Shown piece by piece: positions 1-64,000 of a stretch of 64,000 nucleotides of DNA (positions within the stretch are counted from its first letter, which is position 1; every line of letters starts with the position of its first letter). The DNA comes from a virus. The position numbers and the translations under genes are program-made. A model generated the notes under the pieces. That model ran no database searches and was not told where the DNA came from. It worked only from the letters and a program-made list of their open reading frames with translations. The DNA lies in IMG/VR virus record IMGVR_UViG_3300028800_000002, positions 64,001 to 128,000 of that record; one strand, written 5' to 3'.

Positions 1-201
1 TCCACCGCGCTTTGATTGCACCAGACTCAATAGCTCTGTTGCTTGCTCTTCGTTCTTGAGCTGCATGAAGGCAGCTTTGTCTTTTTCAGTAGCGAATACA
101 CCCAATTCTTGGGCGAGCAGGCGCAGATTGAACCTCCCCAGCTTGAGCATGCCGTCGTAGTCATTGGGGGCGTTCTCGAGATTGATCTTCACAGTGGTCA
201 T
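1..201 (-). CDS. hypothetical protein, N-terminal part (runs off the window start)
   Basis: Manual translation from ATG at 201 (ATGA overlap with the stop of 198..572): MTTVKINLENAPNDYDGMLKLGRFNLRLLAQELG..., open to base 1. Confidence 0.6.
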   Translation of the reverse strand, partial: MTTVKINLENAPNDYDGMLKLGRFNLRLLAQELGVFATEKDKAAFMQLKNEEQATELLSLVQSKRGG

Positions 202-572
202 GGTGCGGGTTTCCTCACTAATTTGTAGGACTCTATCAGTTGTTCAGCAGAATTGTTTTGCACTAGGCAAGTGATTACTTGAATGTCGGTGCAACCAAAG
301 CAGGGCCTTGGGTTTGGGTTTACTGGATCCTTGAGTGCCTTTGCGGGGCATGTGATTTGGGTGACCATCTTCTTCCACTGATCTAAGAGAAAAGCAATGA
401 AGGCGTTTCTCCAGGAATTCAGTACGTTGTCGTTTTCGTCGATGGCCTCTGGTTCTTCGGTACCCTCCAGGTAGGCGATGAGCATGTCGCGCGGGGTAGT
501 CGGTAGTATCGCGAGCCCAGCTCGAATGCACATTTGGTATAGCTCGGTGTAGTTGTAACGTTCCCAGCGCAT
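198..572 (-). CDS. hypothetical protein (124 aa, Cys-rich C-terminus)
   Basis: ORF with AAGGAG SD upstream, tightly packed in the minus-strand operon; C..CFGC motif. Confidence 0.7.
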   Translation of the reverse strand: MRWERYNYTELYQMCIRAGLAILPTTPRDMLIAYLEGTEEPEAIDENDNVLNSWRNAFIAFLLDQWKKMVTQITCPAKALKDPVNPNPRPCFGCTDIQVITCLVQNNSAEQLIESYKLVRKPAP

Positions 573-587
573 GCCTGACTCCTTTGC

Positions 588-1052
588 CTATTGCAGACTG
601 CAGGCAGATGCTAGAAATGGGCAACCCTCCCCATCAAGGTTCCATATCCAGATCTCGGTGGCGGGGGTTTTGCCGACACATTTACGGCTCACGGACATCA
701 TGTAGTTTGAGTCGTCAATTGCACTGGCTTCGGCGATGACGTCTTCGAGTACCTTGACTCGGTTGCTGACGTCGGTCCTCTTATACCGGTTGCTTGTCTT
801 AGTTGGCCAGCCTTTATTTTCCAGGTCTGGCATTTCAAATTGAGCGAACAGGACGTAAGTGCCACCTGGTTTGAACCACCTCATTTGCTGTTGGCAGTTC
901 TTTACCAGGTAAGAGACTGCCTCCTTCTTGAACTTTGCACCTGTTGAAGATAGTGCCAGGATTGCAATTTTCTTGAACCCTGTGCCCTTGATCATTGGCC
1001 GATAGAGCTCGTTTACGGAGGGTGGCAGGTAGGGTAACCGGATGTGGATCAT
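588..1052 (-). CDS. rusA: RusA-family Holliday junction resolvase
   Basis: N-terminal LPYLPPSVNELY and catalytic-type D-x-x-N-x-x-K-x-x-x-D...IDDS pattern (DVSNRVKVLEDVIAEASAIDDS) typical of RusA. Confidence 0.75.
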   Translation of the reverse strand: MIHIRLPYLPPSVNELYRPMIKGTGFKKIAILALSSTGAKFKKEAVSYLVKNCQQQMRWFKPGGTYVLFAQFEMPDLENKGWPTKTSNRYKRTDVSNRVKVLEDVIAEASAIDDSNYMMSVSRKCVGKTPATEIWIWNLDGEGCPFLASACSLQ

Positions 1053-1699
1053 GGACCTCTGACCCCGGGTGTACGCATGCCGTAGGGCACGCCTCCGCGT
1101 CCCTGCACATTACCCCCTCGGTTACCCCCATCGAAGTTTTGCCTTCTAATTTCCACCTGCCTGGAGAGGAGTTGGATCTGCCGGTATAGGCTTTCAGATT
1201 TTGCCCCAAGGCGTTTGGTCAGTTCTGTCAAGCGAAGTTTCTTCTGCTTGAGAACCACGTAGCGTGGATTGGTCTGGATCCTGTCCTCCATCTCGGCCGC
1301 TCCAGGGGGTTTGGTCTCTCCGCCCTTGGTAGTCTTATTGCTGTTCTTTCGCAGAGACTCCCGCAAGTGCGAGGCTATGTCCTCCATTTCGTAATTCACT
1401 TCGAGCAGGCAGGACTCATGGCTGGCGAGTACCTCTGTCAGGAAGGTGTACCAGGCCATGAATTCGGCATAGCGAGTTGTGTACGCGGTACTGTCCGGGG
1501 TTGTTAGGTCATCCGCGGACAGGGATGGGCAAGGAAACGACGGTTCTGTCGTTGGTGGTATGCCGAGATCGTTTTCCAAGTAGTTTGTAATCTCCCCTGC
1601 GTACTCCCAGCGTTGGTGGATTGCAGTTTCATCTCGCTCTCCGACGCTATCCATACCTGGCGGTATGTAGAGCCCGCCGTGTGGTGTATTTTCTGTCAT
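1049..1699 (-). CDS. putative UvsY-like recombination mediator (helical)
   Basis: All-helical C-terminal half (EMEDRIQTNPRYVVLKQKKLRL...LLSRQVEIR) reminiscent of UvsY-like proteins; located near recA. Function is inference. Confidence 0.35.
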   Translation of the reverse strand: MTENTPHGGLYIPPGMDSVGERDETAIHQRWEYAGEITNYLENDLGIPPTTEPSFPCPSLSADDLTTPDSTAYTTRYAEFMAWYTFLTEVLASHESCLLEVNYEMEDIASHLRESLRKNSNKTTKGGETKPPGAAEMEDRIQTNPRYVVLKQKKLRLTELTKRLGAKSESLYRQIQLLSRQVEIRRQNFDGGNRGGNVQGRGGVPYGMRTPGVRGP

Positions 1700-2613
1700 G
1701 ATGGACTCCTGGGCACGCGCATGCCAATACCGCCAACTCGCGCAGTGCGCTTGCGCATTTCATTTCTAGACTTTATGGCCGCCTTGCGACGTTCCATTTT
1801 CTTCAAATGCTCGGGTTGGCAGAGCCAAGCGTACCCGCAAAACTCGCATACAAGCCCTTCCGTACGAGGTGGTATCTCATTGATGGTGGCTAGGTGGATC
1901 ACCTCTTTGGTCTCTGATTCAATTATGTTCCAGAGGTCGTGCTCGAACGTGAATAGGTACGGAGGCTTGCTAGGGGAGATGTTGGAGTTGCTCTTGTTGA
2001 TGTACTGGGTCCAGAGCAGCGGTACATCGAGGCACTTCATGTAAACGCAGGTCTGCCTCTTGTGCTCCTCAGATGGCTTTATCCTTTTCGCGAATTGCTT
2101 ATCCGAGTCGCTCTTGATCTCCAGCCCCACTCGCAGGACCACTTCTCCCCATGGGTGGTCACGCAACTCGATGACTCCATCGCAGCTCGAGTGAATGCCG
2201 TATTGCTGGGCGATGTCCTGTAGTGACGGGTCAATGCGGACCTCCTTGGCAAAGGACATTAGCCCGCCACTCTTTTCGCAGATGCGTCTCCAGTCTTCCT
2301 GGATCATGCCATGGAACATGTGCCCAGCTCGGAACCTCTTCTTCCAGGAGGAATCCAGCGTTGACTTCTCTGAGCGCTTGGTGCCAGTTATGGAATACCA
2401 GACTTGGCGGCGGCATTCCCCAGATAGTTCGGACGCGTGCACTCCTGCCGCGCGCCCCTTGGCTCCGTGCCACCCGGCGATGAATGCTACATCTTCATCG
2501 TCGTTCTTGACGAACTCCTCGTACAGGGTCCCTAGGTCTCCTGCCCACAGCATGTAGTTGGCGACCACCTCTGCTGGTTGCGTGTAGAGGTCAGCTACTG
2601 TTACAAGTCCCAT
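1696..2613 (-). CDS. Cas4-like PD-(D/E)XK exonuclease with Fe-S cluster
   Basis: HASELSGECRRQ (first Cys), CDGVI...LEIKS nuclease core, QTCVYM motif, C-terminal CEFCGYAWLC. Confidence 0.75.
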   Translation of the reverse strand: MGLVTVADLYTQPAEVVANYMLWAGDLGTLYEEFVKNDDEDVAFIAGWHGAKGRAAGVHASELSGECRRQVWYSITGTKRSEKSTLDSSWKKRFRAGHMFHGMIQEDWRRICEKSGGLMSFAKEVRIDPSLQDIAQQYGIHSSCDGVIELRDHPWGEVVLRVGLEIKSDSDKQFAKRIKPSEEHKRQTCVYMKCLDVPLLWTQYINKSNSNISPSKPPYLFTFEHDLWNIIESETKEVIHLATINEIPPRTEGLVCEFCGYAWLCQPEHLKKMERRKAAIKSRNEMRKRTARVGGIGMRVPRSPS

Positions 2614-2628
2614 AAGCCTTGAACTTTC

Positions 2629-2958
2629 TCAGTCTAGATAGAATACGTCTATCCGTTTGCCTTTGTAGTTCCATACCTCGACGTGCTTAGTGTCTTCGCT
2701 GCCTTGCTTTTTCCATTCGGCGCGCACTTGGTCACGATTCAACATGCAGCGCATGCCGAATTCAATGAATTGCAGTCGTAGGCCCTGTGGGTCAAGGTGT
2801 AGCGCCGTCGAATTTGGGAATACAATGATGTCCAGATCCTTGCAGCTATTTCCCTTGTGAAGGACTCCGCCAGTCATACCAACACTGAATCCGACGATGT
2901 ATTTCTGCAGTTCTCGGCAGAAGGTGAGCGCCTCATCAAGTGTCCACTTGACTTTCAT
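2629..2958 (-). CDS. small nucleotidyltransferase-fold protein (109 aa)
   Basis: Start reassigned to ATG 2958 (AAGGA SD, ATGA overlap); hG-G...KDLDII matches the Pol-beta superfamily G[GS]..DxD signature. Confidence 0.45.
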   Translation of the reverse strand: MKVKWTLDEALTFCRELQKYIVGFSVGMTGGVLHKGNSCKDLDIIVFPNSTALHLDPQGLRLQFIEFGMRCMLNRDQVRAEWKKQGSEDTKHVEVWNYKGKRIDVFYLD

Positions 2959-3302
2959 GGTAGTTTTCCTTGTTGTTGCCTTACCCACGACTCGTACGGC
3001 ATGCATACCCAACGCTCATCGGTTCTTCCTTCAGGGGAGACAAACGATATGTCGAAGATGGGTACTTCGTGGAAGTCGCACTCTCCACGAAGTTTGTCGA
3101 TGAGCCTCTTGGTGATCGAGAACGACTTGGACCGGGTGAATTTGCACTCTGCCCTGAAGTGCTCAAACACCTTGACTACGTCGCTTTTTGCCCACGGGAG
3201 GCACCCAGAGCCTCTCTGGGTTTTGCCTCCTGTAGCTTGCGCTAGTTCATTCTCTTGTCTCTGGGAACGCCGGCGAGTTGCCTTCGCTGATAATGCTCGC
3301 AT
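2955..3302 (-). CDS. putative PD-(D/E)XK endonuclease, Hjc-like resolvase
   Basis: SGCLPWAKSDV...FRAECKFTRSKSFSI fits the D...E-x-K core of small phage resolvases. Confidence 0.5.
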   Translation of the reverse strand: MRALSAKATRRRSQRQENELAQATGGKTQRGSGCLPWAKSDVVKVFEHFRAECKFTRSKSFSITKRLIDKLRGECDFHEVPIFDISFVSPEGRTDERWVCMPYESWVRQQQGKLP

Positions 3303-3305
3303 GCG

Positions 3306-4664
3306 CTACCTGTATGTACTTGGGACGCCGGCAGCGGCCAATATGGCCGCACGAAGTTGCCACTCGCTGTCAGGTTCTTCTTGTAAGGCCTGCACGAACA
3401 GCTCAGGGCCTGAGATGTTGCAGAGGTACTGGTCTGGTTGGCCATTGTTCATGAACGTTAGTAGGCCCTCGTATTCTCTGATGACACCATAGCGAAGACC
3501 CGAGATGATGATGCTGCGTAGGGTATCGAAGCATCGGGGATCGTAGTAGTAGGGAGTTGATCCTTTGATGCCGTCGTGGGTTCCCTCCTTCCCCTTGCTG
3601 ACGTCCCAGTTGACGTCCTTGCCTACCACATGCTGATTAGCTTTAGGTCCCTCGTAGAGCTTCCCTCCGCTATAGACTTTCAAGTGGATTGAGCGCCAGT
3701 GTTTGAGTGCCCAGGAGCTGGCATCGTCAGACCAATCCTTGGCATACTTTGCCATGGGCGCTGGCAGTTCAGATTTCTTGCGGTTGCTGCGCACCTGCGT
3801 AGTCATGATGAGGGTGGTGAAGTGCCCAGGGTTTCGCTTGATAGGTCCGTAGTGCTGGAAGAATCTCGTGATGTTGTTGGCTCTAAGTGCCTGCTGTGCA
3901 TGGTCGTCGAGAGAATCTAGGGCGAGCTCGGCTCTAGGGGATAGACCCTCGTAGGAGTCGATCCCGACTAGACCGTAGAGGTTCGTTGCCAGGAGGTCCT
4001 CCGTTACATCGAGGATGTCTTCCATTGTGGTGGCTTCAACGATGGTGTTTGTCCCAATACCACGTCGCAGGTCTGCTATTTCCTCGGATGTGAGCAGGGG
4101 CACTCCTCGGTCTTGCCTCTCTTGCTGTTTCGCATTGATGTAGCTCCATGGCACAGGAACAATCCACCCACAGCGTCGGGCTTGTAGGTAGTCGATGTTT
4201 CCTTCAGAATTGGCAAGTGCAATGTATGCTTCCTCGCCATAGAGGCGTTGGTGCATTGCGAAGTAGCAGTAGAGCAGGCTTGATTTGCCTGAGTTGTCTG
4301 GGCCTCCTATCGTCACGAATGCCTGTGCTGGCATGCCCCCTCCGGTGTCGATGTCAATTTGCATGACACCGCAGGGCCTTCTTAGGTAGGAGTTTGAGCT
4401 GGCTTCATCCGCGGGGATGACCACAGGGCCTTTGTGCTTTTCGTTTATCTTGTGCATCGTCGCTTTGAGCTTTGCTGCTCGCTGCGCCGGTGTAATTTCC
4501 GCGAGGCCAAGTAGGCGACCCCGTGTTGGAGTCGCCGCTGGCCTTCTACTCTCCACTGCCACCGCCGCAGCTACGGCGCGTGGTGGTTGCACCGTAGTCT
4601 TGGGGGATCTTCTCACTGGCTTGACTTGTTTGGATTGTTTCTTTGCGGTTTTCTTAGCTGCCAT
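3306..4664 (-). CDS. recA: RecA/UvsX recombinase
   Basis: DIDTGGGMP, Walker A GPDNSGKS, Walker B VGIDS, TTQVR, HWRSIHL; basic low-complexity N-terminal extension. Confidence 0.9.
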   Translation of the reverse strand: MAAKKTAKKQSKQVKPVRRSPKTTVQPPRAVAAAVAVESRRPAATPTRGRLLGLAEITPAQRAAKLKATMHKINEKHKGPVVIPADEASSNSYLRRPCGVMQIDIDTGGGMPAQAFVTIGGPDNSGKSSLLYCYFAMHQRLYGEEAYIALANSEGNIDYLQARRCGWIVPVPWSYINAKQQERQDRGVPLLTSEEIADLRRGIGTNTIVEATTMEDILDVTEDLLATNLYGLVGIDSYEGLSPRAELALDSLDDHAQQALRANNITRFFQHYGPIKRNPGHFTTLIMTTQVRSNRKKSELPAPMAKYAKDWSDDASSWALKHWRSIHLKVYSGGKLYEGPKANQHVVGKDVNWDVSKGKEGTHDGIKGSTPYYYDPRCFDTLRSIIISGLRYGVIREYEGLLTFMNNGQPDQYLCNISGPELFVQALQEEPDSEWQLRAAILAAAGVPSTYR

Positions 4665-4825
4665 CACTCATGCTTTTCGAACGGCTCACTCCCATGGACG
4701 GGACAAAAGAGTAAGTCGCCATGCCGTTCGCATTTGGCGCCACACTCTGGGCAGCCCTGTGCGGCTGCCTTTTCCATCTTCTCTTGGTCTACTTGTTCAG
4801 ATACGGCGAATTTGTCTATGGACAT
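4664..4825 (-). CDS. small zinc-binding protein (53 aa, absent from the ORF track)
   Basis: Manual translation MSIDKFAVSEQVDQEKMEKAAAQGCPECGAKCERHGDLLFCPVHGSEPFEKHE; GGAG SD; stop overlaps the recA ATG; CxxC and CxxH pairs. Confidence 0.65.
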   Translation of the reverse strand: MSIDKFAVSEQVDQEKMEKAAAQGCPECGAKCERHGDLLFCPVHGSEPFEKHE

Positions 4826-5114
4826 TGGCTTTCTCCAGTCGGCGCTTGAGGAGTCGTTTGATTGTCGTCGACTTGCTGAAGTTTACCCGATACTGGAGTG
4901 TTTGCCCGGTCTTCATGATTCCGAAGCGTTTATTTGCCGGAGGTCCGCCTTGCACAGACAATTTGAAGCGCCCCAGGCAGCGCAGTCGAACGTCTGATCC
5001 TTTCGCAATCTCTTCCGCCACTAGGTTCAAAAACAGCTCAGTGATGGTGGACACCTCATCGATGCTGTTGTCAGTGGCAAATGCCACCTTTCGATCAAAT
5101 TCAAACTTATTCAT
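4797..5114 (-). CDS. HU/IHF-like DNA-binding protein
   Basis: MNKFEFDRKVA...LVAEEIAKGSDVRLRCLGRFKL...RVNFSKS matches the HU/IHF layout. Confidence 0.8.
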   Translation of the reverse strand: MNKFEFDRKVAFATDNSIDEVSTITELFLNLVAEEIAKGSDVRLRCLGRFKLSVQGGPPANKRFGIMKTGQTLQYRVNFSKSTTIKRLLKRRLEKANVHRQIRRI

Positions 5115-5376
5115 GCTGGGGCTCTACGTCCTCTATTAGGACTCGTATTGCTGCTGAGGTGTGCACCACATCTTCTTTTAGACGTAGAGAAAGCTGTGGC
5201 CGTAGTGTCTGGTGAACCTCACTCAGTACCTTGCTCGCTAGCTTTGCCAATCCGAACAGGCGGATTAGTTCATCTACAGCAACAAGAGCTTTCTTTAGCT
5301 CCTGATCATCCGCATCGATGTATCCTTGCAGGCACTCTAGCTGGCTCCGTATTAGTTTGATGTCTGAGCGCTTCAT
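5107..5376 (-). CDS. hypothetical helical protein (89 aa)
   Basis: ORF with GAGGAG SD fills the gap between polA and HU. Confidence 0.6.
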   Translation of the reverse strand: MKRSDIKLIRSQLECLQGYIDADDQELKKALVAVDELIRLFGLAKLASKVLSEVHQTLRPQLSLRLKEDVVHTSAAIRVLIEDVEPQHE

Positions 5377-5385
5377 GGTCTCCTC

Positions 5386-7440
5386 CTACTTGGCTGCCCC
5401 CCAGGATGGCCCAGACCCCACATCTGCAAGTAGTGGAACTCCGATGTCGGTTGGGAACGGGTGCGCCATCCACTCATTGATGCGGGCTTTGACGATCTCT
5501 GTGTACTCCTTGGGGCATGTACCGATGATTTCATCATGTACTTGCATGCGCATCCGGAACCCATACTTGTGCTCGAGTTCACCGTCCTCGCTGATGTTGA
5601 TCATGGCCATTTTACAAACTTCGGCAGCAGTGCCCTGGATAGGCATGTTGGAGGCTTGTCGTTCAGCCCTGAAGCGCTGGTAGTCGCGCTTGGCCCAGAT
5701 GTCTGGAAGGCTTCTTCGGCGCCCAAGTAGTGTGAAGGCATAGCCGCATTCGCGTACCTCCTCGATAGCGGTATCGAAGTAGGCACGTACCGCAGGGTAG
5801 GTGGCCATGTACCGTTCGATCTTCTTCTCGGCTTCTTCCACGGTGCAGCCCATGCGCAGTGCCATGGCTTTGGCTTTCATGCCGTAGTTGAGGCCGAACC
5901 CGATATTCTTCACGTCGCTGCGTGCGTTGAGGCATTCCCAAACACGTGCAGTGAGCGCAGTCTCTGGCAGCTTGCCCTTTTTGACCTGCTTGGAGATGGC
6001 GGTGGCCTCTACGATTTCCTCGTAGGGGATGTTGTACATGAGCACAGCATTGCCGGTGTGGATGTCCCAGTTCTTGTGGAAGATCTCCATCATGGCAGGT
6101 TCTTGTGCCGCGGCCGCTAGTAGTCGCATTTCTAATTGGGAGTAGTCAGCCACCACCATGTCTTCGTCAGCTTCACAGATAAAGGCATTGCGCAGGTGGA
6201 ACCTGTCCTTCTCGCCTGTGGTGACGTTCTGCATGTTCGGGTCGCTCGAGGATAGACGCCCAGTGCGCGCTACGTCTTGGTTGAGCCTCGAGTGCACGCA
6301 ATCATTTGAGTCTAGTCGTCCAGGCATTTTCTCGATGTACGTGCTGTACTGCTTGGAAATGGCACCGTGCTCTACGAGAAATGCTGCTACCTTCCCAAAG
6401 TCCTCGTCGGGGTATTCCTCTGCCACGTAGGTCAAGTACTTGGTGTCGATGGAGGGCTTTTTGACTCCAGACTTGCCCCCTTTGGTCATCTTGTGCGGTG
6501 TGAGCCGGCACTCGTCGATGAAGTATTTGGCTAGGTCTGGGCCTGCTGTCTTCATCATGCGCCCGGTGAGGCCATTGATCTTGAATCGAAGTTGCTCGAG
6601 GCTCTTGATGATTTCTGGTGAGATCTTCTCTAGGTAGCCCCTATCAACCTTGAGCCCATTGCGTTCGCAGCGGTAAAGCACACGAGTGAAGGGGACCTCG
6701 GTTTGGTAGAAGTAGTCGTGCATTGACTTGATGCCGGGCCAGGTGTCTGGGTACAGGCTGTGCGTTAGTGCATCCTCTAGCTCTTTGTCCAGAAGTTGCT
6801 TGAGCTTCCACGTGGCATAGGCGTCATTTGCGGCATAGTCCACGAGCAGATCTGGGTTGTCCTTTTCAGCCCTACGCAGCACATCGAGCGACGTAATCTG
6901 CCTGTATTCCATGCATCCAGTGCGCTTGCACCAATTGCCGTCGGGTCCGTGCGAGGCCTTTGTTCCACCACAAGCGCAGGTGTTGCTCCGCACGCTTCCG
7001 AAAGTGTTGGTGAAGTCGGACCACTTCCATCCGAACAGCGACGCCGTCATGTCCTTTAGACCGTGCGGTTCTTCCTCATACAACAGTGCGTGCATCACAG
7101 AGACGTCGACAAGCTTGCCCCGAAGCTGGAACCCAGCGTTGGCAAACATGTGCGCGTCGAACTTGGCATTGACTAGTGCCCAACTGCGCTCGTAGTCATT
7201 GAAAATGTACTTGAATGCCGGGAACGTATCAGCATTCAGGGTTACACGGCGGTCGCGCCCATTGGAGCTGTTCCAGCTGATGGACCAGTAGTAAGGGCGA
7301 CAATGGACGATGGAGAGACCATCCGTCTCAGTATCAATTGCTATCGTGCGGTTGTCTTGTATTTCCCGCACTAGCCCGTCTAGGCTTGGGCTTTGTATAT
7401 GATAGTACTCGGCTTCAGGGAGTTGTATGTTCCAGCCCAT
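5386..7440 (-). CDS. polA: family A DNA polymerase (3'-5' exonuclease plus polymerase, no 5'-3' exonuclease)
   Basis: ExoI IDTETDG, ExoII NAKFD, ExoIII YAAND; motif A ADYSQLEMR, motif B KNIGFGLNYG, motif C QVHDE. Start taken as ATG 7440 (MGWNIQLP). Confidence 0.95.
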   Translation of the reverse strand: MGWNIQLPEAEYYHIQSPSLDGLVREIQDNRTIAIDTETDGLSIVHCRPYYWSISWNSSNGRDRRVTLNADTFPAFKYIFNDYERSWALVNAKFDAHMFANAGFQLRGKLVDVSVMHALLYEEEPHGLKDMTASLFGWKWSDFTNTFGSVRSNTCACGGTKASHGPDGNWCKRTGCMEYRQITSLDVLRRAEKDNPDLLVDYAANDAYATWKLKQLLDKELEDALTHSLYPDTWPGIKSMHDYFYQTEVPFTRVLYRCERNGLKVDRGYLEKISPEIIKSLEQLRFKINGLTGRMMKTAGPDLAKYFIDECRLTPHKMTKGGKSGVKKPSIDTKYLTYVAEEYPDEDFGKVAAFLVEHGAISKQYSTYIEKMPGRLDSNDCVHSRLNQDVARTGRLSSSDPNMQNVTTGEKDRFHLRNAFICEADEDMVVADYSQLEMRLLAAAAQEPAMMEIFHKNWDIHTGNAVLMYNIPYEEIVEATAISKQVKKGKLPETALTARVWECLNARSDVKNIGFGLNYGMKAKAMALRMGCTVEEAEKKIERYMATYPAVRAYFDTAIEEVRECGYAFTLLGRRRSLPDIWAKRDYQRFRAERQASNMPIQGTAAEVCKMAMINISEDGELEHKYGFRMRMQVHDEIIGTCPKEYTEIVKARINEWMAHPFPTDIGVPLLADVGSGPSWGAAK

Positions 7441-7446
7441 AGAATG

Positions 7447-7476
7447 AAAAGGGGGCCTCCCGTAAAGAAGGCCCCC
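7447..7476 (-). terminator. GC-rich hairpin with short U-tract between the SSB-like gene and polA
   Basis: Minus strand GGGGGCCT-10nt-AGGCCCCC followed by TTTT. Confidence 0.6.
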
Positions 7477-7489
7477 ACTCCTGTGTTTG

Positions 7490-8734
7490 TTATTCTGGCA
7501 AGTAGTCGTCAGCGTCAATGGCAGATGGTTCGGCGTCTAATTCATCTGCTGGCTCTTCATGCGAGACCATGCTGGAGCGAGTTACTGGCGTCCTAGGTAT
7601 TTGCGCCTCTTCGTCTTCAGGAGGCAGTCCAAATGTCTTTTCCTGTTCAGCTAGCGGTGTCGGTGCGAATATCTTCTTCAGGTCGAGGGGCTTTCGAAGA
7701 TCTTCTCCATACTTGGCTGGAAGAGGCCGTGGTCCGATGGCTCGTAGTATCTGCAGTGCTGTCTGCTTTCCACCCCCATCTGAGTTGGGGACACGCTTGA
7801 CTTCTAGGTCGAAGTCAAAGAGCGTCGCCGATTCCGGCTTGGAGCATCCCGAGCATTCAATCATGCTCTCGAGGAACCCGTTGTGTTTGCAGTGCGGGCA
7901 TTGAACTGCCTCGTCCCGCATTCGGATTAGCTCCTCGTCACTGAGCGCTGTTTCCGCCATGACCACGATAGCTTCCCCGCAATTCTGGCAGAGTAGTGCG
8001 ATCTCGCTGATAGTGTTGTTACCCCCGCATGTACGGCAGTGGCGGGCCAGCGTGTCTTCATACTCTGTGAGTACTCGGAAGTGCCCGTAGCTCAAGGACC
8101 AGTGTTGACGATGTCCTTCCTTTCTCTTGTATCCTGCCGCGGCGTATTCGTCATTGCCGCGCACCGAGCCTTTTCTCCAATCGGTGTATGGCTCTTTGGT
8201 ATTGGGGTTGATGCGTAGCTGCTTGGTTACATTGTCGATTTGAGGCACCTGGTAGAACGGAGCTTCAACGACTACAGTAAATGCCCACTTGTCCCCGCGG
8301 CTCATGGCCTTGGGGTGATCTTTGTCACCTGTGATTTGACGTTGTCGCCACTCCCACCAGTACCAGTCTGCCGCGATGCATGGATCGCCCTTACCCTTGA
8401 ATTCCCCTAATGCGCCTTCAGATCCGATACAACCACGTTTCTTTCCACCGTGGAAGTAGTTGATGTACCGGTAAAAGGGGTACACCATTTCAACGACCTT
8501 ACCCGTCTCGTCGTATAGGTAATCCCGGTTGTCTTGGTCCACCACCGGCATTGCGAATTCACCGGGGATGAGGCGGATGATGTCCGAGGGTCCTGTGACG
8601 GGAGGCTCATACCGGTTGACGAAGTACGGTGCAGCTCTGCCACCTCCAGTCTTTGGTGCCCGTTTGGAGCCCATGCGCATTTTCTGGCGCAGGCTCATTT
8701 TCTTCAGTGCTTCGTTGTTTTTACCAAATGCCAT
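7490..8734 (-). CDS. putative single-stranded DNA-binding protein with four CxxC motifs
   Basis: IIRLIPG near the N-terminus (gp32-like), aromatic-rich core, acidic C-terminal tail (EEPADELDAEPSAIDADDYLPE), located between primase and polymerase. Confidence 0.5.
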   Translation of the reverse strand: MAFGKNNEALKKMSLRQKMRMGSKRAPKTGGGRAAPYFVNRYEPPVTGPSDIIRLIPGEFAMPVVDQDNRDYLYDETGKVVEMVYPFYRYINYFHGGKKRGCIGSEGALGEFKGKGDPCIAADWYWWEWRQRQITGDKDHPKAMSRGDKWAFTVVVEAPFYQVPQIDNVTKQLRINPNTKEPYTDWRKGSVRGNDEYAAAGYKRKEGHRQHWSLSYGHFRVLTEYEDTLARHCRTCGGNNTISEIALLCQNCGEAIVVMAETALSDEELIRMRDEAVQCPHCKHNGFLESMIECSGCSKPESATLFDFDLEVKRVPNSDGGGKQTALQILRAIGPRPLPAKYGEDLRKPLDLKKIFAPTPLAEQEKTFGLPPEDEEAQIPRTPVTRSSMVSHEEPADELDAEPSAIDADDYLPE

Positions 8735-8775
8735 TTGTTCTGCTTTCTATTGCCACTCTGGGCGTTCTATCAATG

Positions 8776-9756
8776 TCACTCTGTGACCATGATTTCTTGG
8801 TAACTTACTGCGTTTGCGATTAGCGACGGGATGTCCTCGAGAGGAACATCCGTGGGCTGAGGGTAGTCATACTCCACAATCCGCACGTGTGCTGAATGAA
8901 TTGCGAGCTCTTTGCTTACTTTGATGAACCCGTCGACGCCGGCATCGTCGTTGTCCAACATGAGAATGTAGGAGTCACCCATCTTCTCAAGCATCCACTT
9001 CTGCTCCCAACTCATGGTCTTGGTCATCAAGGCCACTACATTGGGGATGCCGGCCTGTGTGAGCCACATGCAAGCCTTGAATCCTTCTACGATAACGATG
9101 ACCGGGTCAATGAGCATTTGCACTTCCGCATAGACTCGGTGTGCATTCCAGAGCAGGTGGCTTTTTTCTGTGTCGTAGGCAGGGAGATCCCAGGCCTTGT
9201 ACTCTTCCTTGTAGATCTTGTACCGGCTACCGACCACATTTTCTGAGATGGCTCTGCCGCTGATACCCACCAGGTTGCCGGCTAAGTCACGCAGCGGGTA
9301 CGTGATCCTGCGGTGAACTGCGTCGACTCCCACGCCAAAGTCACGCAGTATTTCCTGCGAGAATCCATCAGCTAAAAGAGAACGCGGGCACTTATGGAAG
9401 ATGCCCAAGAGCTCTTCTGGTACCCGGCGATTGGTCTCCATGACGACCCCGGGTTTGGTTGGATCCGGAGGGGGTGGGGCATTTTTCTTCAGCTCATCGA
9501 GGGTGATCCCGTAATGGAATTGGATGTCCTGTTTGGACATACCCATCTTCGATAGGAAGCCTCGGAAGTTCCCCTTTTCCCCGCATGCGTAGCAGAGCCA
9601 AAGCCCAGTGTTGACGTCGATGGCAAAGGATGGGCTGGTGTCATCGTGAAACGGGCAGACGGCAACCAAGTTGTCAGGTCCCGCGTGGCGGACTTTGTGC
9701 AGCCGTTCGTATACTATCTGTTTTACTTGCGAGGTGGCATCAGATTCATAGGCCAT
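8776..9756 (-). CDS. dnaG: DnaG-type DNA primase
   Basis: CHC2 zinc finger CPFHDD...CYAC; Toprim IVEGFKA and LDNDDAG. Confidence 0.9.
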   Translation of the reverse strand: MAYESDATSQVKQIVYERLHKVRHAGPDNLVAVCPFHDDTSPSFAIDVNTGLWLCYACGEKGNFRGFLSKMGMSKQDIQFHYGITLDELKKNAPPPPDPTKPGVVMETNRRVPEELLGIFHKCPRSLLADGFSQEILRDFGVGVDAVHRRITYPLRDLAGNLVGISGRAISENVVGSRYKIYKEEYKAWDLPAYDTEKSHLLWNAHRVYAEVQMLIDPVIVIVEGFKACMWLTQAGIPNVVALMTKTMSWEQKWMLEKMGDSYILMLDNDDAGVDGFIKVSKELAIHSAHVRIVEYDYPQPTDVPLEDIPSLIANAVSYQEIMVTE

Positions 9757-11216
9757 TAGCGAGGCTTTCCGGCAAGGGTAGGCGTGGTGGCGAAGTGGAT
9801 AGGGTGGTCCTCTCTCTTTCTGGATTCGGAAGAGAGCTTTGACTTACTTGGTCCAGCAGCTTTTGCCAGCGCCGCCTGGCCGCTAGCCTTTTCGTCTTGT
9901 CTGTCGTCGCGAGCTTTTGCGCTTTCAATCTCCTTTGAGCTCAGGTTACGGATGTAGCTGAAGTCAGTTGCTGGTACACCGTAGATTTGGCAACCGTCGA
10001 AACGGAACTCGCGAGCACCGCCCACTACCATGGTGATCTTTGGCTTGTTGATGTCGGCATCTGGGTTGCCCTCGATCTCCTTTGGATCCTCATTGATAAC
10101 GCGGATGGCGGCTGTAACGTCCTGTCCGATAGCGTCTGAGTACGCTATTTCGTCGAGGTTCGCCCCTTTGTGCGCGGCTGCTGTGCGTGTGGCTTGCATG
10201 GTGACGACCAGAGGAGTTTTGGTTTCGAGGACCATCTGCCTGGCAGCCCTCGAGATGTTCTGGACTCGGAAGTTGTCCTTCTGTCCGCGTGATCCTTTGT
10301 TGTCGCTCATCAAGTAGAGACCGTCGATGAATACGATGTCCGGCTTGTAGCGCTTCACCTTGGAGGTCAACCATTCGATGGTGTCTCCGTTGTCGGTGTC
10401 TTTTCCGTCCAGACAAATCATGTCCTTGTTGTACCGGCGAACGTCCCTGGCTAACTCCAACAGCTGCGTTAGGCGAGCACGTTCGTAGTCCGACAGGCGT
10501 CCCATCCTGAAGTCTTGGTATGGCAATCGTTGTAGGCAGGCACCTACCCGTTTGAAGATGTTGTCTGCTGTCATTTCCTTGGTGTAGATCAATGGGACTT
10601 TCCCATCGTTGAACACATGGGCGATCATCTCGGCCAGAACCCAGGACTTTTTACTCTTTGGCCTGCCGTAGAGGACGATGTAGTCGTCCTGTTCAATGCC
10701 CCCCGATGCCACGTTGAATGGATCCCAGGGCCAAGTGCACACCGCCATATTGACCCCTGACTTCCGAAGGTCATGGTCAGTGATGGAGCGTTCGATGGAG
10801 TCTGCGAAGCTTACGTCATCGCGTTGGCCGTACCCAATGGACAGCACGTTTTGTTGAAGAAGATGTGCGCAGTTCGATGCTGTGACCACCGGATCGTCGT
10901 CCACATCGACGAGTGCTCGGGCGATTGACGCGTTGGTGCGCAGGTGGCGTTCCTTGCGAACCATCTTGAAGTACAACTCTAAGGTTGTTGTTGGATCATC
11001 GCAGAATACAAATTCAGGGAATTGGTCCTTTACAGCATTGATTCCCAACTGCCCGCCCCTATTCGAGCGGTCGCGATGTATTTGCTGCATCAGTTGAAAG
11101 ATGGCGACGCCTTCGCCTGTTTTGAAATCGTCTAGGCTAAGTCCTAGTTCCAGCGCTTTGTCTACAGCACCGTTCCTGATGATGTGACTTAGTAGCGCAT
11201 GTTCCTTGCTAGCCAT
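9756..11216 (-). CDS. dnaB: DnaB-like replicative helicase
   Basis: Walker A variant GRPKSKKS, YTKEM, Walker B IVFIDGLYL, TMQATR, YSDAIGQD; adjacent to primase. Confidence 0.85.
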   Translation of the reverse strand: MASKEHALLSHIIRNGAVDKALELGLSLDDFKTGEGVAIFQLMQQIHRDRSNRGGQLGINAVKDQFPEFVFCDDPTTTLELYFKMVRKERHLRTNASIARALVDVDDDPVVTASNCAHLLQQNVLSIGYGQRDDVSFADSIERSITDHDLRKSGVNMAVCTWPWDPFNVASGGIEQDDYIVLYGRPKSKKSWVLAEMIAHVFNDGKVPLIYTKEMTADNIFKRVGACLQRLPYQDFRMGRLSDYERARLTQLLELARDVRRYNKDMICLDGKDTDNGDTIEWLTSKVKRYKPDIVFIDGLYLMSDNKGSRGQKDNFRVQNISRAARQMVLETKTPLVVTMQATRTAAAHKGANLDEIAYSDAIGQDVTAAIRVINEDPKEIEGNPDADINKPKITMVVGGAREFRFDGCQIYGVPATDFSYIRNLSSKEIESAKARDDRQDEKASGQAALAKAAGPSKSKLSSESRKREDHPIHFATTPTLAGKPR

Positions 11217-11249
11217 GCTGCGGTCTCCGTTGCTGAAAAGGGGAAGTGA

Positions 11250-11340
11250 TACTGCGATTAGGCCAAGGTGACGTCAACCTAATCGCAGTAGACCACAACA
11301 TGTTGTGCATGTTGTCACGTATGGCACCAAGCGCTGGTGC
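11250..11340. repeat. cluster of three palindromes in the dnaB upstream intergenic region
   Basis: 13-bp perfect inverted repeat TACTGCGATTAGG (11250-11262) / CCTAATCGCAGTA (11278-11290); 14-bp palindrome CACAACATGTTGTG (11294-11307); GCACCA/TGGTGC (11324-11340). Confidence 0.85.
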
Positions 11341-11341
11341 G

Positions 11342-11677
11342 TTAGACTGATGGAGCTTCGTTAGCAGTAGTTGCGTGCTCGCCTATTCCTTCAGGCGGCT
11401 TGCTGGCTAACGAACCAAAGGCAGTCGGGGATGCTGAGTCGGTTACGAAGACTACCTCTGCGATATCCTGCTCCATGCAGTCCTTTAGGTGCGCCAACGC
11501 CTCCATGGTATCTTTCGACCATCTGGAATGGACGCTGGTTTCTCCATAGGTGTTACCAGTTTTCATGTTTACGAAGGCAGCGTGCCCAGTGAGGCTAGGG
11601 GCAGCGCTGGCGAAACTTATCGCATCGATGTCGAGTAGCGTAACGGCGTCAAACGCCGGTGTTCCTTGTACTGGCAT
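11342..11677 (-). CDS. hypothetical protein (111 aa)
   Basis: ORF co-oriented and packed in the operon. Confidence 0.6.
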   Translation of the reverse strand: MPVQGTPAFDAVTLLDIDAISFASAAPSLTGHAAFVNMKTGNTYGETSVHSRWSKDTMEALAHLKDCMEQDIAEVVFVTDSASPTAFGSLASKPPEGIGEHATTANEAPSV

Positions 11678-11679
11678 GG

Positions 11680-11976
11680 TTACCCTGTCTTGCTTCCGTT
11701 GAATTCCGCCCAGCTGTCGCGGAGGAGCTCAAGCGCTTTTGCAAATGCAAGCTCCCCCGCCTTATTGATGACTGCTTCCCTTTGGTCACAGGCCAGGCTG
11801 ACTGTGACCGAGACTTTCATGGAGCCGAAATCTAGGCTCTCCGATAGACCGATGGCTACTCGGGCTGGGTCCTTTGCACCCTTGGAAAGCAACTTTGTGT
11901 AGGCGTCTCCGGTGATTTGCCCAGTCTCAGAGACAGCGCCCTCAGCCCCTTCTCTGACTTTGCTGTAGTTGCTCAT
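11680..11976 (-). CDS. hypothetical protein (98 aa)
   Basis: Start reassigned to ATG 11976 (ATGA overlap with the upstream stop). Confidence 0.6.
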   Translation of the reverse strand: MSNYSKVREGAEGAVSETGQITGDAYTKLLSKGAKDPARVAIGLSESLDFGSMKVSVTVSLACDQREAVINKAGELAFAKALELLRDSWAEFNGSKTG

Positions 11977-12446
11977 ACGATGTTGATTGGGTCGGGCTTG
12001 TGGTAGCTGCGGCTGACTGTTCTGAAGTACTGGATGCACTCCTTGGGTATCTTGCCGTTGGCAATTGCGGCGTCTACGATGGCTGGGTCGACCTTGAGCA
12101 CTTCAACTTTGCTCGTTGATCCACCGCATTGTAGAAATAGTTCTTCGCCAATCTCGTCACGCATCTTAGCTGCATCGTACTTGGTACTGACCGAGAAGTT
12201 CTCGAAAGGACCGCAGGTAACTTCTCTTGTCCGCACTACATTTGAGGCTATCTCTAGCGCTGTGTTGTATCGATCAACTAGATCAGCTAATCGAATGAAG
12301 ACCTCAGGGTTTTCCGCCTTGATGGCTTCAATTTCCTGTCGTAGGTCGACCACCTCCTGTACTTCTGGGATTTCCGTGATCGGGATCCGTTGGGCTTTCG
12401 TAGGAGTGGGACCACTTGTAATTGCACCGCGTTTTTTACTGGCCAT
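11973..12446 (-). CDS. hypothetical protein (157 aa; weak Gam-like appearance)
   Basis: GAGGA SD; helical N-half, VLKVDPAIVDAAIANGKI C-terminus. Gam-like label is only an impression. Confidence 0.6.
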   Translation of the reverse strand: MASKKRGAITSGPTPTKAQRIPITEIPEVQEVVDLRQEIEAIKAENPEVFIRLADLVDRYNTALEIASNVVRTREVTCGPFENFSVSTKYDAAKMRDEIGEELFLQCGGSTSKVEVLKVDPAIVDAAIANGKIPKECIQYFRTVSRSYHKPDPINIV

Positions 12447-13341
12447 TATTCTCGTCCTCTATTTCCATCTCATCAAGTATGTCCTCAGGGACGTCCATTG
12501 CGTAGGATTCAGGGATTACTCCTTCAGTCTCTTCGTAGTAACGGTCGTAGATCATCTTTGCCAAGAGCATGTCGCTCGTGAACTCACGGAAGATGTTCCC
12601 ATCGGTTGTGTCGTGCCTACTGTCGTACACCGTGGCAATGTCAAAGGTTGGAACCATGATGTATCGAACCTTGTTCTGTTCGATTGGAGTTACCCTGACT
12701 CCTTTGACTACTCTCCCCCATTCGTGCTTCTTTGGGGAGACTATTGCGCGCGACCCAGCGCCGGGTATCTGCACTTCCAGTGGGTTGCCGCGAAGCTTTT
12801 TGATATTCACGGAATACCCAGCTAAGAAAGAAGCGGCTGGTTGCCCCATGGCCACGATGATGATCGGGTCGATGCTGTAGATTTCTTGAAATAAGCGCGG
12901 GGAGCACTTCTCAAGTTGTGCAGCTGTCGGCGGTTGCTCTTGGTAAATGATTCCTCCAGGTCTCCCATTTCTCTCTGGATACATCTTGGGAGATCCGTCA
13001 TTTCCTAGGACTGGGGCACATGCTCTGCAGGCGGTCAGGTTGGTGATGTAGTAGTTTTTTATGCGGTAGTGGTCCATGCATTTGCGCAATAGGCGACCAC
13101 CCTTGTCATCGATGTATGGCCTCCCATAGCGCTCGTCGATGTTGCTAGGACTTCTGCCCAGGAATAGGATTCCGCGCTCTTTACCTTCCCCGAATACTAC
13201 CTGCCCGGCGTTGGCCTGCCGTTGCTTTCCTAGCTCGCATTTACTGCAGTTACCCCACTCTTGTTCCAGCACTTGAATGGGTTTGCTGAAGTCTGGGATG
13301 AAAGCAGGCGTTTCGCTACCGATTGATGAGTCCTCTGCCAT
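12436..13341 (-). CDS. family-4 uracil-DNA glycosylase-like Fe-S protein with altered active-site motifs
   Basis: CSKCEL...VVFGEG...LFLGRSPS...GRPY...YITNLTACR...CSPRLFQEI..DPIIIVAMG; start ATG 13341 with GGAG SD. Confidence 0.75.
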   Translation of the reverse strand: MAEDSSIGSETPAFIPDFSKPIQVLEQEWGNCSKCELGKQRQANAGQVVFGEGKERGILFLGRSPSNIDERYGRPYIDDKGGRLLRKCMDHYRIKNYYITNLTACRACAPVLGNDGSPKMYPERNGRPGGIIYQEQPPTAAQLEKCSPRLFQEIYSIDPIIIVAMGQPAASFLAGYSVNIKKLRGNPLEVQIPGAGSRAIVSPKKHEWGRVVKGVRVTPIEQNKVRYIMVPTFDIATVYDSRHDTTDGNIFREFTSDMLLAKMIYDRYYEETEGVIPESYAMDVPEDILDEMEIEDENNGQ

Positions 13342-13810
13342 TCTGGTCTCCAGGCAAGTTTGTAGCCAGCACAATGTTGGAGTTACGTGCGCTGCGCTCT
13401 TTGGCTGCTGCCTCCGCTGAGTCTATCGCCTTTTTGATGAAGTCCTTGTACTGGGTGTAGTCTCCGCCTTTTGCGTCAAGGTCCTCAAGGTAGTACAGTT
13501 GCGCTCCCGTTAGATTGAACTGCACCGGGCATGGGCAGAGCGTTGAATCCATCCTGGACGAGTAATGAAGTTTGCCCATGCGTGTTCCACCGCTTTGTAG
13601 TGGTGTCATTTGCATCGGGCACCCGTAGTCAAAGCACGTGAGGCACTTGAGAAGCCCACCGCGCCCATGGACTTCATCGATGTATTCTCGCGATCCGATA
13701 GCCTGTGCGATGAACTTCCCAGTAGTGCAAGTGAGAATTACCCAATGCACTTTTATGGCTGCCGTCTCGGTACCCATAGATCTGTTGTCTGCTGCGCTGC
13801 TTGATTCCAT
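13316..13810 (-). CDS. hypothetical protein (about 164 aa)
   Basis: ORF with AAGGA SD before ATG 13810; start uncertain (13777 is an alternative). Confidence 0.55.
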   Translation of the reverse strand: MESSSAADNRSMGTETAAIKVHWVILTCTTGKFIAQAIGSREYIDEVHGRGGLLKCLTCFDYGCPMQMTPLQSGGTRMGKLHYSSRMDSTLCPCPVQFNLTGAQLYYLEDLDAKGGDYTQYKDFIKKAIDSAEAAAKERSARNSNIVLATNLPGDQNGRGLINR

Positions 13811-15534
13811 GCTGAATTTCCTTGTCTTCTTAGGGTTGCTGGGTGGCCAATGAGCTTGTACCTGAAGGGCCCGCCTTCTTCGACGGGCCAATCACGCAAG
13901 TGTCTCCGAAGTTTTCGGCATTGGCTGATGAGGGGTCCTAGGTCGTCTTCGAGGAACACGAGCTCAGAGTGCTTTTTATCCCTGGGGCGTCCCATGATCT
14001 GCTGCAAGGTATTCTTGTCCGACATGGGCTCGCTGACCACGATGGCTGAGAGGTTTTTATCGTCCAGCCCTTCCTTGCCGTACTTCATGATGGCAAAAAT
14101 GACCTTGCGCTCACGCAGCATCTTGAAACGGTCCTCTGGCTTTACTGCCTCTGTGAATAGCCCTGAGTCGCTCTTCATCGTGAGGAGTTCTTTGAGAAAT
14201 TCCCGTTGTCTCTGCCGGTATAGTCGCTCAGTCTTTCTCCAAATTTCAAATTGTTGCAGTATCAGCACGTAGCTATCCCTGCGTTCCTCGAACGCTGCGC
14301 GCTTCGCCGGCGGTAGCGTACTTCTGGTCAGATTTCTTTCTATCTCGGCAAGCGTTGTGGCTAACTTCTGCGCCGCCTTTGGGGTTAGTGCAATGGGCAG
14401 TAATTGCTCGCCGACCTCGGTCGGAGTTGGGTATGGGATGTCCGAGTACAGTAGCGTGCTTGGATCTTGCCTGGACCAAAGCGTCATGAGGTTGATAACT
14501 TCATCTACAGAGTACGACAGTACTAGGACCTTGTGCTTGGCATCCACCAGCCGTTGTACTTCGGGCAACACCGTGCAGGTCAATCGCTCGCGGTTATTCC
14601 CAAAGTGGCTTGCGATCTTTCCCAGATGCAACTCACCGTTCTTGTCGAACACTTCCTTCTTCACTTTCTTGTCTTCCAGGTCAAGCTTGTGACCAGTCCA
14701 CTTGAAGGAAATGGCTGGTGGGCAATTCTGTATGACGTCTTTGAAGATGATTTCCCCCACGTGGTGCTGGCAGATTACGTGGGATCCATCATTGCGCCAA
14801 GGGGTGGCAGTGAGTGCCAAGCGGTACCCATAGAAGAGTGGCGCTGACTTTGAGAAGGTGGGTGCATTGACGTGGTGACCTTCGTCCCAAACTACAAGTC
14901 CAAACCTTCTCCTGATTCTCTCAGGCATTGTGTCGGCCCAGCGTGCCAGCGTTTGGTAGGTGGCCATTACAATGGCCTTGTCCCAGTCCTTGGTTTGTCC
15001 CTGTATGAGACCGATGCCCCCAGGAACTATCAGGTGCTTGTCTATTTCTTCCTGCCATTGACGGAGCAGATGCGTGTTGTCTACTGCGATGATGGTGGGC
15101 ACCTGAAGTATGGAGCTAAAGTGAAGAGCAACGACTGTCTTCCCCTTCCCGCACGCCAACTGGAGGGTTCCTCCGTTGGCGAGCAAGAGAGCTTCTATTG
15201 CACGTGACTGTAAATCGCTGCCGGTTTGTTGTAGTAACCCGCCAGGTCCTGGCTTCATATCCAGGCACACCTTGCTTTGAACCCCTGTTCGTCGGAAGGA
15301 CTTGGGCCTGCAGTCAATGCAGGTGAAGTTCAAATCCTCAGGTTTCCAGAATGCGCGTGGAACGACTAGGTGGTGTTCCGATTCATCCCAGAGCTGGAGA
15401 GTTTTTACTTCGTCCCTTTCGGAGATCTCAAACTCGAGGGCGTTCTTCACGCCCTCTACGTTGATTTGACTCTTGGGTACATGCAGCATGGTGTCGATGT
15501 ACCCTAGGTTCGGATCACGCCTAATGAGCTTCAT
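13753..15534 (-). CDS. superfamily 2 (DExH) helicase, UvsW/XPB-like
   Basis: LACGKGKT, VWDEGHH, LTATP, KEGLD, QIMGR motifs. Confidence 0.85.
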   Translation of the reverse strand: MKLIRRDPNLGYIDTMLHVPKSQINVEGVKNALEFEISERDEVKTLQLWDESEHHLVVPRAFWKPEDLNFTCIDCRPKSFRRTGVQSKVCLDMKPGPGGLLQQTGSDLQSRAIEALLLANGGTLQLACGKGKTVVALHFSSILQVPTIIAVDNTHLLRQWQEEIDKHLIVPGGIGLIQGQTKDWDKAIVMATYQTLARWADTMPERIRRRFGLVVWDEGHHVNAPTFSKSAPLFYGYRLALTATPWRNDGSHVICQHHVGEIIFKDVIQNCPPAISFKWTGHKLDLEDKKVKKEVFDKNGELHLGKIASHFGNNRERLTCTVLPEVQRLVDAKHKVLVLSYSVDEVINLMTLWSRQDPSTLLYSDIPYPTPTEVGEQLLPIALTPKAAQKLATTLAEIERNLTRSTLPPAKRAAFEERRDSYVLILQQFEIWRKTERLYRQRQREFLKELLTMKSDSGLFTEAVKPEDRFKMLRERKVIFAIMKYGKEGLDDKNLSAIVVSEPMSDKNTLQQIMGRPRDKKHSELVFLEDDLGPLISQCRKLRRHLRDWPVEEGGPFRYKLIGHPATLRRQGNSAWNQAAQQTTDLWVPRRQP

Positions 15535-15542
15535 TGGGAGTC

Positions 15543-16073
15543 TTATCCCTCGTTCGGTTTATTTCCTCCACCACCAAATATCTGATTGTCGAAGAAGCTG
15601 CTAATGGTGTGGCCTACGGATTTCCCGATAGACCGAGTTACTTCGATGGCAAGTCGCCTGCCGATGCTTTGCCCTGGGACTACTGGCTGAGGCACTGATA
15701 GGTACGGCGGCATGTAGTGGTTCACCGGCATCATCTGCTGATATGCCTGCCCACTATGCGGCTGTCCTGGCTGCGGGTACGCGGTTGGCTGATACGGTGG
15801 GCTCCATTGGGGTCGGGGGACGGGTTGACTATATGGCACAGCTGGTCTTGTCAAGTTGGCTGTTGGTACATGCACCGTATTGCCTGCATTCCTTACGGCC
15901 TGCAGGTGCGAGGCGCAGGATGACGCGAAACTACATCTGTCCCTTACGTGGCTTCCATTCTCCTCGTTCAAAAACGCTGGATCGTGTCCTCCTACACATT
16001 CAGCGGCTGCGCTGCTGTACTGCTTGCCGAAGCATCCTGGTTTTTCGTCCACTACTTGGTTCAATTTCAGCAT
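15543..16073 (-). CDS. hypothetical protein (Cys-containing N-terminus, Pro/Gln/Tyr-rich linker)
   Basis: AAGGAG SD; first gene of the leftward block. Confidence 0.65.
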   Translation of the reverse strand: MLKLNQVVDEKPGCFGKQYSSAAAECVGGHDPAFLNEENGSHVRDRCSFASSCASHLQAVRNAGNTVHVPTANLTRPAVPYSQPVPRPQWSPPYQPTAYPQPGQPHSGQAYQQMMPVNHYMPPYLSVPQPVVPGQSIGRRLAIEVTRSIGKSVGHTISSFFDNQIFGGGGNKPNEG

Positions 16074-16232
16074 GATTCTCCTTAGTGCTACCGGCGTATC
16101 CTCTGCTCTAGTTCTCTTTTCCCAGTTCTTCTGTGTTGTTTGCAGGTCTTGCCCCCGATATTCCCCTAAACCTGAAGACCTAGTACTATTTCAATGGTAT
16201 AAACTCCTAGTTGCGCTAACGGAGAAGCATCG

Positions 16233-17684
16233 ATGCACACCACTGGACTGGTTCTAGACTTGTACGACAACCCCAGCGACCTTGGGACCATCTTTCCCTC
16301 GTTGGATGAAGTTCCCGAGACTGTGAAGACCGCCCAAGCCTTGACACCGACCATGCTGGAGTCTTTGCCGGACGATGTATTTGCCCTGGTACTACTGACG
16401 GACGGGGATCGCTTGCGCAAGTATGCCTGTGTGGACGCTGGCAATACTGAATTGAACGTCGCTTACTTCTTCAAGCATGGGCACAAGTTACCCGCTGATG
16501 TTCAGCGCCGAGCCGCGGAGAACTTGAAGATAGCCTGTGCTTGGTACGATGTTGAAGTCCCTGAGGCTCTTGAGAAGGTGGCCCTCGGCGTGAATACGGT
16601 ATTGACCGCTGTGACAGCCCCGTCTCAGATCAAAGGGGCCGTGGGACAGACTGGCAGGAACTTGGCTGCTACTGGGGCGGCCGGTGGACAGGTACTGACT
16701 CCCAAGAACCAGGCATCTCTCGGTCACATGCTCAAGGGAGCTGAAGCTACAGGCACCAGCCTTATGCCAGTGCAGCCGCCCGGCGATTTGGCCCTTGCCA
16801 GCGTTCGGGGCAGACCGGGGACTAGCAACACCAGCGTTATGAAATCCGCCGGTGCTGGTCATCTTGTCGATGGGCATCGAGGTGACGTACCGCCAGAGCT
16901 CGAGACAACTCGTGGGGCCGCCGGCGAGCAGTACGAGAGCGCGCCGCAGACGCCGAAGACCACCATGAAGCCGCACATTGGCATCATGAACAAGGAGCCA
17001 CCAAAGCTCATCAGCGAAAAAGAAGCCTCGCGGTATGCGTACAACGGGGTATTCCCGCTTGATAGCTACGTGCAGGTGAAGGCTGCCTCCATGTACTTCG
17101 ACGCGCAGCATGGCGCCATGGATCCGGGGATGCGTCGAGAGTTTGCTTCCAACTTGGTGCCTCGAGCTATGGAATTGGGCATCGCGTTCAGCAAGGAAGC
17201 CGCCGCTTATGGGTCAAGTACCTTCGCCTCTGTGGAGCAAATTCAAGTAGGGCATGATTTGCGCGTAAACCAGCTCCTGGAAAAGCAGGCTGCTGTGCTC
17301 GACACACTTTACAGTCATCGCGAGGAACTTGGGCCAGAGTTGTTCTGCGACTCACTTGCAGAGTTCGATAAGCTTGCGGAGATAGACCACTTGTACGACC
17401 GGGCCATCTTCGATCCATACATCTCTACGTACGGAGTGCAGAAGCAGGCGGCAGAGAGCGGGAACACTTGGGTCAATGGCAATGACTACGTGACTGAGCG
17501 GCAAATCTCCAATTACTCAGTCACCGCGGGGATTACATTAGCCGATGATTACGGGCCTGACTTCAAGAAAGAGTTCATGAAGGACCCCTGGGGTATCTTC
17601 ATGTCTTTGCCCTTAGAGCAAAAGCGGCGTATGGCTCGATCTGCTACCGACAATAGCGCAACGGGTCTACATGACGTCCAATGA
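16233..17684 (+). CDS. putative head-associated protein with repeated K-x-A motifs
   Basis: GGAG SD; VKTAQ, EKVAL, MKSAG, EKEAS, SKEAA, EKQAA, QKQAA; same operon as portal. Confidence 0.7.
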   Translation: MHTTGLVLDLYDNPSDLGTIFPSLDEVPETVKTAQALTPTMLESLPDDVFALVLLTDGDRLRKYACVDAGNTELNVAYFFKHGHKLPADVQRRAAENLKIACAWYDVEVPEALEKVALGVNTVLTAVTAPSQIKGAVGQTGRNLAATGAAGGQVLTPKNQASLGHMLKGAEATGTSLMPVQPPGDLALASVRGRPGTSNTSVMKSAGAGHLVDGHRGDVPPELETTRGAAGEQYESAPQTPKTTMKPHIGIMNKEPPKLISEKEASRYAYNGVFPLDSYVQVKAASMYFDAQHGAMDPGMRREFASNLVPRAMELGIAFSKEAAAYGSSTFASVEQIQVGHDLRVNQLLEKQAAVLDTLYSHREELGPELFCDSLAEFDKLAEIDHLYDRAIFDPYISTYGVQKQAAESGNTWVNGNDYVTERQISNYSVTAGITLADDYGPDFKKEFMKDPWGIFMSLPLEQKRRMARSATDNSATGLHDVQ

Positions 17685-18465
17685 TGGTATCTATGAGCGT
17701 GTCCTTTCAAAAGTTCGTACTGACAAGCTCGTTGAAGAGGACCCGACTATCGTAGTTGAAACTACGCAGGTGGATGACCGCGTCAATCCTACTGAGCCTG
17801 CGGCAGCGGAGCAGAAGACAAAGTCAGCCGCCGTGACGTTGGACAATCTGTTCAGGAATCCCGAATCCCACCCATTGCTTTTGGACTTAGCCCTTCTGGA
17901 CAAGTATGGGTCCGAGTGGTTGGGGTGGGAGCTTGAGACGTTATTGACTCGCGTGCAGCAGGATTTCCGCACGCCGACCATCGCAGAGATCAACGTGGAG
18001 AAGTTGCACGCGTGCATGACGCTGCACTTGGTCGATACCTTCTGGGAGCGCTGGGAGGTATTTTTGCATTGTTGCTCGGCGTTCAACGGCACCTTTGCCG
18101 ACTTCCACAGCATGCAGATCCCTGAAGTTGCCGAGTGCCTTTTGGCAGTCGACATTGCCAATCGCATTCGAGACGACATGCAATGGAGCGGCGAGGTCAA
18201 GACGTATCTGAAAGCAGTGCATATTTACCGCGGGGAAGTATTCCCGCTGCCCCCTATGGACTTTGTGCAGGTGGATGTGTCGGAGCTCCCAGTGGATGCA
18301 GCTGCCGTGAGGTCGAAGTGGCCACTGGTGAAAGCATCAGGGCGCGCGCCGCGCGGGGAGACTGCCGAGGATGTGCAGCTACGTAAGATGCTTGCTTCTT
18401 GGCAGTACTTGGAGCTTCATCGGCATAGGTTGGAAACTCAACTGCAGGTTCTTCGCCATGTTTGA
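17671..18465 (+). CDS. hypothetical protein (264 aa)
   Basis: Overlaps neighbours at both ends, typical operon packing. Confidence 0.7.
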   Translation: MTSNDGIYERVLSKVRTDKLVEEDPTIVVETTQVDDRVNPTEPAAAEQKTKSAAVTLDNLFRNPESHPLLLDLALLDKYGSEWLGWELETLLTRVQQDFRTPTIAEINVEKLHACMTLHLVDTFWERWEVFLHCCSAFNGTFADFHSMQIPEVAECLLAVDIANRIRDDMQWSGEVKTYLKAVHIYRGEVFPLPPMDFVQVDVSELPVDAAAVRSKWPLVKASGRAPRGETAEDVQLRKMLASWQYLELHRHRLETQLQVLRHV

Positions 18466-19498
18466 GACCACGTTGACTCCTTTTGTGATGCGAGCCTTCG
18501 TTGACCAGCTCAGCAAAGAAGCTTTGGCTGGTAGTGCAATTCAGGCTGGTTTAGGCAGCGGGATGGGCCTTGGATTAGGCGCTGGACTTGCCGTTGGAGG
18601 CGCTCATGGCGCGATCAAAGGTTACCGGGACGCGCGGGCGCAGGGCGCGGGAGTGTTAGGTTCTGCCGGTGCCGCTTTGCAGCATGGTCTTGGCGGTGCT
18701 GTTAGGGGAGGTGCCATTGGTTCATTAGCCGGGGCCGGATTGGGCGCGGTTGCCGGCGGGGTACTCCCTGGCCAGGTCACTTCAGCCACGAAGAGCCTAG
18801 CTACTGCGGGTAATAAGGCTGGGGCTTTCTCTCGTTTTGGTCAAAGGCAAGTGCACAGTCTTACCGGCTGGACCCCAGGAGGAACCACTAAGTCCATCGA
18901 AAGCATTGGTGCAGGGGCTGCAGGTCCGAGAAAAGCCTTGGCGGATGCAAAGCTCAAGGGCGATCCTAAGACCATAGGGCGCGCGCGCTCGGCACTTGCT
19001 GCCACGGAAAAAGCTCAGAATATGGGGCTAACTAGTCTTCCTGGCATTGTGAAATCCGTGGGAGCCAATGGGTTGTTGCCGACGGCTAAGGCAGGAATGC
19101 ATGCTGGGTGGGCCGGCAGCACTCCCAAGATGAAAGCCCTCATGGTGGGGTTGCCAGCGGCGCAAGCCGCGCAGACGCTTCGATCACAAGGAGACCCTAA
19201 TCATCCAGAGAAGGGTAAGGGTGAGCGAGTGGGTCGACTGCTTGGCGGTGCCGTAGGTACGATGGCAGCTCCCATTTCGTTAGCAGGTGGTTTGGCTTTG
19301 AGTACCGCGATGGAGCGCGCCGGAGGAGCTGCTGGGCGCGGAGTAGACAAACTCACCCGAGGCAAGAAAGTCGTTCCTCCACAAGTTCAGCATGAGCCGT
19401 CGAGGCCACCAGCGAGTGAGCCAGGGGACACGGGTCAAGTAGCCACCGAGCGGGTGTTCGGGACAGGTTATAGTGGTGGTTCCGGAGGTATGGAGTAA
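18458..19498 (+). CDS. Gly/Ala-rich glycine-zipper protein, possibly virion/ejected
   Basis: Start taken as ATG 18458 (MFETTLTPFVMRAFVDQLSKEALAG); several GxxxG hydrophobic stretches separated by basic linkers. Confidence 0.65.
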   Translation: MFETTLTPFVMRAFVDQLSKEALAGSAIQAGLGSGMGLGLGAGLAVGGAHGAIKGYRDARAQGAGVLGSAGAALQHGLGGAVRGGAIGSLAGAGLGAVAGGVLPGQVTSATKSLATAGNKAGAFSRFGQRQVHSLTGWTPGGTTKSIESIGAGAAGPRKALADAKLKGDPKTIGRARSALAATEKAQNMGLTSLPGIVKSVGANGLLPTAKAGMHAGWAGSTPKMKALMVGLPAAQAAQTLRSQGDPNHPEKGKGERVGRLLGGAVGTMAAPISLAGGLALSTAMERAGGAAGRGVDKLTRGKKVVPPQVQHEPSRPPASEPGDTGQVATERVFGTGYSGGSGGME

Positions 19499-19501
19499 CC
19501 C

Positions 19502-21577
19502 ATGAGCATTCCTGGCGCGATGAGTATGGGCGGCGTTGGCGCCGGAGGCGGGGGTCGTTTCAATGCAACGCGGGGTCGCATCAACAATGGGTTTAGTCAG
19601 GGTGTCAACTACCCAAGCCCATTCTTTGATATCGCTCACACTTACTTGCCGGTCACGGTCAAGGGCATGTTCCGTTGGTGCAGGTATTACTTCCTCACCA
19701 ATCCCATCATCAATGCCGCGGTTTTCAAACTTTCGGAATACCCCATCACTGAGCTGCTTATCGACCATGAGGACAGCAAGGTTGCCAAGAAGTGGAAGGA
19801 ATACTTCGAAGACCACTTGAACTATCGAGCGTATCAGATTGAGTGCGGCCTCGATTACCACACGTATGGCAATTGCCTTTCAAGCTTGAGTTTCCCCTTC
19901 AAGAAGTACCTGACGTGCCCTCAATGTAAGTTCCAGGCGGAAGCCAAGCGGATACGTCCCCATTGGGTGTTCACCAATTTTGAATTCAGGTTGAGTTGCC
20001 CCAAGTGCGGTTACCTGGGTACCGCGAAGTCGAAGGACATCTACTTCAAGAACGAGGCCGGGGTTCGCGTGATGCGATGGAACCCTGAGGATGTTGAGGT
20101 AACCCACTCAGATTTGACTGGTGAGTACACGTACTTTTACAACATCCCGCCAACGATCCGCAACGACGTCATTATCGGCAAGAAGGATGCTGTCGAGAAG
20201 GTGCCTGAGGTGTTCATCCAGGCATTGAGGCAGCAGAAGGGGATTGTATTCAACCAGGATACGTTCTTCCATCTACGGCGCCCCACGCTGGCAGATCAGG
20301 ATCGTGGTTGGGGCCTGCCACTGTTGCTGCCCTGTTTGAAGGACACGTTTTACCTGCAGCTGATGAAGAAGGCACAGGAGTCCATTCTGCTCGAGCACAT
20401 TCTTCCGCTGCGTATCCTGTTTCCGCAGGCGGGTTCTGGGACTTCTGATCCTTACACAAGCATCAATCTTGTCGACTGGCGGGATCACGTAGCTACGGAA
20501 ATTGCCCGTTGGCGCATGGATCCCAATTACATCCCCATCCTGCCGTTGCCCATTGGTAACCAGACTATTGGTGGAGACGGTCGGGCACTTCTTCTCGTGC
20601 AAGAGATGCAAGCACTCAGCGAGCAGCTCATCAATGGCATGCAGGTTCCCCTCGAGTTCATCAAGGGTGGTTTGAGTTACGCTGGCACGAACGTGTCCAT
20701 GCGCATGCTTGAGAACCAGTTTATCGTGTACCTGTCGCGGCATGAGAGGATGGCCAACTGGGTGATGCGGCAAGCGGCTGACTACCTCGATTGGCCGATG
20801 GCGCATATTCGATTCAAGCCGTTCAAGATGGCTGACGACATTCAGCGCAAGGCCTTCTTGTTCCAACTCAATCAAGCGAACAAGATCAGTGACACCACAC
20901 TGTTGGCGGATTCCGACTTGAGCCAGGAGGATGAGGACAACATCATGGAGCGCGAGACTGCCGCGCGCATGAAAGCGACAGAGAAGCAGCAAATGGCCAT
21001 GGCGCAGCTTCAAGGTAAGCAGCAGTCCATCATGATGAAGATGCAAGCCAAGGCTCAGCAAGAAGCCCAGCAAGCTGCTATGGCTCCGAACGCCCCTGGA
21101 GAACCAGGTGGGCCAGAGGCGAATACTGGAGCACCCGGAGGTCAGGGCGGAGTCCCCGCATTGCCATCGGCATCCCCGGATGGTGCCTCACAGGATCCAA
21201 TGCCCGCGGTACAGAGCCCGCTCAGCGCTGGACAGAATATGGGCATGGGTACTAGTGGTCCTGCGGGGCAAGCGATGTTGGGTGGTTCGAGCATCCTGGC
21301 GATGGCACAGACCATCGCGTCCCAATTGTCTCAGCAGGATCCTGCCAGTCAGATGCTTGCGATCAAGCAACTCAAAACACAGTACGGCCCAGAGCTAGCA
21401 GACTTAGTTCTGCAGTACTTGCAGACGATGCCAGGAGCTGCCCCTCAGGGACAACCTGGGCAAGGTGGCCCAGCTGGTATGCAAGCACTGGGGGCTAACG
21501 GTGCAGCTGCGACTCAAGTGGACATGCGGCCACTCCCAGACAAGCTCCCTCCGCGCAGAGCTGCAGCTACGGTTTAG
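19502..21577 (+). CDS. portal protein with zinc-ribbon insertion and Q/G/P-rich tail
   Basis: NPIINAAVFKLSEYP, DYHTYGNC, RWNPEDVEV, FHLRRP...GWGLPLL are portal-like segments; CPQC/CPKC insertion. Confidence 0.75.
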   Translation: MSIPGAMSMGGVGAGGGGRFNATRGRINNGFSQGVNYPSPFFDIAHTYLPVTVKGMFRWCRYYFLTNPIINAAVFKLSEYPITELLIDHEDSKVAKKWKEYFEDHLNYRAYQIECGLDYHTYGNCLSSLSFPFKKYLTCPQCKFQAEAKRIRPHWVFTNFEFRLSCPKCGYLGTAKSKDIYFKNEAGVRVMRWNPEDVEVTHSDLTGEYTYFYNIPPTIRNDVIIGKKDAVEKVPEVFIQALRQQKGIVFNQDTFFHLRRPTLADQDRGWGLPLLLPCLKDTFYLQLMKKAQESILLEHILPLRILFPQAGSGTSDPYTSINLVDWRDHVATEIARWRMDPNYIPILPLPIGNQTIGGDGRALLLVQEMQALSEQLINGMQVPLEFIKGGLSYAGTNVSMRMLENQFIVYLSRHERMANWVMRQAADYLDWPMAHIRFKPFKMADDIQRKAFLFQLNQANKISDTTLLADSDLSQEDEDNIMERETAARMKATEKQQMAMAQLQGKQQSIMMKMQAKAQQEAQQAAMAPNAPGEPGGPEANTGAPGGQGGVPALPSASPDGASQDPMPAVQSPLSAGQNMGMGTSGPAGQAMLGGSSILAMAQTIASQLSQQDPASQMLAIKQLKTQYGPELADLVLQYLQTMPGAAPQGQPGQGGPAGMQALGANGAAATQVDMRPLPDKLPPRRAAATV

Positions 21578-21599
21578 ACTTCTTTACTGTTTGGGTGTA

Positions 21600-21764
21600 A
21601 TGGCAAAGAAGAAAAGAATCGTTGTAGTTACGAGGCTAAATGCAGCTGAGGTGCGGGATTTCAAGAAGGCCAAGAAGTACGTGGTTGCCTATTGTGGCAA
21701 GGTATCTGATGCTGAGGTACTTAGATTTTTGGTTCGGAGTTGGGGTGAGTCGGGGTGGGCTTGA
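21600..21764 (+). CDS. small ribbon-helix-helix-like DNA-binding protein (54 aa)
   Basis: MAKKKRIVVVTRLNAAEVRDFKKAKKYV...SDAEVLRFLVRSW: basic strand followed by two helices. Confidence 0.4.
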   Translation: MAKKKRIVVVTRLNAAEVRDFKKAKKYVVAYCGKVSDAEVLRFLVRSWGESGWA

Positions 21765-21780
21765 CTAACAAGGAGCTACG

Positions 21781-21811
21781 AAAAAACCCCTGCTCGAGCG
21801 TAGGGGTTTTT
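21781..21811. terminator. bidirectional intrinsic terminator
   Basis: AAAAAACCCCT-loop-AGGGGTTTTT at the convergence of the + portal operon and the - MoxR operon. Confidence 0.85.
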
Positions 21812-21822
21812 CCGGTTCTGAC

Positions 21823-21984
21823 TTAGGCCTGCGCAGGATTCTGTGCGAACGCCTGCGGTGCCGGCTGCGGCTGTTGTACTTTTGTTGCGGCCTTGATTCC
21901 GGTGATGCGACCGGCAACGAAGGCAGCAGTAGTAGCAACAACGCCGATGCTTGAATATACAACGATGGTCCAGGTTTTTGACAT
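21823..21984 (-). CDS. small single-pass membrane protein (53 aa, absent from the ORF track)
   Basis: Manual translation MSKTWTIVVYSSIGVVATTAAFVAGRITGIKAATKVQQPQPAPQAFAQNPAQA; stop lies just before the terminator. Confidence 0.5.
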   Translation of the reverse strand: MSKTWTIVVYSSIGVVATTAAFVAGRITGIKAATKVQQPQPAPQAFAQNPAQA

Positions 21985-22055
21985 GTGATTTCGTGTGTAG
22001 CCAATGCGGGCTACTTCTCCTCTACCTTTCTTATACCCGAGTTTTCAGTATATTT

Positions 22056-23492
22056 TCAGGCAACTTCGGATTGGACCAGATCGTCGAGCTCGATGATTTC
22101 TCCCCACTCAGCAGGCTTTGCTTTGTAGGGTGTTGGCACGATGCACCAAATGAACTGCATGTTCTGTGGGGCTACATCAGGCGCCACACCAGCACCGTCT
22201 GTTAGGTACATCGTCATGTGCGGTCTTGGGAAGAACTCTGTGTCGACAAAGTTGATGGCTTGTCGGAAGTCTGTGCCACCTCTTCCCAATATTTCAATAG
22301 AGCGCAGATCCGCTGGAGTCACCAGGATGGGGGTGCGCTTACCATCCGTATCCGCCTCCATGAACCAGGCATGTTGGATTCCTGTCTGCAGCATAACGTC
22401 AGACATGACCTTGAGCGCGTCCGCGATTTGTCCTCTCCCCATCGATCCAGAGCTGTCTACGATGAAGAATAGAACCGGGTCGTAGCCAATGAGTCCCGGT
22501 AAGGTAATCCCCCTCAAGTAGGAGCGCTTCGAGGGGCGCCGCATGCTGTAGTCAAGTCCACCGCTGCGGATGCGCCCAATGGACAGGCGAGCCATGTTGG
22601 CCAGCTTGCTTCTCCATGGGACATCAAATACGGTTTCACTGACTTCCACCAGTTCAGCCCAACTTCCTGGTAAGGTTCCTCGACCTTGCTGGGATTCCAT
22701 GTGCTGCTTGATGGCCCGCGCTGTCTCTCTGGCTACGTTCTTGCAGTTTGCTTCTGACCGGCCTTTTTCTGCGCTCTGCTCCTTCTCCAGCTCCTTGCCG
22801 ATTGGGTTACCTGCTATGCCACCGCAGCATCCGGATAGAATTCTGGGTGAACCTTTTCCTTCAGCCTCACAGTCAGGGCAGTGGCCGCCCTCGCCGTTTT
22901 CTCCTTCCCCGTCACCCTTTCCGTGCTGGCACTTCGCGGGTTTGCTGCTCGATTTGCTCTTGCTTTCATACTGCTCGAGGAGCTTGTAGTACGCATCAGC
23001 CGTCAACCCTTCTGGGAATCCGTACTGTTCTGGCATGAGCGCCCAGTCCGGGAACTCCCACATGGGTTCAGTGACTATGTTCGATCCGTTCGACGACTTC
23101 TGGCCAGTGACACGCACCTGTTTCGTTTGCGCGCGCATTGAGCTGTTGATGAATAGATCCCCAGCGCGGTTGAATCGTTTGGGATCTTCGTAGCCAGATC
23201 CTCGCCGTACGTGAAGGAGTTGGGCATGCATGCACTCATGCATTAGGCCTGTAGCGACTACAATAGCGCTAGATGCTTCTACCCAAGCTGGGTCGTATAC
23301 GAGCACCAAGTTTGCACTTACTCCCATGGGCCCACCTACGAGCTTCATGAGATTTTCTACTGGCGATGGCACCAACGCGTACAAGGTCGAGCACATGTAG
23401 GGAGCGTATTGCTTCACATATGCTCGACCGATGACGAGAGGCGAGGCTTTTGCTCGCGCGTGCCACCCCTTACCTGAGGGGTTGCCTGCCAT
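22056..23492 (-). CDS. VWA-domain protein with N-terminal HExxH metallopeptidase-like domain (DUF2201 type)
   Basis: LMHECMHAQLLH; MIDAS IVDSSGSM, GRGGTDF, YLTDG. Confidence 0.85.
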   Translation of the reverse strand: MAGNPSGKGWHARAKASPLVIGRAYVKQYAPYMCSTLYALVPSPVENLMKLVGGPMGVSANLVLVYDPAWVEASSAIVVATGLMHECMHAQLLHVRRGSGYEDPKRFNRAGDLFINSSMRAQTKQVRVTGQKSSNGSNIVTEPMWEFPDWALMPEQYGFPEGLTADAYYKLLEQYESKSKSSSKPAKCQHGKGDGEGENGEGGHCPDCEAEGKGSPRILSGCCGGIAGNPIGKELEKEQSAEKGRSEANCKNVARETARAIKQHMESQQGRGTLPGSWAELVEVSETVFDVPWRSKLANMARLSIGRIRSGGLDYSMRRPSKRSYLRGITLPGLIGYDPVLFFIVDSSGSMGRGQIADALKVMSDVMLQTGIQHAWFMEADTDGKRTPILVTPADLRSIEILGRGGTDFRQAINFVDTEFFPRPHMTMYLTDGAGVAPDVAPQNMQFIWCIVPTPYKAKPAEWGEIIELDDLVQSEVA

Positions 23493-23495
23493 TAT

Positions 23496-24749
23496 TTAGG
23501 TCCTTTGCTCCAAGTATTTACCGAGGCCGCTGTCTGCCAATGGCACAAGTACCAGATTGGCTGCTGCCTTGATTGCGGATTTCCCGGAAGCGTGCCCTAG
23601 ACGTTCCTTGATGAGTCCTTCCACCGCTGGAATTACAATGTCAGACAGCTCAGCGTCAAGCAGCTTGGCAATTGCTTTCCATGCCAGTGGGGCAAGGTCC
23701 TCTTGTTCTGCTCGAGTGGGGCGCTGTCTGACGTAGGCTACAGCCCCAGTATAGGCCGCAAGTACAACGTCCAGACGATCTTTGTTGATTTTCCATTTGC
23801 CGTTGAGAACGTCGAGGGGCTTGGGAAGGTCCGCCTCATGGAAGTAGCGAATGAGTTCTTCAGCAGCCCCGGATCCTACGCAGGCTTCAATCATGGCATC
23901 TCGGATTCCATCGCTCTTCTCTAGGATTCTTGCGGTGGTCCATGCCCTAGTGGCAAAGTCCCATGTGCGGTGAGAGGGCCATGCCTTGCCACAGTTCGGG
24001 TCACTCATTGGCGGGCGTTTGTGCAGCAGTGATGGATTGCTCTCGATGAAGCCAGCGAACAGGCTTTGTGCTTCAGGGTAGAGGTTTGGCCACTCATCGA
24101 TGACAGCCTTCTCGATGTCGTCCAGCGAACCTTGCAGGCGCACCGCGGAAGATCCCATAAGCCACGTGGTCCATTCGCGCGCATCTGGCCCTGGGTCTGT
24201 GATGTGGATGAATCGATTCGCTAGCGGTGGTGAAAGACGGAAGCCACAGGCTGCAATTTCCTCTGGATTCATGGCTGCAAGGATGCGCACACGGTGGGGA
24301 ATGTCCAAGTCTCCGGTGTGTCGTTCATGGATCAAGCTCATCAGCGCTCCCTGCGTTGCAGGCATAGCGCCGTTGATTTCATCGAAGAACAGAATTCCTA
24401 CCTTCTCTTTGACCATTCTCCGTATCTGAGGAAGAGGGGCGATATGGGTTGCATCACCTTTCCCGTCAGGGATGAGAGCTCCACCGAAGTCTTCTGGAGG
24501 ATGGGGCGCTGCGTAGATTGTGGACAGGTGGGTTTGCAGGGATGCAGCAATTCCCTTGATGCGTGCCGTCTTGGCGATGCCGGAATCCCCTTCAATGAGC
24601 AGTGGTAATCCCCATTTGCAGTCTGGCTTGCCTGGGTAGCCATCCATCGGCGCGGATACGGAGACTTCAATAATCTCATCGACCTCTGAGCTCTTGAGTG
24701 TGGCTCCAGACAATGCGCTTGCGGGTGCGGTAACTTTCTTAGCGGCCAT
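23496..24749 (-). CDS. MoxR-like AAA+ ATPase
   Basis: Walker A GDSGIAKT, Walker B LFFDEIN, AAMNP, LANRF; immediately upstream of the VWA gene. Confidence 0.85.
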   Translation of the reverse strand: MAAKKVTAPASALSGATLKSSEVDEIIEVSVSAPMDGYPGKPDCKWGLPLLIEGDSGIAKTARIKGIAASLQTHLSTIYAAPHPPEDFGGALIPDGKGDATHIAPLPQIRRMVKEKVGILFFDEINGAMPATQGALMSLIHERHTGDLDIPHRVRILAAMNPEEIAACGFRLSPPLANRFIHITDPGPDAREWTTWLMGSSAVRLQGSLDDIEKAVIDEWPNLYPEAQSLFAGFIESNPSLLHKRPPMSDPNCGKAWPSHRTWDFATRAWTTARILEKSDGIRDAMIEACVGSGAAEELIRYFHEADLPKPLDVLNGKWKINKDRLDVVLAAYTGAVAYVRQRPTRAEQEDLAPLAWKAIAKLLDAELSDIVIPAVEGLIKERLGHASGKSAIKAAANLVLVPLADSGLGKYLEQRT

Positions 24750-25355
24750 TCATGATCTCCATTTTCTTTCGAATATATCGTCTACAGTTTGTACGTCGAA
24801 GCCAGCTACGGGTTCAATCCCTTCCGGCCATAGTGGGTTGTCCCTGTTTTCATCGAGATGGTACAAGCACCCAATGCAGATGTGCTTTGGGTCATCGTTG
24901 TCCATGTTGACAAATACTGGGCTGTGCCTGCAGTCTGGGGCTCGTTCCGACCAGTGTATTTCTCCAAAGTGAAGAAGCCCCACTAGCTCATTGGGCAGCA
25001 CATCGCTGCGGCAGATATCGCACAGTATTATGCCGTTTGGATGTTCGAGCGGTGGTAGATCCTCGTGCATTTCAACGAGCTCTTCTTCTGCACTCTCCCA
25101 ACAATCGAAGCAATAGAATGCTGGTTCATACCTGCAGTTACCATCGGAGGCCAATACATCCAGGTGTTGTACTTCTGCACCCACGATCACTGGCCGTACG
25201 ATTCGAAGTAGGAATACTTCTGCAACCATTCCGATTTCTTCGATACACTGAACGCAGAAGCAACCGGTGGGCTCTTCCAGTATTAGCTCTTCGGTGTCTT
25301 CAGAATCGTCCTCCACTTCCTCTTCCTCTATGTGGTCAGCTACAACCTGCTCCAT
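24750..25355 (-). CDS. acidic Cys-rich protein with four CxxC pairs
   Basis: CFCVQC, CFDC, CDIC, CIGC; N-terminal Glu/Asp run. Confidence 0.7.
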   Translation of the reverse strand: MEQVVADHIEEEEVEDDSEDTEELILEEPTGCFCVQCIEEIGMVAEVFLLRIVRPVIVGAEVQHLDVLASDGNCRYEPAFYCFDCWESAEEELVEMHEDLPPLEHPNGIILCDICRSDVLPNELVGLLHFGEIHWSERAPDCRHSPVFVNMDNDDPKHICIGCLYHLDENRDNPLWPEGIEPVAGFDVQTVDDIFERKWRS

Positions 25356-25951
25356 AGGTGCGTCCTTTCTCTTCCGTGCGTTCTTTCAATGCTTCGCCAC
25401 CTTTGCTGCACAGTCTCCAGGCGGGTGTCTGGTCCAAAATTCCCAGCTGTGTCGTAGTCCCAAAGTAACAGCATTGCCTCTATGAAGTCGTTGTATTTTC
25501 CGTCGTGAACGCGCCGCTCGAAGTTTGTTCCTTCTGGCAGGCAGGATCCCTCTGGATATTGCGCGCGAAGGACTAGTTCATGTTCGAACAAATCGTCGAC
25601 CAAGTCCTCAGTATCCACGCAGAGCCCAATCCACCCAGCTTCCCCAGGCTCCAGGTATTCACTACCAAGCCACTTGCACCAGGTACCTGGCTTGGATTCC
25701 TCAACGAGCACCTCTAAGTCTCGTTGGTTGCAGAAGGTTACGAACCCTTTTTGGTCTAGGACCCTAGCTCTAATTCCTCCAACGGCCCTACCGGCAACTG
25801 GTAGGTATAGCCCTTGGATGGTCCATTCACGTTCGGGTATTGTTGGGTCTATGAATGTAACTCCCACCAGACCCATTGTATTTTCTAGTATGTTCGTGCC
25901 GGGCAGTACTGCCAGTTCCCTTTGCTCAACTGCAAACGGGTTTACGAGCAT
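25340..25951 (-). CDS. hypothetical protein (203 aa)
   Basis: GGAGGT SD; overlaps the next gene. Confidence 0.7.
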   Translation of the reverse strand: MLVNPFAVEQRELAVLPGTNILENTMGLVGVTFIDPTIPEREWTIQGLYLPVAGRAVGGIRARVLDQKGFVTFCNQRDLEVLVEESKPGTWCKWLGSEYLEPGEAGWIGLCVDTEDLVDDLFEHELVLRAQYPEGSCLPEGTNFERRVHDGKYNDFIEAMLLLWDYDTAGNFGPDTRLETVQQRWRSIERTHGRERTHLWSRL

Positions 25952-26045
25952 TTGCCACCTCCATCTCGAGCAGGAAATCTTGCATTCTCAGGATGATTCC
26001 ATTCAGTAGGCCAGCGATAAACGCCCAGATCAGGAGAGCCTTCAT
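25926..26045 (-). CDS. possible small hydrophobic peptide (39 aa)
   Basis: MKALLIWAFIAGLLNGIILRMQDFLLEMEVANARKPVCS; preceded by CCGAGATAAGA. Confidence 0.3.
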   Translation of the reverse strand: MKALLIWAFIAGLLNGIILRMQDFLLEMEVANARKPVCS

Positions 26046-26052
26046 GTAATTC

Positions 26053-26217
26053 TTATCTCGGATTGTTCCTGGTGTTTTTTGCTGCCTGTGCCGATTCGTT
26101 TTGGTTGACACCGAACAGACTTGCCACCAAAGTCTCGTAGCGTTGGCCGGTACTTTGTGAAGTAACTTGCTTCTTTTTGCCTCGTTGAGTAGTCTTAGTA
26201 GGCACACGCTTTTCCAT
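26053..26217 (-). CDS. possible small basic protein (54 aa)
   Basis: MEKRVPTKTTQRGKKKQ...; preceded by the same CCGAGATAAGA 11-mer. Confidence 0.3.
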   Translation of the reverse strand: MEKRVPTKTTQRGKKKQVTSQSTGQRYETLVASLFGVNQNESAQAAKNTRNNPR

Positions 26218-26304
26218 CAAAGCTCTTATCTCGGTGTTTCTGCAGTCCTTGCGCATATTCCATGAGCGGTTGCCTGGAGGGTGCGGTTATACTCTGGAGA
26301 ACGC

Positions 26305-29300
26305 ATGTCGTACCTGGATCCAGTCGAAGCCTTTGAACATTACCGGGATCGTTCTCTTGAAGCGATTCGAAGTCAGTTCCCAGTCGACGGGCGTAACCAA
26401 GTCTTGGAATTGGAGAAACTCGAGGTTCAGGACAACTTAGATCCTGACGATATTCGGAGCCAGCATCAAGCCAAGGTGAGCGGACAGACTTGGGGTGTGC
26501 CCGTTGTTGCTCATCTGATTTTGAGAGACAAGCTCACCGGTAAAGAAGTCCGTGCCAAGACTAGGATTGCCGATTTGCCTAAAGTCACCTGCCGGCACAG
26601 CCAGATAGTTTCGGGGCAAGAGTACCAGGTAGACAACCAGTGGCAGCTCAAGCCTGGCGCCTATGTGCGCCGTAAGCAGACTGGTCAAATAGAGACGCAG
26701 TTTCAGTCAACTAGGAAGCCATCCTTCAAAGTCACTTTTGACGATGAGTCGAAGGAATTCCGTGTTGAGTTCGGTACCAAGGCGCGCATTCCGTTGTACC
26801 CGCTGCTATCCACGCTGGGGGCATCCGACGCGGATTTGGAGAAGACTTGGGGCAAGGATATTCTTGCGGCCAACAAGGGTGCTCGTAACGTTGCGGGCGC
26901 CGTTGACAACTTTTACCGCACCACGCGTAGGGTAGACCCTCCGTCGCAAGCTGCTGCTATCAGCAATGTAACGCAGCACTTCAAGGACTTCGATTTGCGA
27001 CCTGACGCTACGGCAGTTACATTGGGTCGCCCAGCGGATCATGTAGACAGTGATGTTCTGCTGCGCGCCACCCGCAAAATGATTGATGTGCATGGTGGTG
27101 CTCCAGAGGATGATCGTGATTCTCTGATCTTCAAAGACCTGCGCAGCGTGGGGGATTTTTCCTTTGAAAAAATTCTCAAGGAAGGCCCTGCCATTCGCCG
27201 TAAGATGCAGCGCCAAATCAACGATGCGTCGTCGCCTAGGGATGTGGTTCGGCTCGAGGCCTTCAACAAACCCATCCGTGAGACCTTCTACAAGAATTCT
27301 GCCGCGCAGGTAGCCAAGCAGGTGAACCCTGTCGAGATGTTATCTGCTGCGCAGCAGACCACGGTTATGGGCCCTGGTGGAATTCAGTCGGAGAATGCCA
27401 TCCTAGACGAGGTGAAGTTCATCAATCCCTCGCACATGTGCTTCTTGGATCCTATACATACGCCTGAGGGAAGTAAGACTGGCATTACGCTGCGAATGCC
27501 CTTAGGTGTGCGTAAACATGGGATGGAGCCTCAGGTTCCTCTCTACAACACGCGTACAGGAACCACTGACTATGTGGGGCCTGCCACGTTCCTTCGTTCA
27601 CGCGTGGTGTTACCTGACCAAGTCGAGTGGCATGGAGATCACCCTGTGCAAAAGGGTCCCATGGTGAAGTGGTCAGCCCCTGGCAATGAGATTGCTGAGG
27701 GGCACTTGAAAGACGCCGACTACGTGATGCGTCATCCTTCGCAGTTCTTCAACGTCACGAGTAATCTCATTCCGTTTGTAGGCAATACATCAGGCGGCAG
27801 AGCCTCGATGGCCACTCGGCACATGGAGCAGGCCATTTCTCTTGAGCATAGGGAATCCCCCTTGGTTCAGGTGGGTACGGGACGAGACTGGCCTGGGGCC
27901 AGCACCTTTGAAGAGGTAGTTGGTACACAGGCCTCGCACCATGCCCCTGTGGCCGGCACCGTAAAGAAGGTCGGAACGGATGCCATTGTAGTTACCGACG
28001 AAGCAGGGCACGACCATGAAGTCCAGACGTATCGGAACTACCCGCTCAACGACGCGAAGTCCGTGCTGGATTCTACTGCGTTGGTCAAGCCTGGCGACCA
28101 CGTAAAGAAAGGGCAGGTGATTGCCGATACCAACTTCTCAAAGAACGGCGTCATCGCGCTGGGTACAAACTTGCGCGTGGCCTATATTCCATTCAAGGGC
28201 TACAACTTCGAAGACGGGGTCGTTGTTAGCGCTAGCGCTGCCAAGAAGTTGAGCAGCGTGCATTTGCACAAGCACAACTTGTCTGTTGACGACGACACCA
28301 TTCTGGCAAAAAGTCGTTTCCTTACGCAGCACATCGGTCTTTACAACAAAGACCAAGTCAGCATGATAGGAGACGATGGCGTTGTCCGTGTTGGCTCACG
28401 CGTGCAGCCAGGAGACCCGCTGATCTTGGCTATGAAGAAGACCACTGCCCAGGATCGCACTGGGTTGTCTGCCATCCGTAAGAGTCTGGGGGACCAGTTC
28501 TCGGATCAGTCATTGACTTGGCACGGGGAAGGTCCGGGAGAAGTTGTTGGATCTTTTCGGCACGGCGGCGAAGTAATTGTTCACGTCAAAGCCATTGAGC
28601 CCATGCAGGTGGGCGATAAGCTTGCAGGTCGTTACGGCAACAAGGGCATTGTCACCAAAGTGGTACCCGACGCGGAGATGCCACATACGAAGGATGGGGA
28701 CCCAATTGAGGTTGCACTCAACCCTTCAGGGGTGCCTGGTCGTATGAATCTTGGGCAGGTGTTCGAGACGGCAGCGAGCAAGATCGCGAAAAAGACTGGC
28801 AAGCCTTATGTAGTGAACAACTTCAACGGCTCTAACCAACTTGCCAAGTTGCAGAAGGAACTCAGCGCCCATGGCATTTCAGACACAGAAGTTCTCATTG
28901 ACCCAGTAACAGGGCACACGCTTGGACCAGCCATGGTCGGCTACCAGCACCTTATCAAGTTGCACCACCAGGTGGACAAGAAGGTCTCTGTGCGCTCTGG
29001 ACTCAATCTACCAGGGCAAGAGCCAGGTCGTTATGACATCAACATGCAGCCTTCCGGGGGCGGACACGCCGGCGGGCAGTCCATGGATCCGTTGGGTCTT
29101 TATGCGATGCTGGCGCACGGGGCCCGCGCCAATATCCGTGAGATGCAGACGTGGAAGAGCGAAGGCCCCGACATGTCGACTAGTCCCCAGAAGCAATGGC
29201 AGAGCCAGCATCATGATGTGTGGGATGCCATCCAGCATGGGGACGCGCTCCCAACACCCAAGCCCACCTTTGCCTTCAAGAAGTTTACAGATATGTTGAT

Positions 29301-32300
29301 TGGCGCTGGCATCAACATTGAAAAACGTGGGCATGAGCTTGTACTGTCCCCGTTGACGGATGCCCAGATCAAGAACCTCACGGGGGATCGTGTTCTGCCT
29401 AAGCCTGCCGAGCTGCTATACGCAAAGATCGACGCGAAAACTGGGGAGCCTCGCCCTAAGCCCGGTGGGCTCTTCGACGAGAAGCTCACTGGCGGGCATG
29501 GCGGCAAGAAGTGGAGTCGGATTGAATTGTCCGAGCCAGTTCCGAACCCAATTTTCGAGAGCTCGATCAAGGCCATTACTGGTTTGAGTTCGGATGCATA
29601 CATGTCACTAGTGGAGGGTCGTCGTGCAATTGACGCTGCCGGGCATGACGTTCCTGTTGGCAAGGGGCTGACTGGAGGAGCCGCGATTCAGCACTTGCTG
29701 TCGAATATCAACGTGGACTCCGCGTTGCGTGTAGCTAAGAAGGAGTTGAGCACGGTCCCCGCATCCAAGGTGGATTCTACGCTCAAGAAGGTCAAGCGTC
29801 TTCAAGCGCTGCAGCAGGCTGGAATGTCTCCAGCGGAGGCGTACGTGTTGCACAACCTCCCTGTGTTGCCTCCTGCAATGCGCCCGATCCCAGTATTACC
29901 TGATGGAAACTTCAGTGTTTCCGATATCAATGAGTTGTATTCCCAATTTGCCCAGGTGAATTCTCAATTGGGTGACCCAACGCTGATCCACAACCTGACA
30001 GAGGAGCAGAAAGTACCGTTACGTGCAGGCGTCTATGACGGCGTAAAGGCCCTGCAGGGTATCGGAGTCCCATATGCCGATGCTCAGTACAAAGGACTCA
30101 TTCATCAGATCCACGGGGCTCAGCCGAAGACTGGGTATTTCCAGAGCACGCTAATCAGCCGCAAGCAAGACCTCAGCATGCGGTCAACTATTGTCCCAGA
30201 GCCTTCCCTTTCTCTGGATGAGGTTGGGTTGCCGGCGGAGCATGCCATGAAGTTGTTTGCTCCGTTCGTTGTTGGGGAGTTGAAGAGGTCTGGCGTGTCG
30301 GCCACTGTTCTTGATGCGCAGAAGTTAGTTGCTAAAAACACGGTGTCCGCCCAGCGCGCATTGCGCACGGTAATGAAGGATCGCCCAGTGCTATTGAAGC
30401 GAGACCCAGCCCTGCACAAGTACAGCATCCAGGCGTTTCGCCCCAAAGTCGTTGAGGGAAATGCTGTCAAGATCCATCCCTTGGTTACTGGCGGTTACAA
30501 CGCGGACTTCGATGGGGATACTATGAGCGTGTTCGTGCCGATCAGCGATGAGGCAGTCGCAGAGGCTCGGAAGATGTTCCCCTCGAACAACTTGTTTAGT
30601 GAGGCCACAGGTAGTGCGATGTACCAACCTACGTTGGAATCTGCGCTGGGGTTGTACAAGCTTTCGCGTGTGAATGATGGCAAGGCTCATGATATGTCAC
30701 ACCCTGCAGCAGCGTTACTCGCGGTGCAGAGCGGCAAGATCAACGTCAATGACAAGGTAAAGATTGGCTCCCAAGTAACAACGCCAGGACGTATTCTAGT
30801 TTCCGCAGCACTACCTGAGCCCATGCAGAAGAGAATGCTTGAGGACTTGACTTTCAGCTTGGATAAGAAGGGGCTAGGCAAGCTCCTAACTCAAGTTGGT
30901 AAGGAGCATAGTAGCGACTACTCTGGTGTTGCTGATAAGCTCAAGGACATTGGGAATGGGGCCTCTAGCGGCGTTGTGACCGTGGAGCATGATGGGTTTG
31001 TTGGCGCTGACCGATTGGATCCTTCGAAGCGCATGTACATCCCTGTGGGTGTGCACACGCTAGGGTTGGAGGATTTGGCTCCTGATATTACTACAAGGGA
31101 ACGGGTACTAGGTCCTGCGCGTAAGAAGGTTGAGGCTATCGAGAATAACCCGCACATGCAGGGTGCACGGGGAGATCGAGAGATCGTCAAGATTTGGGCA
31201 GATGCCACTAGCGAAATGAAGCAGGAGCATTTATCGCGGCATGCGGGCACGCCAAACAACTTGATGACGATGCACTTGTCTGGCGTGAAGCCAGGTTGGG
31301 ATCAGTACAAACAGCTGACGTTGGCACCTATGCTTGTGAAGGATGCTTCGGGCAGGACCATTACGACCCCGATCATGCACAGCTACGCCGAAGGATTGGA
31401 TACCGGCGAGTATTGGACGCAGATGCATGGCGCTAGGCACGGAGCCGTAATGAAGGTGCAGGAGGTGCGTGAGCCAGGTTACCTCTCCAAGTTGATGATG
31501 GCCAACACCATGGATATGGTGGTCTCCGGGCACGACTGCCACACTGAGCGAGGGATTTCTCTCCCAGTAACTGAGGACAGCGTGCACGATAGGTTTCTCC
31601 AGAAAGATTTTTCGGCTAAGGGCATGCATGTGGAGGCAGGTACACTGCTTACGCCTGACATAGTCTCTAAGATGCGTTCAGCTGACAGGAACGCCAAGAT
31701 TGAAGTGCGCAGCCCGCTGAAGTGTGAGCATGCGAAAGGCGTCTGTCAGAAGTGCATGGGCATCGCGTCAACCGGGCAATTACATGGGGTAGGGGAGAAC
31801 GTCGGTGTTGTCTCTGCCCAGTCGCTCGGAGAGCGCGCTATGCAGTTGACGCTGCGCGTATTCCACACGGGAGGTTCCGTGGATGTAGGCGGCGGCTCTA
31901 AGGCGTTGGGAGGTTTTGACCGTTTCAACGAGCTGATGACACTCCCAAAGAAGCTACCCAATTCCGCCACGCTGGCGATGCGCACAGGCGTTATTGAGAA
32001 GGTAGAGAAAGATGCTACCGGTGTGAATGTCTTCATCGGCGGAAAGAAGCACCACATCGGAAAGGATGTCGGTGGGCAGCCGCTGTGGAAGACTGAGAGT
32101 GACGAGGTTCCTGTCGGATGGACTCCTCCGCATGCTGGGATGCGCGTAGATAAGGGTCAGTTGTTGAGCGATCCTCGACGCACGGTTGTCAATCCCCACG
32201 ATCTCTACAAGGCTACGGGCAGCATTGAGTCCGTACAGAATTACATGACGGATGCCATGTACCAGCTGTACAAGGACGAGGGGATCAAGCGCGGGCACAT

Positions 32301-32700
32301 TGAGACTGTAGTCAAGGCCATGAGCAACCTGACCAAGATCAGGGACCCAGGGGATTACGACGGTGTGCTGCGGGGAGAGTTCCAACCCACATCGGTGATT
32401 ACTGCGGTCAACCGAGAACTGGCGCGGCATGGCAAGCGTCTCATCGAGCACGAGCCGGAACTCAAAGGGGTAGAGATGATGCCCCTATCCTTGCAAGAGG
32501 ATTGGATGGCAAAAATGCAGCATGAGCATTTGAGGACTACCCTGCTCGATGCTGCGAATACAGGCGGTAGGTCGAACCTGCATGGTCTACACCCAATCCC
32601 AGGGATGGCCTATGGGGCTGAGTTCGGGTTGACTTCTGCCCACGCTAAGGGGAGATTGTCGCTATCTCATCTTCATGATGTTCCGGAGCATGCGTACTAA
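26305..32700 (+). CDS. rpoBC: single-chain multisubunit-type RNA polymerase, beta-beta' fusion (about 2131 aa)
   Basis: beta motifs GPGG, TPEG, GYNFED, GDKLAGRYGNKG, NPSGVPGRMNLGQ; beta' motifs LPVLPP, NADFDGD (30499-30519), HGAR...GYL, RSPLKC...CQKC, AQSLGE...RVFH; one uninterrupted frame; start ATG 26305 with GGAG SD. Confidence 0.95.
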   Translation: MSYLDPVEAFEHYRDRSLEAIRSQFPVDGRNQVLELEKLEVQDNLDPDDIRSQHQAKVSGQTWGVPVVAHLILRDKLTGKEVRAKTRIADLPKVTCRHSQIVSGQEYQVDNQWQLKPGAYVRRKQTGQIETQFQSTRKPSFKVTFDDESKEFRVEFGTKARIPLYPLLSTLGASDADLEKTWGKDILAANKGARNVAGAVDNFYRTTRRVDPPSQAAAISNVTQHFKDFDLRPDATAVTLGRPADHVDSDVLLRATRKMIDVHGGAPEDDRDSLIFKDLRSVGDFSFEKILKEGPAIRRKMQRQINDASSPRDVVRLEAFNKPIRETFYKNSAAQVAKQVNPVEMLSAAQQTTVMGPGGIQSENAILDEVKFINPSHMCFLDPIHTPEGSKTGITLRMPLGVRKHGMEPQVPLYNTRTGTTDYVGPATFLRSRVVLPDQVEWHGDHPVQKGPMVKWSAPGNEIAEGHLKDADYVMRHPSQFFNVTSNLIPFVGNTSGGRASMATRHMEQAISLEHRESPLVQVGTGRDWPGASTFEEVVGTQASHHAPVAGTVKKVGTDAIVVTDEAGHDHEVQTYRNYPLNDAKSVLDSTALVKPGDHVKKGQVIADTNFSKNGVIALGTNLRVAYIPFKGYNFEDGVVVSASAAKKLSSVHLHKHNLSVDDDTILAKSRFLTQHIGLYNKDQVSMIGDDGVVRVGSRVQPGDPLILAMKKTTAQDRTGLSAIRKSLGDQFSDQSLTWHGEGPGEVVGSFRHGGEVIVHVKAIEPMQVGDKLAGRYGNKGIVTKVVPDAEMPHTKDGDPIEVALNPSGVPGRMNLGQVFETAASKIAKKTGKPYVVNNFNGSNQLAKLQKELSAHGISDTEVLIDPVTGHTLGPAMVGYQHLIKLHHQVDKKVSVRSGLNLPGQEPGRYDINMQPSGGGHAGGQSMDPLGLYAMLAHGARANIREMQTWKSEGPDMSTSPQKQWQSQHHDVWDAIQHGDALPTPKPTFAFKKFTDMLIGAGINIEKRGHELVLSPLTDAQIKNLTGDRVLPKPAELLYAKIDAKTGEPRPKPGGLFDEKLTGGHGGKKWSRIELSEPVPNPIFESSIKAITGLSSDAYMSLVEGRRAIDAAGHDVPVGKGLTGGAAIQHLLSNINVDSALRVAKKELSTVPASKVDSTLKKVKRLQALQQAGMSPAEAYVLHNLPVLPPAMRPIPVLPDGNFSVSDINELYSQFAQVNSQLGDPTLIHNLTEEQKVPLRAGVYDGVKALQGIGVPYADAQYKGLIHQIHGAQPKTGYFQSTLISRKQDLSMRSTIVPEPSLSLDEVGLPAEHAMKLFAPFVVGELKRSGVSATVLDAQKLVAKNTVSAQRALRTVMKDRPVLLKRDPALHKYSIQAFRPKVVEGNAVKIHPLVTGGYNADFDGDTMSVFVPISDEAVAEARKMFPSNNLFSEATGSAMYQPTLESALGLYKLSRVNDGKAHDMSHPAAALLAVQSGKINVNDKVKIGSQVTTPGRILVSAALPEPMQKRMLEDLTFSLDKKGLGKLLTQVGKEHSSDYSGVADKLKDIGNGASSGVVTVEHDGFVGADRLDPSKRMYIPVGVHTLGLEDLAPDITTRERVLGPARKKVEAIENNPHMQGARGDREIVKIWADATSEMKQEHLSRHAGTPNNLMTMHLSGVKPGWDQYKQLTLAPMLVKDASGRTITTPIMHSYAEGLDTGEYWTQMHGARHGAVMKVQEVREPGYLSKLMMANTMDMVVSGHDCHTERGISLPVTEDSVHDRFLQKDFSAKGMHVEAGTLLTPDIVSKMRSADRNAKIEVRSPLKCEHAKGVCQKCMGIASTGQLHGVGENVGVVSAQSLGERAMQLTLRVFHTGGSVDVGGGSKALGGFDRFNELMTLPKKLPNSATLAMRTGVIEKVEKDATGVNVFIGGKKHHIGKDVGGQPLWKTESDEVPVGWTPPHAGMRVDKGQLLSDPRRTVVNPHDLYKATGSIESVQNYMTDAMYQLYKDEGIKRGHIETVVKAMSNLTKIRDPGDYDGVLRGEFQPTSVITAVNRELARHGKRLIEHEPELKGVEMMPLSLQEDWMAKMQHEHLRTTLLDAANTGGRSNLHGLHPIPGMAYGAEFGLTSAHAKGRLSLSHLHDVPEHAY

Positions 32701-33971
32701 TGCCTAGGCAAGGTCTCAAGGAAGCACGCGGTGCTCGTAAGCAGAACACCGAATTCCGATCCTCCATGACGCAGCCGGAGGGGCTGGGAAAGACGGACAT
32801 CTTCCTTGGCCGCGTAGTGAACGTTGATGTGGTGAATTACACCGTCGACGTGTTTAGCCAGTTCGACCAGATGCGCTGTTTTCAGATTGCGGTGGGCTCG
32901 CCTTACCTGCACTCGAACCGTGGTGATGGTATGACCTGCATGCCAGAGGTAGGTTCCAAGTGCGCTGTGTGCTGGCCAGGGGACAGCTCGCCTCCATTCG
33001 TGTTTGCATTTGTGATGCCGCACGAGACTATTCCTATGGCGTCTTACCCGGATGCCCCCGATGGCACAACCAGCCATGGCAGTAGCAATCAGGCGGCCAC
33101 CGCGGCGAGCTTCGCTGGCGGCAGGCCAGTGGCCAAACCCGGTGACATGTTCATGCGTGGACGTGATGGGAATTTTGTTGTACTGCACCGCGGAGGGGTG
33201 CTGCAGATTGGTAGCAATGAGCTTTCTCAGCGCATTTACGTGCCACTCAACAACTTGGTGATGGACTTTGCCGAGAATTACGCGATGCACACGGCGGGGG
33301 GTTCCATCAAGTGGGGTATCCAAGAGGGGGAGGGGATTACAACATTACCCACTGAGTACAAGCAAGCACTGCGCGTGTATGCAAACGATAAGTACGCTGA
33401 CATCCGCATCGCTGCTGGAAGGGTGCATGACCCAGTCCCAGAAACGGATTCAGATGCCATAATGGATCAGGAGCTAATAGGTATTGGTAAGGCGGAGCCT
33501 ATTGTCTACGAGATGACTTTGGCCAGAGGGGGGTTCAATGGGGAGGATGGATCCCTATTGCCCAGCACTGGCTCGCTTGTGCAATTGAGGTTCTCCTTCG
33601 ACCGCAGTGGTAACGCTTTTCTCAAGATGGGAGGTAACGTTGGCATTTTATGCCAGAAGCGCTTGCATTTGAGGGTCAAAAAGGAACTAGAGATTTTCGC
33701 AGACAGTACTTTCGACATGACGGTGAAAAAGGATGCCCGCATTACCGTTGGCGGCACATTGGCCATAACAGCCACCGTTCTTAGGATCAATGGCGGGAAG
33801 AGCCCAATGGCCACTGTAGGTAGTGGAGTCACCGTTACACTGCCACCTACGCTGCTGATGGCGATACCAGGCCCCCCTGGTTTTGCTCCCATTAGCGCGG
33901 TACCTACAATGATGATTGCCACAGGTTCGGTCACTAGCGGTGATCCAACTGTGCTTGGGAATGGTGCCTGA
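32700..33971 (+). CDS. baseplate central spike (gp5/GpV-like)
   Basis: N-terminal OB-fold pattern LGRVVNVD...TVDV...MPEVGSKCAVCW; beta-helix-like strands (LHLRVKKELEIFADSTFDMTVKKDARITVGG); PAAR-like end ATGSVTSGDPTVLG. Confidence 0.7.
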   Translation: MPRQGLKEARGARKQNTEFRSSMTQPEGLGKTDIFLGRVVNVDVVNYTVDVFSQFDQMRCFQIAVGSPYLHSNRGDGMTCMPEVGSKCAVCWPGDSSPPFVFAFVMPHETIPMASYPDAPDGTTSHGSSNQAATAASFAGGRPVAKPGDMFMRGRDGNFVVLHRGGVLQIGSNELSQRIYVPLNNLVMDFAENYAMHTAGGSIKWGIQEGEGITTLPTEYKQALRVYANDKYADIRIAAGRVHDPVPETDSDAIMDQELIGIGKAEPIVYEMTLARGGFNGEDGSLLPSTGSLVQLRFSFDRSGNAFLKMGGNVGILCQKRLHLRVKKELEIFADSTFDMTVKKDARITVGGTLAITATVLRINGGKSPMATVGSGVTVTLPPTLLMAIPGPPGFAPISAVPTMMIATGSVTSGDPTVLGNGA

Positions 33972-33973
33972 TC

Positions 33974-34618
33974 GTGCCGCTAAATGATGTCGGAAGTTAC
34001 ACTTTGGGCGAGGTCAACATCGCGCTGTTAGCTGGAGTTGGGCTGTTGAATCCGCTGTTGTTGCAGCTGGACTTGTTCATCACTGGGCAGTTTGGATTAG
34101 GCCCTTTCCTAGCGGATATCCAAGTACAGTTCAACGCTGCCATCGCGCTGCAGCTCCAACTTAGCTTCAGTATATCGAGTCCATTCCTTGCAATTCAGGC
34201 CACCATCACAGCGCTGGCTAACCTCCAGGCATCCTTGGCGTTAGCTCTGGCAATGGGGCTCCCTGTGGTGTCGCTGCAGATAAGCGCGCAGATTGCTGCG
34301 ATGGCTTCCTTGCAGGCCACACTTGCATTCAAGCTTGGGGGCATCAGAGCGCTACTGGCCGCGGGCCTAGCAGTGAAGATACCAGCTCTTCGGTTTGTAG
34401 CTCAAATGAATGCTGCATTGTCGGCGGGCCCCGTGCATGTACTGTCATTCACAGGGGATATGCTGGCTGTGACCGGAGCCGAGATTGCGGCGGCCTTTGC
34501 ATCCGGGCTCGGGCCCAATGATCCAATTTTACCGACAGAACAAGTGAGCGGGGTTATCATCCTGACCAAGGACCCTGCTGTTTTTGCCGCCTTGGGCGGT
34601 ATCATCAAAGTCAATTAG
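33974..34618 (+). CDS. very hydrophobic helical protein downstream of the spike
   Basis: Leu/Ala/Ile/Gln-rich with very few charged residues over 214 aa. Confidence 0.65.
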   Translation: MPLNDVGSYTLGEVNIALLAGVGLLNPLLLQLDLFITGQFGLGPFLADIQVQFNAAIALQLQLSFSISSPFLAIQATITALANLQASLALALAMGLPVVSLQISAQIAAMASLQATLAFKLGGIRALLAAGLAVKIPALRFVAQMNAALSAGPVHVLSFTGDMLAVTGAEIAAAFASGLGPNDPILPTEQVSGVIILTKDPAVFAALGGIIKVN

Positions 34619-34628
34619 GAGCCAGCGC

Positions 34629-36788
34629 ATGACCCAGGCACTCTATCTAGTCCCGCAACTTGAGTTCGAAAAGTCTGCTGCGGAGACCGCACTGCCAGAG
34701 GACCCCAACCAGTGGCCTGACGCGGCGCTTCAAGAGCTATACAAGCAGGTCCCCTACTTGGCCGATTTCGATCTGCACGTGAACATGGAGAGTGTGGATG
34801 GAGAGCGTGGTTACGGTCTTGGCCACGTTGAAGTGACCAACAAGACTGAGGCCCCGATGACTTCTCCTCAGGATCAAATGGTTGCCGCGGGCATTCGTAC
34901 TGCACGTATTCCAGTCATCATCAAAGATAGTAAGTTGGCTCCCTTCGATGTCATATTGACCGACGATGCGCGGGCACTTCCGCTTACTGAGAGTCGACTT
35001 CGCCAGGCGATGTTTCGCCCGCAGAACTTCGATGTGACCAGCAAGACCCCTGGTGACCAGTCCATGATTGGGCAGCTCTACCCACCATACCGGCAGAACT
35101 ATGGCTTCGGTGGTGGTGGCGTAGCCACGAGCGCCGGCATGGGTGGAAAGACAGCTGCGAAGCATGCATCCCTTGAGGAGTGGCTGGAGAGTGAGGCAAC
35201 GGTCAAGACTGCTTCGGCTAAGTCGCGTAATCCTCAGCTACATGGCATGCGCATGGCAGCGTTGGACTCAGCGGTTGCCAAAGGTGCAGAGAAGACAGGA
35301 TCCATTTTGGCAGCGGTATTGCCGATGGCCAATGCCTCCGACTTAGCTGACTTCAAGCTGTGCTTGCTGGATACGAACATAAAGCTTGCGTTTGCCTCCA
35401 ATGTGGCAACGCATGATTCACTCATTCTTCTTTCAGAGGCACAGCCGACTCCGCTCGAGAAGCGTGCAGCAGCCATGCTGGATAACTTGGTTGCTAGTGT
35501 GACGCAGATCGTCAAGCTGCATGAAGGGTATGCAGTCAAGACTGCGAGTCACCGTGCCTGGGACCCGCGCGAGATTATTCTCAACCGTGGGGAGTTGGTG
35601 CACCGGTTCGGGCCTAAGATTGCGCTCGCGGCGGATACCTCGGGTGCGGTAACGATGTCCGAGGGTGAGGGGGTTTCTGAGGAGGGTATGGGTGCTCCGG
35701 TTGGGACTGGCGCTGGACCCATTTCGGCCCCCGGTATGTACCAAGTGCAGTCGGTCGAAGGTGAGATGTTGACCGGCGTGGTGATTCCCAACCTGCTCGA
35801 TGTGGATGGGAGCTCTCTGCCCATTGCATTCTTTACCGATGGCTCGCACGCCGCGGTGCAGTCCGATGTCTCGGGAGTTCCCGTGGGTGAGTTTACGGCC
35901 CCTGGGTCAGTCCCCGCGGGACAGGCGAGTGGGCATGGGGTGTTCTTTACCGAGGCGGGAGGTGTGCCATGTGCCACGTTGCCTTTGACGTTGGGCGCCT
36001 CGGTGCAAGGTGCCGGCGTTGATGAGCAGCCGCATTTTCAAGCTGAGACGTTTGACGGGCGCCCGGTGCAGGTCAGCGTTCAGCCATACGTAGCCACCGT
36101 GGTGGGTGTGGACGGGAACATGATTATCCCTGATGGATGGATGTGGATTCCCCTGGACCAGGCCGCTGAGGTTTCTCTCGCTGAATCCCCGATGGAAGTT
36201 GGGAAGACAGCGTCTGTGCAGCGCAAATTGGCGTCAGTGGAAGTGCGCGCGGGCGGCCTCGATTGCTTCTCGCTGCGCGGGTATCCGGTCGAGAAGTTGG
36301 CCTCTGATGAGCGCGAGTTCCTGACCCAGGATCGTGCCCTATTTGTTCTGGTAGGTCTTGGGGCCAATCCAGTCTATGCTCAACAGAAATTGGCATCGGC
36401 ATGCTCCGGCGCCAGTCACGTGGAGACGGTGCGTATCGGGCATCAGTTGAAGCTTGCCTCGGAACTGCGCGGGGAGAGCTACACCGAGGCGCAGAACTTC
36501 CTGGGTGCGATGCCGGTGTTCCGTCACCGCATGTGGAAAGAAGCGGCTACGCTCACCGATCCTGTTGCCGTGGACACAGTCTTGTCTCTCGGCTTCATCA
36601 ACCCCGAGAACATTGCGACATTCGTCGGCTACTTGCCAACGCTTGATGAAGCGCAGCGCCGCCTGTGCGAGATACTCATTGGGTCCAGGCTTGGGCTCAA
36701 AGAAGTCCCTGATGGTTCGACGGAACGCGCGATTCGCGCGCTTGAGGATGTGATCGAGGGTCTCAAGGTTGTGGCGTTTCAGGGCTAA
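34629..36788 (+). CDS. large putative virion protein with many K-x-A motifs
   Basis: Start ATG 34629 with AGGAG SD; EKSAA, GKTAA, VKTAS x2, EKRAA, GKTAS, KLAS x4. Confidence 0.75.
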   Translation: MTQALYLVPQLEFEKSAAETALPEDPNQWPDAALQELYKQVPYLADFDLHVNMESVDGERGYGLGHVEVTNKTEAPMTSPQDQMVAAGIRTARIPVIIKDSKLAPFDVILTDDARALPLTESRLRQAMFRPQNFDVTSKTPGDQSMIGQLYPPYRQNYGFGGGGVATSAGMGGKTAAKHASLEEWLESEATVKTASAKSRNPQLHGMRMAALDSAVAKGAEKTGSILAAVLPMANASDLADFKLCLLDTNIKLAFASNVATHDSLILLSEAQPTPLEKRAAAMLDNLVASVTQIVKLHEGYAVKTASHRAWDPREIILNRGELVHRFGPKIALAADTSGAVTMSEGEGVSEEGMGAPVGTGAGPISAPGMYQVQSVEGEMLTGVVIPNLLDVDGSSLPIAFFTDGSHAAVQSDVSGVPVGEFTAPGSVPAGQASGHGVFFTEAGGVPCATLPLTLGASVQGAGVDEQPHFQAETFDGRPVQVSVQPYVATVVGVDGNMIIPDGWMWIPLDQAAEVSLAESPMEVGKTASVQRKLASVEVRAGGLDCFSLRGYPVEKLASDEREFLTQDRALFVLVGLGANPVYAQQKLASACSGASHVETVRIGHQLKLASELRGESYTEAQNFLGAMPVFRHRMWKEAATLTDPVAVDTVLSLGFINPENIATFVGYLPTLDEAQRRLCEILIGSRLGLKEVPDGSTERAIRALEDVIEGLKVVAFQG

Positions 36789-36802
36789 CAAGTAGCTAAG
36801 AA

Positions 36803-36820
36803 TTGGGCGTCAACGCCCAA
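36803..36820. terminator. short hairpin between convergent genes
   Basis: TTGGGCG-TCAA-CGCCCAA between stops at 36788 (+) and 36834 (-); U-tract weak. Confidence 0.4.
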
Positions 36821-36833
36821 CCCCTCGGAGGTA

Positions 36834-37253
36834 CTAGAGACACTCAACAGTGACTCTTTGCCTCCGTTTCAATAATTCGCGCTGATGATAGATTTCGTGT
36901 AGAGCTAGACTGACGCTATGTTCCCCCATTATTACAAGCCAACGCAGTTCATCCGGGTTGCATTCAGGATAGAAGTAGAACCCTATAGGGGTGTACTTTA
37001 CGTTAGCTCCGTTTGTAGTTTTGAGATTTCCTCTGTGTTGCGTCGCCGTCATCATCATTGATAGAGCTTTCGCGTCATCACTATCGAGTCGGACAAATAG
37101 GTAAGGCTTGGGTCCTCGTATGAATTTTGCTGTGACGCGTACTACTGATGCCCCAGATTCTAGAGCCTCTTGAAGTATTCTTCCGATGTCGATGAAGGCT
37201 GGGATTACTCGGAAGTTCCAATGTTTGACGGGTACAACTGCTATTTGCGGCAT
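36834..37253 (-). CDS. hypothetical protein (139 aa)
   Basis: AAGGAG SD; lower GC than neighbours by eye. Confidence 0.6.
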   Translation of the reverse strand: MPQIAVVPVKHWNFRVIPAFIDIGRILQEALESGASVVRVTAKFIRGPKPYLFVRLDSDDAKALSMMMTATQHRGNLKTTNGANVKYTPIGFYFYPECNPDELRWLVIMGEHSVSLALHEIYHQRELLKRRQRVTVECL

Positions 37254-37288
37254 GTAATGCTCCTTCTAGTTGTATTATCCCCTCGTGC

Positions 37289-37297
37289 TGCTATCTT
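37289..37297 (+). promoter_or_regulatory. putative extended -10 promoter (TGCTATCTT), leaderless
   Basis: Hexamer ends 6 nt before GTG 37304, which has no SD. Confidence 0.5.
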
Positions 37298-37303
37298 TTT
37301 CAT

Positions 37304-38329
37304 GTGATACGACGTACACCGGCGGAGAGATATTACAAGTACTTGGTCATCCATCCCGGGTGCTATGACGACCAGCACATCAAGGACATAGCCTTTGAGC
37401 TCGGCCTCGACTACTTGGGAGACTGGTACATTCAATGGCTACGTGACCGCATGCGGCCTCCATCACCGTTTCATCCTGAGGATGAAACTCATACCAGGTC
37501 GCAGCAGTATTTGCTTCGTGAAGGTTTACTGAAAGTGTTCTTGCCAGATAAGGACATGGATAAAGCCACACGTATTCTGAGTCGCCCGCGGTGGCGTGAA
37601 CTTGTGGAGACGTTGATTCTGTCTAGAGCCCCGCTCCCTGCGATAGTGCATGCGCTGCGGGTGCGGCACAGCGTGGTTGCTACCGAGGCAGCGATCCGCC
37701 TTTACAAGTACTACTACTGGGATATCGACTTGCTCGACAGTACCGAGATGAGGGCCCTACTAGAGATGAGGTACACGGGTGGGCTCTTCACTAGCAGCGC
37801 TACCCCTGGAGCAGACCTTTCTAGGTTGTCGCAAATGCCAGCCCTGGAGAAGAGTCGGTACAACGACCCACGCTATGCTGCAGCCCGCTTGCCCGCATCC
37901 CCTATTTCTGCCGTCATTGCTCAGACCAACCTGGGGGTGATGCCGAAGAAAGTGGACGTTGAGCTTGTAGTTTCCCACACGTTGGCCATGGCTTCGTGTA
38001 GGACATTAGAAGCGGCCTACCTTGGAGGTCCTGGCGGCGCTCAGATCTCTCAGGGTTTCTCCGCTGTCGCTGAGACCATGACGCGCCTGAAGGAAGCAGT
38101 GGTCAATCCGGAGACTAATCTTCGAGAGGATTTGCGTAGAATCACGGTTGCTACAACGACCGTCATTGTTCCTACCTTGCGCGAGCTCACCGGCGGGAAC
38201 CATACTGTCAATATTCAACCTGACGCCAAGCCCGATGCTGATGAGATATTCGAAGAAGATGACGATGCTATAGAAGGTATAGACGCCGCCGAGTTCGAGG
38301 ACAGGGATCCAGCCGATGCAAACAGTTAG
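37304..38329 (+). CDS. hypothetical protein (341 aa) upstream of terminase; small-terminase candidate
   Basis: Long ORF with helical pattern and acidic C-tail; the terS role is positional inference only. Confidence 0.65.
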   Translation: MIRRTPAERYYKYLVIHPGCYDDQHIKDIAFELGLDYLGDWYIQWLRDRMRPPSPFHPEDETHTRSQQYLLREGLLKVFLPDKDMDKATRILSRPRWRELVETLILSRAPLPAIVHALRVRHSVVATEAAIRLYKYYYWDIDLLDSTEMRALLEMRYTGGLFTSSATPGADLSRLSQMPALEKSRYNDPRYAAARLPASPISAVIAQTNLGVMPKKVDVELVVSHTLAMASCRTLEAAYLGGPGGAQISQGFSAVAETMTRLKEAVVNPETNLREDLRRITVATTTVIVPTLRELTGGNHTVNIQPDAKPDADEIFEEDDDAIEGIDAAEFEDRDPADANS

Positions 38330-38759
38330 CAAAGAAGATTTGGCCAGCATGCCGTCTGCGACATTGGAAAATGTCAGTAACGCCACGGTGAAGTTCACCC
38401 AGGTGGAGGACTACACGACATTTCTGGCGGAGTACGCCTTCATCGATGGGGACATCGTGGTGCATTTGTTCCCGCCCATCGAGCAGTACGTGAAAACCGA
38501 TAACGGAGCACGGCTACTCGAGGAGCATTTGCTGCGATGGCAGCGTAGCTTCCCGCTCGTGCTGAGCCCTGTTGCAGAGAAGTACTTTGCGGCTACTCGT
38601 CCAGTCCTGATGGCGCAGTATGTCCCAGAAATGACGAGCTGGTACTTCAAGGCTGGGGGGTTTGCCCGGACTCTTTCGCCGAAGGAGCTTGTTCTTGGTT
38701 TTTTTGCCCGTCTGGATGAGGCGGTCGATGCCGCCTACGCCCATCCCATTTCTTCTTAG
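38316..38759 (+). CDS. hypothetical protein (147 aa)
   Basis: Overlaps the preceding gene. Confidence 0.6.
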   Translation: MQTVSKEDLASMPSATLENVSNATVKFTQVEDYTTFLAEYAFIDGDIVVHLFPPIEQYVKTDNGARLLEEHLLRWQRSFPLVLSPVAEKYFAATRPVLMAQYVPEMTSWYFKAGGFARTLSPKELVLGFFARLDEAVDAAYAHPISS

Positions 38760-39009
38760 GTTTGGGAGGAGTGTATTCAGCAAGGAACTCGATATAGCCA
38801 CGCTTGTGGCTTAGTCCAGTTACTTTCCAATGTGAGCTTCTGGCATAGCGTTGGATGTAATTGGAGGCTATCTTCCAGATCGCAGGTTGAATTTTCTCGG
38901 CTAACCTCAATGTAATCTTGAAGCCCATGCCTTCAGGGTTTACGGTTGCTTCATCCCCCCAATGACCATCTGCTGCACTTTTGAGAGAGCCCCACAGGTT
39001 TTGTACCAT
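38647..39009 (-). CDS. possible antisense hypothetical protein
   Basis: Fills the otherwise empty 38760-39040 gap, but its low-complexity tail overlaps the + gene by about 110 nt. Confidence 0.3.
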   Translation of the reverse strand: MVQNLWGSLKSAADGHWGDEATVNPEGMGFKITLRLAEKIQPAIWKIASNYIQRYARSSHWKVTGLSHKRGYIEFLAEYTPPKPKKKWDGRRRHRPPHPDGQKNQEQAPSAKESGQTPQP

Positions 39010-39043
39010 CGTTTGAGGGCTCTTGGTGGGTGTCGGGGGGAAC

Positions 39044-40855
39044 ATGGCAGCTATTGAGGTCTATCCTGATGAGTATGGTCCCGATGGTACACCGCTTTCC
39101 GATGAGGAGCTACGTCAAATAGAGCTCGGGGGCTGTTGGGCTCCGGAGGCTGAGCAGTACGTTGACCACTTTGAGGATGAGTTTGATCCCCATGTAGCAA
39201 ACGATGCGCCACCTATGATTCTGCCCTCGGCATTTACGGAATACGCCTTCCGGATGCCGACCCCTGATGGGTTCGAGAACTTCTCGTTTGAAGGTCGGCG
39301 GCATCTTCGGCAGGTGTACGACACTCCGATTCGGCGCATCCTCTTGATGTGTGGCCGCCAGGTGGAGAAGTCCACACTGCTTGGCAACCGGTCATTGAGC
39401 TACTGCTGCCTCATCCCGTCTTACAAGGTGCTTTACGTGAGCCCGTCTGCCACGCAGACCAAGACGTTTTCCAACGACCGTATCAAGGAGCCCATCGAGA
39501 CTAGCCCAGTGTTGCGCGCATTCACGACGCACATGCTGTCTCAGAACATCTTTGAGAAGCAGTTCATCAATCGCTCGAAGATTACATTGCGCAATGCCTT
39601 CTTGAATGCTGACCGTGCCCGCGGCGTCCCCGCGCACATGTTGGACATCGACGAGATTCAGAACATTCTCGCCGACAACATTCCCGTCATTGAGCAGTGC
39701 CTCTCACATTCACCGGAGAACATGAAGCGTTATGTTTACTCCGGAACGCCACTGACGCTGGACAACGTCATTGAGGACTACTGGTCTAATCGTTCCACGC
39801 AGAACCAGTGGGTTGTGCCATGTGATTGCCTAGTGGGGGAGGCGGGTCGTTACTGGAACATCCTTGGTGAGAAGAACATCGGGCTGCACAATCTGATCTG
39901 TGAGCGTTGCGGCAAGCAGATATTCCCAATGTGCACTGATGCCCAGTGGGCATGCTCGGTTGACTACGACCCAGTCCACACACCGTTCGAAGGATTTCGT
40001 ATCCCTCAGTTGATGGTGCCATGGCTCGATTGGGATGAGCTTCTTTACAACTTTGAGCATTACGGTCGAAACAAGTTCTACAACGAAGTACTCGGTATCT
40101 CGTACGACACGGGGCTTCGCCCGTTGACCAGCGCGCAGATTAGAGCCTGCTGCAACGAGAATGTCTTCATGGCAGACGCCCCCAAGTACCAGGGCTTGGG
40201 CTTTGGTCAGGAGATCTTTGCCGGCATCGACTGGGGCACAGGAGAGCATAGCTACACGGTGCTCACGTTGGGGACGTACATCGGAAACAAGTTTAGGATT
40301 TTCTACATCCACAGGTTTGTTGGCGAGGACACAGAGCCTGAGCGCCAGCTGCAGAAGATCGAAGAGGTCTGCCGAGCGTACAACGTGCGCGTTATCGGAG
40401 CCGACTACGGAGGTGGACATTACCCCAATGACTTCCTGGTTCGGCGCTTCGGTAGAGAGCGCGTGATGCGGTATCAGTACGCTGCCCGTTTATCCGCCAA
40501 GGTTAGGTGGGAGCCAAAGCTACAGCGCTGGATTGCGCACCGCACTGAGGTCATGAGTGCGATCTTCAACTCAATCAAGCGTGCCACCGTATTTGAGTTT
40601 CCCCGTTGGAAGGAATTCAAATCCCCCTATGGTCAGGACTGCTTGAACATCTTCAGCGAATACAACGAGAAGATTCGTATGATTCAGTACGGGCACACCG
40701 CCGGCAAGACCGATGACGCCTTCCACTCGATCTTGTATTGCTTCCTTGCCTCTATGGTGACGAAGCCGCGTCCCGATGTAATTGCCCCAGGTAAGGAAGC
40801 TGACGCGATAGGCTCTGTGTGGTCTTCTTACAGCGGCCCAACAAATCAAGGTTGA
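39044..40855 (+). CDS. terL: terminase large subunit
   Basis: Walker A GRQVEKST, Walker B LDIDEIQ, coupling motif YSGTP, nuclease AGIDWG and DDAFHS; CDC/CERC zinc insertion; start ATG 39044. Confidence 0.9.
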   Translation: MAAIEVYPDEYGPDGTPLSDEELRQIELGGCWAPEAEQYVDHFEDEFDPHVANDAPPMILPSAFTEYAFRMPTPDGFENFSFEGRRHLRQVYDTPIRRILLMCGRQVEKSTLLGNRSLSYCCLIPSYKVLYVSPSATQTKTFSNDRIKEPIETSPVLRAFTTHMLSQNIFEKQFINRSKITLRNAFLNADRARGVPAHMLDIDEIQNILADNIPVIEQCLSHSPENMKRYVYSGTPLTLDNVIEDYWSNRSTQNQWVVPCDCLVGEAGRYWNILGEKNIGLHNLICERCGKQIFPMCTDAQWACSVDYDPVHTPFEGFRIPQLMVPWLDWDELLYNFEHYGRNKFYNEVLGISYDTGLRPLTSAQIRACCNENVFMADAPKYQGLGFGQEIFAGIDWGTGEHSYTVLTLGTYIGNKFRIFYIHRFVGEDTEPERQLQKIEEVCRAYNVRVIGADYGGGHYPNDFLVRRFGRERVMRYQYAARLSAKVRWEPKLQRWIAHRTEVMSAIFNSIKRATVFEFPRWKEFKSPYGQDCLNIFSEYNEKIRMIQYGHTAGKTDDAFHSILYCFLASMVTKPRPDVIAPGKEADAIGSVWSSYSGPTNQG

Positions 40856-40885
40856 CCTGATCCTTGACACCCAAATAATACATGT

Positions 40886-41596
40886 CTAGGCGGGTTCAAC
40901 TTCCCGCGGGTACAGATTTGAGATGACTGCGTCGGTGACTTCACTCTTGATGAAGATCTTGTTGGCCACCTTGTACCCATGCCTACCGAGAACGTAGAGA
41001 TAAGCCACGTTGCGCAGGTTCCTTCGTGCAGCATCGAGGCAGGCAAATGCAAAGTCCAGGTTGGCGTCAGTGGCTCGGGCCCGGTGCAGCATGATCTCAT
41101 TGGCTAGTTGCAGGAAGTACTCCCACGGGCTTTCATCAAGCGTGTGGCGCGCGAGCAAATCGAGGTAGGCCTCATCGATTGCGTTGATGACCGCTGCCCA
41201 TTCCATGATGGATCCTGTGCGCCAATCTTCAGGTGGTACACGTAGTTCTTCGCGCACGCGGGCATATAGGTCAAAGATGTCGTCTTCCCCAGTTCCAAGC
41301 TTGTAGTTTTGGATTCCCAAGAAGTGACAGATTTGATCTAGCTTGCTGCTGACGGTGCGGCTAAGTGCCTGCGCTTGGACTGCAAGCATAGCGACCGATG
41401 GCATGTCGAGCTTTTGCTCGCGCACATCGGCCAGCGCGTGCACTTCTTCCACCCGGTACCTGGGCTCGTTGTGCGAGTCACCCGGCGTAAGCGGGTAGAT
41501 GAATCCCCTTCGAACCAACCGGCGCAATTGCCGGCACGAAACGCTCAGGATTTCTGAGGCTTCGGTGTGGCTGATGCTGTTGTCTGGACTTCCCAT
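40886..41596 (-). CDS. HTH (MerR/excisionase-like) DNA-binding protein
   Basis: ISHTEASEILSVSCRQLRRLVRRGFI...PRYRVEEV; start taken as ATG 41596. Confidence 0.65.
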   Translation of the reverse strand: MGSPDNSISHTEASEILSVSCRQLRRLVRRGFIYPLTPGDSHNEPRYRVEEVHALADVREQKLDMPSVAMLAVQAQALSRTVSSKLDQICHFLGIQNYKLGTGEDDIFDLYARVREELRVPPEDWRTGSIMEWAAVINAIDEAYLDLLARHTLDESPWEYFLQLANEIMLHRARATDANLDFAFACLDAARRNLRNVAYLYVLGRHGYKVANKIFIKSEVTDAVISNLYPREVEPA

Positions 41597-41629
41597 GGGC
41601 CGATTCAACGTGCTACTTCTATGGAACGA

Positions 41630-41637
41630 TGTATTGT
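41630..41637 (+). promoter_or_regulatory. putative -10 promoter (TGTATTGT)
   Basis: Hexamer ends 6 nt before GGAG (41644) upstream of ATG 41661. Confidence 0.4.
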
Positions 41638-41660
41638 TGCAACGGAGAAAGGCCAACGCC

Positions 41661-42923
41661 ATGAATGACGCCCCCATGCAGACAATTCTTCAGCAACGGG
41701 ATGCTCGACCCGTTTCCGGGGAGCACTTGGAGGTTCTCGGCAAAGCTGCTGCGACAAGCTGGACCCTTGGTAAGCATGCCTCGCTGAATGACGCCATTGT
41801 GGACACCATTCGCGGGGAGCGCCTTTCCCCCGAGCAGGTCCGGCGCGTGGTGGAGTTCACCAACGGTGACGCTTACCTGCGTGAATTCCGTAAGGAAGGC
41901 GCTGTGCATCGGGTTGTGAACTTTGACTGCGGTCCCGCATCGCCATCTCAGGTGCTTCAGGATTTGAACGATGGAGGCGGGGGCACCATCTCAGATCGAG
42001 GAACATTGGACTACGCGATGACCCCATCTATGGCCAAGCGCGCATCCGCGGATCGTGACACAACCCCCTTGGAGAAGACAGCCAGCGTTGAGCCCGCGCA
42101 GAAGGAGGCTTCTCGTTACGAGGACCATCTGTGGGAGATGTTGGGCGGTAATCCCAAGGGATCGATGCCTTTTGCAGAACCTTTGCGCCCTCTTGAAGAC
42201 CTGAGGCACAAACTGGCGGGGGCGCGCGATGCGACAGCGTCAGAGCTCGATGGTCTTGAAGTGGACTATGCCGACGTGTGCGACCGGCTGCATGGCCACG
42301 TGAAGCAGGCGTCTCTCGATGGAACTTCCCTTGGAGATATCGTGCGGGCCTGGGCCACTGTGGAATCTGATCCGGTGTACGTGAAGGTAGCGTTCAGTAT
42401 GCTGACTCCCCGCTTTCAGCGTGAGCAGCTATTCCCCTCGTTGGATGCCATCGGAGCTTCGCTCGAGAAGCGCGCCATGCGCGGCGAGGTGAATCCTCAG
42501 CATGATTTGGTCACGACATATGCCGAGTTTGTCGATGTTTTGAACAAGCTGGCCTCCATGCGTGTGGCGCACGACGAGCTCTCCGCCGGCGCGGACACTA
42601 CGGAGTCCTTGCTGAAACAAGGGGGAGGTGTCCTTGGGGCAGCAAAAAAAGGCCTTTCGATGGCCAGCCACGGCATTGATGCCGCGTCAAAACCACTCGC
42701 CCACATCCTTGTGGGCCCGCGTGATGCCAAGAAACTAGCTCCGGTGTTGGCCACGGGAGGCAAAGCGGTTGGCCTGCTTGGCGCAGGACTTGCCGGGAAT
42801 GCAGCAGTGCAGAGTGTCACAGATCGCCCTGCTGTGCAGAACACGACACGGGCGATCAAGTCTGTGGTGCCAGGCACCGCCGAGTATCAAAACCGTCGAT
42901 ATCGTAATATGACAGGGCAGTAA
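41661..42923 (+). CDS. putative head/core protein with K-x-A motifs and C-terminal glycine zipper
   Basis: Start ATG 41661; KRAS, EKTAS, KEAS, KQAS, EKRAM, KLAS; GKAVGLLGAGLAGNAAV. Confidence 0.7.
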   Translation: MNDAPMQTILQQRDARPVSGEHLEVLGKAAATSWTLGKHASLNDAIVDTIRGERLSPEQVRRVVEFTNGDAYLREFRKEGAVHRVVNFDCGPASPSQVLQDLNDGGGGTISDRGTLDYAMTPSMAKRASADRDTTPLEKTASVEPAQKEASRYEDHLWEMLGGNPKGSMPFAEPLRPLEDLRHKLAGARDATASELDGLEVDYADVCDRLHGHVKQASLDGTSLGDIVRAWATVESDPVYVKVAFSMLTPRFQREQLFPSLDAIGASLEKRAMRGEVNPQHDLVTTYAEFVDVLNKLASMRVAHDELSAGADTTESLLKQGGGVLGAAKKGLSMASHGIDAASKPLAHILVGPRDAKKLAPVLATGGKAVGLLGAGLAGNAAVQSVTDRPAVQNTTRAIKSVVPGTAEYQNRRYRNMTGQ

Positions 42924-42925
42924 CC

Positions 42926-43486
42926 ATGGCGAATCCAGTCGAAGAGTTCCTCCTTGTGAAACAGGCGTTGGGTTTTAGGGAGGCGTTGACCTCTCCTACA
43001 GCGAAACGTCTTGGCGGTGCTGCCGGTTCCGCGTTAGCTGCGGGTGCGGGCGCTGCGGCTTTTGCCGGCGCCGTTGGCGCTACCGAGAAGTTGTACTTGG
43101 CGGCGACTAAGTCTCGAGATTTTCGGAAGATGATCGAGGCTAATCCAGACTTACGCGAGCATCAGTCGCAAGACTCGGCTGGGTTCAATCGGATGTTCAC
43201 CTCACTACGCACCTTTGCTCCTGACTTCACACGTGAGCCCATGGTCGCTGGTGCTTACATGCGTAACGCCATGCTCTCTGATGAAGAAAGCCGTGGAATG
43301 CTAGGAGTTCGAGCTCAAGGTGAACTTCGTCAGCAACGGCAAGGAGCCATTCCTGAGGCTGCAATGTCAGGCTTTCAGAAGAATTTGGATACGGGCAAGA
43401 AGCCCATTGGGCAGACAAAGCACGTGTACGATCCAGAGGGTGATGGCTGGAAGCGCACGGAAGACTCAGAGAGTCGTTACGCGTGA
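42926..43486 (+). CDS. putative virion protein with N-terminal hydrophobic Gly/Ala segment
   Basis: VKQAL motif at residues 10-14, then GGAAGSALAAGAGAAAFAGAVG. Confidence 0.65.
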   Translation: MANPVEEFLLVKQALGFREALTSPTAKRLGGAAGSALAAGAGAAAFAGAVGATEKLYLAATKSRDFRKMIEANPDLREHQSQDSAGFNRMFTSLRTFAPDFTREPMVAGAYMRNAMLSDEESRGMLGVRAQGELRQQRQGAIPEAAMSGFQKNLDTGKKPIGQTKHVYDPEGDGWKRTEDSESRYA

Positions 43487-43510
43487 CGCTGACTTCAGCA
43501 GCAATCTTCA

Positions 43511-43519
43511 TGGTATTGT
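43511..43519 (+). promoter_or_regulatory. putative extended -10 promoter (TGGTATTGT), leaderless
   Basis: Hexamer ends 6 nt before GTG 43526 of the protease gene, which has no SD. Confidence 0.5.
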
Positions 43520-43525
43520 ATTGAT

Positions 43526-45274
43526 GTGATCAAGGTCAGCTTATTCCAAGGCAGCGAGGAGTATGGTCCTGCGGCGGTTCCACTGTTTGGAGCCGCCGAT
43601 TCATATTTCGAGAAGACTGCCTCCGCCACCTTGCTTCCTGAGGTCTCCAACTACATTGCGCAGTTGAGGCCGCGCAACGACTCCCAGTACGTGTTGGTCA
43701 ACGCCATGGGCGCCGGTGAGTACTACGGATCGAACATCAATGGAGACCGTTTCGCTGAGGCAGCCCTAATACATTCGCCGGACAACTGGAAGGGTGTGCC
43801 AGTCTTCGACAAAGCCATAGCTGCTCGCTGGGCGTATGGATTTCCTACGTTCTACCGTGCGCACGTGTTCCCTCATCATAGAAACAAGGACGCCGGCAAA
43901 GCCCTTGGCTTCGTGGAGCTGGCAGCGTGGAACAACCACATGAAGCGAGTCGAGCTCGTCACACGGCTCGATCAAGCGTTGTGCAGAAATTTCGGAGGGG
44001 ACAGTATTTGGGACAAGCTCAAGGCAGGGGATTTCCCCGATGTGAGCATGGGTACTAAGGTTCCATTTGACACTTGCTCAATCACGTTGGACCGTGAGTT
44101 GTACCAGCGCGCGTGGGACACTTACAACCCCAGGCGCCACAAGAGCCCTGGTGAGGCCATCCTAGAGTTCCACAAGAAGCTCAAGGAAAAGAACGGCATT
44201 GGCATTCGTGGCCTGAGCATCACGCGTAACGACTACTCAGATTACGCGCGCACACGGATGAATCACATCCTCCCCGACGGGCGCAAAGTCTGGGTGGACA
44301 ACGACTTTCCAGCGTTCTTCGACATCAGCTTCGTGTTCATTGGCGCGGACAAGATCGCCAAGGCGATGTTGAAGATTGCCGATGGTGGTCGTGTTTACAG
44401 CATTGGCTCCGCTGAGCTGGCAGAGAAACTTGGTGCAGTGGCTACGGAGGACATGCTTGAGAAGACTGCTCGTTTGCTCACGCGGTCTGATTTGGGTCTG
44501 CCCCCTCGCGAGAAAGAGGCGATGACCAAAGAGGTTGTGCCAAACCAACTCGCGGGTAAAGCCGTCCCGTTGTTGACCGCGCAGGAGCATGATCTTCCAG
44601 ATGAGGTGCTGCAGATGCTGGGCGCTGCCGGGCTGGATAAGGCCCTGACCACATCTGCCGGGCTTGGCATGGTGCTGCGTCCCCGCGAGTTCCAGCGGGT
44701 GACCCTCATCAGCATGGGGCAGTCAGATTTGGCGGAGCAGCTTGCCTCCATGGACCAACTGTTTCCCAAAGTTGAGGAAAAGTCCGATGTACCGATGGAC
44801 TCGGCTTCTTTTAGCCCCGTTTTGTCGCAGTTGTTGGCCCCTTTGATGGCGGACCGCTCGGCGTTTGGTCCGTTGATTGAGCACCGCGTGGTAATACTTG
44901 TAGGCGCCCCCGCCAAAAGTTCAAAGCCAAGTGCTTCCCATTCCTCGGAACTACTACGTAAGATTGGGGCAGCCTACAACGGTTATCGAGACAGCCTTAT
45001 GCAGTTTGTACCACAAGCGCAGGACTTGATTGAGTCAACAGCACCGCGTAGCGATGTCGTACTCCGCAAGATCGCTAGTGTGTCTGCTGCCGAACTCTTT
45101 ACCCCTTTGTCCTTCCGTTACATGTCGCAGGCGTTCCTCGATGAACTCCCTGTTGGAACTTCAGGACAAGGAGTGGTAAAGCAATCAAGCGACCAGGCTA
45201 TGGCCAGCGTGCAGAGGGCACTCCCCTTGGTGACCACGCGACTAAGTACACCACCAGTTACCACAGGAGTTTGA
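43526..45274 (+). CDS. prohead maturation protease (HK97/herpes-like serine protease fold)
   Basis: His strand VFPHHRNKD...ALG, catalytic Ser DVSMG, terminal strand FDISFVFIGAD..A equivalent to the EvSlV..pAn..A motif; upstream of scaffold and capsid. Confidence 0.75.
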   Translation: MIKVSLFQGSEEYGPAAVPLFGAADSYFEKTASATLLPEVSNYIAQLRPRNDSQYVLVNAMGAGEYYGSNINGDRFAEAALIHSPDNWKGVPVFDKAIAARWAYGFPTFYRAHVFPHHRNKDAGKALGFVELAAWNNHMKRVELVTRLDQALCRNFGGDSIWDKLKAGDFPDVSMGTKVPFDTCSITLDRELYQRAWDTYNPRRHKSPGEAILEFHKKLKEKNGIGIRGLSITRNDYSDYARTRMNHILPDGRKVWVDNDFPAFFDISFVFIGADKIAKAMLKIADGGRVYSIGSAELAEKLGAVATEDMLEKTARLLTRSDLGLPPREKEAMTKEVVPNQLAGKAVPLLTAQEHDLPDEVLQMLGAAGLDKALTTSAGLGMVLRPREFQRVTLISMGQSDLAEQLASMDQLFPKVEEKSDVPMDSASFSPVLSQLLAPLMADRSAFGPLIEHRVVILVGAPAKSSKPSASHSSELLRKIGAAYNGYRDSLMQFVPQAQDLIESTAPRSDVVLRKIASVSAAELFTPLSFRYMSQAFLDELPVGTSGQGVVKQSSDQAMASVQRALPLVTTRLSTPPVTTGV

Positions 45275-45278
45275 CCAC

Positions 45279-46082
45279 ATGTCGTCCATGAGCGCTCTAC
45301 TTGCAGATGTATTCCAAACCAAGACCGCTTCTGCTCACACCGAGGAAGACTTGGTAAAGCAGGCCGATTACGCATTCTTTGGCGCACTATGCCGTCAAGA
45401 AGGCATCGATGTTTCTGCCCTACCGGACGCCAAGGTAGAGGAACTGTTCAAGGTTGCCATGGAGATGAAGGCAGCCTCAGATCACGAGGAAACTGAAACT
45501 CCCAAGGAGGAGAAGATCGAGGAAGCTGCCAAGGAAAAGGCCAAGGAGAAGGAAGCTGCCGCGCGCGCCGAGTATCAAGAGAAGCGTGCTGCTGCCACCA
45601 AGGTCGCTGAGGCTGAGGCGATGGGCCGCATCATGGCGCACGCCTACGTCGATGAGATGAAGAAGATCGCGGAAGCTGCCGAAGAAGCCGAGAAGAACAA
45701 GGACGGCAAGTCTGGGTTCCCGTTCGGTAAGAAAGATGGCAAGAAGGACGACAAAGAGGAGAAGGAGAAGGAAGCTTCTGCTCGCGCCTCTGAGCTGATT
45801 GCTGCTTTTGAGCAGATGAAAACAGCCAGTGCTCCTGCCGCAGGCACCACCACGACCCCGAACTTCGATGAGTTCGCGGCCCTGCAGGCGATTGAACTGC
45901 TCAAGCAAGCCCAGGTCGATGAGGACGTCGCCTATGCTCGAGTCAATGCCGTGCGGACGCTGGGTCTGCCAGAGTCGACGAAGATGGCATCGGCTACGAG
46001 TGAGGCGAAGGCTCTCGAGTATCGCGCCCTTGAGATTTGTGACGCAGCCGGGTTCCAGGTTGACTGGACACAGGTCGCCTAA
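45279..46082 (+). CDS. putative scaffolding protein
   Basis: Directly after the protease; highly charged helical E/K/A sequence with about 12 K-x-A motifs. Confidence 0.55.
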   Translation: MSSMSALLADVFQTKTASAHTEEDLVKQADYAFFGALCRQEGIDVSALPDAKVEELFKVAMEMKAASDHEETETPKEEKIEEAAKEKAKEKEAAARAEYQEKRAAATKVAEAEAMGRIMAHAYVDEMKKIAEAAEEAEKNKDGKSGFPFGKKDGKKDDKEEKEKEASARASELIAAFEQMKTASAPAAGTTTTPNFDEFAALQAIELLKQAQVDEDVAYARVNAVRTLGLPESTKMASATSEAKALEYRALEICDAAGFQVDWTQVA

Positions 46083-46113
46083 CCCACTGGGGATTTTTCG
46101 GAATAGGTAAAAG

Positions 46114-47727
46114 ATGTGCGCATGGGAGTACAAACCGCAGTTCAGGAAGACCGCAGACGCGGTCTCCGTGCCTATCGCCGATTCGACGGTAGGTGCAGCT
46201 GCGACTGCTCCCTTGCCGGAGTTGGCAGTGGGGAACAAGCCCGCGCCCGGTCTAACCGGTCCCAAAGGCTTGGCCCCACGCACCAACTACTCTCGCGTCA
46301 ATTCCGGATCACCACCGCCCGCGGATTTGGGCTCCACTTCTCAGAAGGGGCTGCCGACAGATCCGCAAGGATTTTTGCCACCTAAGGTTGCGCACTACGA
46401 GGTTCCTATGACCGCGATGACCCAACGATATACGATTCAGGACATGATCAAGGCAGCCGCCGCAGGCGCCTCGAGTCAGGTCTCAGTTGCCCTCGAAGGC
46501 ACGAGACAACTCGCCAACTCTGGCGAGAAAGTTGCTTCAGCTACTGCACTAACCCCCAATGGGGAAGAGTCCATTTCGACAGCCTACGTTGAGAAGCTGG
46601 CGGCAGCAGTTGATTACATCATTGAGCTCAGCAAGGAAGCTGAAGAGCCTGGACCCGGTACGGGCCCTAATCCCCTTCAGGTTCTCGAAGCCAAAGCTTC
46701 CAACAATGAGATCGAGGCAGGGCACACGGGAGAGGCAACTCCTGCCCATTTGATTCCTAAGAATCCTGGGTTGCAACGACCCAGCGGAAATGCGCAGGGG
46801 CCGGCGAATGCCCTTGATGACAATGCGTCGTCAATGCTCCCGGCATACCCTGTCAAGCTTAGTTCAGCGGATATTGAATGCCTGCGTAAAGCAGCGGCGG
46901 GAAATCCAGAAGGCCATCACATTCGTCGTGAGATTCTAGGAAACCCCATTTCTTCTGCCATCGAGGCTAAGAAGGGTAAGAAACTGGAGTCTGCAGGCAA
47001 AGCTTGGTGGCACGGGGCTAAGGAAGGTCTCAAAGGCCTTGGCGCTGGTGCAGCTGCAGGAGGCGCCATTGGTGCTGGTGTTGGGGCATTGAAGGGTGGA
47101 CGCGCCGGTGCTGCTCAGGGAGCTGTACACGGTTCGGTGCGGGGCGCGCAGATCGGTGGAGCCGTTGGTGCACTAAAAGGCCGGCACGATACCGAGGCAA
47201 GTCGCATCCATGGGGAGCACAGCAAGCACAAGGAAGCTTCGGCTTCTGACGGTCGCTTGGTAGACTACTTCCTGTCCATGACGAAAGCCGCGGAAGATGC
47301 CATCAACCCAGCAAAGATTTCAGCGGGCGCAGCAGTGCCCCCTGAGACCTCGGCATCGGGTGAATCAGGTGGTGCTCCTGTCGGTGGTCAACCGCAAGGA
47401 CCTGTTGGTTTGATTGGCTCAAATGACGCAGCCATCAACTTTCAGAAGCGTGAAGCTAAAGCGCCGGTGAAAACACAAATGGCTAGGATTCTTACTGAGC
47501 CAGCGCTTTCCGCCGCACATGATCACACACTCGACCAAGCCTTTGACAACACGGGCAAGGCCGGCGTGAAGATTTCATCGTCAGTTCGAGCTCTGTCAGC
47601 TCGAGCCGTCCTCGAGAAGATGGCTGAAGAGGCTTGCGCAACAACACCACCTAAGAAGAAGGTGGGCGCGGGCATGGGGAACTTTCAAGCACCTCCAGTC
47701 GGCGGCGTAGCCGGCGCTGCGTCGTAA
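46114..47727 (+). CDS. putative internal head protein (Pro/Gly/Ala-rich, K-x-A motifs, glycine zipper)
   Basis: RKTAD, PKVAH, EKVAS, EKLAA, KEAS, EKMAE; GLGAGAAAGGAIGAGVGALKGG. Confidence 0.65.
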   Translation: MCAWEYKPQFRKTADAVSVPIADSTVGAAATAPLPELAVGNKPAPGLTGPKGLAPRTNYSRVNSGSPPPADLGSTSQKGLPTDPQGFLPPKVAHYEVPMTAMTQRYTIQDMIKAAAAGASSQVSVALEGTRQLANSGEKVASATALTPNGEESISTAYVEKLAAAVDYIIELSKEAEEPGPGTGPNPLQVLEAKASNNEIEAGHTGEATPAHLIPKNPGLQRPSGNAQGPANALDDNASSMLPAYPVKLSSADIECLRKAAAGNPEGHHIRREILGNPISSAIEAKKGKKLESAGKAWWHGAKEGLKGLGAGAAAGGAIGAGVGALKGGRAGAAQGAVHGSVRGAQIGGAVGALKGRHDTEASRIHGEHSKHKEASASDGRLVDYFLSMTKAAEDAINPAKISAGAAVPPETSASGESGGAPVGGQPQGPVGLIGSNDAAINFQKREAKAPVKTQMARILTEPALSAAHDHTLDQAFDNTGKAGVKISSSVRALSARAVLEKMAEEACATTPPKKKVGAGMGNFQAPPVGGVAGAAS

Positions 47728-47736
47728 TCGGAGACC

Positions 47737-48096
47737 ATGAACATGAAGAAGCTAAGTGCAGCTGATCAGCAGGCGGTCCTTGCGGAGGTCCCCGGTGCCT
47801 TGCGCAAAGTCGCTTTCGAGCGAGATTACTTCCGTGACATCGTTCTTGCGAACGCGTCGCGTCAAAGAATTGAGAAGATTGCTACCTCGATGATCGATAA
47901 AGGGATTCGAGACGGCAATGTTCAAACTGTGGCGGATGATTTGGAGAAGTCGGCGTCAGCCGGCTCCGTCAATATCGATGCCATTGAACAAGCTGTACAG
48001 CTTGTGGGCACGGACATGGGTAAGCAAGCCGCTGTGTCCGATGAGCTCTCTGGTTCCGCAGGGTCTAGCGACCTCGAGCGGTTTTTGCTTGGCTGA
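47737..48096 (+). CDS. small head-associated/scaffold-like protein
   Basis: GGAG SD; RKVAF, EKIAT, EKSAS, GKQAA. Confidence 0.65.
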   Translation: MNMKKLSAADQQAVLAEVPGALRKVAFERDYFRDIVLANASRQRIEKIATSMIDKGIRDGNVQTVADDLEKSASAGSVNIDAIEQAVQLVGTDMGKQAAVSDELSGSAGSSDLERFLLG

Positions 48097-48124
48097 CAGA
48101 GGCTGACAGGAGGAAAGTAGTAAG

Positions 48125-48652
48125 ATGTCGACGATTCAGAAAGTCAATTTTGAACCCGTCAGCGACATTCTGCCCATCTGGAGGAAAGACCTCCCGCTCG
48201 CAGACCAGTCGCTGGCATTGCCCGATAACGCGCTAGCCCTAGTGGATGGCGAATGGCTGACTATCGACACGAACTCAAAGTGGGTTCGAGGCGCGTCAGT
48301 CGCTGCTGCCGGCGTAGCTGCCACCGTTCGAAGCTTCATTTGCTTCAGTGAACGTGGGCGCTCTGACCGCATGGGCATGTCGGAAAAGAAGACCACGGCG
48401 TTGTTCCGCGGTGAATACGAGGGCGAGACTCGGGTCTTTGATGCCTCTGTCACTGTCGGCGCTGGCGCTGCACCCATCACGACCGTCCTGCAACCCCTCA
48501 AGGTTGCCTCGATCACGATTGGTTCACGTGTCTACTGCGGTCTTGTCGGCCATGGTGGGACGAACGACGCAAGCCCGGTCGTGGGCTATGTAACTCGGCT
48601 TCCAGGCAGCAACGGTGGTAAGCTCAGATTCATCTCGGGATACCGCAGCTAA
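48125..48652 (+). CDS. putative capsid decoration protein
   Basis: AGGAGG SD; beta-rich 175 aa immediately upstream of the major capsid gene. Confidence 0.5.
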   Translation: MSTIQKVNFEPVSDILPIWRKDLPLADQSLALPDNALALVDGEWLTIDTNSKWVRGASVAAAGVAATVRSFICFSERGRSDRMGMSEKKTTALFRGEYEGETRVFDASVTVGAGAAPITTVLQPLKVASITIGSRVYCGLVGHGGTNDASPVVGYVTRLPGSNGGKLRFISGYRS

Positions 48653-48706
48653 CCGCTGGAATCCCCCTAGTAATCGAACCAAGAAAAAGTACAAAGGAGA
48701 TTATCC

Positions 48707-49822
48707 ATGTCGGTTTCGGCGAGCGTTCTAAACGAGCTTTTTGCTTCAAAACTCAGCACGAGTGAAGGCAAAGAGAAGATTGCCGAATACGGTGGTTCTT
48801 ACATTCGTGACCGCCTTCGTGAGGTGAGCTTTGCTCGCAAAGTTATCCCGCCGGAGCAGGTTACGCGTGCGGACTGCCAACGTTCGGTAAACCACGACAC
48901 CTTGGTCAAGGTTGTGGACATTGAGCCACAATCGCGCGCCATGGCGATTACATTCCGAGGGCAACCCAATGCTCGCTTCATTCGAGGCGACAGGGCTGAG
49001 ATTGCCTTCTTCACCATCAGCTCTGAGATGTTCCAGAAGACGGAACAGGAGCTCTTGGCTTACGAGATGCCCATCACCAAGGTCATCGAAGAGAACTCGG
49101 TGAAGGACATCCAGGAGATTGAGGATCGTGAATTCACGATCCACATCGAGGCTGCGGTTCAAGCGCTGCAGACTGAGGCCAATGGTGGGACGTCAGTGCC
49201 CCTCCATGTAGGCACCATCGGGTCAACGGTTGAGTTCTCCGTGCGCAAGGGCGAGCTTGCTCGTAATGCGTCCGGGAACACGGCAGAGGTTCTGCCGGTT
49301 CAGCGCCCCGACCTCATCAACCTCTTCAAGATGCTGGACGGCAACCGACTGCGTGCTGAGCGCATGCTCATGACCGAGGTCGATTGGGATGACATTCTGC
49401 AATGGACGGTGGAAGACTTCGGTGACCGCGTTCAGTCTGAGACTACGGTCGATGGCTACAAGTACAATACCCTCCTGGGGCATTCGTACATTCGTACCAT
49501 CAAGACCGACATTCTCCGGCCGGGCAACGTCTACATCTTCACCAAGCCCGAGTTCTTTGGCAAGTTTTACGTGTTGAACAACACGAAGTTCTACATCGAT
49601 AAGATTGCCAACACGATCACGTTCCAGGCCTGGGAAGATATCGGTATGTCGGTGCTCAACATTGCCGCAGTTCGAAAGCTCGAATTGTACTCGGGTGATG
49701 CGACGCTGGGCGATGCAGACGGTCTGCTCACCAACTTCATTCCGAAGGCGGAAGACGCTTTGGGCGCGGTCAACAACCGCGTTTCCGAAGGGCTCAAATT
49801 CCCGCAGGTTTCTCAGTTCTAA
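48707..49822 (+). CDS. major capsid protein (HK97 fold)
   Basis: AAGGAG SD; 371 aa; follows protease, scaffold and decoration genes; followed by a strong terminator; alternating helix/strand pattern consistent with the HK97 fold. Confidence 0.8.
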   Translation: MSVSASVLNELFASKLSTSEGKEKIAEYGGSYIRDRLREVSFARKVIPPEQVTRADCQRSVNHDTLVKVVDIEPQSRAMAITFRGQPNARFIRGDRAEIAFFTISSEMFQKTEQELLAYEMPITKVIEENSVKDIQEIEDREFTIHIEAAVQALQTEANGGTSVPLHVGTIGSTVEFSVRKGELARNASGNTAEVLPVQRPDLINLFKMLDGNRLRAERMLMTEVDWDDILQWTVEDFGDRVQSETTVDGYKYNTLLGHSYIRTIKTDILRPGNVYIFTKPEFFGKFYVLNNTKFYIDKIANTITFQAWEDIGMSVLNIAAVRKLELYSGDATLGDADGLLTNFIPKAEDALGAVNNRVSEGLKFPQVSQF

Positions 49823-49847
49823 GCTGTGCTGTAGCGCAGACACGCGG

Positions 49848-49884
49848 AAGGGCGTCGGTGCCGTGGGCCCGGCGCCCTTTCTTA
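49848..49884 (+). terminator. intrinsic terminator after the capsid gene
   Basis: AAGGGCGTCGG-loop-CCGGCGCCCTT followed by TCTT. Confidence 0.75.
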
Positions 49885-49897
49885 GTTCTGGGAAAGT

Positions 49898-49905
49898 TGT
49901 ATGCT
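49898..49905 (+). promoter_or_regulatory. putative -10 promoter (TGTATGCT)
   Basis: Directly after the capsid terminator; hexamer ends 6 nt before GGAGG (49912). Confidence 0.5.
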
Positions 49906-49921
49906 CGGTGTGGAGGTTCAG

Positions 49922-50851
49922 ATGGCAGATGTGGAAGAGAAGGAAGCCCCTCAAGATGATGTCGGCCTGTTGCAGCGCCCGTGCCTTGAGGAGTTCATAG
50001 CCAGCGGCTATGCGGCAGATCAATACGACATTTACTTCGGTGAGCACTACGGCCCTGGTTGGAGCAACCCTGCTTGGAAGCCTGTGGAGGAATCCGGGCA
50101 CAGGCCTTCAGACATGGGCGCGTTAGCCAAGCTTGTGGAGGACCTAGAGTTACCTCCGATATTTCATGTGCGGAGCCAAGTTCGGAAGGTGGCTACCAGG
50201 ACCCTACGGTCACAGCAACCCACCCGGCATCGGTTCAAGCAGTACCTGTTCAGTGATCCAAGCAAGCGGCTCACACGTGCGCGTCACGTGAATGTGACCG
50301 CGATTGAGCTGGTGCAGAACCTGGACGAGCTCATTGCCCACGAAGGAGTAGGACGTCTTTCTGTGCATACCCCTGATGGGCGCCGCTTGGATTTGGCGCA
50401 GTTGAAGCGCGGCCTGCCTGTCCTGAGCGCACCTGCGGTGACCCCTGCACTCTACAATCGTCGGCTCGATTCCATCGCGCACGACTTACCCTCTGGCATC
50501 CCAATGCCCACCTATATCGACGGAACTTTCCCTGGCGATCCTGCAGCGCAGCGTGCCATGGAACGTATTGCGGCAGAGAAGCGGCACGAGGCTGTGCGGC
50601 AAGGCGCTTCAGTGGAAGAGCCCGCCCCTGTGGAGCCAGTTGCATCTGAGCCTACAGTAGAGGAGCCAACGGCTCCCGTCGCTGAAGTACCTACGGAGGA
50701 ACCTTCAGTAGTCGAGGAGACGTCTGAAATCTCCGAGGTACCTGACACGCAGGATGATGTGGTTGCTGAGGAAGATCCCCCTTCTTCGCCAGCTGTCGAC
50801 CCAGCTGCCAGTCGCTCAAGTTCAACTACACGTAAGAGGCATCGACGCTAA
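49922..50851 (+). CDS. hypothetical protein with acidic Pro/Glu-rich tail
   Basis: Start reassigned to ATG 49922 (GGAGG SD); EEPAPVEPVASEPTVEEPTAP repeats. Confidence 0.65.
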   Translation: MADVEEKEAPQDDVGLLQRPCLEEFIASGYAADQYDIYFGEHYGPGWSNPAWKPVEESGHRPSDMGALAKLVEDLELPPIFHVRSQVRKVATRTLRSQQPTRHRFKQYLFSDPSKRLTRARHVNVTAIELVQNLDELIAHEGVGRLSVHTPDGRRLDLAQLKRGLPVLSAPAVTPALYNRRLDSIAHDLPSGIPMPTYIDGTFPGDPAAQRAMERIAAEKRHEAVRQGASVEEPAPVEPVASEPTVEEPTAPVAEVPTEEPSVVEETSEISEVPDTQDDVVAEEDPPSSPAVDPAASRSSSTTRKRHRR

Positions 50852-51219
50852 TGCGCGTATTCAATCTCACGGATGTTTCAACACCCACGTTAGTGCGCTA
50901 CGGTCTGCTCAATCAGCAGATTGTGGTGCATCGGCGTTCTGTGTCGCCCGGGGAGTATGTCGAAGTAGAGGATACGGTCGACATGCGCACCCGATTGGAG
51001 CACGTGCTGACGTTGGGGGCTGTTTCGATAGACCAACTTCCACCGGCTTATGCGCAGGCCCGTCAGCAACAACAAGCTACACAGCACAGCACCTTTGCTG
51101 GAATTCCAGTGCGCCACGTGGATCTACAGGAAACCAAGGTGGCCGGTACAATCAATCAGCCGCAGCCCTCTTCTGTGGATGCAGCCATAACCCCCATTAG
51201 GAGAAAGGGACGTCCATGA
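50851..51219 (+). CDS. hypothetical protein (122 aa)
   Basis: TAATG coupling to the upstream gene. Confidence 0.6.
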   Translation: MRVFNLTDVSTPTLVRYGLLNQQIVVHRRSVSPGEYVEVEDTVDMRTRLEHVLTLGAVSIDQLPPAYAQARQQQQATQHSTFAGIPVRHVDLQETKVAGTINQPQPSSVDAAITPIRRKGRP

Positions 51220-51734
51220 CGGATGTGAACCGAGACACGTTGCAGGGATTGCCAGGGGTTACGCCGACCTTTAGAGCATTTGTGCAATCTGTTCGGTTGT
51301 ACACGCGTGATTTCCCTGAGCTCAACCGCCTTTTGACGGGCGAGGAATCGACGGACAGGCAAATTGCTTGGTCGGTTCTTGACGCGATGGCGGACTTCAA
51401 TGGAACACCGCACATAACGAGCTATCACTTGGAAGACCTCTTGGGCAGGAGCCAGCAGGCGTTGCTGCTACGCATGACGGTGATCTCGCTTATCGAGCAG
51501 GTAGGTTTGCTTCAGACCAGGAACCACATCAACTATTCGACAGGTGGGATCAACGTCGGCATCAACGACAAGACGCCGCTGCTGATGAATTGGCTGCAGT
51601 ATTACAAGTCGTATACCGACCAGCGCAAGCAACAGGTAAAGGTCGCCCTCAACATTGAGGGTATTCTTGGTCCAACAAACTCTGGAGTTTTCAGCGAGTA
51701 TTGGGCGGTCAACGCGACGTACGCACAGTTCTAA
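51216..51734 (+). CDS. putative head-tail adaptor (neck protein)
   Basis: Helical 172 aa (VRLYTRD...AMADFN...INYSTGGINV...) shortly after the capsid gene. Confidence 0.55.
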   Translation: MTDVNRDTLQGLPGVTPTFRAFVQSVRLYTRDFPELNRLLTGEESTDRQIAWSVLDAMADFNGTPHITSYHLEDLLGRSQQALLLRMTVISLIEQVGLLQTRNHINYSTGGINVGINDKTPLLMNWLQYYKSYTDQRKQQVKVALNIEGILGPTNSGVFSEYWAVNATYAQF

Positions 51735-51742
51735 AGGACGCC

Positions 51743-52213
51743 ATGATTATCATCAATAAGTATGCGACGATGACCGAGGCCAACCACAAGATCCGCGGGG
51801 GCATCGTTGGGGGCGTCCCCTGTAACGTACCCTACGGTGGACTTGTGGGTAAGACGTTGACCTTCAGTAATCCAGTCGGCGGCTCTTGTACTTTCAACCC
51901 TCAGTCAGGGCGAGGTTACGGACAACTGAACTTCGCTGACGTGAAAAGTCAGCTTGAGACGCAAGTCCCAGACATTGAAGTCATTACAATCGACAACAAG
52001 TTTGCGTTACGTCGTAAGACTGTAGGGCAAGTTGTGGCGCTACCAGCCATTGTCGATCCGGCAAACTATGAGGTGGCACGCGCCATCCTTGGCTTTAGCC
52101 CCGGGGAATTGATCTCGGGGCAGTATTTGAACGGTCCTTCGGGGGCAAACCCTAAGTACCTGGAGTTCGTTACCGAGTGCGGAAATGTCTACATTTCCAT
52201 TGAGGTGGACTAA
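51743..52213 (+). CDS. hypothetical virion protein (156 aa)
   Basis: Start ATG 51743 with AAGGA SD; beta-rich. Confidence 0.6.
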   Translation: MIIINKYATMTEANHKIRGGIVGGVPCNVPYGGLVGKTLTFSNPVGGSCTFNPQSGRGYGQLNFADVKSQLETQVPDIEVITIDNKFALRRKTVGQVVALPAIVDPANYEVARAILGFSPGELISGQYLNGPSGANPKYLEFVTECGNVYISIEVD

Positions 52214-53304
52214 TGGACGCGTTTCAACGAGGATTCAGCCGCGGTATTCCTTTGGAGAAGGCAGCATCCTTCTTCGTCGGTATGAAGTCGTGGCAACAGC
52301 CGCGGCCTTCGACATTGGCTGTTGCCAAGCAGGCAGCCGCACAAGTACTAGATTCACCGCTCACGCGCTTTCGGAAGATAGCCTCTGAGAATGAGGAGCC
52401 GGTTCAATCTGGTGCTGCGATGTCGACACCAACCCCTGATGGTGTTCCCGCCCAGGATAACTACCTAGCCAATGAGGCAGCGGGCCTGGAGGCTGAGAAC
52501 ACGGCCTCTGTGCAGTATTACCAAGGGTTGCTCGAGCAACTCCGTGGTGAGTCGGCTGAATCCCAACAGCGTGCAGAGCAGGCAGAGCAGCAAGCACAGC
52601 AGCTCGAGGCAGCGCAAGCAGAGCATGACAGCCAGTTGGCAGCCGCCCAGCAAGAGGGTCAGATTGCCCAGCAGGCGGCCATGCAGCAGGTGCAGAGCGC
52701 CAACATGGCTGCATCCACAGCTATGCAGCAGGCTGTGGACGCCGAGAACCGAGCGTTGCAGGCCAAGACGACTGAGACTTCGGCCAAGATTCAGCAGCAG
52801 CAACTTCGAAGTACTCTCCTCGATTTGGCAGCTCAAGGTCTCCCGGGTACAGAACCCGAGATGGGTGGCGAGGGAAATGCCGCTGAGGGTGTAGCTCCTG
52901 AACAAGTTCCGCAGGCGGGTGCCCCAGCGGATGGTACACAGCCCGGCGCTGAAGGTGGGCAGGAAGCAACGGCTGCTGCAGGCCCTGGCGCTGGTGGTTT
53001 GAATCAGCAAGGGCAACCGGCGAATGCCGAGGGAATGCCCGGGCAAGAGGCGTCGACTGAGACCGCAGGCGCCGCGGCACCCGGGACTCAACCGCAACCA
53101 GCGGGGGACGCCTCCGGTGGATCAGGCGCAGGATCAGGGACGGGACCGCAGTCCAACACTGACGGGCAGCCGTCACAGCCCGAGCAAGATCCCACGGCGA
53201 AGCGACAAGGGCAGGTCTCCATCAAGGTTGGAAGCCCTTCACTCGTTGCATTGATGGATCGCCTGGAGGCTAGCGGATGCCTCCCTTTAGCCCAGGGCAG
53301 GTAA
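52213..53304 (+). CDS. Gln/Ala coiled-coil protein with K-x-A motifs and low-complexity tail
   Basis: EKAAS, AKQAA, RKIAS; QQRAEQAEQQAQQLEAAQ heptads; G/P/Q/A tail. Confidence 0.65.
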   Translation: MDAFQRGFSRGIPLEKAASFFVGMKSWQQPRPSTLAVAKQAAAQVLDSPLTRFRKIASENEEPVQSGAAMSTPTPDGVPAQDNYLANEAAGLEAENTASVQYYQGLLEQLRGESAESQQRAEQAEQQAQQLEAAQAEHDSQLAAAQQEGQIAQQAAMQQVQSANMAASTAMQQAVDAENRALQAKTTETSAKIQQQQLRSTLLDLAAQGLPGTEPEMGGEGNAAEGVAPEQVPQAGAPADGTQPGAEGGQEATAAAGPGAGGLNQQGQPANAEGMPGQEASTETAGAAAPGTQPQPAGDASGGSGAGSGTGPQSNTDGQPSQPEQDPTAKRQGQVSIKVGSPSLVALMDRLEASGCLPLAQGR

Positions 53305-53663
53305 AAGCTGCCGGGCTTGCTCAGTATGCGAAGGACCCTCGAGTTATCGGGGGTCTGATCGGCGGTGGTTTAGGAGCAGGCCTGACCGCTTACGAAGCGT
53401 CTGGACGAGGGCCCGACCTGGACAAGTACCGACAGAGAATTGACCAGAAGGTGGAGAGGATGCAGCAGCCCGGCGTGCGTAACTTCGCGCGTGCAATGGA
53501 CATCTCTACCGACCGTTCATTGCTGACCGCGGGGGAAGCCGTGCAGGCGCACCCAGTTCTTTCCACGCTGGCCGCGGGAACCATGGGCGCCATCACCGGC
53601 GCCACCGCTGGGCCTGAGCTTGTACAATTGCTGCGCGAAGCGGCGTCGAGTTACCGGGGTTGA
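53277..53663 (+). CDS. small membrane-like virion protein
   Basis: GGAGG SD; VKAAG, then two GxxxG hydrophobic segments. Confidence 0.6.
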   Translation: MPPFSPGQVKAAGLAQYAKDPRVIGGLIGGGLGAGLTAYEASGRGPDLDKYRQRIDQKVERMQQPGVRNFARAMDISTDRSLLTAGEAVQAHPVLSTLAAGTMGAITGATAGPELVQLLREAASSYRG

Positions 53664-53685
53664 CCCTTTATTTTAGGAGAGCGTC

Positions 53686-56082
53686 ATGCTTGATCAGTAC
53701 CTGAGAGTTGCCTATGAAAGCACACAAACCAAGGTGGCCCATCGGGAGCTCATCGACCAGTTGAAGACTCTACCGTTGGAAGAGCTCATCAAAGCGGCCA
53801 ACGGTGACCCTACCTCCAAGCTGACATACACCGACGGCCCATCTGACGGTCAATGGATCGACAAATACAAGGGCACCCCTTTGTTCGAGAAGGCCATTGA
53901 GCTCGAGAAGCAACTCTTGCAGATCGACATGCAGGAGAACCAAGAGCACGCAGCGCGCCGCGCAGAAGAGAAAGCGGAGGAGCCACGCACCAATTTTTAT
54001 GACCAGCGTGATGCGCTCAAGCTGCAGCAGCGCATGCTCGATCTCGAACTGGCTACTTCTCAAGAGTCTGGCTCAAACCCTGAGGCTAAAGAGGAGCAAG
54101 GTGCACAGTTGATTGAACAAGCGCAGGCTCAAGAGATCGCCGAGGGCAAGGGCAACGAGCCCCATGAACAGGCCGAGACTGCCGCATTGAACCAGTTTCG
54201 ACAGGCGCAACAGCAAGAGGCGGTGGAAGCACCGAAGACCGCCAGTGCACTACACAACGCAGCCAAGGGGATCAAAGGCTATGCAAAAGCGCTCGGCGGT
54301 AAAGAGCACGATAAACTGCGTGCAGCCGCTTTAGGGCATCATTTGGCAGATGTCTTTGGGCGAGCGGACGCGAAAATACAACGTGATCCTAAGATGGGGA
54401 GAGTGCTCAAGATACGCGCGATGGGGCATGACGTGCGTAACCTATCCCCTGAGGGTATTGAAGCTAGCGCTGACAGGCATGCACATGCCTCTAAGAAGCT
54501 GCATGGTTTAGCAGACAAAGCTGCAGACAATACATCCCGTGCACGCAAAGGTACTGCTCGTGTGGCAGGCGCCCTTGGAGGTGCAGGTATTGCAGCCGCG
54601 GCAGTCTCTCATCACAAGAACAAGGAAAAGACTGCAGGCAGCATTGTGAACTCCATTGTCCCGGAAACGCGCAGCCTAGGGCGCACCCCTGCTGGAGATC
54701 ATGCACAGGGCGCTGGGGCTGGTGAGGTTTTCAGTGATCCATCAGCGACGGTAACTGAAGGGCTGCAGGTCAACAAGACTGCGTCAGTTGCCAGCGCCGC
54801 GAGTCGGTTCAAGGAGCTGGCCACTGGAAGCAAAGCCCGCAAGTTAGAGGAAACTGCTAGTAACTGGGGACGCGCTGCAAACCTTTCAGGCAAGCACCCT
54901 GCGGTTGCGGGAGCTGGTAAAGCTGCCGAACGTTACGGCAAGGCGGCCAGGACAGAGCGACTCAAGTCTCTTGGTACGCAGGCGGCCTCAGCGGGAGGGG
55001 CTGTTGCCGCTGGTGCTGGTGTGAAACACTTGGCGCGCAAAGAGAAGACGGCAACGCCCTATGACGATTATTTGAAGACAGAATTGAATCAGCGTGGGCA
55101 TGAGCAGAAGGCAAAGAGCCAAGAGGCACATCCCACCCGTACTAGGATCCTTGGGGCGCTATCCGAAGGTGCCCGTGTTGGTATACCTTTGGGCTTAGGT
55201 AGCGCTGGGGGCGCGCTTCTTATGACCCGCAATCCTCGGTTTGCGTTAGAGCAAGGTATGAAGGGTCTAGCCATTGGCGGAGGTCTTGGTGCATTGGGTG
55301 GTTCCATGCAAACTCCCGGTGAGCTCGATAGGAACATGGCATCTATGTATGGGGATGCGCTCACTCCTGATTCGTTACGAGAAGATGCTAAATCTAGTAG
55401 GGAGCTAGGTGACCATATTGATAAGCATCCTACTCAAATACGTGCTGCTAGGGGTATTGGCTTTGGAGCGGCAGGAGCCCTCGGAGGGAGGCTCATCGGA
55501 GGTGCTCTTGGTCATCCAGATTTAGGGACAGCTATCGGTGCTGGCGGTGGTGCATTACTTGGTGCTTTGCCGAAGCCTAGTGGAAAGGGAGCTCATCAGG
55601 ATGCCGCTGAGATCGAGAAGTACATGCAGACCCGTGGTATACCCACGGAAAAGCAGGCTGGCATTGGGAGCAGCATCATACAGGCAGGACAGTCAGCACT
55701 GACGGCTGGTAAAGGCATGCTTGCCAATGCTGGCGGTTTGTCTGGATTGGGTTCGAAGGCGATGGGTTTTGCCAAGGCAAATCCCCTTGCTACAGCCGGC
55801 ATTGCAGGCGGGGCCGGACTTCTTGCAGGCAAAGCCCTAGCGCGCCCACAACAGCAGAAAGTAGCTGCGGTCGATATTCGAAAGGCACTGCAAGGAGCCA
55901 AACAGCTCCCTTTTAGGGTGAAGACTCTTGCGACTGAGGCCTATCGCAAGGGCGGAGTTCCTGAGGTCATAGGAACCTTCGAGGACAAAGGCATGGGCGC
56001 GTTGCAGGGCGCCTCCTCGAAGTTAGAGTCTGCAAAGAAGAAGTTTCATGCGCTAGCAACCGAGTACAATCCCTACATCTAA
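53686..56082 (+). CDS. 798-aa modular protein delimited by K-x-A motifs (polyprotein-like)
   Basis: AGGAG SD; TKVAH, IKAAN, PKTAS, EKTAG, NKTAS, EKTAT, EKQAG, QKVAA; glycine-zipper segments before several motifs. Confidence 0.7.
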   Translation: MLDQYLRVAYESTQTKVAHRELIDQLKTLPLEELIKAANGDPTSKLTYTDGPSDGQWIDKYKGTPLFEKAIELEKQLLQIDMQENQEHAARRAEEKAEEPRTNFYDQRDALKLQQRMLDLELATSQESGSNPEAKEEQGAQLIEQAQAQEIAEGKGNEPHEQAETAALNQFRQAQQQEAVEAPKTASALHNAAKGIKGYAKALGGKEHDKLRAAALGHHLADVFGRADAKIQRDPKMGRVLKIRAMGHDVRNLSPEGIEASADRHAHASKKLHGLADKAADNTSRARKGTARVAGALGGAGIAAAAVSHHKNKEKTAGSIVNSIVPETRSLGRTPAGDHAQGAGAGEVFSDPSATVTEGLQVNKTASVASAASRFKELATGSKARKLEETASNWGRAANLSGKHPAVAGAGKAAERYGKAARTERLKSLGTQAASAGGAVAAGAGVKHLARKEKTATPYDDYLKTELNQRGHEQKAKSQEAHPTRTRILGALSEGARVGIPLGLGSAGGALLMTRNPRFALEQGMKGLAIGGGLGALGGSMQTPGELDRNMASMYGDALTPDSLREDAKSSRELGDHIDKHPTQIRAARGIGFGAAGALGGRLIGGALGHPDLGTAIGAGGGALLGALPKPSGKGAHQDAAEIEKYMQTRGIPTEKQAGIGSSIIQAGQSALTAGKGMLANAGGLSGLGSKAMGFAKANPLATAGIAGGAGLLAGKALARPQQQKVAAVDIRKALQGAKQLPFRVKTLATEAYRKGGVPEVIGTFEDKGMGALQGASSKLESAKKKFHALATEYNPYI

Positions 56083-56978
56083 TGCCTGTCCCCATTGAAC
56101 TGCGCGAGCTCAAGGTTACCTCACTGGATGTAGATTTCCATGAGGTATCTTGGGTTGTAGCTCCCACGTCGCTCGACATCTTGGACTTTCAGTTCGAGGT
56201 GCTGCGCTCTGAGGCTGAAGAAGGGCCGTACGAATCGTTGGCGGGCCCGTTTGAGGACCGTTACTCCTTCATCGATAACATCGTCATGGTGCTTCATCGA
56301 TGGAGGACCTACCAGTACATTGTTCGTATCCGGGAGAAATTGAGTGGAGACTACAAGGATTTCGGACCAGTCTCTCATGACCCAGAGCCAGACATTGTCG
56401 CCATTGAACTACGACGACACATTCGAGTCCTCTTCCAGGAGTACGCAGGGAGACGATGCATTGTTCTTCCTGTTCGCACTTTTGGTCAGCGGTGCCCTGC
56501 TTGCTGGAATCCGATCTTGCAGAAGGTCACGAAATCGGGCTGCCTGACTTGTTACAACACTGGGTTCAATCGCGGCTATATGCATCCGATTGAAACCTGG
56601 ATTCAGATTGATCCGAGCACTAAGTCCCAACAGCACGGCAATCCTGGGGAAACACAGCAGGACAACACTACGCTGCGTCTTGGGTATTACCCATCCATCA
56701 AGCCGCACGATCTCATCATTGAGGCCGAGAATGTTCGCTGGCGTGTTGAGGAGCAGACACAGACTGAGCACTCGCGGGCAGCGGTACATCAGGAAGTGAA
56801 AGTACATCGTGTTCCAGAGAAGGATATTGAGTACGCCATTCCTGTGCACTACGCATCGGCGTTGAAGAACTTGTACTTCACTCCGGAGCGTAATTTTACA
56901 AACCCGACCAGTCTCAGTGCTTTTGAAAGCAATGAGGTACCTGGTATCTTTGACTTGTACTCGGTGCGTAGCAGGTAA
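56082..56978 (+). CDS. putative neck/head-closure protein with zinc finger
   Basis: N-terminal Fn3-like strands; RCPACW...GCLTCYNTG; ENVRWRV; position between head and tail genes. Confidence 0.55.
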   Translation: MPVPIELRELKVTSLDVDFHEVSWVVAPTSLDILDFQFEVLRSEAEEGPYESLAGPFEDRYSFIDNIVMVLHRWRTYQYIVRIREKLSGDYKDFGPVSHDPEPDIVAIELRRHIRVLFQEYAGRRCIVLPVRTFGQRCPACWNPILQKVTKSGCLTCYNTGFNRGYMHPIETWIQIDPSTKSQQHGNPGETQQDNTTLRLGYYPSIKPHDLIIEAENVRWRVEEQTQTEHSRAAVHQEVKVHRVPEKDIEYAIPVHYASALKNLYFTPERNFTNPTSLSAFESNEVPGIFDLYSVRSR

Positions 56979-56980
56979 CC

Positions 56981-57388
56981 ATGATCTCTAGAACGCCACT
57001 CTCGCAGTTACCCACAGCTCGGGCCCTCTTGAAGCTGGCAGAGTTGCCGGAACCCCCGGACTTTGTGGAGGCAGCGCAGTCTGAGCCGCGGCACCCAGTG
57101 CCTGAAAAGAGTGAAGCGGAGATCAAGCACCCAGTCTTGCATGCGTTGAAGTCGGTGGCAGCCCCAGCGGCTGCATTTGGTTTGGGTACTGCTGGTGGGT
57201 ACTTGGGCCAGTTAGGAATTGAAAAGGCATTGAAGTTGAAGCCACAAGGGGCTGCTAATTGGCAGCGCGTTGCTGCGCCGCTACTGACTGGTGCATTTGG
57301 CCTTGCCATGCAGCAGTACAAGTCACGGGAAAGTAAGGAGTTGAACCGTGCCGTCGAAGCCCACAATCGTCAATCTGAGCGGAGGTAG
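56981..57388 (+). CDS. small protein with two hydrophobic segments
   Basis: LKLAE motif; AAAFGLGTAGGYLG and VAAPLLTGAFGLAM. Confidence 0.6.
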   Translation: MISRTPLSQLPTARALLKLAELPEPPDFVEAAQSEPRHPVPEKSEAEIKHPVLHALKSVAAPAAAFGLGTAGGYLGQLGIEKALKLKPQGAANWQRVAAPLLTGAFGLAMQQYKSRESKELNRAVEAHNRQSERR

Positions 57389-58304
57389 TAGCTTCACAGA
57401 TGAACCCTTGATGCAGCTGAGGGTGCTGTACAACTCATTTGTCCGTGGTTTATTCAGCGCAGCCCCTAGGGGTTTTTACCATTGGAGCGAAGGGGAAGAG
57501 ACGGAGATCTACGTCTCTGATGAGCACCCGGTAAAGAGCGACAAGATCGGGCCACGCCCTTGCGTAAGCTTTACTCGTTCAGCTGTGCAGTTCTATTCTC
57601 TCGGCAACGACGACATGCTCGCTTTCAACTTCGACACCAGTCGCAAGAAGAAGAGCGTTCTAATCCCTGGCGTCATGAGCATCAATTGTAGTTCTCGGGT
57701 AGACCTCGAGAGCGAGCGCATCGCTTGGATTATTGGTGAGCACTTGTGGCTGCTACGAGAACAGCTCATGGGCTTTGACTTGTTTTTTGAGATCGGACGG
57801 CAAGCACAAATTTCACCACCAACTCCTGCCGAAGGCATCATCGTCATGGATGCCGGAGATGAATGGTACTGCACTACGGTGACTTCTCCGTTCCAGTTCC
57901 CTCGCACGTCCCAGGTGACTCCGCTGAACAAGACCATCGTGCAGCAGATCGAACTGCGGATGCGTTTGCAGCTTGAAGCTCTTTGGCAAAAGCGCACTGG
58001 GGGCCCGGTTGCCAGTCAAAATGGGGTTGATCCCGGCATGTACGTGACTGAGAAAGGGCCACCGGCGTTTTTCCCTCAGGCATCGGATGCCCATGGTCGA
58101 ACACCGGACCCGGGCGGACATCTTCCTCCACCTCTTCAATTAGCGCCTCATCCGCTAGATCCGGCACGAATGGTGGTCGTAAGGGCGACGCATCCGTACC
58201 GGCCTGGCTTGCGTGCACCCTCAATGGGCGGCCGTGCTATTCCCATAGCCCAGAGCTGCGTGGAAGAATCGAGCTCGATACCGCCTTTCAGAACGAAAGT
58301 ATAA
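57348..58304 (+). CDS. putative tail completion/sheath terminator protein
   Basis: Directly upstream of the sheath; RPCVSFTR...GVMSINCSSRVDLESERIA pattern. Confidence 0.5.
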   Translation: MPSKPTIVNLSGGSSFTDEPLMQLRVLYNSFVRGLFSAAPRGFYHWSEGEETEIYVSDEHPVKSDKIGPRPCVSFTRSAVQFYSLGNDDMLAFNFDTSRKKKSVLIPGVMSINCSSRVDLESERIAWIIGEHLWLLREQLMGFDLFFEIGRQAQISPPTPAEGIIVMDAGDEWYCTTVTSPFQFPRTSQVTPLNKTIVQQIELRMRLQLEALWQKRTGGPVASQNGVDPGMYVTEKGPPAFFPQASDAHGRTPDPGGHLPPPLQLAPHPLDPARMVVVRATHPYRPGLRAPSMGGRAIPIAQSCVEESSSIPPFRTKV

Positions 58305-58320
58305 GGAAGGAGCCTATTTC

Positions 58321-61300
58321 ATGGACGCAGAACTCCCGAGACCAGGCGTTGAGGTCGTACAAGTTATCCGCACAACTACCCCCTCGGTGGTTACCCCTAC
58401 GCTCGTTCCTTGCGTCGTCGGCGTTGCCCGCCAGGTCGTTGACCTGCTGGTTACCGATGGTAGCGGCAGCAAGCTTTTGAATTCCGAGGCTCTTGTCAGC
58501 CTGCCGGCGTTCTTTCTAGCGAAGGCTGCCTCTGGAACACCCCCTGTTTACACGGGTCTCAATACCCTGCACCTCGTCTTTTCAGTCAGTAATGGCTCGA
58601 ATGTCGATGTGCTCTTTTCGGACTCCCCTGCAGTTGGGCTTACACCCACCTCTGTAGTGGCCGCCATCAATAAGGCGTTGGCCGCAGCGGGCGTGTCATC
58701 CGCCATCTCTGAGTTGATCGGTACGACACGATTCAGGCTGCGCACGGTAGGAACCGGCCAGTACCAAAGCCTGCGCATCGATCCATCGACTAGTCCGGCT
58801 GTTTGCACCGCGTTTGGCATTGGCCTCGGTAAGACGTATGACGGCTTTGACAGCTATGCGCAGCTGGAAGAGTCCGTTCCTGAAGTCAGCTTGCCTGATC
58901 CCAATGGGAACTTGGCAGAGCTCAGCATTGAAGCTCCTAGCATTCGTGCCTTCTTGGCGATGAGTACTTCGAACTTCATCGAGGTTCTGCGCACAGAGGC
59001 CTTCCTTCGCAACGGGTCAGTGAACACGCATGCGGTAGTTACGGGCAGCGTGGACCTGACCAGTCTGACGTGGGCGCTAGGCGCTTCCGTTGCAGGCAAG
59101 TCGTTGAAAGTTTCCATCTATGGAGCAGCGGAGCAGACGGTTGCCTTCACGGCAGCTGAAACATCGATCTCGTTGTTTCTAGCCAAAATCAATGCTGGAT
59201 TGGCTGGGTTGGTTGCTACTGAAGCACCTACATCAAACTTCCTGGTGTTGACCAGTGTTTCCACAGGCGCTGCAGCCAGCATCATTGTTGGCAACGGGGA
59301 CATCGATGCCGTGGTTGGGCTCACCAACCTACAGGCGTCAACTGGGTCCTCTGTCGCAGTGGTCGATGATGGAAATGGGGACAACTTCTCTCCATTGCTG
59401 AAGTTTGCTGGGGTGGATTTCACCGCAGTGGGCGTGGCGGCATCTGTACAAGGCACCGTGGATCTCACCACGTTGACCTACCCGGCTGGCGTACAGGGCT
59501 TGTCCATTGAGATCAGTGACGGGCAGCAGCTGCAGACGTTGGTCATTCCCTCCACTACGATGGCGAGCGATACCGACTTAGTTGCCTACATCAATGAGGT
59601 GATGGGCGCTGCGTCAAGCGGTCGACTCTTGGCCACCATCGATGGCTCATCTCATCACTTGGTGCTGACTACCACCAACACAGGGGCCGATGCATTCATT
59701 TGGGTGAAGAGCGGCACGGCCCTTACCGTACTGGGCCTCACTGCGGACACGCAGGTTCATGGAACTCTTGGCCATGCTGTCGTGGGTGATGAGGTTTTTG
59801 TGGATGGAATCTCCGCAGGAACCATAATCTCAGTCGCCCCTGGCGGTCATAACGACATGCTCAAGGTGAACGCTCAGCAGGCGTTGACGACCAATTACGG
59901 CGACCACTGGTACATCGTCGCCAAGAACCTGACTGGCACGGGAGTCGATAGGCCGACCCCCAACTTGGTCATCGATGCCAACAATACGGCAACGTTGAAG
60001 AACACGCTGCTGCGCGACACCAATGGTGGTCCGATTTCTCCCACCGCAGGCCGGGCCCCGTTGTACTTGTCCTACACGGCAATCCGTAAGGATGTGTCGG
60101 CGCTCGCCAAGCACTCAGGGTTGCTGCGCTTTGACAGCCAGACCCAGATTGAGGCGAGCATTCCTCCGATCAGCACGAACAACCCGCTCGCGCTTGGCCT
60201 GTTCTTCGCCATTGCGAATGCCCCTGGCATCCAGATTACTGGCCTAGGCGTTGATGCGGTTAGCGCGGACGAACCTTACGGCACTGTGGAGGCGTTCAAT
60301 CGCGCTGCAGAGTTCCTGGAGGCGTTTGAAGTTTATGCTTTGGCTCCGTTGACTCACAACAATGAAGTGGGTCAGCTGTTCAAGACGCATGTCGACTTCA
60401 TGTCGGAGCCGTCCCAAAAGGGCGAGCGCATCGCGCTGTTCAACTCCAGCCAGCCTACGCATGCGCTGGATACGCTTGTGGGCTCTGGGGTCAATGGAAA
60501 CACCGTCGGCTCTACTGGGTTGAGCTTCGACACGGGAATCCCCAACCTGTCTGCGCTCTTGCTCAACAAGGGCGTGAACCCGGTCGGTACTATCGGTGCT
60601 GGCTCGGGCGTGTTCTTGGACATCGCGAGCGACGCTAAGAGCTATTCCATCTCGGCTGTCAACGGGTCCATCATCACGGTACGGATCACCTTCGATCCGG
60701 GTACCAATGACGATGACTTCTACTCGACAACGGCGCTCAATGTCCCTCCGCTGTCCAGCCAGCTCATTCAGGAGGTCTTCGCGGTCCGCATTCGCGGTGC
60801 GGCGTTGGTGACGGTGGATGGGAACCCGGACAAGAATGCCGTGGCTTCCGCCTATGCCGCAGTAGGACAGTCGTTTTCTGACCGCAGGTTCTGGCACACC
60901 ATGCCTGACCAGTGCGCGGCCACGGTAGATGGAGTGGAGCAGGTGCTCGAGGGCTTCTACATGAATGCTGCAATTGCCGGCATGATTGGACAGCAGCCTC
61001 CGCAGCAGTCCTTCACGAACTTCCCGATGTCTGCGTTCACGCGTGTCATTGGCTCGAGCAACTACTTCTCCGAGAGCCAGATGAACGTCATGGCGGCGGG
61101 AGGCACCTACATCATCGTGCAGGATTCTCCTAGCGCTCCGCTCATCGCGCGCATGGCCCTGACGACGGACCTGACTTCGGTTGAAACCCGTACGGACTCC
61201 ATCACCAAGGTCGTGGACTTCACGGCTAAGTTCCTGCGCAAGGGCCTGAAGAACTTCATTGGACGGTTCAACATCACGCAGGCCTTCCTCGACCAGCTCG

Positions 61301-61470
61301 GCTCAGTCACGGGTGGTCTTGGTGGTTACCTGGTGGAGGTGGGTGTCTTGGTTGGTTTCAACCTCAACAACATCATTCAGGACGAGGATGCCCCTGACAC
61401 CGTGCTGATTGACGTCCTGATCGATCCCCCGTACCCCTGCAACTACATCCGCATCACACTGGTGATCTGA
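58321..61470 (+). CDS. contractile tail sheath protein with inserted repeat domains
   Basis: N-terminal RPGVEV...VVGVA; C-terminal SITKVVDF...FIGRFN...IDPPYPCNYIRITL typical of sheath; 1049 aa. Confidence 0.9.
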   Translation: MDAELPRPGVEVVQVIRTTTPSVVTPTLVPCVVGVARQVVDLLVTDGSGSKLLNSEALVSLPAFFLAKAASGTPPVYTGLNTLHLVFSVSNGSNVDVLFSDSPAVGLTPTSVVAAINKALAAAGVSSAISELIGTTRFRLRTVGTGQYQSLRIDPSTSPAVCTAFGIGLGKTYDGFDSYAQLEESVPEVSLPDPNGNLAELSIEAPSIRAFLAMSTSNFIEVLRTEAFLRNGSVNTHAVVTGSVDLTSLTWALGASVAGKSLKVSIYGAAEQTVAFTAAETSISLFLAKINAGLAGLVATEAPTSNFLVLTSVSTGAAASIIVGNGDIDAVVGLTNLQASTGSSVAVVDDGNGDNFSPLLKFAGVDFTAVGVAASVQGTVDLTTLTYPAGVQGLSIEISDGQQLQTLVIPSTTMASDTDLVAYINEVMGAASSGRLLATIDGSSHHLVLTTTNTGADAFIWVKSGTALTVLGLTADTQVHGTLGHAVVGDEVFVDGISAGTIISVAPGGHNDMLKVNAQQALTTNYGDHWYIVAKNLTGTGVDRPTPNLVIDANNTATLKNTLLRDTNGGPISPTAGRAPLYLSYTAIRKDVSALAKHSGLLRFDSQTQIEASIPPISTNNPLALGLFFAIANAPGIQITGLGVDAVSADEPYGTVEAFNRAAEFLEAFEVYALAPLTHNNEVGQLFKTHVDFMSEPSQKGERIALFNSSQPTHALDTLVGSGVNGNTVGSTGLSFDTGIPNLSALLLNKGVNPVGTIGAGSGVFLDIASDAKSYSISAVNGSIITVRITFDPGTNDDDFYSTTALNVPPLSSQLIQEVFAVRIRGAALVTVDGNPDKNAVASAYAAVGQSFSDRRFWHTMPDQCAATVDGVEQVLEGFYMNAAIAGMIGQQPPQQSFTNFPMSAFTRVIGSSNYFSESQMNVMAAGGTYIIVQDSPSAPLIARMALTTDLTSVETRTDSITKVVDFTAKFLRKGLKNFIGRFNITQAFLDQLGSVTGGLGGYLVEVGVLVGFNLNNIIQDEDAPDTVLIDVLIDPPYPCNYIRITLVI

Positions 61471-61733
61471 TGAGTGACCGCTTTCACGCCGCCGTTCTGC
61501 AGGTTAGAGCCGAGCAGTTCTTCGAGGAGAAGGCTGCTGCGGCGGATCACTGCGGTCTTACGCCAGTCGACTACGCACTGTTCAACAAGGCGGCATCCGC
61601 ATTCTGTAAACAGGCCGAGCCCCCTCCACCAAAGGGGGTTTCGGTTTCAGAGTGGGACAGGATTCTAACCAAGGTACCGACTAAAGGGCCCGCTGCTCGG
61701 CTAATAAAGCGCCAGAGCATTGCGACCAAGTGA
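61470..61733 (+). CDS. small K-x-A protein between sheath and tube
   Basis: EKAAA, NKAAS, CKQAE; TGATG coupling to the sheath stop. Confidence 0.55.
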   Translation: MSDRFHAAVLQVRAEQFFEEKAAAADHCGLTPVDYALFNKAASAFCKQAEPPPPKGVSVSEWDRILTKVPTKGPAARLIKRQSIATK

Positions 61734-61744
61734 ACTTTTTACCG

Positions 61745-61753
61745 TGATAGACT
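61745..61753 (+). promoter_or_regulatory. putative extended -10 promoter (TGATAGACT)
   Basis: Hexamer ends 6 nt before AGGAG (61760) of the tube gene. Confidence 0.5.
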
Positions 61754-61773
61754 GAGAGAAGGAGCAAAACACA

Positions 61774-62538
61774 ATGGCTGGCAACTTCAGTGACTGGTCT
61801 CCCTACACGAACTACGTGCAGGCTGGTTTGGTCGATGGCGCGTACGCCAACGCAGGGTTCACCATGCTCGCTGCAGGTCCGCCTCGCATCTCGAACATCG
61901 GCGGGGCTGCCGCGTTTGCACAAGCTGTCAGCGGGACTGGGCAATCTGCCAACCAGATTGTACTTCCCGTCGGCATCGTGCAGAACTTCCAGCTCTCGCA
62001 CACTCGGCAATTCAATCGCATCTTTGAGATTGGTTCCGAGCGCAGCTACTTCATCACGGGCCGCACCGTGGGACAGCTGGGCCTTGGTCGCATCTACTAT
62101 CATGGTGCATCACTGCTGCGTACCCTGTACGCGTACTACCAGGACTTGCTCCCTCCGACGGTAGTGCCAGCGATGTTTCTCAACTCTGGCTCAGCCAGCA
62201 TGTCCAACCCGCACAATGTGGTAATTCCACCCGGGTACGAGAACATCTACATCAACTTGGCTTCGGACTTGTTCACGCAGCCCGTTGGCATGCTGATGTA
62301 TGTGCGGGACATCAATCAGGATGCTCTGGGCGCCGTGTACTTCGAGGCGTGCTACCTACCAAACCACACTTGGGCGACGGACGCTCAGGGCGTGCTCATT
62401 CAAGAGTCAGTGGCCATGCAGTTCGAACGGGCAGTGCCCGTGGCGATCTCAGCGTTGACACTCATCTCGAGCGCGACCAATCCCAATGCGGGTGGCTCTA
62501 ATACCAATGCGACCTTCCTAGGCATCCCCGGGTCCTAA
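61774..62538 (+). CDS. tail tube protein
   Basis: VGIVQNFQL...RIFEIGS...YFEACY...IQESVAMQF tube-like strands; follows the sheath. Confidence 0.8.
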   Translation: MAGNFSDWSPYTNYVQAGLVDGAYANAGFTMLAAGPPRISNIGGAAAFAQAVSGTGQSANQIVLPVGIVQNFQLSHTRQFNRIFEIGSERSYFITGRTVGQLGLGRIYYHGASLLRTLYAYYQDLLPPTVVPAMFLNSGSASMSNPHNVVIPPGYENIYINLASDLFTQPVGMLMYVRDINQDALGAVYFEACYLPNHTWATDAQGVLIQESVAMQFERAVPVAISALTLISSATNPNAGGSNTNATFLGIPGS

Positions 62539-62915
62539 TGAGCGCGAGCACTGCTCCTTTTGTGCTGCAAGGCACGCTCACTGTGACGCTCCCTGGGCAG
62601 CCGCCGACGCCGCTGCCTTTCGGGCTTTCCGGGGCATTTTCCTCATTGATGAGCGAGCGGCTCATAATGTCGGGTGCTGGGACTGAAGACGTCTCTCTTG
62701 GAACTATCGTAGGAGCTAAGCTCTTGCTGCTCGAGTACGTTGCCGCTGAGGGAGCTGCCGCCATTACCCTGCACATCAATGGCAGCACCGATGGCCTTGA
62801 ACTTTCCCCAGGTGGGGTTTTACTTTATGGAAGCCCCAACCCAACTATTGGCCTCACTGCATTGAGTATTGAGCGCACGGTAGCTGCCGAGGTTCTCGTC
62901 CACGTCTTAGGCTGA
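62538..62915 (+). CDS. hypothetical beta-rich virion protein (125 aa)
   Basis: TAATG coupling to the tube gene. Confidence 0.6.
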   Translation: MSASTAPFVLQGTLTVTLPGQPPTPLPFGLSGAFSSLMSERLIMSGAGTEDVSLGTIVGAKLLLLEYVAAEGAAAITLHINGSTDGLELSPGGVLLYGSPNPTIGLTALSIERTVAAEVLVHVLG

Positions 62916-62921
62916 TAAGCT
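62913..62921 (+). promoter_or_regulatory. putative extended -10 promoter (TGATAAGCT), near-leaderless
   Basis: Hexamer ends 9 nt before TTG 62931, which has no SD; overlaps the upstream stop codon. Confidence 0.35.
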
Positions 62922-62930
62922 AGTGGGGCT

Positions 62931-63617
62931 TTGCCTTCCCCGCCCCCTCGCCCACCCGTGCGACGGTCAAGTCACGACGATTTGGCCGCTGTACAAGCCC
63001 TAGACGACGCCGAATCGCGCGCCCGGGCATCCCTGCGTCTAGCGGAGGCGGCTGAGGACCGAGTAAACGAGCTCGAACATGCGCTCGCACGCGTTCGTGA
63101 TGACAATGAGCACGTTGAGACGGCGAACCGGCTGAGCATCGCAGACACAGTCGCCTTGCTTTCCATGGCCAAGGGGGGCGCTCCGGTGACCTCGGAGAAG
63201 CCCATCTCGGTTTCACCTACTGCCCTGACATTTCGCGGGCACCACTGGAAGATCGCAATTCCGTTGTCGGTGTTGATTACCGTTGTGCCGCTGGCTTGGG
63301 CATTGGTGAACGACTATCGGCAGATGAAGACTGATTTCAAGCAGCAGACGGATACCTACGCTGGCATGCAGAAGCGTGCTGATGCGCTCGAGCAACGACT
63401 AGCCGAGGTCACAAAGTCCAACAATGACCTTCGAGAGACGGTTGCCAAGCTGGCTGGCTACATCGCGGCTGCGCTACCCAACGCCGGCGTAAAAGTACCG
63501 GGTGCTGAGTTTGGGGCTATTGCAATGTCTGTTCAGGCGGACCCATTACCGCGAGGTGCCAAGAGGCAGACCCCGGTGGTGACCCACACGCTGGTTCCGG
63601 CCCCGAAACCACAGTGA
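62931..63617 (+). CDS. single-pass membrane protein flanked by coiled coils
   Basis: WKIAIPLSVLITVVPLAWALV hydrophobic helix with heptad repeats on both sides. Confidence 0.6.
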   Translation: MPSPPPRPPVRRSSHDDLAAVQALDDAESRARASLRLAEAAEDRVNELEHALARVRDDNEHVETANRLSIADTVALLSMAKGGAPVTSEKPISVSPTALTFRGHHWKIAIPLSVLITVVPLAWALVNDYRQMKTDFKQQTDTYAGMQKRADALEQRLAEVTKSNNDLRETVAKLAGYIAAALPNAGVKVPGAEFGAIAMSVQADPLPRGAKRQTPVVTHTLVPAPKPQ

Positions 63618-63653
63618 GTTGTCTTTCTGGGCACAAGGAAGGTAGACTGAACC

Positions 63654-64000
63654 ATGATGAATCGAGCCATAGCGGCAGCATTCGGTACCGACAAGTTAGC
63701 TGCTGAGGGCGGATGGAAGCCCATGAAGGGCGGCCTCCCATTGGCTGCTGCGGTTGGCGGTGCTTTGATTCTTCATGGAATGCACCGAGGCTCTAAGGTG
63801 GATTCTGCCCAGCAGAATGCCAGACAGGAGGCCAATCGAGCCTTTGAATCTAACCGTTTTGCTGGCACGGATGCCGCGTTACGCGGTGGAGTTCCATTGA
63901 CTCCTACAGGTTCCTCCATCTACGCCAACGAGCGTGCGGACAGCAACCAAGCAGGGGATTTCTCGCTGTTTGATAAGGGCGCATCCGCCGCTGGTATAGA
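63654..64000 (+). CDS. K-x-A protein, partial (runs off the window end)
   Basis: Manual translation MMNRAIAAAFGTDKLAAEGGWKPMKGGLPLAAAVGGALILHG...; AAGGAAGG SD. Confidence 0.6.
   Translation, partial: MMNRAIAAAFGTDKLAAEGGWKPMKGGLPLAAAVGGALILHGMHRGSKVDSAQQNARQEANRAFESNRFAGTDAALRGGVPLTPTGSSIYANERADSNQAGDFSLFDKGASAAGI

Follow-up and report, generated by a model that had tools for sequence, protein, structure and literature searches.

Why does a lysine-any residue-alanine tripeptide (K-x-A) recur across the virion genes of an uncultured 186-kb phage, and what, if anything, cuts at it? The window considered here is a stretch of 64,000 nucleotides of that genome. Our preferred answer, to which we give a probability of about 0.7, is that K-x-A is what a capsid-maturation serine protease encoded by the phage itself, the N-terminal domain of ORF 43526, recognises and cuts. 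The cleavage itself, the bond that is cut and 43526 as the responsible enzyme are what we infer.

The original prediction put the number of K-x-A sites at about 70, a figure which is right because the ORFs from 16233 onward contain 65 copies of K-x-A-[SAG]. Per-protein shuffles give an expectation of 23.7 (z 8.7), that is, the enrichment survives composition-shuffled controls; plain K-x-A is found 141 times in the same ORFs against 83.3 expected from such shuffles. When about 1,200 two-residue patterns were scanned in ORFs 16233–63617, again with per-protein shuffles, K-x-A ranked first (138 against 80 expected, z 7.6), and the control patterns A-x-K, KA, AK, K-xx-A and R-x-A were at expectation. 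In ORFs 1–16232 the motif shows no excess (24 against 25.9), and by genome-wide comparison the virion block of the window is the source of the entire excess. It is sparse in the RNA polymerase, as first claimed (7 in ORF 26281, 11.3 expected), and the sites quoted at that time exist: K30-T-A-S in the protease, K24-I-A-E in the capsid protein (ORF 48707), an internal DKIAN, and DVSMG.

The consensus reads [L/F/M]-[E/V]-K-[T/L/V]-A-[S/A]-A. Enrichment is about fourfold for Thr in position P2 and for Ser in position P1', and threefold for Glu directly before the motif Lys, a residue present at 22% of sites only. Codon use for the motif Lys, Ala and Ser matches background, Ser being drawn from both codon families, and the signal therefore lies at the level of protein, not DNA. 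Among virion-block ORFs, 16 of 34 carry K-x-A within residues 5–42 (6.0 expected), compared with 35 of 211 in the rest of the genome (29.2 expected).

About 15 carriers had been proposed. The excess is held by about eight of them, namely 16233, 34629, 41661, 43526, 45279, 46114, 47737 and 52213, in which K-x-A-[SA] numbers 43 against 5.9 expected (z 16). ORFs 18458, 42926, 53277 and 56981, as well as 53686 taken as a whole, are not enriched relative to per-protein shuffles and drop from the list. On observed versus shuffled counts the strong carriers are 16233, 34629, 41661, 45279 and 47737, and the moderate ones 43526, 46114, 52213, 61470 and 63654.

The scaffold-like protein, ORF 45279 (11% Lys, 21% Ala), has twice the expected number of K-x-A (12 against 5.9) and four times that of K-x-A-[SA] (7 against 1.7). 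Its 42 orthologues show a K-x-A-[SAG] ratio of 4.8x, with the K235 site occupied in 0.98, and we predict that the protein is cleaved into small fragments. For ORF 41661 the phage probably does not use a longer frame from 41499, since the alignment of orthologues points to the ATG at 41661 as the start. This weak homologue of Arash gp220 contains 11 K-x-A (2.5 expected) and eight K-x-A-[SAG] (0.7 expected), the ratio in 68 orthologues being 9.3x; its K-T-A-S site at 42075 has an occupancy of 0.86 at a flank identity of 0.13. ORF 46114 carries 11 K-x-A against 6.2, and its K139 site is occupied in 0.88 with flanks identical in 0.22. The 33 orthologues of ORF 47737 give a ratio of 7.8x, with three sites at occupancies of 0.88–1.00.

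Two strong carriers are encoded outside this cluster. ORF 34629 has 16 K-x-A (3.3 expected) and 12 K-x-A-[SAG] (0.9 expected, z about 12), a ratio of 7.7x in 47 orthologues and several sites above 0.9 occupancy; no counterpart was matched among cultured phages. ORF 16233 has 13 against 2.8, and orthologues at 35–40% identity are still enriched (16 against 4.2 and 12 against 3.3). The coiled-coil protein 52213 has three motifs where 0.6 are expected. In its seven orthologues the sites are kept and the spacers vary through long insertions that add extra K-x-A, which suggests that the N-terminus is a multi-site propeptide.

We assign the capsid protein to ORF 48707, on its matches to phrog_2522 major head protein (1.1e-13) and Arash gp226 (5e-37), and the portal to ORF 19502 on the matches listed in Table 1. 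ORF 46114 is ruled out as the capsid protein. Neither structural protein is enriched: the capsid protein has two K-x-A against 1.4 and an orthologue ratio of 0.4x, and the portal four against 3.3 with no K-x-A-[SAG]. The orthologue ratio of the large terminase is likewise 0.4x. The capsid propeptide site proposed at K24-I-A26 is ambiguous and gains no specific support, for the N-arm is uniformly conserved, Glu or Gln comes next, and the site is lost in one relative.

Table 1. Positions within the window of the motif carriers, the control genes and the candidate sites of ORF 43526.
Feature	Positions	Strand	Details
Motif-rich protein	16233..17684	+	483 aa; three genes upstream of portal gene
Portal protein (assigned; negative control)	19502..21577	+	tblastn: Arash portal 6e-80, Bacillus phage G portal 1e-15
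Motif-rich protein	34629..36788	+	719 aa; two genes upstream of terminase
Large terminase (negative control)	39023..40855	+	phrog_675 at 3e-54; Pfam GpA_ATPase
Motif-rich head-module protein	41661..42923	+	420 aa from ATG at 41661
Candidate prohead protease with fused helical scaffold-like C-terminal half	43526..45274	+	582 aa
Candidate N-terminal propeptide site K30-T-A32, then Ser33	43613..43621	+	occupancy 0.96, 79 orthologues
Candidate catalytic histidine(s) His117-His118	43874..43879	+	H118 invariant, H117 at least 90% conserved (53 sequences)
D-V-S-M-G, candidate nucleophile Ser174	44039..44053	+	S174, M175, G176 invariant
Candidate release site K313-T-A315, protease domain / C-terminal half	44462..44470	+	occupancy 0.94, flank identity 0.09
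Candidate maturation site K515-I-A517, then Ser518	45068..45076	+	occupancy 0.82, flank identity 0.17
Scaffold-like protein	45279..46082	+	267 aa, Lys/Ala/Glu-rich; 12 K-x-A, seven K-x-A-[SA]
537-aa protein between scaffold-like and capsid genes	46114..47727	+	K139-V-A-S site at 46528-46536
Small motif-rich head-module protein	47737..48096	+	119 aa; K-x-A 4 vs 0.9
Major capsid protein (assigned)	48707..49822	+	371 aa; ambiguous candidate site K24-I-A26 at 48776-48784
Gln/Ala-rich coiled-coil protein	52213..53304	+	363 aa; K16, K39, K55 K-x-A-[SA] in first ~58 residues

The identification of ORF 43526 as a capsid-maturation serine protease, already made in the original prediction, is supported by an invariant Ser174 in DVSMG and by an assemblin-type predicted fold. 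The protein appears to consist of a protease domain (residues ~33–300), a disordered linker (~262–345, pLDDT<50 in a full-length model), a helical domain (~346–540) and a conserved tail (518–582). An AF2 model of residues 1–300 (pLDDT 81.6, pTM 0.77) has as its top two VIA-align matches T4 gp21 (5jbl, Z 8.6, rmsd 2.8, 133 aa) and VZV protease (Z 8.6, rmsd 3.4, 119 aa), the next unrelated fold following at Z 6.1. Foldseek ranks 1–7 are all gp21 or herpes proteases (E 0.05–0.2), and the language-model neighbours are Peptidase_S77/S80 clusters (0.90–0.91). These scores are middling, and we assign the N-domain to the T4 gp21/herpesvirus assemblin type with moderate confidence. In 30 members of the family no Pfam match was obtained at E up to 5, PF03420 [Peptidase_S77] and PF20034 [Peptidase_S80] included, and 43526 gave neither a PHROG match nor a PDB sequence or profile match. 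Because sequence-profile matches are absent we class it by shared fold, as an enzyme that would work like S77/S80, and place it in neither of the two Pfam families. The "HK97 fold" is the name of a capsid-protein fold, and the label "HK97-fold" first given to this protease does not agree with the fold predicted for it. With respect to the HK97-type proteases (S78/U35), there is no Pfam S78 match, and no such chain appears in the Foldseek and VIA-align lists, an absence which does not exclude that type.

The protease domain family is large, with some 2,760 clusters at the 50% identity level. The conservation of the candidate catalytic residues in Table 1 was determined on 53 sequences at 52–89% identity, and His118 and Ser174 are 56 residues apart. 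Large insertions occur in the homologues, 23 at residues 175–181 and 12 at 183–184, with a further cluster at 111–117; several long homologues have intein Pfam domains, and the intein-type insertions concentrate at the His and Ser motifs. With regard to the candidate sites, of 68 diverse representatives of 50% clusters, 66 have the N-terminal K-x-A (8.8 expected), and K30-T-A32 precedes residue 44, the first to be aligned to gp21. After K313-T-A315 there is Arg in this phage, Ser or Ala in most relatives. The C-terminal tail has the form LFTPLS..YL..AF.DE, and in its alignment the Lys is at least 90% conserved, with a conserved peptide after it.

The orthologues, non-independent samples drawn from 80 related contigs, have K-x-A ratios of 4–9x in the carriers; across the same 80 loci the terminase, the capsid protein and other non-carriers are at or below 1x. 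The expectation that the motif would be conserved but not its flanks is borne out: identity across orthologues is 0.66 for the motif Lys and 0.65 for the motif Ala, compared with 0.25–0.43 for the flanks and 0.48 and 0.42 for Lys and Ala outside the motif. Key sites such as K313 are located in hypervariable, indel-rich linkers. Some conserved K-x-A lie in well-conserved segments (K-[VA]-A-F in 41661, G-A-D-K-[TI]-A-K in 43526) which are probably folded and unlikely to be cut, so that not every K-x-A is a cleavage site.

Two cultured phages, Arash of Salmonella and D69 of Vibrio, show the same enrichment in the corresponding genes, with protease identities of ~28–33%; their scaffold-like counterparts are Arash gp223 (6 against 1.0) and D69_0271 (10 against 0.9). 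The published virion proteome of Arash lists its proteins by percentage of coverage and not by peptide. The gene order of the head module (terminase 39023, 41661, 42926, 43526, scaffold-like 45279, 46114, 47737, 48125, capsid 48707) is common to Arash gp220–226 and D69 0268–0275. The gene for 43526 is directly upstream of the scaffold-like gene.

The code read by all characterised members of the assemblin-like protease clan has the format P3-x-P1; it is L/I-x-E in T4 and A-x-E, with Ser preferred at P1', in SPN3US; the phiKZ/SPN3US-type motif has already been used for substrate prediction (PMC10052503). As in T4, we find a three-residue motif of P3-x-P1 format with many copies in scaffold (T4 gp22) or core proteins and in N-terminal leaders, a scaffold-like gene adjoining the protease gene, candidate self-sites in the protease, and an N-domain whose top structural match is gp21 itself (PDB 5jbl; MEROPS S77; 133/165 residues). 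Unlike gp21, 43526 has 582 residues with a fused helical C-terminal half, and it is without detectable sequence similarity or Pfam S77 match. The motif ends in Ala, not Glu, and has Lys, not Leu or Ile, at P3; T4-type [LI]-x-E is not enriched in the eight carriers (33 against 26.7, z 1.3).

The proteases phiKZ gp175 and SPN3US gp245 (S80, cutting after (S/A/G)-x-E) belong to large myoviruses in which numerous head proteins are processed, as is proposed here; further points of resemblance are an S80 cluster among the language-model neighbours of 43526 and Ser at P1'. Against this, P1 is Glu in those enzymes but Ala in the present motif, the proteases are unrelated in sequence, and the RNA polymerase of the present clade is a fused beta-beta' protein where phiKZ has split subunits. 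In the eight carriers [SAG]-x-E is at expectation (70 against 71.1). Herpesvirus R and M sites have Ala followed by Ser or Thr and flank the parts of a protease-scaffold-tail polyprotein (PMC4498786). In 43526 the Ala-then-Ser/Thr candidate sites and the order protease, candidate site, scaffold-like half, candidate site, C-terminal tail are like those of pUL26, whose tail binds the capsid, as is the predicted fold class, HCMV, KSHV, HSV and PrV proteases also being in the structure lists. It differs from pUL26 in an extra N-terminal candidate site, and P3 is Val, Leu or Ile in the herpesviruses but Lys here; neither [VLI]-x-A nor [VLI]-x-A-S is enriched in the eight carriers.

Might the motif be bound and not cut? 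One form of this reading is a peptide that targets the capsid or docks scaffold to shell; another is a Lys that is modified or cross-linked. Any selected short linear motif would produce the same statistics. HK97 capsid cross-links use Lys, the motif Lys is invariant, and some sites fall within conserved, probably structured segments. We nevertheless regard this as unlikely, since K-x-A stands at all three domain boundaries of the assemblin-fold protease 43526, is repeated up to 16 times per protein between indel-rich spacers, favours small residues right after Ala, and has the P3-x-P1 format of every characterised protease of the clan.

Slightly less likely again is proteolysis at another bond, after Lys or the preceding Glu, or by another enzyme, be it of the host or a second one of the phage. 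Sequence alone cannot place the scissile bond, and T4-type enzymes cut after Glu, the very residue enriched just before Lys. It is, however, Lys and Ala that define the motif, Glu occupying only a minority of sites; their i/i+2 spacing fits the P3/P1 of the clan, the Glu motifs of T4 and phiKZ type lack enrichment, the head module encodes a dedicated candidate protease with candidate self-sites of its own, and an unsystematic look identified no second protease. An artefact of Lys/Ala-rich helices, by chance or inherited helical periodicity, has very little probability despite the composition of the scaffold-like protein and sites in Ala-rich helices (for example K-R-A-A-A-T-K-V-A-E-A), and is rejected by the per-protein shuffles, which already correct for composition, by the control patterns, by the fact that the strongest carriers lack a Lys-rich composition (3.7% in 34629), by the preferences at P2 and P1', and by motif residues that outdo their flanks in conservation.

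If K-x-A is indeed cut by 43526, cleavage would take place inside the assembled prohead and after Ala, with Lys as P3, Ala as P1 and Ser or Ala as P1'. The protease would release itself at K30-T-A and K313-T-A, and a cut at K515-I-A would separate its helical C-terminal half from the conserved tail. ORFs 45279, 41661, 46114, 47737, 34629 and 16233 would be chopped into pieces, and the multi-site leader of 52213 removed.

We found no paper that describes a Lys-x-Ala head-protease cleavage code. There is a slightly better than even chance that one very large group of phages of ~180–200 kb, nearly all of them uncultured, matures its heads by means of an assemblin-fold protease-scaffold fusion with the specificity Lys-x-Ala|Ser, which would resemble that of herpesviruses at P1/P1' and differ from that of any characterised phage enzyme. 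Should this be true, the motif would predict the processed internal head proteome and the propeptides of these phages from sequence alone.

Lys-any-Ala (K-x-A) and its extended form K-x-A-[SAG] were tallied for each protein against 300–500 shuffles of that same protein, the gene calls for the window being a simple ORF set in which each ORF is named by its start. From ORF 16233 onward K-x-A occurs 141 times where 83.3 are expected (z 7.0) and K-x-A-[SAG] 65 times where 23.7 are expected (z 8.7), and the excess which the original prediction had proposed to check in this way thus persists. The 20 ORFs upstream hold 24 copies of K-x-A against 25.9 expected, and the fused RNA polymerase is sparse in the motif, as had been claimed (7 vs 11.3). 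Counted over the whole genome (245 ORFs on a single contig of 186,443 bp, of which the window covers bases 64,001–128,000), all of the K-x-A excess comes from the virion block of the window. When about 1,200 patterns (XY, X.Y and X..Y) were scanned without bias in all ORFs from 16233 to 63617, the most over-represented was K.A (138 vs 79.8, z 7.6), with K..S and EK also enriched. We reject the explanation that the excess is an artefact of composition, since the shuffles already match each protein and A.K, KA, AK, K..A and R.A all stand at expectation.

Some 15 carriers had been named. By the per-protein shuffles the signal is strong in 16233 (K-x-A 13 vs 2.8 expected), 34629 (16 vs 3.3; K-x-A-[SAG] 12 vs 0.9), 41661 (11 vs 2.5), the scaffold-like protein 45279 (12 vs 5.9) and 47737 (4 vs 0.9), and lesser in the candidate prohead protease 43526 and in 46114, 52213, 61470 and 63654, whereas 18458, 42926, 53277, 56981 and 53686 taken whole do not exceed chance. 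In the last of these, K184 and K364 belong to sites of the K-T-A-S type (overall K-x-A 12 vs 10.3), and enrichment alone lends no support to reading it as a polyprotein; its conservation in relatives is limited to the N-terminal ~200 residues, and the relatives' proteins are much shorter (215–608 aa). Eight carriers (16233, 34629, 41661, 43526, 45279, 46114, 47737 and 52213) together contain 43 copies of K-x-A-[SA] where 5.9 are expected, and motifs of the T4, phiKZ and herpes types are all at expectation in them. K-x-A lies within residues 5–42 in 16 of 34 virion-block ORFs (6.0 expected) and in 35 of the 211 ORFs of the remaining genome (29.2 expected). Codon use at the motif positions is that of the background, and Ser is drawn from AGY as well as TCN, which rules out a motif at the DNA level: it is the peptide, not a DNA word, that is under selection.

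Coordinates of features in the window and of the related loci in two cultured phages
Feature	Coordinates	Strand	Match
Portal	19502-21577		Arash portal, 6e-80; Bacillus phage G portal, 1e-15
HNH endonuclease and ATPase	22056-24749	-	phrog_1314, 1e-44 (HNH); phrog_1297, 2e-41 (ATPase)
Single-chain RNA polymerase (2,139 aa)	26281-32700	+	Last 620 residues: Arash gp216, 8e-47; Vibrio phage D69 0264
Large terminase	39023-40855		phrog_675, 3e-54
263-aa ORF overlapping the 41661 reading frame	40886-41677	-	
41661 protein, longest ORF from 41499 (overlap)	41499-41677	+	
Candidate prohead protease 43526 (582 aa)	43526-45274	+	
46114 protein (537 aa)	46114-47727	+	
Major capsid protein	48707-49822		phrog_2522, 1.1e-13; Salmonella phage Arash gp226, 5e-37
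53686 protein (798 aa)	53686-56082	+	
Salmonella phage Arash locus (L083)	137764-156897		
Vibrio phage D69 locus (L084)	146676-163305		

Almost all of the head proteins lack a recognizable family, only the terminase and capsid protein 48707 having matches in Pfam or PHROG, and a search for near-identical DNA returned no match to the head module among cultured phages. Alignment with relatives indicates that the 41661 protein probably starts at the ATG at 41661, the first 54 codons of its longest ORF being untranslated. The 46114 gene lies between the scaffold-like and capsid genes. It was considered as the capsid protein and ruled out, that role belonging to 48707 on its PHROG and Arash matches. 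PDB sequence and profile searches with 46114 gave nothing meaningful, an Atlas search gave no usable match, and neither its sequence nor its Atlas model (pLDDT 0.39) suggests a fold; in close relatives (L001, L002 and L003) its homologs range from 463 to 626 aa. The minus-strand HNH endonuclease and ATPase pair separates the portal block from the RNA polymerase gene, in otherwise plus-strand surroundings. The Arash homolog of this polymerase, gp216, is called subunit beta in its record and beta' in the Arash paper, which reports RNA polymerase subunits among the virion proteins.

Homologs of 43526 number more than 1,296 in a 90%-clustered collection, many on contigs of 185–200 kb, and a profile of its N-domain collects 2,760 clusters at 50% identity (2,274 with E≤1e-10). 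Eighty related loci with 10-kb flanks (42–79% protease identity) were compared, with orthologs assigned by BLASTP. The mean observed/expected K-x-A-[SAG] over these orthologs is 9.3x for the 41661 family, 7.8x for 47737, 7.7x for 34629, 4.8x for 45279, 4.1x for 43526 and 2.7x for 46114; it is 0.4x for both terminase and capsid protein and about 1x for the remaining families. Orthologs of 16233 at 35–45% identity retain the K-x-A enrichment. At 37 K-x-A-[SAG] sites in the window's six enriched families the motif Lys is identical in 0.66 of orthologs and the Ala in 0.65, against 0.25 to 0.43 at the flanks and 0.48 and 0.42 for non-motif Lys and Ala; the motif is thus kept and its flanks are not, as had been anticipated. 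Well-occupied sites include K235 of 45279 (occupancy 0.98, flank identity 0.37), K139 of 46114 (0.88, 0.22) and a K-T-A-S of 41661 (0.86, 0.13). Residues 1 to ~58 of 52213 hold three sites, whose spacers differ by long insertions carrying additional K-x-A. The pooled logo of 2,316 sites reads [L/F/M]-[E/V]-K-[T/L/V]-A-[S/A]-A, with Thr between Lys and Ala (P2) enriched 3.7x and Ser after the Ala (P1') 4.2x, a context which the K-x-A occurrences of control families lack.

The same pattern extends to two cultured phages of ~180–187 kb. In the very distant Salmonella phage Arash (28% protease identity) K-x-A is enriched in gp220 (10 vs 3.0), gp223 (8 vs 3.1) and gp225 (7 vs 1.8), and the protease homolog gp222 has the sites K30-Q-A-A and K386-R-A-S. 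In Vibrio phage D69 the enrichment is found in 0268 and 0273; all ten K-x-A of 0271 are K-x-A-[SA] (0.9 expected), and the protease homolog 0270 has K27-S-A-A and K385-R-A-S. Head-module gene order is common to the window, Arash and D69: motif-rich protein, small protein, protease, scaffold-like protein, small proteins, capsid protein. In the cultured phages these genes are mostly labelled just "structural" or "hypothetical," and gp222, although homologous to 43526, has no protease annotation.

Pfam, PHROG and PDB sequence and profile searches with 43526 (582 aa) gave nothing meaningful. A full-length model (pLDDT 60) comprises an N-domain, a disordered stretch (262–345) and a helical C-terminal domain, and matches T4 gp21 weakly (Z 4.5). 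When residues 1–300 were refolded alone using 53 sequences (pLDDT 81.6, pTM 0.77), exhaustive structural comparison placed T4 gp21 first (5jbl, Z 8.6, rmsd 2.8, 133/165 residues) and VZV protease second (Z 8.6), with the HCMV and KSHV proteases further down and the best unrelated fold at Z 6.1. Foldseek ranks 1–7 are gp21 and herpesvirus proteases, at E of just 0.05–0.2, and the family-labelled language-model neighbors fall in Peptidase_S77 and S80 clusters. His118 and Ser174 (D-V-S-M-G) are invariant in the 53 sequences. Many homologs carry insertions of >150 aa, several flagged as intein/LAGLIDADG by Pfam domains, and the insertion points concentrate at residues ~68, 111–117 and 175–184, that is, at the conserved His and Ser motifs. 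Inteins typically occupy the active sites of essential proteins. The long homologs reach 900–1,700 aa with one to three large insertions (P0021, P0052, P0058, P0107, P0116 and many of P0122–P0271). Based upon the fold matches, the S77/S80 neighbors, the invariant residues and the insertions on conserved motifs, we regard 43526 with moderate confidence as an assemblin-fold capsid-maturation protease with His118 and Ser174 as candidate catalytic residues.

Its three near-universal sites fall at domain boundaries. K30 (occupancy 0.96, flank identity 0.47) is upstream of the first gp21-aligned residue, K313 (0.94, 0.09) is within the disordered linker following the protease domain, and K515 (0.82, 0.17) immediately precedes the conserved C-terminal peptide L-F-T-P-L-S..Y-L..A-F.D-E. 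Of 68 diverse representatives of 50% clusters whose N-terminus is complete, 66 have a K-x-A directly upstream of the protease domain (8.8 expected). This layout resembles that of pUL26, the herpesvirus assemblin-scaffold polyprotein: protease, release site, scaffold, maturation site and capsid-binding tail. In the herpesvirus sites the last residue is Ala, with Ser or Thr next to it (PMC4498786). A capsid-binding role for the C-terminal tail of 43526 would follow only by analogy; a complex prediction with the capsid protein 48707 (score 0.00) speaks neither for nor against it. That K-x-A is a docking or modification motif, bound but uncut, seems improbable to us, as it accounts less well for these boundary sites.

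To our knowledge, the characterized proteases of the gp21/assemblin clan read P3-x-P1. The T4 code is L/I-x-E, and that of herpesviruses V/L/I-x-A followed by Ser; in phage SPN3US it is A-x-E, where P1' is preferably Ser (PMC10052503). Here a fixed Lys and an Ala two residues apart, followed by Ser or Ala, suggest that the bond cut is the one following the Ala, which would place Lys at P3 and Ala at P1. K-x-A is probably a cleavage motif, presumably read by 43526, and the proposed specificity shares its Ala-Ser bond with the herpesvirus proteases. The protease would free itself, separate its own scaffold-like half from the C-terminal tail, break 45279 down to pieces of about 11–62 residues, and process 41661, 46114, 47737, 34629 and 16233 as well as the 52213 leader; portal and terminase would be non-substrates. 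Copies within conserved, probably folded segments are unlikely to be cut. A site in the capsid protein had also been proposed. K24-I-A26 and an internal DKIAN are both located in 48707, and K24-[I/M/L/V]-A is conserved, but the N-arm is equally so and one relative has Asn for the Ala. The next residue among relatives is Glu, Gln or Ala, and the Arash and D69 capsid proteins have K-E-A-G offset by two residues in the alignment. From these alignments cleavage at K24-x-A appears doubtful.

Head maturation coded by a motif is a well-known kind of system. In T4 and phiKZ-like phages the head core is both built and emptied by way of such proteolysis, and their head proteomes were decoded thanks to known cleavage motifs. 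What is new is the proposed specificity and its spread across a huge uncultured clade of which two members are in culture; a literature search covering few subscription journals found no Lys-x-Ala or Ala-Ser rule for a phage prohead protease. Because the same pattern occurs in Arash and D69, the rule is directly testable. If validated, cleavage between K-x-A and Ser would give the gp21/assemblin clan a third specificity, with Ala at P1 and Lys at P3. Across thousands of uncultured large phages it would then reveal which scaffold, core and cargo proteins are processed and where their mature forms begin and end. The Ala-Ser bond would also bear on how specificity evolved within the tailed-phage/herpesvirus lineage.

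Follow-up and report, generated by a model that had tools for sequence, protein, structure and literature searches.

Known fused and phage-encoded multisubunit RNA polymerases

Natural rpoBC fusions, in which beta is followed by beta' in one chain, occur on the chromosomes of Helicobacter (NF007172) and Wolbachia (NF011417); these cells have alpha and omega as well, and the fusions retain the zinc ribbon of beta'. The phiKZ- and AR9-like phages encode two-barrel enzymes that are relatives of the cellular beta and beta' subunits; they lack alpha and omega, and one of the two polymerase sets is carried in the particle (PMC7598289, PMC7824862). Each enzyme consists of four or five polypeptides, beta and beta' both being divided into two or three, and the phages have two paralogous sets and no sigma-70 homologue, employing gp68 or gp226 instead. 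Both barrels reside in one polypeptide in crAss-like phi14:2 gp66, in YonO and in the P23-45 tape-measure fusion, minimal enzymes in which most beta and beta' domains are missing; some single-chain two-barrel polymerases are reported to be virion-carried (bioRxiv 10.1101/2020.03.07.982082, 10.1101/2022.12.01.518664). Finally, Rhizobium phage RHph_TM30 encodes a full-length beta' fold of bacterial type (A0A7S5UVX6).

The gene described here lies in a window of 64,000 nucleotides, the whole stretch of DNA that was analysed, which is part of the complete 186-kb genome of an uncultured phage with terminal repeats and with portal, terminase and capsid genes. As in the bacterial fusions, beta precedes beta' in one chain, but this is a phage gene between portal and terminase, almost linkerless, with the zinc ribbon gone, and its product has 2131 aa, whereas the rpoBC fusion models have lengths of about 2840-2890 aa. 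Those two models are its best NCBIfam matches, at ten times below their cut-offs (NF007172, 521 bits against 5372; NF011417, 503 bits against 4632). It resembles the phiKZ- and AR9-like systems in the absence of alpha and omega and differs from them in being a single chain, present in one set only, and in being accompanied by a sigma-70-family gene. The phiKZ- and AR9-like enzymes are also far more divergent: their PHROGs families score 40-123 bits against this polymerase, compared with 268-375 bits for its own families. Unlike the crAss-like, YonO and P23-45 enzymes, the protein aligns to bacterial beta and beta' over its full length. The RHph_TM30 protein has a matching fold (TM 0.72) and about 26% identity over residues 1081-1867, but homologues of that type are separate, unfused genes of about 1130 aa and fall outside the fused-polymerase family.

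Salmonella phage Arash (OQ632216.1) and Vibrio phages D69, D148 and D181 belong to the same deep phage lineage as the window phage, the portal, terminase, capsid, tail, sigma and polymerase proteins being 25-32% identical. All four carry a sigma-70-family gene in genomes of 181-187 kb, have the same junction and have lost the zinc ribbon in the same way; in Arash and D69 the portal gene stands directly 5' of the polymerase gene, a portal-polymerase order that the window phage has too. The features of the lineage that are found in the window phage are the direct junction, the Gly-rich loop, the sigma gene, the post-portal position of the gene and a myovirus genome of about 165-200 kb. In contrast to the one chain of the window phage, the beta' of the Arash type is cut near residue 1500. 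Beta and the N-terminal half of beta' form one protein of about 1525 aa, and the remainder of beta' is a second protein of about 606-609 aa, whose gene lies 0.6-4.8 kb from the first (Gp206 and Gp216 in Arash). The catalytic motif is AADYDGD in the Arash/D69 type versus NADFDGD in the window phage, and the match in D148 and D181 covers a homing endonuclease gene. The Arash genes were labelled beta, beta' and RpoS, and the fusion was not remarked on (PMC10585845). This polymerase lineage is not yet named in the literature, and a literature search found no description of a single-chain phage beta-beta' enzyme class.

A continuous gene in a large phage family

26305-32700, plus strand: single-chain beta-beta' RNA polymerase gene (open reading frame list, translation, Pfam, second assembly)
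26296-26299, plus strand: Shine-Dalgarno GGAG, five bases 5' of the ATG at 26305 (sequence read directly)

The frame is uninterrupted from alternative starts at 26281 (GTG) and 26305 (ATG) to the end at 32700, with a TAA stop at 32698-32700, and encodes 2131 aa (232.5 kDa). The first-pass annotation had read it as a phage-encoded, single-chain beta-beta' RNA polymerase of bacterial type, with ordered beta motifs followed by beta' in one frame, and this reading holds: the gene is intact, Pfam domains Rpb2_3 and Rpb2_6 are followed by Rpb1_1, Rpb1_2 and Rpb1_5, both halves match bacterial subunits in sequence and in fold, and the source genome is that of a complete phage.

Gene callers reported the same 2131-aa product in two assemblies, the identical protein being present on a second, independent one (ENA contig). 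Relatives are encoded on at least 566 IMG/VR contigs, the best 80 of which have one continuous frame; nearly all of the best 150 representatives of 50%-identity clusters span the junction, and the length of the window protein recurs in at least 120 clusters with 54-83% identity to it. Inteins occur at active-site motifs in the polymerases of some relatives, which is what an essential gene would lead one to expect. That the long frame might come from a chimeric assembly, from a dead gene or from reading through the boundary between two genes is vanishingly improbable given the identical protein in two assemblies, the continuous frame and conserved junction in hundreds of independent contigs, the invariant catalytic residues and the inteins of relatives; the fused frame is not an assembly artefact. 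The window phage is a member of a very large phage lineage, hardly studied so far, which probably brings its own transcription machine. One relative (L181) has a frameshift within the polymerase gene.

Architecture of the fused chain

26305-29334, plus strand: beta part, residues 1-1010, with lobes, fork, flap and clamp end (RpoB alignment; AF2 model)
27298-27381, plus strand: rifampicin-pocket region (column-by-column alignment with E. coli)
28459-28497, plus strand: flap-tip-like helix (aligned with E. coli B885-937; modelled with a flexible tip of low pLDDT at 717-728)
28612-28647, plus strand: beta active-site motif GDKLAGRYGNKG, residues 770-781 (alignment)
29308-29361, plus strand: beta-beta' junction, residues 1002-1019 (alignment)

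The AF2 model of the beta part (pLDDT 83) matches Thermus beta in Foldseek (4oin_C, E = 1e-72, TM 0.77), and alignment to RpoB shows that the E. coli insertions SI1 (B215-357) and SI2 (B938-1049) are missing. In the active-site motif GDKLAGRYGNKG, K772 and K780 are the equivalents of E. coli K1065 and K1073 and are invariant in 26 family members; the equivalent of H1237 (E. coli beta numbering) is also kept. Four changes are seen in the rifampicin pocket in the alignment (E. coli positions D516 to K, H526 to A, R529 to Q and S531 to T), from which the phage polymerase is predicted to be insensitive to rifampicin. The flap tip is the docking site of sigma region 4 in bacterial enzymes.

The junction that had been quoted as MLIGAGINIEK-RGHELVLSPLT was located at residues 1002-1019. 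In the alignment, the end of beta (GINIEK) passes into beta' (ELVLSPLTD, from E. coli residue 19 onward) within about three residues, with no linker. G1002 and P1016 are invariant across the family, and the junction position is identical in Arash gp206 and D69 0261. Because the C-terminal end of beta and the N-terminal end of beta' adjoin in the clamp of solved bacterial enzymes, the fold should survive the fusion.

29335-32697, plus strand: beta' part, residues 1011-2131 (PDB sequence search; AF2 model)
29488-29514, plus strand: Gly-rich loop TGGHGGKKW replacing the N-terminal zinc ribbon (alignment)
29920-29970, plus strand: coiled-coil clamp, first helix (aligned with E. coli C245-335; the model has a helical hairpin at its residues 197-241)
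30499-30519, plus strand: catalytic NADFDGD, residues 1399-1405 (alignment)
31429-31506, plus strand: bridge helix (alignment to E. coli C765-805)
31534-31761, plus strand: second zinc site, kept (Cys equivalents of E. coli C814, C888, C895 and C898 in the alignment)
31816-31875, plus strand: trigger-loop N-arm, with no SI3 inserted behind it (alignment; flexible tip in the model)

A PDB sequence search with the beta' part retrieved bacterial beta' at E = 1e-102, and its AF2 model (pLDDT 83.5) matched S. aureus beta' in Foldseek (8x6f_D, TM 0.79, E = 4e-62). The NADFDGD motif that had been noted in this half contains the Mg-binding triad D1401, D1403 and D1405, invariant in 26 family members, and the cysteines of the second zinc site are near-invariant across the family. 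The clamp helices, which in bacterial enzymes are the docking site of sigma region 2, and the flap tip are conserved. The N-terminal zinc ribbon of beta' (E. coli C70, C72, C85 and C88) is missing, and all aligned relatives have a similar loop in which G1063, G1064 and G1067 are invariant across the family. SI3 and part of the jaw are missing as well, as the alignment shows. The chain is thus an intact, conserved core with every catalytic element. Its halves are shorter than the E. coli subunits, as had been stated (about 1010 versus 1342 aa for beta and about 1121 versus 1407 aa for beta'); general miniaturisation is not what the alignment shows, the shortness being due mostly to missing E. 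coli lineage-specific insertions and to the lost zinc ribbon.

Relation to bacterial enzymes

Identity to the bacterial enzymes sampled is only 26-32%. In the tree, phage enzymes form a clade with 100% support. Between this clade and the five bacterial phyla lies a branch of about 1.5 changes per site, and the clade is not nested within Pseudomonadota, to which the hosts of the cultured relatives belong; it stands apart from all bacteria sampled. Recent acquisition from the host is excluded. NCBIfam equivalog scores fall below cut-off for both subunits (rpoC TIGR02386, 479 versus 963.5 bits; rpoB NF001616, 355 versus 896 bits), which marks the polymerase, at the level of profile scores, as a homologue of RpoB and RpoC and not as an orthologue-level member.

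Alpha, omega and sigma

Genome position 165364-166125, outside the window: sigma-70-family gene, 253 aa (region 3 profile match)

No alpha, omega or sigma gene had been recognised in the window. This is correct, and genome-wide it stands for alpha and omega but fails for sigma. Searches of the complete genome for alpha (PF01000) and omega (PF01192) gave nothing at E <= 1, while controls matched in 14/14 genomes; nor did the complete genome contain a second beta/beta' set or a sigma paralogue, the polymerase protein being matched once only. The product of the sigma gene matches the region 3 profile at 44.1 bits (cut-off 25.3), and regions 2 and 4 are matched in the right order at 13.8 and 15 bits, below cut-off. 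Among NCBIfam models it comes closest to SigB/F/G and FliA/WhiG, with scores far under each cut-off, and it is 32% identical to Arash Gp10 (E = 5e-23). Of 11 related records, 10 have a match to sigma region 3, which exceeds the cut-off in 8, across 31-72% polymerase identity; the sigma search gave no match in the remaining relative (G005). Because a sigma-70-family protein is encoded by the genome and by 10 of 11 relatives, the enzyme would not be factor-free. Phage sigmas usually serve the host core, which T4 gp55 and SPO1 gp28 redirect to phage promoters.

The suggestion that the fusion replaces the alpha-dimer scaffold would fit the missing alpha and omega genes. In phiKZ and AR9, however, enzymes that lack alpha assemble from unfused chains (PMC7598289), and a fusion is therefore unnecessary for alpha-free assembly.

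Genome setting and a promoter-like motif

19502-21577, plus strand: portal gene (29-31% identity to its counterparts in Arash, gp204, and in D69)
32700-33971, plus strand: gene for 423 aa, with an ATG that shares bases with the stop codon of the polymerase gene, TAATG (open reading frame list)
39023-40855, plus strand: large terminase (PHROGs phrog_675, E = 3e-54)
48707-49822, plus strand: major head protein (PHROGs phrog_2522; 28% identity to Arash capsid protein gp226)
26223-26233, minus strand: CGAGATAAGAG, variant of the promoter-like motif, pointing away from the polymerase gene
26050-26060, minus strand: CGAGATAAGAA, second variant of the promoter-like motif, before the minus-strand gene 25340-25951

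The polymerase gene is the first of a long plus-strand virion block on the strand map. The 423-aa gene, for which PHROGs and Pfam searches gave no match, also follows the polymerase gene in relatives. A two-part motif, cG(c/t)AAt - 17 nt - GATAAGAA, with sigma-70-like spacing, stands 5' of about ten minus-strand genes and is enriched 5-10-fold over a reversed control in this genome and in three relatives. It is confined to positions upstream of minus-strand, non-structural genes. Matches to the sigma-70 promoter consensus in the polymerase region do not exceed chance (2 found versus 4.9 expected).

Proposed mode of action and its alternatives

In the reading proposed here, the gene encodes an RNA polymerase of the bacterial two-barrel type whose entire catalytic core is a single 232-kDa chain. 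Initiation most likely depends on the 253-aa sigma-70-family factor that the phage itself encodes, docked on the kept clamp helices and flap tip and reading the two-part motif as phage-specific promoters. Alpha and omega are probably not needed, since the phage encodes neither. The polymerase would be made late, together with the virion proteins, packed into the particle and delivered with the DNA, and phage transcription could thus be independent of the host polymerase. The proposal as a whole is considered reasonably probable. The sigma gene accompanies the polymerase in relatives and the promoter-like motif is conserved, whereas the pairing of sigma with the fused core, the dispensability of alpha and the packaging are steps that these observations suggest.

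The fused core might instead be a captured, streamlined rpoBC on which the host alpha dimer, and perhaps omega, assemble. The bacterial fold and domain order over the entire length are in agreement with this, as are the alpha-contacting regions, which show no visible deletion in the alignment. Host subunits are nevertheless doubtful partners: the protein is remote from the bacterial enzymes sampled, on a long branch outside Pseudomonadota, its relatives occur on hosts as unlike as Salmonella and Vibrio and in many habitats, so that a conserved fit to host alpha would be less likely, and phage multisubunit polymerases elsewhere function without alpha or omega (PMC7598289, PMC13282480). It is improbable, too, that the phage sigma redirects the host core while the single-chain enzyme initiates either factor-free or by means of a different, unrecognised factor. 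According to reviews, it is phages lacking a polymerase of their own that typically encode sigmas (PMC7598289, PMC13282480), and the phiKZ and AR9 enzymes use factors without sequence similarity to sigma; against this stand the co-occurrence of sigma and fused polymerase across the related records, the conservation of both sigma docking sites and the presence of sigma along with polymerase in Arash particles.

The Arash particle data bear on packaging. In gradient-purified particles Gp206 was covered to 100% and had the highest spectral count, exceeding even that of the capsid protein, and Gp216 and the sigma factor Gp10 were detected too (PMC10585845). The particles were prepared by sucrose gradient and pelleting, not CsCl banding, and also held ribonucleotide reductases and RNA ligases, which are clearly non-structural (PMC10585845); carry-over is therefore possible. 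Because its homologue is the most abundant protein in Arash particles, packaging of the window phage polymerase into the virion is plausible. In the alternative, which is unlikely though it deserves weight, the polymerase is unpackaged and early transcription is left to the host RNA polymerase; the single-chain enzyme, made later, then takes over the middle and late genes with the phage sigma. This would parallel the non-virion polymerase of phiKZ-like phages, which have separate virion and non-virion sets where only one set is found here (PMC7598289), and would suit the non-structural enzymes in the Arash preparation. Lys-x-Ala, enriched in the neighbouring head proteins, has only two matches in the polymerase, both inside catalytic motifs, so that the tags of those proteins are absent from it, which likewise speaks for an unpackaged enzyme. 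Packaging is favoured over this alternative by the spectral counts of Gp206, by the lack of sigma-70 consensus matches beyond chance in the polymerase region, and by the position of the polymerase gene in the virion block beside the portal gene in three distant lineages.

A beta-beta' RNA polymerase encoded in a single frame

The two large subunits of a bacterial-type RNA polymerase are encoded by this virus as one chain, and the beta-beta' fusion is real. Its gene has the following features, with residues of the protein numbered from the ATG at 26305:

26281 (GTG) or 26305 (ATG) to 32698-32700 (TAA), plus strand: polymerase gene, one open frame
26296-26299, plus strand: GGAG preceding the ATG at 26305
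29308-29361, plus strand: beta-beta' junction (residues 1002-1019)
30499-30519, plus strand: NADFDGD (residues 1399-1405)

By Pfam, the first half of the protein carries Rpb2 domains 3 and 6, and the second carries Rpb1 domains 1, 2, and 5. The first-pass annotation had described a beta half running in a single frame into a beta' half, quoting the junction and the NADFDGD motif, and every detail of that observation was borne out by the open frame, the Pfam matches, and the coordinates. The 2131-aa product was called identically by gene callers in two public assemblies.

Because an identical protein was found on an independent ENA assembly, while relatives form many clusters and their frames in IMG/VR are continuous, it was concluded that the fusion is neither an assembly artefact nor a dead gene. 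A word-indexed search recovered at least 120 clusters of 54-83% identity and 2119-2163 aa, many of whose members lie on contigs of 185-200 kb, along with longer versions of the family bearing intein or LAGLIDADG domains. An exhaustive search, for which the query was 1200 residues with the junction at its centre, yielded 150 hits, each standing for a different 50%-identity cluster, all with E <= 1e-203 and nearly all spanning the junction. The lineage is common, with at least 566 IMG/VR contigs that encode relatives and more than 150 clusters at 50% identity; in each of the best 80 of the IMG/VR contigs, with identity down to 36%, the polymerase is one continuous frame. At the junction, G1002 and P1016 do not vary among 26 aligned members, the identity of which extends down to 32%.

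Some members of the family are interrupted. A 1521-aa protein (P0136) was considered as a sign that the close family includes a genuinely split polymerase, but it comes from a frameshifted copy. In the relative concerned (L181; JGI 3300063038, contig Ga0598261_0004390; approximately 52-56% identity), a single frameshift at about nt 5552-5556, near residues 1354-1374, divides the polymerase into gene calls of 1521 and 591 aa and reflects either a sequencing error or a broken copy. Many relatives of 2400-4739 aa (P0013, P0016, P0021, P0025, P0026, P0031, and others) contain LAGLIDADG or intein-splicing domains, and the match breaks in the intein-bearing proteins cluster at active-site motifs, immediately following NADFDGD (near residue 1407) and at GDKxxGRxGNKG (about 775-783). 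Inteins usually sit at active-site motifs of essential genes. In Vibrio phages D181 and D148 (OZ196140.1, OZ196545.1), the match to the polymerase falls into three parts and overlies a homing endonuclease gene; selfish endonucleases may have cut the polymerase gene into pieces in the cultured lineage.

Anatomy of the fused core

Alignment of the fusion protein to enterobacterial RpoB and RpoC, with family members serving as bridges, identified the following segments of the E. coli subunits as missing:

Beta 215-357: SI1
Beta 938-1049: SI2
Beta, two further short segments
Beta' 1-18
Beta' 64-99: zinc ribbon (C70, C72, C85, C88)
Beta' 150-170
Beta' most of 948-1175: SI3 and part of the jaw
Beta' last 15 residues

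Because these are chiefly lineage-specific insertions, the shortness of the protein mostly reflects the absence of such insertions, which many bacteria also lack. The real departure from bacterial beta' is loss of the zinc ribbon, in whose place stands a Gly-rich loop with glycines that do not vary throughout the family. The catalytic equipment and its surroundings are otherwise aligned and kept, including the Asp triad, the two beta lysines, H1237, the bridge helix, the trigger loop, the second zinc site, the lid and rudder region, the clamp helices, and the flap-tip helix. The rifampicin pocket is substituted at D516, H526, R529, and S531 in the same alignment, and from these substitutions the enzyme should be rifampicin-insensitive.

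There is no linker at the junction: within approximately 3 residues of the GINIEK that ends beta, the chain already corresponds to position 19 of E. coli beta'. AlphaFold models of the separate halves had pLDDT values of 83.1 (beta) and 83.5 (beta'); the beta model superposes on Thermus beta (4oin_C; E 1e-72, TM 0.77) and the beta' model on Staphylococcus aureus beta' (8x6f_D; TM 0.79, rmsd 5.4). The last 120 residues of the beta half were modelled poorly when this half was taken alone, as would be expected for a segment interwoven with beta' in the clamp.

Relationships and origin

The enzyme belongs among the phage-encoded two-barrel polymerases and the natural rpoBC fusions. Its identity to bacterial enzymes is 26-32% throughout, and its NCBIfam scores are about half of the rpoB and rpoC cut-offs and about one tenth of those for the Helicobacter and Wolbachia fusions, while archaeal models score approximately 100 bits. 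A maximum likelihood tree of concatenated beta and beta' (43 rows, 2059 columns, LG+G4) divided 19 phage sequences from 24 bacteria of five phyla by a branch with 100% support and approximately 1.5 changes per site, in a tree that has no outgroup, few phyla, and long branches. In this unrooted tree, with its five bacterial phyla, the phage clade lies outside the Pseudomonadota, to which the hosts of the cultured relatives belong. A recent capture of a host rpoBC locus is ruled out by the low identity, the absence of SI1, SI2, and SI3, and the separate position of the phage clade. Among the matches listed from bacterial genomes or plasmids, only ordinary two-gene rpoB-rpoC loci were present, with no members of the family.

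The cultured relatives, Salmonella phage Arash and Vibrio phage D69, have a beta' that is cut near residue 1500, and in the tree they nest inside the fully fused proteins. The AU test did not reject the alternative to this nesting (p 0.31), and either the single chain or the split form may have come first. The beta-beta' junction is common to all of these proteins and ancestral to the lineage.

Genome and gene neighbourhood

The source record of 186,443 bp (the window being its bases 64001-128000) is rated 100% complete by IMG/VR, has terminal repeats of 127 bp, and includes genes for the large terminase and major head protein. Portal, terminase, capsid, tail proteins, sigma factor, and polymerase are shared with Arash and D69 at 25-32% identity. 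The polymerase gene is the first of a long plus-strand virion block. In Arash and D69 it is directly preceded by the portal gene, while here a four-gene minus-strand cassette, consisting of two small genes, a MoxR-like AAA ATPase gene, and a DUF2201 gene, lies between the two. The ATPase (AAA_5/AAA_3, 417 aa) and the DUF2201 protein (478 aa), a putative metallopeptidase with a VWA-like domain, are encoded by adjoining genes at 22056-24749 on the minus strand. This pair is also found upstream of the polymerase in contig L006 of a relative (57% identity); PHROGs labels the DUF2201 protein an HNH endonuclease, a label without Pfam support.

Downstream, at 32698-33971, the polymerase stop codon overlaps the next start (TAATG), that of a 423-aa gene. 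Neither its product nor those of the next genes (214, 734, and 341 aa) had a match in Pfam or PHROGs, and the 423-aa protein is not homologous to Arash gp217, annotated as a DNA helicase, which occupies the same position in that phage. No tRNA or tmRNA genes were found by ARAGORN in the whole 186-kb genome, and hence there is no tRNA clue to the host.

A phage-encoded sigma-70-family gene

The first-pass annotation had recognized no alpha, omega, or sigma gene. For alpha (PF01000) and omega (PF01192) this holds throughout the complete genome, with controls matched in 14 of 14 genomes, whereas sigma is absent from the window only: a 253-aa sigma-70-family gene lies outside it, at genome positions 165364-166125. 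At 44 bits, its region 3 clears the cut-off of 25.3; regions 2 and 4 match weakly, though in the expected order. Among NCBIfam models, the protein comes closest to SigB/F/G and FliA/WhiG, and it is 32% identical to the Arash sigma factor, Gp10 (E 5e-23). The complete genome contains no sigma paralogue and no second beta/beta' set; no T7-like polymerase was found in a search that was run without a positive control.

Sigma region 3 was detected in 10 of 11 related records with polymerase identities of 31-72%, and in 8 it was above the cut-off. Together with conservation of the clamp helices and flap tip, the two docking sites for sigma, these observations are consistent with the phage sigma being the partner of the fused core. 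Genome G005 (IMGVR_UViG_3300045971_000895, 198 kb) is the only complete relative without a region 3 match at E <= 0.01, and its sigma may be missing or may have diverged beyond detection. A second, weak region 3 match in Arash (positions 89987-90133, minus strand; 15 bits, E 0.004) falls in a 291-aa frame that may be a second sigma-like gene.

A possible two-polypeptide holoenzyme

The single chain would fold into a normal core: in bacterial structures the C-terminus of beta lies next to the N-terminus of beta', and fusions of the two, whether natural or engineered, are active. Bound to the clamp helices and flap tip, the phage sigma would guide this core to promoters of the phage.

Packaging of the polymerase has indirect support. 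Its gene lies next to the portal, within the virion block, in three distant lineages. In gradient-purified Arash particles, polymerase piece Gp206 had the top spectral count of all proteins (3516 spectra, 100% coverage), and the second piece, Gp216, and the sigma factor Gp10 were also present (PMC10585845). Because these particles were purified by a sucrose gradient plus pelleting and were accompanied by enzymes that are plainly non-structural (PMC10585845), the case for and against packaging of the polymerase in the particle is about evenly balanced. Lys-x-Ala tags for the head protease were considered as a sign of packaging and proved uninformative in either direction, the only two matches in the polymerase being in catalytic motifs. 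A broader proposal is that two polypeptides, the 2131-aa chain and the 253-aa sigma, make up a complete holoenzyme that is packaged, injected with the DNA, resistant to rifampicin, and free of host subunits, and that the lineage is sister to all bacterial RNA polymerases and not a captured copy. This proposal is tentative and somewhat more doubtful than probable; if true, no simpler sigma-dependent transcription machine of bacterial type would be known, and the enzyme would offer a view of how RNA polymerase evolved early on.

According to reviews up to June 2026, phage multisubunit polymerases are split into four or five pieces and lack sigma, alpha, and omega, while phages with a sigma lack a polymerase of their own and use the sigma to hijack the host core (PMC7598289, PMC7824862, PMC13282480). 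In contrast, the full bacterial-type core is present here in one chain, accompanied by its own sigma-70-family factor and by no alpha or omega, and both rules are broken by the single-chain lineage. The Arash paper annotates beta, beta', and RpoS and leaves the fusion unremarked (PMC10585845). The family is already in public databases, where the JGI label is "beta' subunit", and a search of the openly accessible literature found no account of a phage polymerase of bacterial type that is a single chain and has a sigma. If self-sufficient, the pair would be the smallest sigma-dependent holoenzyme known, offering a direct test of what alpha and omega do, a handy structural target, and a candidate orthogonal transcription system. 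With cultured relatives in Salmonella and Vibrio, every prediction is open to bench work.

A promoter-like motif

A two-part motif precedes approximately 10 minus-strand, non-structural genes, with the layout cG(c/t)AAt, 17 nt, GATAAGAA, about 3 nt, and the ribosome-binding site TAGAAGGAG; its spacing is that of sigma-70-family promoters. With at most one mismatch, GGGGATAAGAA occurs 11 times in the genome versus 2 for the reversed control, and three relatives gave 12 versus 2, 11 versus 0, and 15 versus 2. In a relative of 40% identity, GGGTATAAGAA is found in its place. A plain 9-mer count of the motif was not above that in shuffles (45 versus 36); the enrichment, measured against the reversed control, is found only for the longer form with fixed spacing to the ribosome-binding site. 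The plus-strand virion genes, including the polymerase gene, are without the motif, and the polymerase region has no excess of standard-consensus matches. Two variants (26233-26223 and 26060-26050), both facing away from the polymerase gene, are found in the divergent region immediately upstream of it. The eight strict copies, all on the minus strand and outside the window (genome positions 16416, 18272, 22191, 23113, 23767, 28689, 42109, and 149835), each stand 3-4 nt before a near-identical ribosome-binding site, and transcripts arising from them would have almost no leader.

Follow-up and report, generated by a model that had tools for sequence, protein, structure and literature searches.

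The gene at positions 53686..56082 (+) of the window, the 64,000-nucleotide stretch of virus DNA analysed here, raises the question of whether its 798-aa product, designated P0001, acts as one protein or is made to be cut into several. The earlier note on this DNA had proposed the latter, describing a precursor in which K-x-A sites delimit modules that are packaged in the prohead, cut apart and ejected to help cross the host envelope. The open reading frame was found at the position and with the length that had been described. The phage that carries it is uncultured and has a genome of 186 kb. We consider the chances even that P0001 is an internal-head-protein precursor of a jumbo myophage that is cut at K-x-A by the phage's own protease and whose pieces are ejected.

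The P0001 gene and its family

P0001, a putative precursor, has 27 close homologues and belongs to a family of 581 clusters at 50% identity. Its start codon is common to the homologues in the alignment, and a Shine-Dalgarno sequence (AGGAG, 53675..53679, +) lies 6-7 nt 5' of the ATG. Members measure 143 to 770 aa across the 581 clusters; for close syntenic relatives the range is 548-803 aa, whereas the tail genes adjoining P0001 are constant in size among the relatives. Common to the family are the N-terminal domain and the final glycine zipper, while whole cassettes differ; the middle region is very variable among homologues, and mean column identity in the homologue alignment is 29%.

When P0001 and 26 neighbours were searched against Pfam, PHROGs and NCBIfam, the only matches were the major capsid protein, TerL and sub-threshold glycine-zipper models. 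A tblastn search of P0001 against 50,697 phage records gave no match, and an ESM Atlas search with the N-terminal domain gave nothing usable. The nearest cultured relative found of the phage is Salmonella phage Arash, in whose genome a profile search found no P0001 homologue.

K-x-A sites in P0001

The earlier note had placed motif alanines (K-[T/Q/V]-A) at residues 186, 317, 366, 456, 658 and 727, and all six were confirmed. A seventh site, K16-V17-A18, had been missed, and it is the best conserved of the seven, with K and A present in 17/17 homologues. Conservation is strong at sites 18, 317, 366 and 658 (each kept in at least 13/15 homologues, and site 317 in 15/16), moderate at site 456 (7/11), and weak or clade-specific at sites 727 (4/5) and 186 (2/14). 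The first K-x-A ends at residues ~11-30, mostly 16 or 18, in 119/150 family representatives.

P0001 is rich in Lys and Ala, and plain K-x-A does not exceed chance in it (12 versus 10.6 +/- 2.8). The K[TQV]A form, a class chosen post hoc, occurs 7 times versus 1.4 expected (P ~0.0004). What marks the motif in P0001 is the K[TQV]A excess, its conservation and its enrichment in the head block as a whole, not the plain K-x-A count.

In the AF2 model the six sites of the earlier note lie in predicted disordered, non-helical linkers (pLDDT <~66), and there is no compact fold that buries the motifs. Alignment further showed that homologues differ by gain or loss of whole site-bounded modules. P0003 and P0006 carry a ~190-aa cassette exactly between two copies of a site that P0001 has once, and cassette boundaries and homologue C-termini coincide with K-x-A sites.

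Module layout of P0001

The protein begins with a putative short N-terminal propeptide (residues 1-18, 53686..53739, +), which ends in K16-x-A18 and is like the T4 capsid-targeting sequence. Residues 19-186 (53740..54243, +) form the conserved family core, an N-domain that had been called acidic and helical and is indeed acidic (net -15) and predicted helical. It is probably a targeting or scaffold-like propeptide and not necessarily a product. The segments that follow measure 131, 49, 90, 202, 69 and 71 aa, as had been given.

Module A (residues 187-317, 54244..54636, +) is basic (+13) and variable among homologues, and has a glycine zipper, a basic tail and EKTA↓G at its end. Module B (residues 318-366, 54637..54783, +) is a conserved 49-aa Gly/Pro-rich peptide flanked by two conserved sites, with pLDDT <35 and no predicted secondary structure in the AF2 model. 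Module C (residues 367-456, 54784..55053, +) is again basic (+11), with a glycine zipper, a basic tail and EKTA↓T at its end. Module D (residues 457-658, 55054..55659, +) is a helical bundle of a duplicated glycine-zipper hairpin unit, the halves of which resemble each other (z 4.1); the four glycine-zipper clusters reported for this 202-aa segment were recovered. It is the only confidently folded part of P0001 (pLDDT ~78-91 within 457-650, AF2), and the homologue alignment shows no conserved internal K-x-A site in it. Module E (residues 659-727, 55660..55866, +), the terminal glycine-zipper module, is present in all homologues; within it, residues 695-719 match DUF883_C below threshold. Module F (residues 728-798 plus stop, 55867..56082, +) is an add-on after site 727, past which 5/17 homologues continue with a stub of ~17 aa; the others stop there or earlier. 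The charges of the predicted fragments are +13, +11 and +6.

Glycine zippers and hydrophobicity

P0001 contains 22 overlapping zipper matches in 8 clusters, and a terminal glycine zipper lies within the last 60 residues in 129/150 family representatives. The earlier note had assigned one architecture to three segments, an amphipathic stretch followed by a hydrophobic GxxxG helix and basic residues. The glycine zippers and basic tails are present, but amphipathicity in modules A, C and E is no better than in shuffles, the maximum hydrophobic moment falling inside the shuffle range. The GxxxG helices proved weakly hydrophobic, with Kyte-Doolittle 19-residue means of 0.96-1.35, values that leave transmembrane-grade hydrophobicity in P0001 unsupported. 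Self-alignment of the modules (Smith-Waterman versus shuffles) gave a weak likeness between A and C (z 3.7) and between A and E (z 3.0).

The DUF883_C model (PF19029) scored 19.7 bits on residues 695-719, below its Pfam cut-off of 27, and weak sub-threshold matches in homologues were to DUF883_C (9/18) and Gly-zipper_YMGG (PF13441; 5/18). AF2 modelled P0001 as helical hairpins, with confidence in 457-650 only, and a Foldseek search with this model gave no meaningful match (best E 0.8). The top VIA match of P0001 (Z 7.8), to helical or transmembrane hairpins of a generic kind, does not exceed the background seen with helical models and was rejected. In the literature, we found no paper on phage glycine-zipper ejection proteins and none on head maturation in Arash-like phages.

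K-x-A across the head block

Among 400 X-x-Y patterns, K-x-A ranked top in this phage's head block (z 6.4), which for the enrichment test was delimited by position alone. It was also top in the head blocks of relatives L002 and L004 (z 5.1 and 5.3), top of the 400 patterns in that of Arash (z 6.4), and second of 400 in that of relative L003. In the tail block further downstream K-x-A showed no enrichment (z 0.7), and neither the T4-type (L/I-x-E) nor the phiKZ-type (S/A/G-x-E) motif was enriched in the head block. Genome-wide, K.AS occurs 44 times versus 17 +/- 4 expected and is concentrated in 8 proteins. The extended motif is [L]-[E]-K-x-A-[S/A/G], with a flank bias to Leu at P5 (3.5x), Glu at P4 (3.8x) and Ser at P1' (7.2x), and a site 14-34 aa from the N-terminus recurs in many of the head-block proteins. 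These sequence patterns support K-x-A as a conserved signal of the whole head block, and not one specific to P0001.

Other genes of the window carry the motif. A 734-aa protein with 12 K-x-A-[S/A/G] sites (34584..36788, +) and a 474-aa protein that combines 8 sites with a C-terminal glycine-zipper stretch (41499..42923, +) are probable substrates. A charged helical protein of 267 aa (45279..46082, +) has 7 K-x-A-[S/A/G] sites, and 9-10 in relatives; it is predicted to be a scaffold-like substrate. The 537-aa low-complexity head-block protein encoded at 46114..47727 (+) has 5 sites and a PEGHH/glycine-zipper cassette, which in other phages is found inside P0001 orthologues. The major capsid protein (48707..49822, +; phrog_2522, E 1e-13) has a conserved K24-I25-A26 near its N-terminus, followed by Glu, and K-x-A-[S/A/G] is absent from the major capsid protein of this clade. 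The gene upstream of P0001 (52213..53663, +) has 3 sites in its first 57 residues and is split here into ORFs of 363 aa and 128 aa in different frames; in relatives it is one ORF of 482-515 aa.

A probable prohead protease upstream of P0001

Structure comparison of its model indicated that P0029 (582 aa, 43526..45274, +), encoded 8 kb upstream of P0001, is probably a prohead protease with the gp21 fold, located in an N-domain of residues ~14-276. VIA-align matched T4 gp21 (5jbl) with Z 6.2 and 6.1 over 135-137 of ~165 residues, the only matches of Z at least 5 among 48,161 chains. The best three Foldseek matches of the P0029 model were all T4 gp21 (probability 0.92, E 0.055), and in the ESM Atlas the nearest named clusters were Peptidase_S77 and S80. 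The fold match is moderate (Z ~6), and the model has a pLDDT of 65.6. Homologues on which a deeper alignment could draw number 1562.

Features of the protein point the same way. H117/H118 and S174 of P0029 are invariant, and PDVS174 follows H117/H118 by 56-57 residues; in T4 gp21, PGVS140 follows H85 by 55 residues, and the P-x-V-S context is common to both. Inteins are inserted at two points, each at most 10 residues from S174. Conserved K-x-A sites lie at residues 30-32, 313-315 and 515-517, that is, at both ends of the protein. At the sequence level, Pfam returned nothing for P0029 at E <0.01, the gathering threshold of Peptidase_S77 (PF03420) not being reached; the Pfam S77 model had no match in the whole genome, hhalign of P0029 with T4 gp21 gave no match, and phmmer and profile searches of the PDB with P0029 matched no known protease. 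Since every sequence-level link to proteases failed, what remains is the evidence of fold and features. The P0029 homologue in Arash is gp222, a protein detected in Arash virions, with K-x-A sites at 32, 388 and 472. Arash gp218, at the syntenic position, was rejected as the protease homologue; gp222 matches instead.

Alternative explanations for P0001

P0001 could be cut at the same sites and serve as core or scaffold only, its fragments escaping by way of the capsid pores ahead of DNA packaging, as with T4 gp22, gp67 and gp68, and having no role in infection or at a membrane. T4 core proteins are cut to many fragments that mostly leave the head (PMC9026906). The acidic helical N-domain is scaffold-like, P0001 lies in the head block beside a clear scaffold-like protein with multiple sites, and the very variable middle region fits a filler role. 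Such an explanation accounts poorly for module D, a conserved and confidently folded 202 aa that lacks a conserved internal site, and for the terminal glycine zipper of 129/150 representatives, unexpected in discarded material. The fragments are also basic (+13, +11, +6) and so would tend to remain with DNA. We regard a core or scaffold role alone as unlikely. It also appears quite unlikely that K-x-A-[S/A/G] is a binding or packaging signal, such as a helix-capping or docking motif for scaffold or portal, and that P0001 remains uncut, as a modular protein, long and flexible, that is internal or head-associated. Enrichment and conservation show a functional motif, whether for cutting or for binding, and the protease fold match is moderate, both of which would suit a signal of this kind. 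However, known prohead-protease codes (PMC10052503, PMC9026906) are mirrored in several features: the residues fixed at i and i+2, the preference for Ser just after them, the placement in disordered linkers, and sites that lie 14-34 residues into many proteins and near both termini of the protease-like P0029. Cassette boundaries and homologue C-termini, moreover, fall on the sites.

P0001 might instead be a tape measure or other tail-channel protein with hydrophobic Gly-rich segments: it is long, helical and Gly-rich, and its gene directly precedes a block without the motif, in which neck and tail parts are probably encoded. Some phage tape measures are processed and have membrane-active segments. 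Against a tail assignment, P0001 has no tape-measure match in Pfam or PHROGs, its length varies both among syntenic relatives and family-wide while the neighbouring tail genes stay constant, and it carries the head-block motif together with the N-terminal site. An ORF of 1153 aa elsewhere in the genome, a tape-measure candidate, had no match in a PHROG scan. A tail function for P0001 is highly improbable.

Proposed processing and fate of P0001

As an internal-head-protein precursor, P0001 would be synthesized late in infection and carried into the prohead core by its first 18 residues together with the acidic helical domain. The gp21-fold protease (43526..45274) would cut after the Ala of [L]-[E]-K-x-A↓[S/A/G], at the conserved sites 18, 317, 366 and 658, here probably also at 456 and 727, and perhaps at 186. 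Cleavage at K-x-A, and at this exact bond, is likely. The acidic N-terminal part would act as a propeptide, and the basic pieces, each with a zipper helix and a few basic residues at its end, would stay with the DNA, as would the 457-658 bundle, and exit the head at infection. We put retention of fragments in the head and their ejection at slightly below an even chance. The C-terminal zipper may make the fragments similar to tail-anchored proteins, able to enter a membrane post-translationally; their membrane insertion is possible but doubtful.

These steps can be extended to a ~180-200-kb, almost wholly uncultured myophage clade that includes Arash, although the full scenario is, taken as a whole, somewhat unlikely. 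The clade would have a gp21-fold protease with herpesvirus-like Ala at P1 and Ser at P1' and with Lys at P3. Its substrates would include cassette polyproteins, with modules swapped between head genes at cleavage sites, and tail-anchor-like zipper peptides would be ejected with the DNA and insert in the host membrane, possibly aiding the crossing of DNA and virion RNA polymerase.

Should the K-x-A code hold, sequence alone would reveal the processed head proteome of Arash and of jumbo phages by the hundred that are uncultured, with its propeptides, its mature ends and its internal proteins. The phage enzyme, whose Ala/Ser specificity would be like that of herpesvirus assemblin, would stand beside the Glu-cutting T4 and phiKZ enzymes and would bear on the evolution of specificity within a shared fold. 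Site-bounded modules that are gained, lost and moved between genes would represent a little-documented diversification of head cargo, and for the membrane step by which giant phages infect, itself poorly understood, glycine-zipper cargo would offer a candidate.

Comparison with known systems

The T4 protease gp21 recognizes L/I-x-E; in T4, core proteins end up as several fragments, the short capsid targeting sequences are lost, and ejection of internal proteins follows (PMC9026906). The proposed system is like T4 gp21 and its substrates (IPI-III/Alt, gp22, gp67 and gp68) in having an assemblin-fold serine protease, predicted here, in the head module, a three-residue code with P3 and P1 fixed, and short N-terminal peptides. 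It differs in that the code is K-x-A instead of L/I-x-E, sequence similarity is undetectable, P0029 has 582 aa with a long helical C-terminal part, and the P0001 substrate is modular, 798 aa long and equipped with glycine zippers. We know of no T4 counterpart of such a 798-aa modular glycine-zipper substrate.

In SPN3US, gp245 recognizes A-x-E and prefers Ser at P1'; it takes off propeptides of 20-254 aa, which are themselves cut several times, and also removes a C-terminal propeptide from itself (PMC10052503). SPN3US gp245 and phiKZ gp175 (MEROPS S80), with their ejection and inner-body proteins such as SPN3US gp53/gp54, come like P0029 from jumbo myophages with a virion RNA polymerase, and they share with the cleavage predicted here many processed head proteins, multi-copy motif propeptides, Ser at P1' and a C-terminal propeptide of the protease (PMC10052503, PMC5694885). 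The SPN3US and phiKZ papers describe neither cassette shuffling nor glycine-zipper ends (PMC10052503, PMC5694885). Their codes are A-x-E or S/A/G-x-E with Glu at P1, in contrast to Ala at P1 and Lys at P3 here.

At the proposed scissile bond, Ala at P1 and Ser at P1' are shared with herpesvirus assemblin, the consensus of which is (V/L/I)-x-A↓S. P3 is hydrophobic there and Lys here, and assemblin belongs to another virus lineage and acts on other substrates. Herpesvirus assemblin and gp21 are in the same fold family (PMC5694885, PMC9026906). The tail-anchored inner-membrane proteins ElaB, YqjD and YgaM (DUF883) resemble the predicted fragments in having a helical/basic stretch, a C-terminal glycine-zipper helix and a few basic residues. 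They differ in that the hydrophobicity of P0001 is below that of typical anchors, no similarity extends outside the zipper, and the matches are sub-threshold.

The podophage ejection proteins P22 gp7/gp20/gp16 and T7 gp14/gp15/gp16 are stored in the head, leave at infection and act at the host envelope. They have no sequence or fold similarity with P0001, and the phage here is a contractile-tailed myophage. To our knowledge, no podophage ejection protein is released from a polyprotein. Podophage ejection proteins are also mentioned in the work on SPN3US (PMC10052503). Overall, P0001 appears to belong to a kind already known from T4, phiKZ and SPN3US, that of internal head proteins made by processing, but with a K-x-A cleavage code that would be new and common to a large group of giant phages.

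K-x-A motif in the head gene block

The K-x-A motif is a property of the head block and not of the P0001 gene alone, P0001 being the 798-aa candidate head polyprotein. When the block was delimited by coordinates alone (ORFs 41499 to 53686), K-x-A ranked first among all 400 X-x-Y patterns (over-representation z 6.4). Relatives L002 and L004 also had it first in the syntenic block (z 5.1 and 5.3), and L003 had it second (z 4.3). Salmonella phage Arash, the closest cultured relative found, likewise showed K-x-A in first place in its head block (z 6.4), though the MCP of that phage is just 28% identical. In the block that lies downstream, presumably for neck and tail, z was 0.7, and neither T4-type L/I-x-E nor phiKZ-type S/A/G-x-E patterns were enriched. 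Genome-wide, K.AS occurred 44 times compared with 17 ± 4 in within-protein shuffles, and eight proteins held 29 of the 44. Across 155 sites, Leu was favored 3.5-fold at -5 and Glu 3.8-fold at -4; the motif Ala was followed by Ser (7.2-fold), then Ala, then Gly in order of preference, with Ala or Val at the next position. Many motif-bearing proteins carried one site 14-34 residues from the N-terminus. These results indicated that K-x-A is real and statistically solid as a sequence feature.

Several other proteins showed individual patterns. The MCP (48707-49822, +; phrog_2522) lacks K-x-A-[S/A/G], but all four clade phages conserve a K-I-A at residues 24-26 with Glu as the next residue; the Arash counterpart is K-E-A followed by Gly, two residues off in the alignment. 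From its position, K-I-A may be an N-terminal maturation site about 26 residues in. In Arash, 5-7 K-x-A-[S/A/G] sites occur in each of the "structural proteins" gp220, gp223 and gp225, and a single one, at residue 29, in the MCP gp226. All four were reported in the published virion proteome, a study whose analysis did not extend to processing. The 474-aa ORF at 41499-42923 (+) has eight motif sites and, at its C-terminal end, a Gly-zipper stretch, making it a third head-block protein of this style; given ~50 junk-like initial residues, its called start seems to lie too far 5'. Beyond the motif-free block, a Gly/Ala-rich protein of ~203-221 aa (63654-64265, +, and its L002-L004 orthologues) keeps two K-x-A sites near residues 108-126 in 4/4 phages, which suggests that the code may extend outside the contiguous head block.

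Layout of P0001 and conservation of its sites

P0001 is encoded at 53686-56082 (+), with AGGAG 6 nt before an ATG common to seventeen aligned homologues. The source record is a complete phage of 186,443 bp with direct terminal repeats, and the window spans its bases 64001-128000. An earlier note had divided P0001 at six motif alanines (residues 186, 317, 366, 456, 658 and 727); all are present, and the segment lengths that follow from them are correct. The N-terminal part (19-186) was acidic (net charge -15) and predicted helical, as proposed, and segments 187-317, 367-456 and 659-727 were basic (+13, +11 and +6). The architecture attributed to these three segments, hereafter modules A, C and E, was found in the form of a basic region that leads into a Gly/Ala-rich stretch with GxxxG spacing and then, after a few basic residues, the motif; the claimed amphipathicity was not found, as the best helical hydrophobic moments fell inside the shuffle range. 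Similarity among them was weak (A/C z 3.7, A/E z 3.0), and the zipper stretches were weakly hydrophobic (Kyte-Doolittle 19-residue means 0.96-1.35). The 202-aa segment, module D, contained the expected four zipper clusters; it is a Gly-zipper hairpin unit in duplicate, its two halves being similar at z 4.1.

Plain K-x-A was at chance level in this Lys/Ala-rich protein (12 vs 10.6), and K[TQV]A, a class picked after looking, was above it (7 vs 1.4, P about 0.0004). Conservation among homologues separated the twelve copies cleanly. The best conserved was a seventh site absent from the earlier list, K16-x-A18, with both residues invariant across 18/18 aligned sequences. Sites 18, 317, 366 and 658 were retained in at least 13 of 15 homologues, as was a K-x-A at residue 38, within a helix. 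Sites 456 (7/11), 727 (4/5) and 186 (2/14) were weaker, and the remaining four were retained in none. An AF2 model (18-sequence alignment, pLDDT 58.9) gave an all-helical chain with a single confident domain, 457-650. The six sites first listed fell in non-helical, low-confidence linkers, and the model lacked the compact, motif-burying fold that had been named as contrary to cleavage. Fold searches with this model returned no meaningful match.

Module gain and loss

The P0001 family comprised 581 clusters (50% identity, E ≤1e-3) of 143-770 aa, matching P0001 usually over the N-terminal 130-150 residues. In 119 of 150 representatives, a K-x-A had its last residue at about 11-30, most often 16 or 18, and 129 had a Gly zipper within the last 60 residues. 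Among close homologues, the gain or loss of whole modules, a check proposed in the earlier note, was observed: A, C, D and F varied as blocks, and the N-domain and E were constant. Site 727 is the end point of most homologues, with module F an extra in P0001. Where P0001 has its single site 658, homologues P0003 and P0006 have two copies of that site, and a cassette of about 190 aa (columns about 1000-1150 of homologue alignment A1) fills precisely the interval between them; it is built of two weakly DUF6582-matching repeats and has K-x-A on both flanks. Another cassette, of 120-150 aa, lies within orthologues P0010, P0017, P0018, P0021, P0023 and P0027, and here, at 36-51% identity to those orthologues and E values of 1e-11 to 7e-20, in a different head gene (46114-47727, +), which encodes a 537-aa low-complexity protein with the PEGHH...Gly-zipper...HGEHSKHK cassette at residues about 256-376. 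Its presence in one gene here and in the P0001 orthologue elsewhere indicates module exchange between two head genes. Such a cassette-built candidate substrate is unusual.

The gene 5' of P0001 (52213-53663, +) is split into 363-aa and 128-aa ORFs in different frames, and three relatives have a single ORF of 482-515 aa. By tblastn, homologue residues 1-357 and 364-481 matched in different frames, with the shift near 53236-53306; possible causes are misassembly, a genuine split and programmed frameshifting.

Probable prohead protease

Fold and feature evidence makes it quite likely that the gene at 43526-45274 (+; 582 aa) encodes the prohead protease. Directly downstream lies a gene for a 267-aa charged, scaffold-like protein with 7-10 sites, and the MCP gene is three genes downstream. 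The N-domain was highly conserved across 1562 database proteins, and none of the sequence methods tied the product to any known family. The nearest annotated ESM Atlas clusters were Peptidase_S77 and S80. With the AF2 model (pLDDT 65.6), the first three Foldseek hits were all T4 gp21 (5jbl; E 0.055, probability 0.92). When 48,161 chains were searched without bias by VIA-align, T4 gp21 alone reached Z ≥5 (Z 6.1; runner-up 4.5), superposing with an rmsd of 3.5 Å over 135/165 residues. By eye, P-D-V-S174 lies 56-57 residues past H117/H118, and P-G-V-S140 of T4 lies 55 past H85. K-x-A was retained in the candidate at 30-32, 313-315 and 515-517. The homologue in Arash, gp222 (E 6e-28), carries sites at 32, 388 and 472 and is among the proteins detected in virions. 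Inteins of ~380 aa with LAGLIDADG/Hint Pfam domains interrupt some homologues (P0066, P0067, P0070, P0071 and P0138). There are two insertion points, one at about residues 174-177 and the other between T183 and C184, each ≤10 residues from invariant S174.

Interpretation and comparison with known systems

Conservation of the basic, Gly-zipper-ended pieces and of folded module D is strong enough to suggest that they are products rather than waste. It is doubtful that P0001 is purely a core or scaffold protein whose fragments are expelled, and unlikely that K-x-A is a docking motif without cleavage. That P0001 is a tail or tape-measure protein is very improbable, because its length varies among syntenic relatives and it shares the head-block motif. 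Membrane activity of the fragments, as the earlier note envisaged, is a tentative possibility; their C-terminal zippers recall tail-anchored DUF883 proteins, all matches being sub-threshold.

By analogy with the T4 and phiKZ/SPN3US systems, the scissile bond of a cleaved K-x-A should lie after the motif Ala, with Lys at P3, Ala at P1 and Ser/Ala/Gly at P1'. Herpesvirus assemblin has the cleavage consensus (V/L/I)-x-A|S, which the proposed K-x-A|Ser/Ala/Gly cut resembles. No paper was found on a K-x-A code or on head maturation in Arash-like phages, and the motif is probably a new recognition code for already known machinery. The overall pattern, as proposed here, matches features established for T4 and for phages of the phiKZ/SPN3US group. 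These are a protease of the gp21 fold, a code of three residues with the first and third fixed, short targeting peptides at the N-terminus, long propeptides with cuts at several copies of the motif, Ser preference at P1', protease self-processing and ejected internal proteins (PMC9026906, PMC10052503, PMC5694885).
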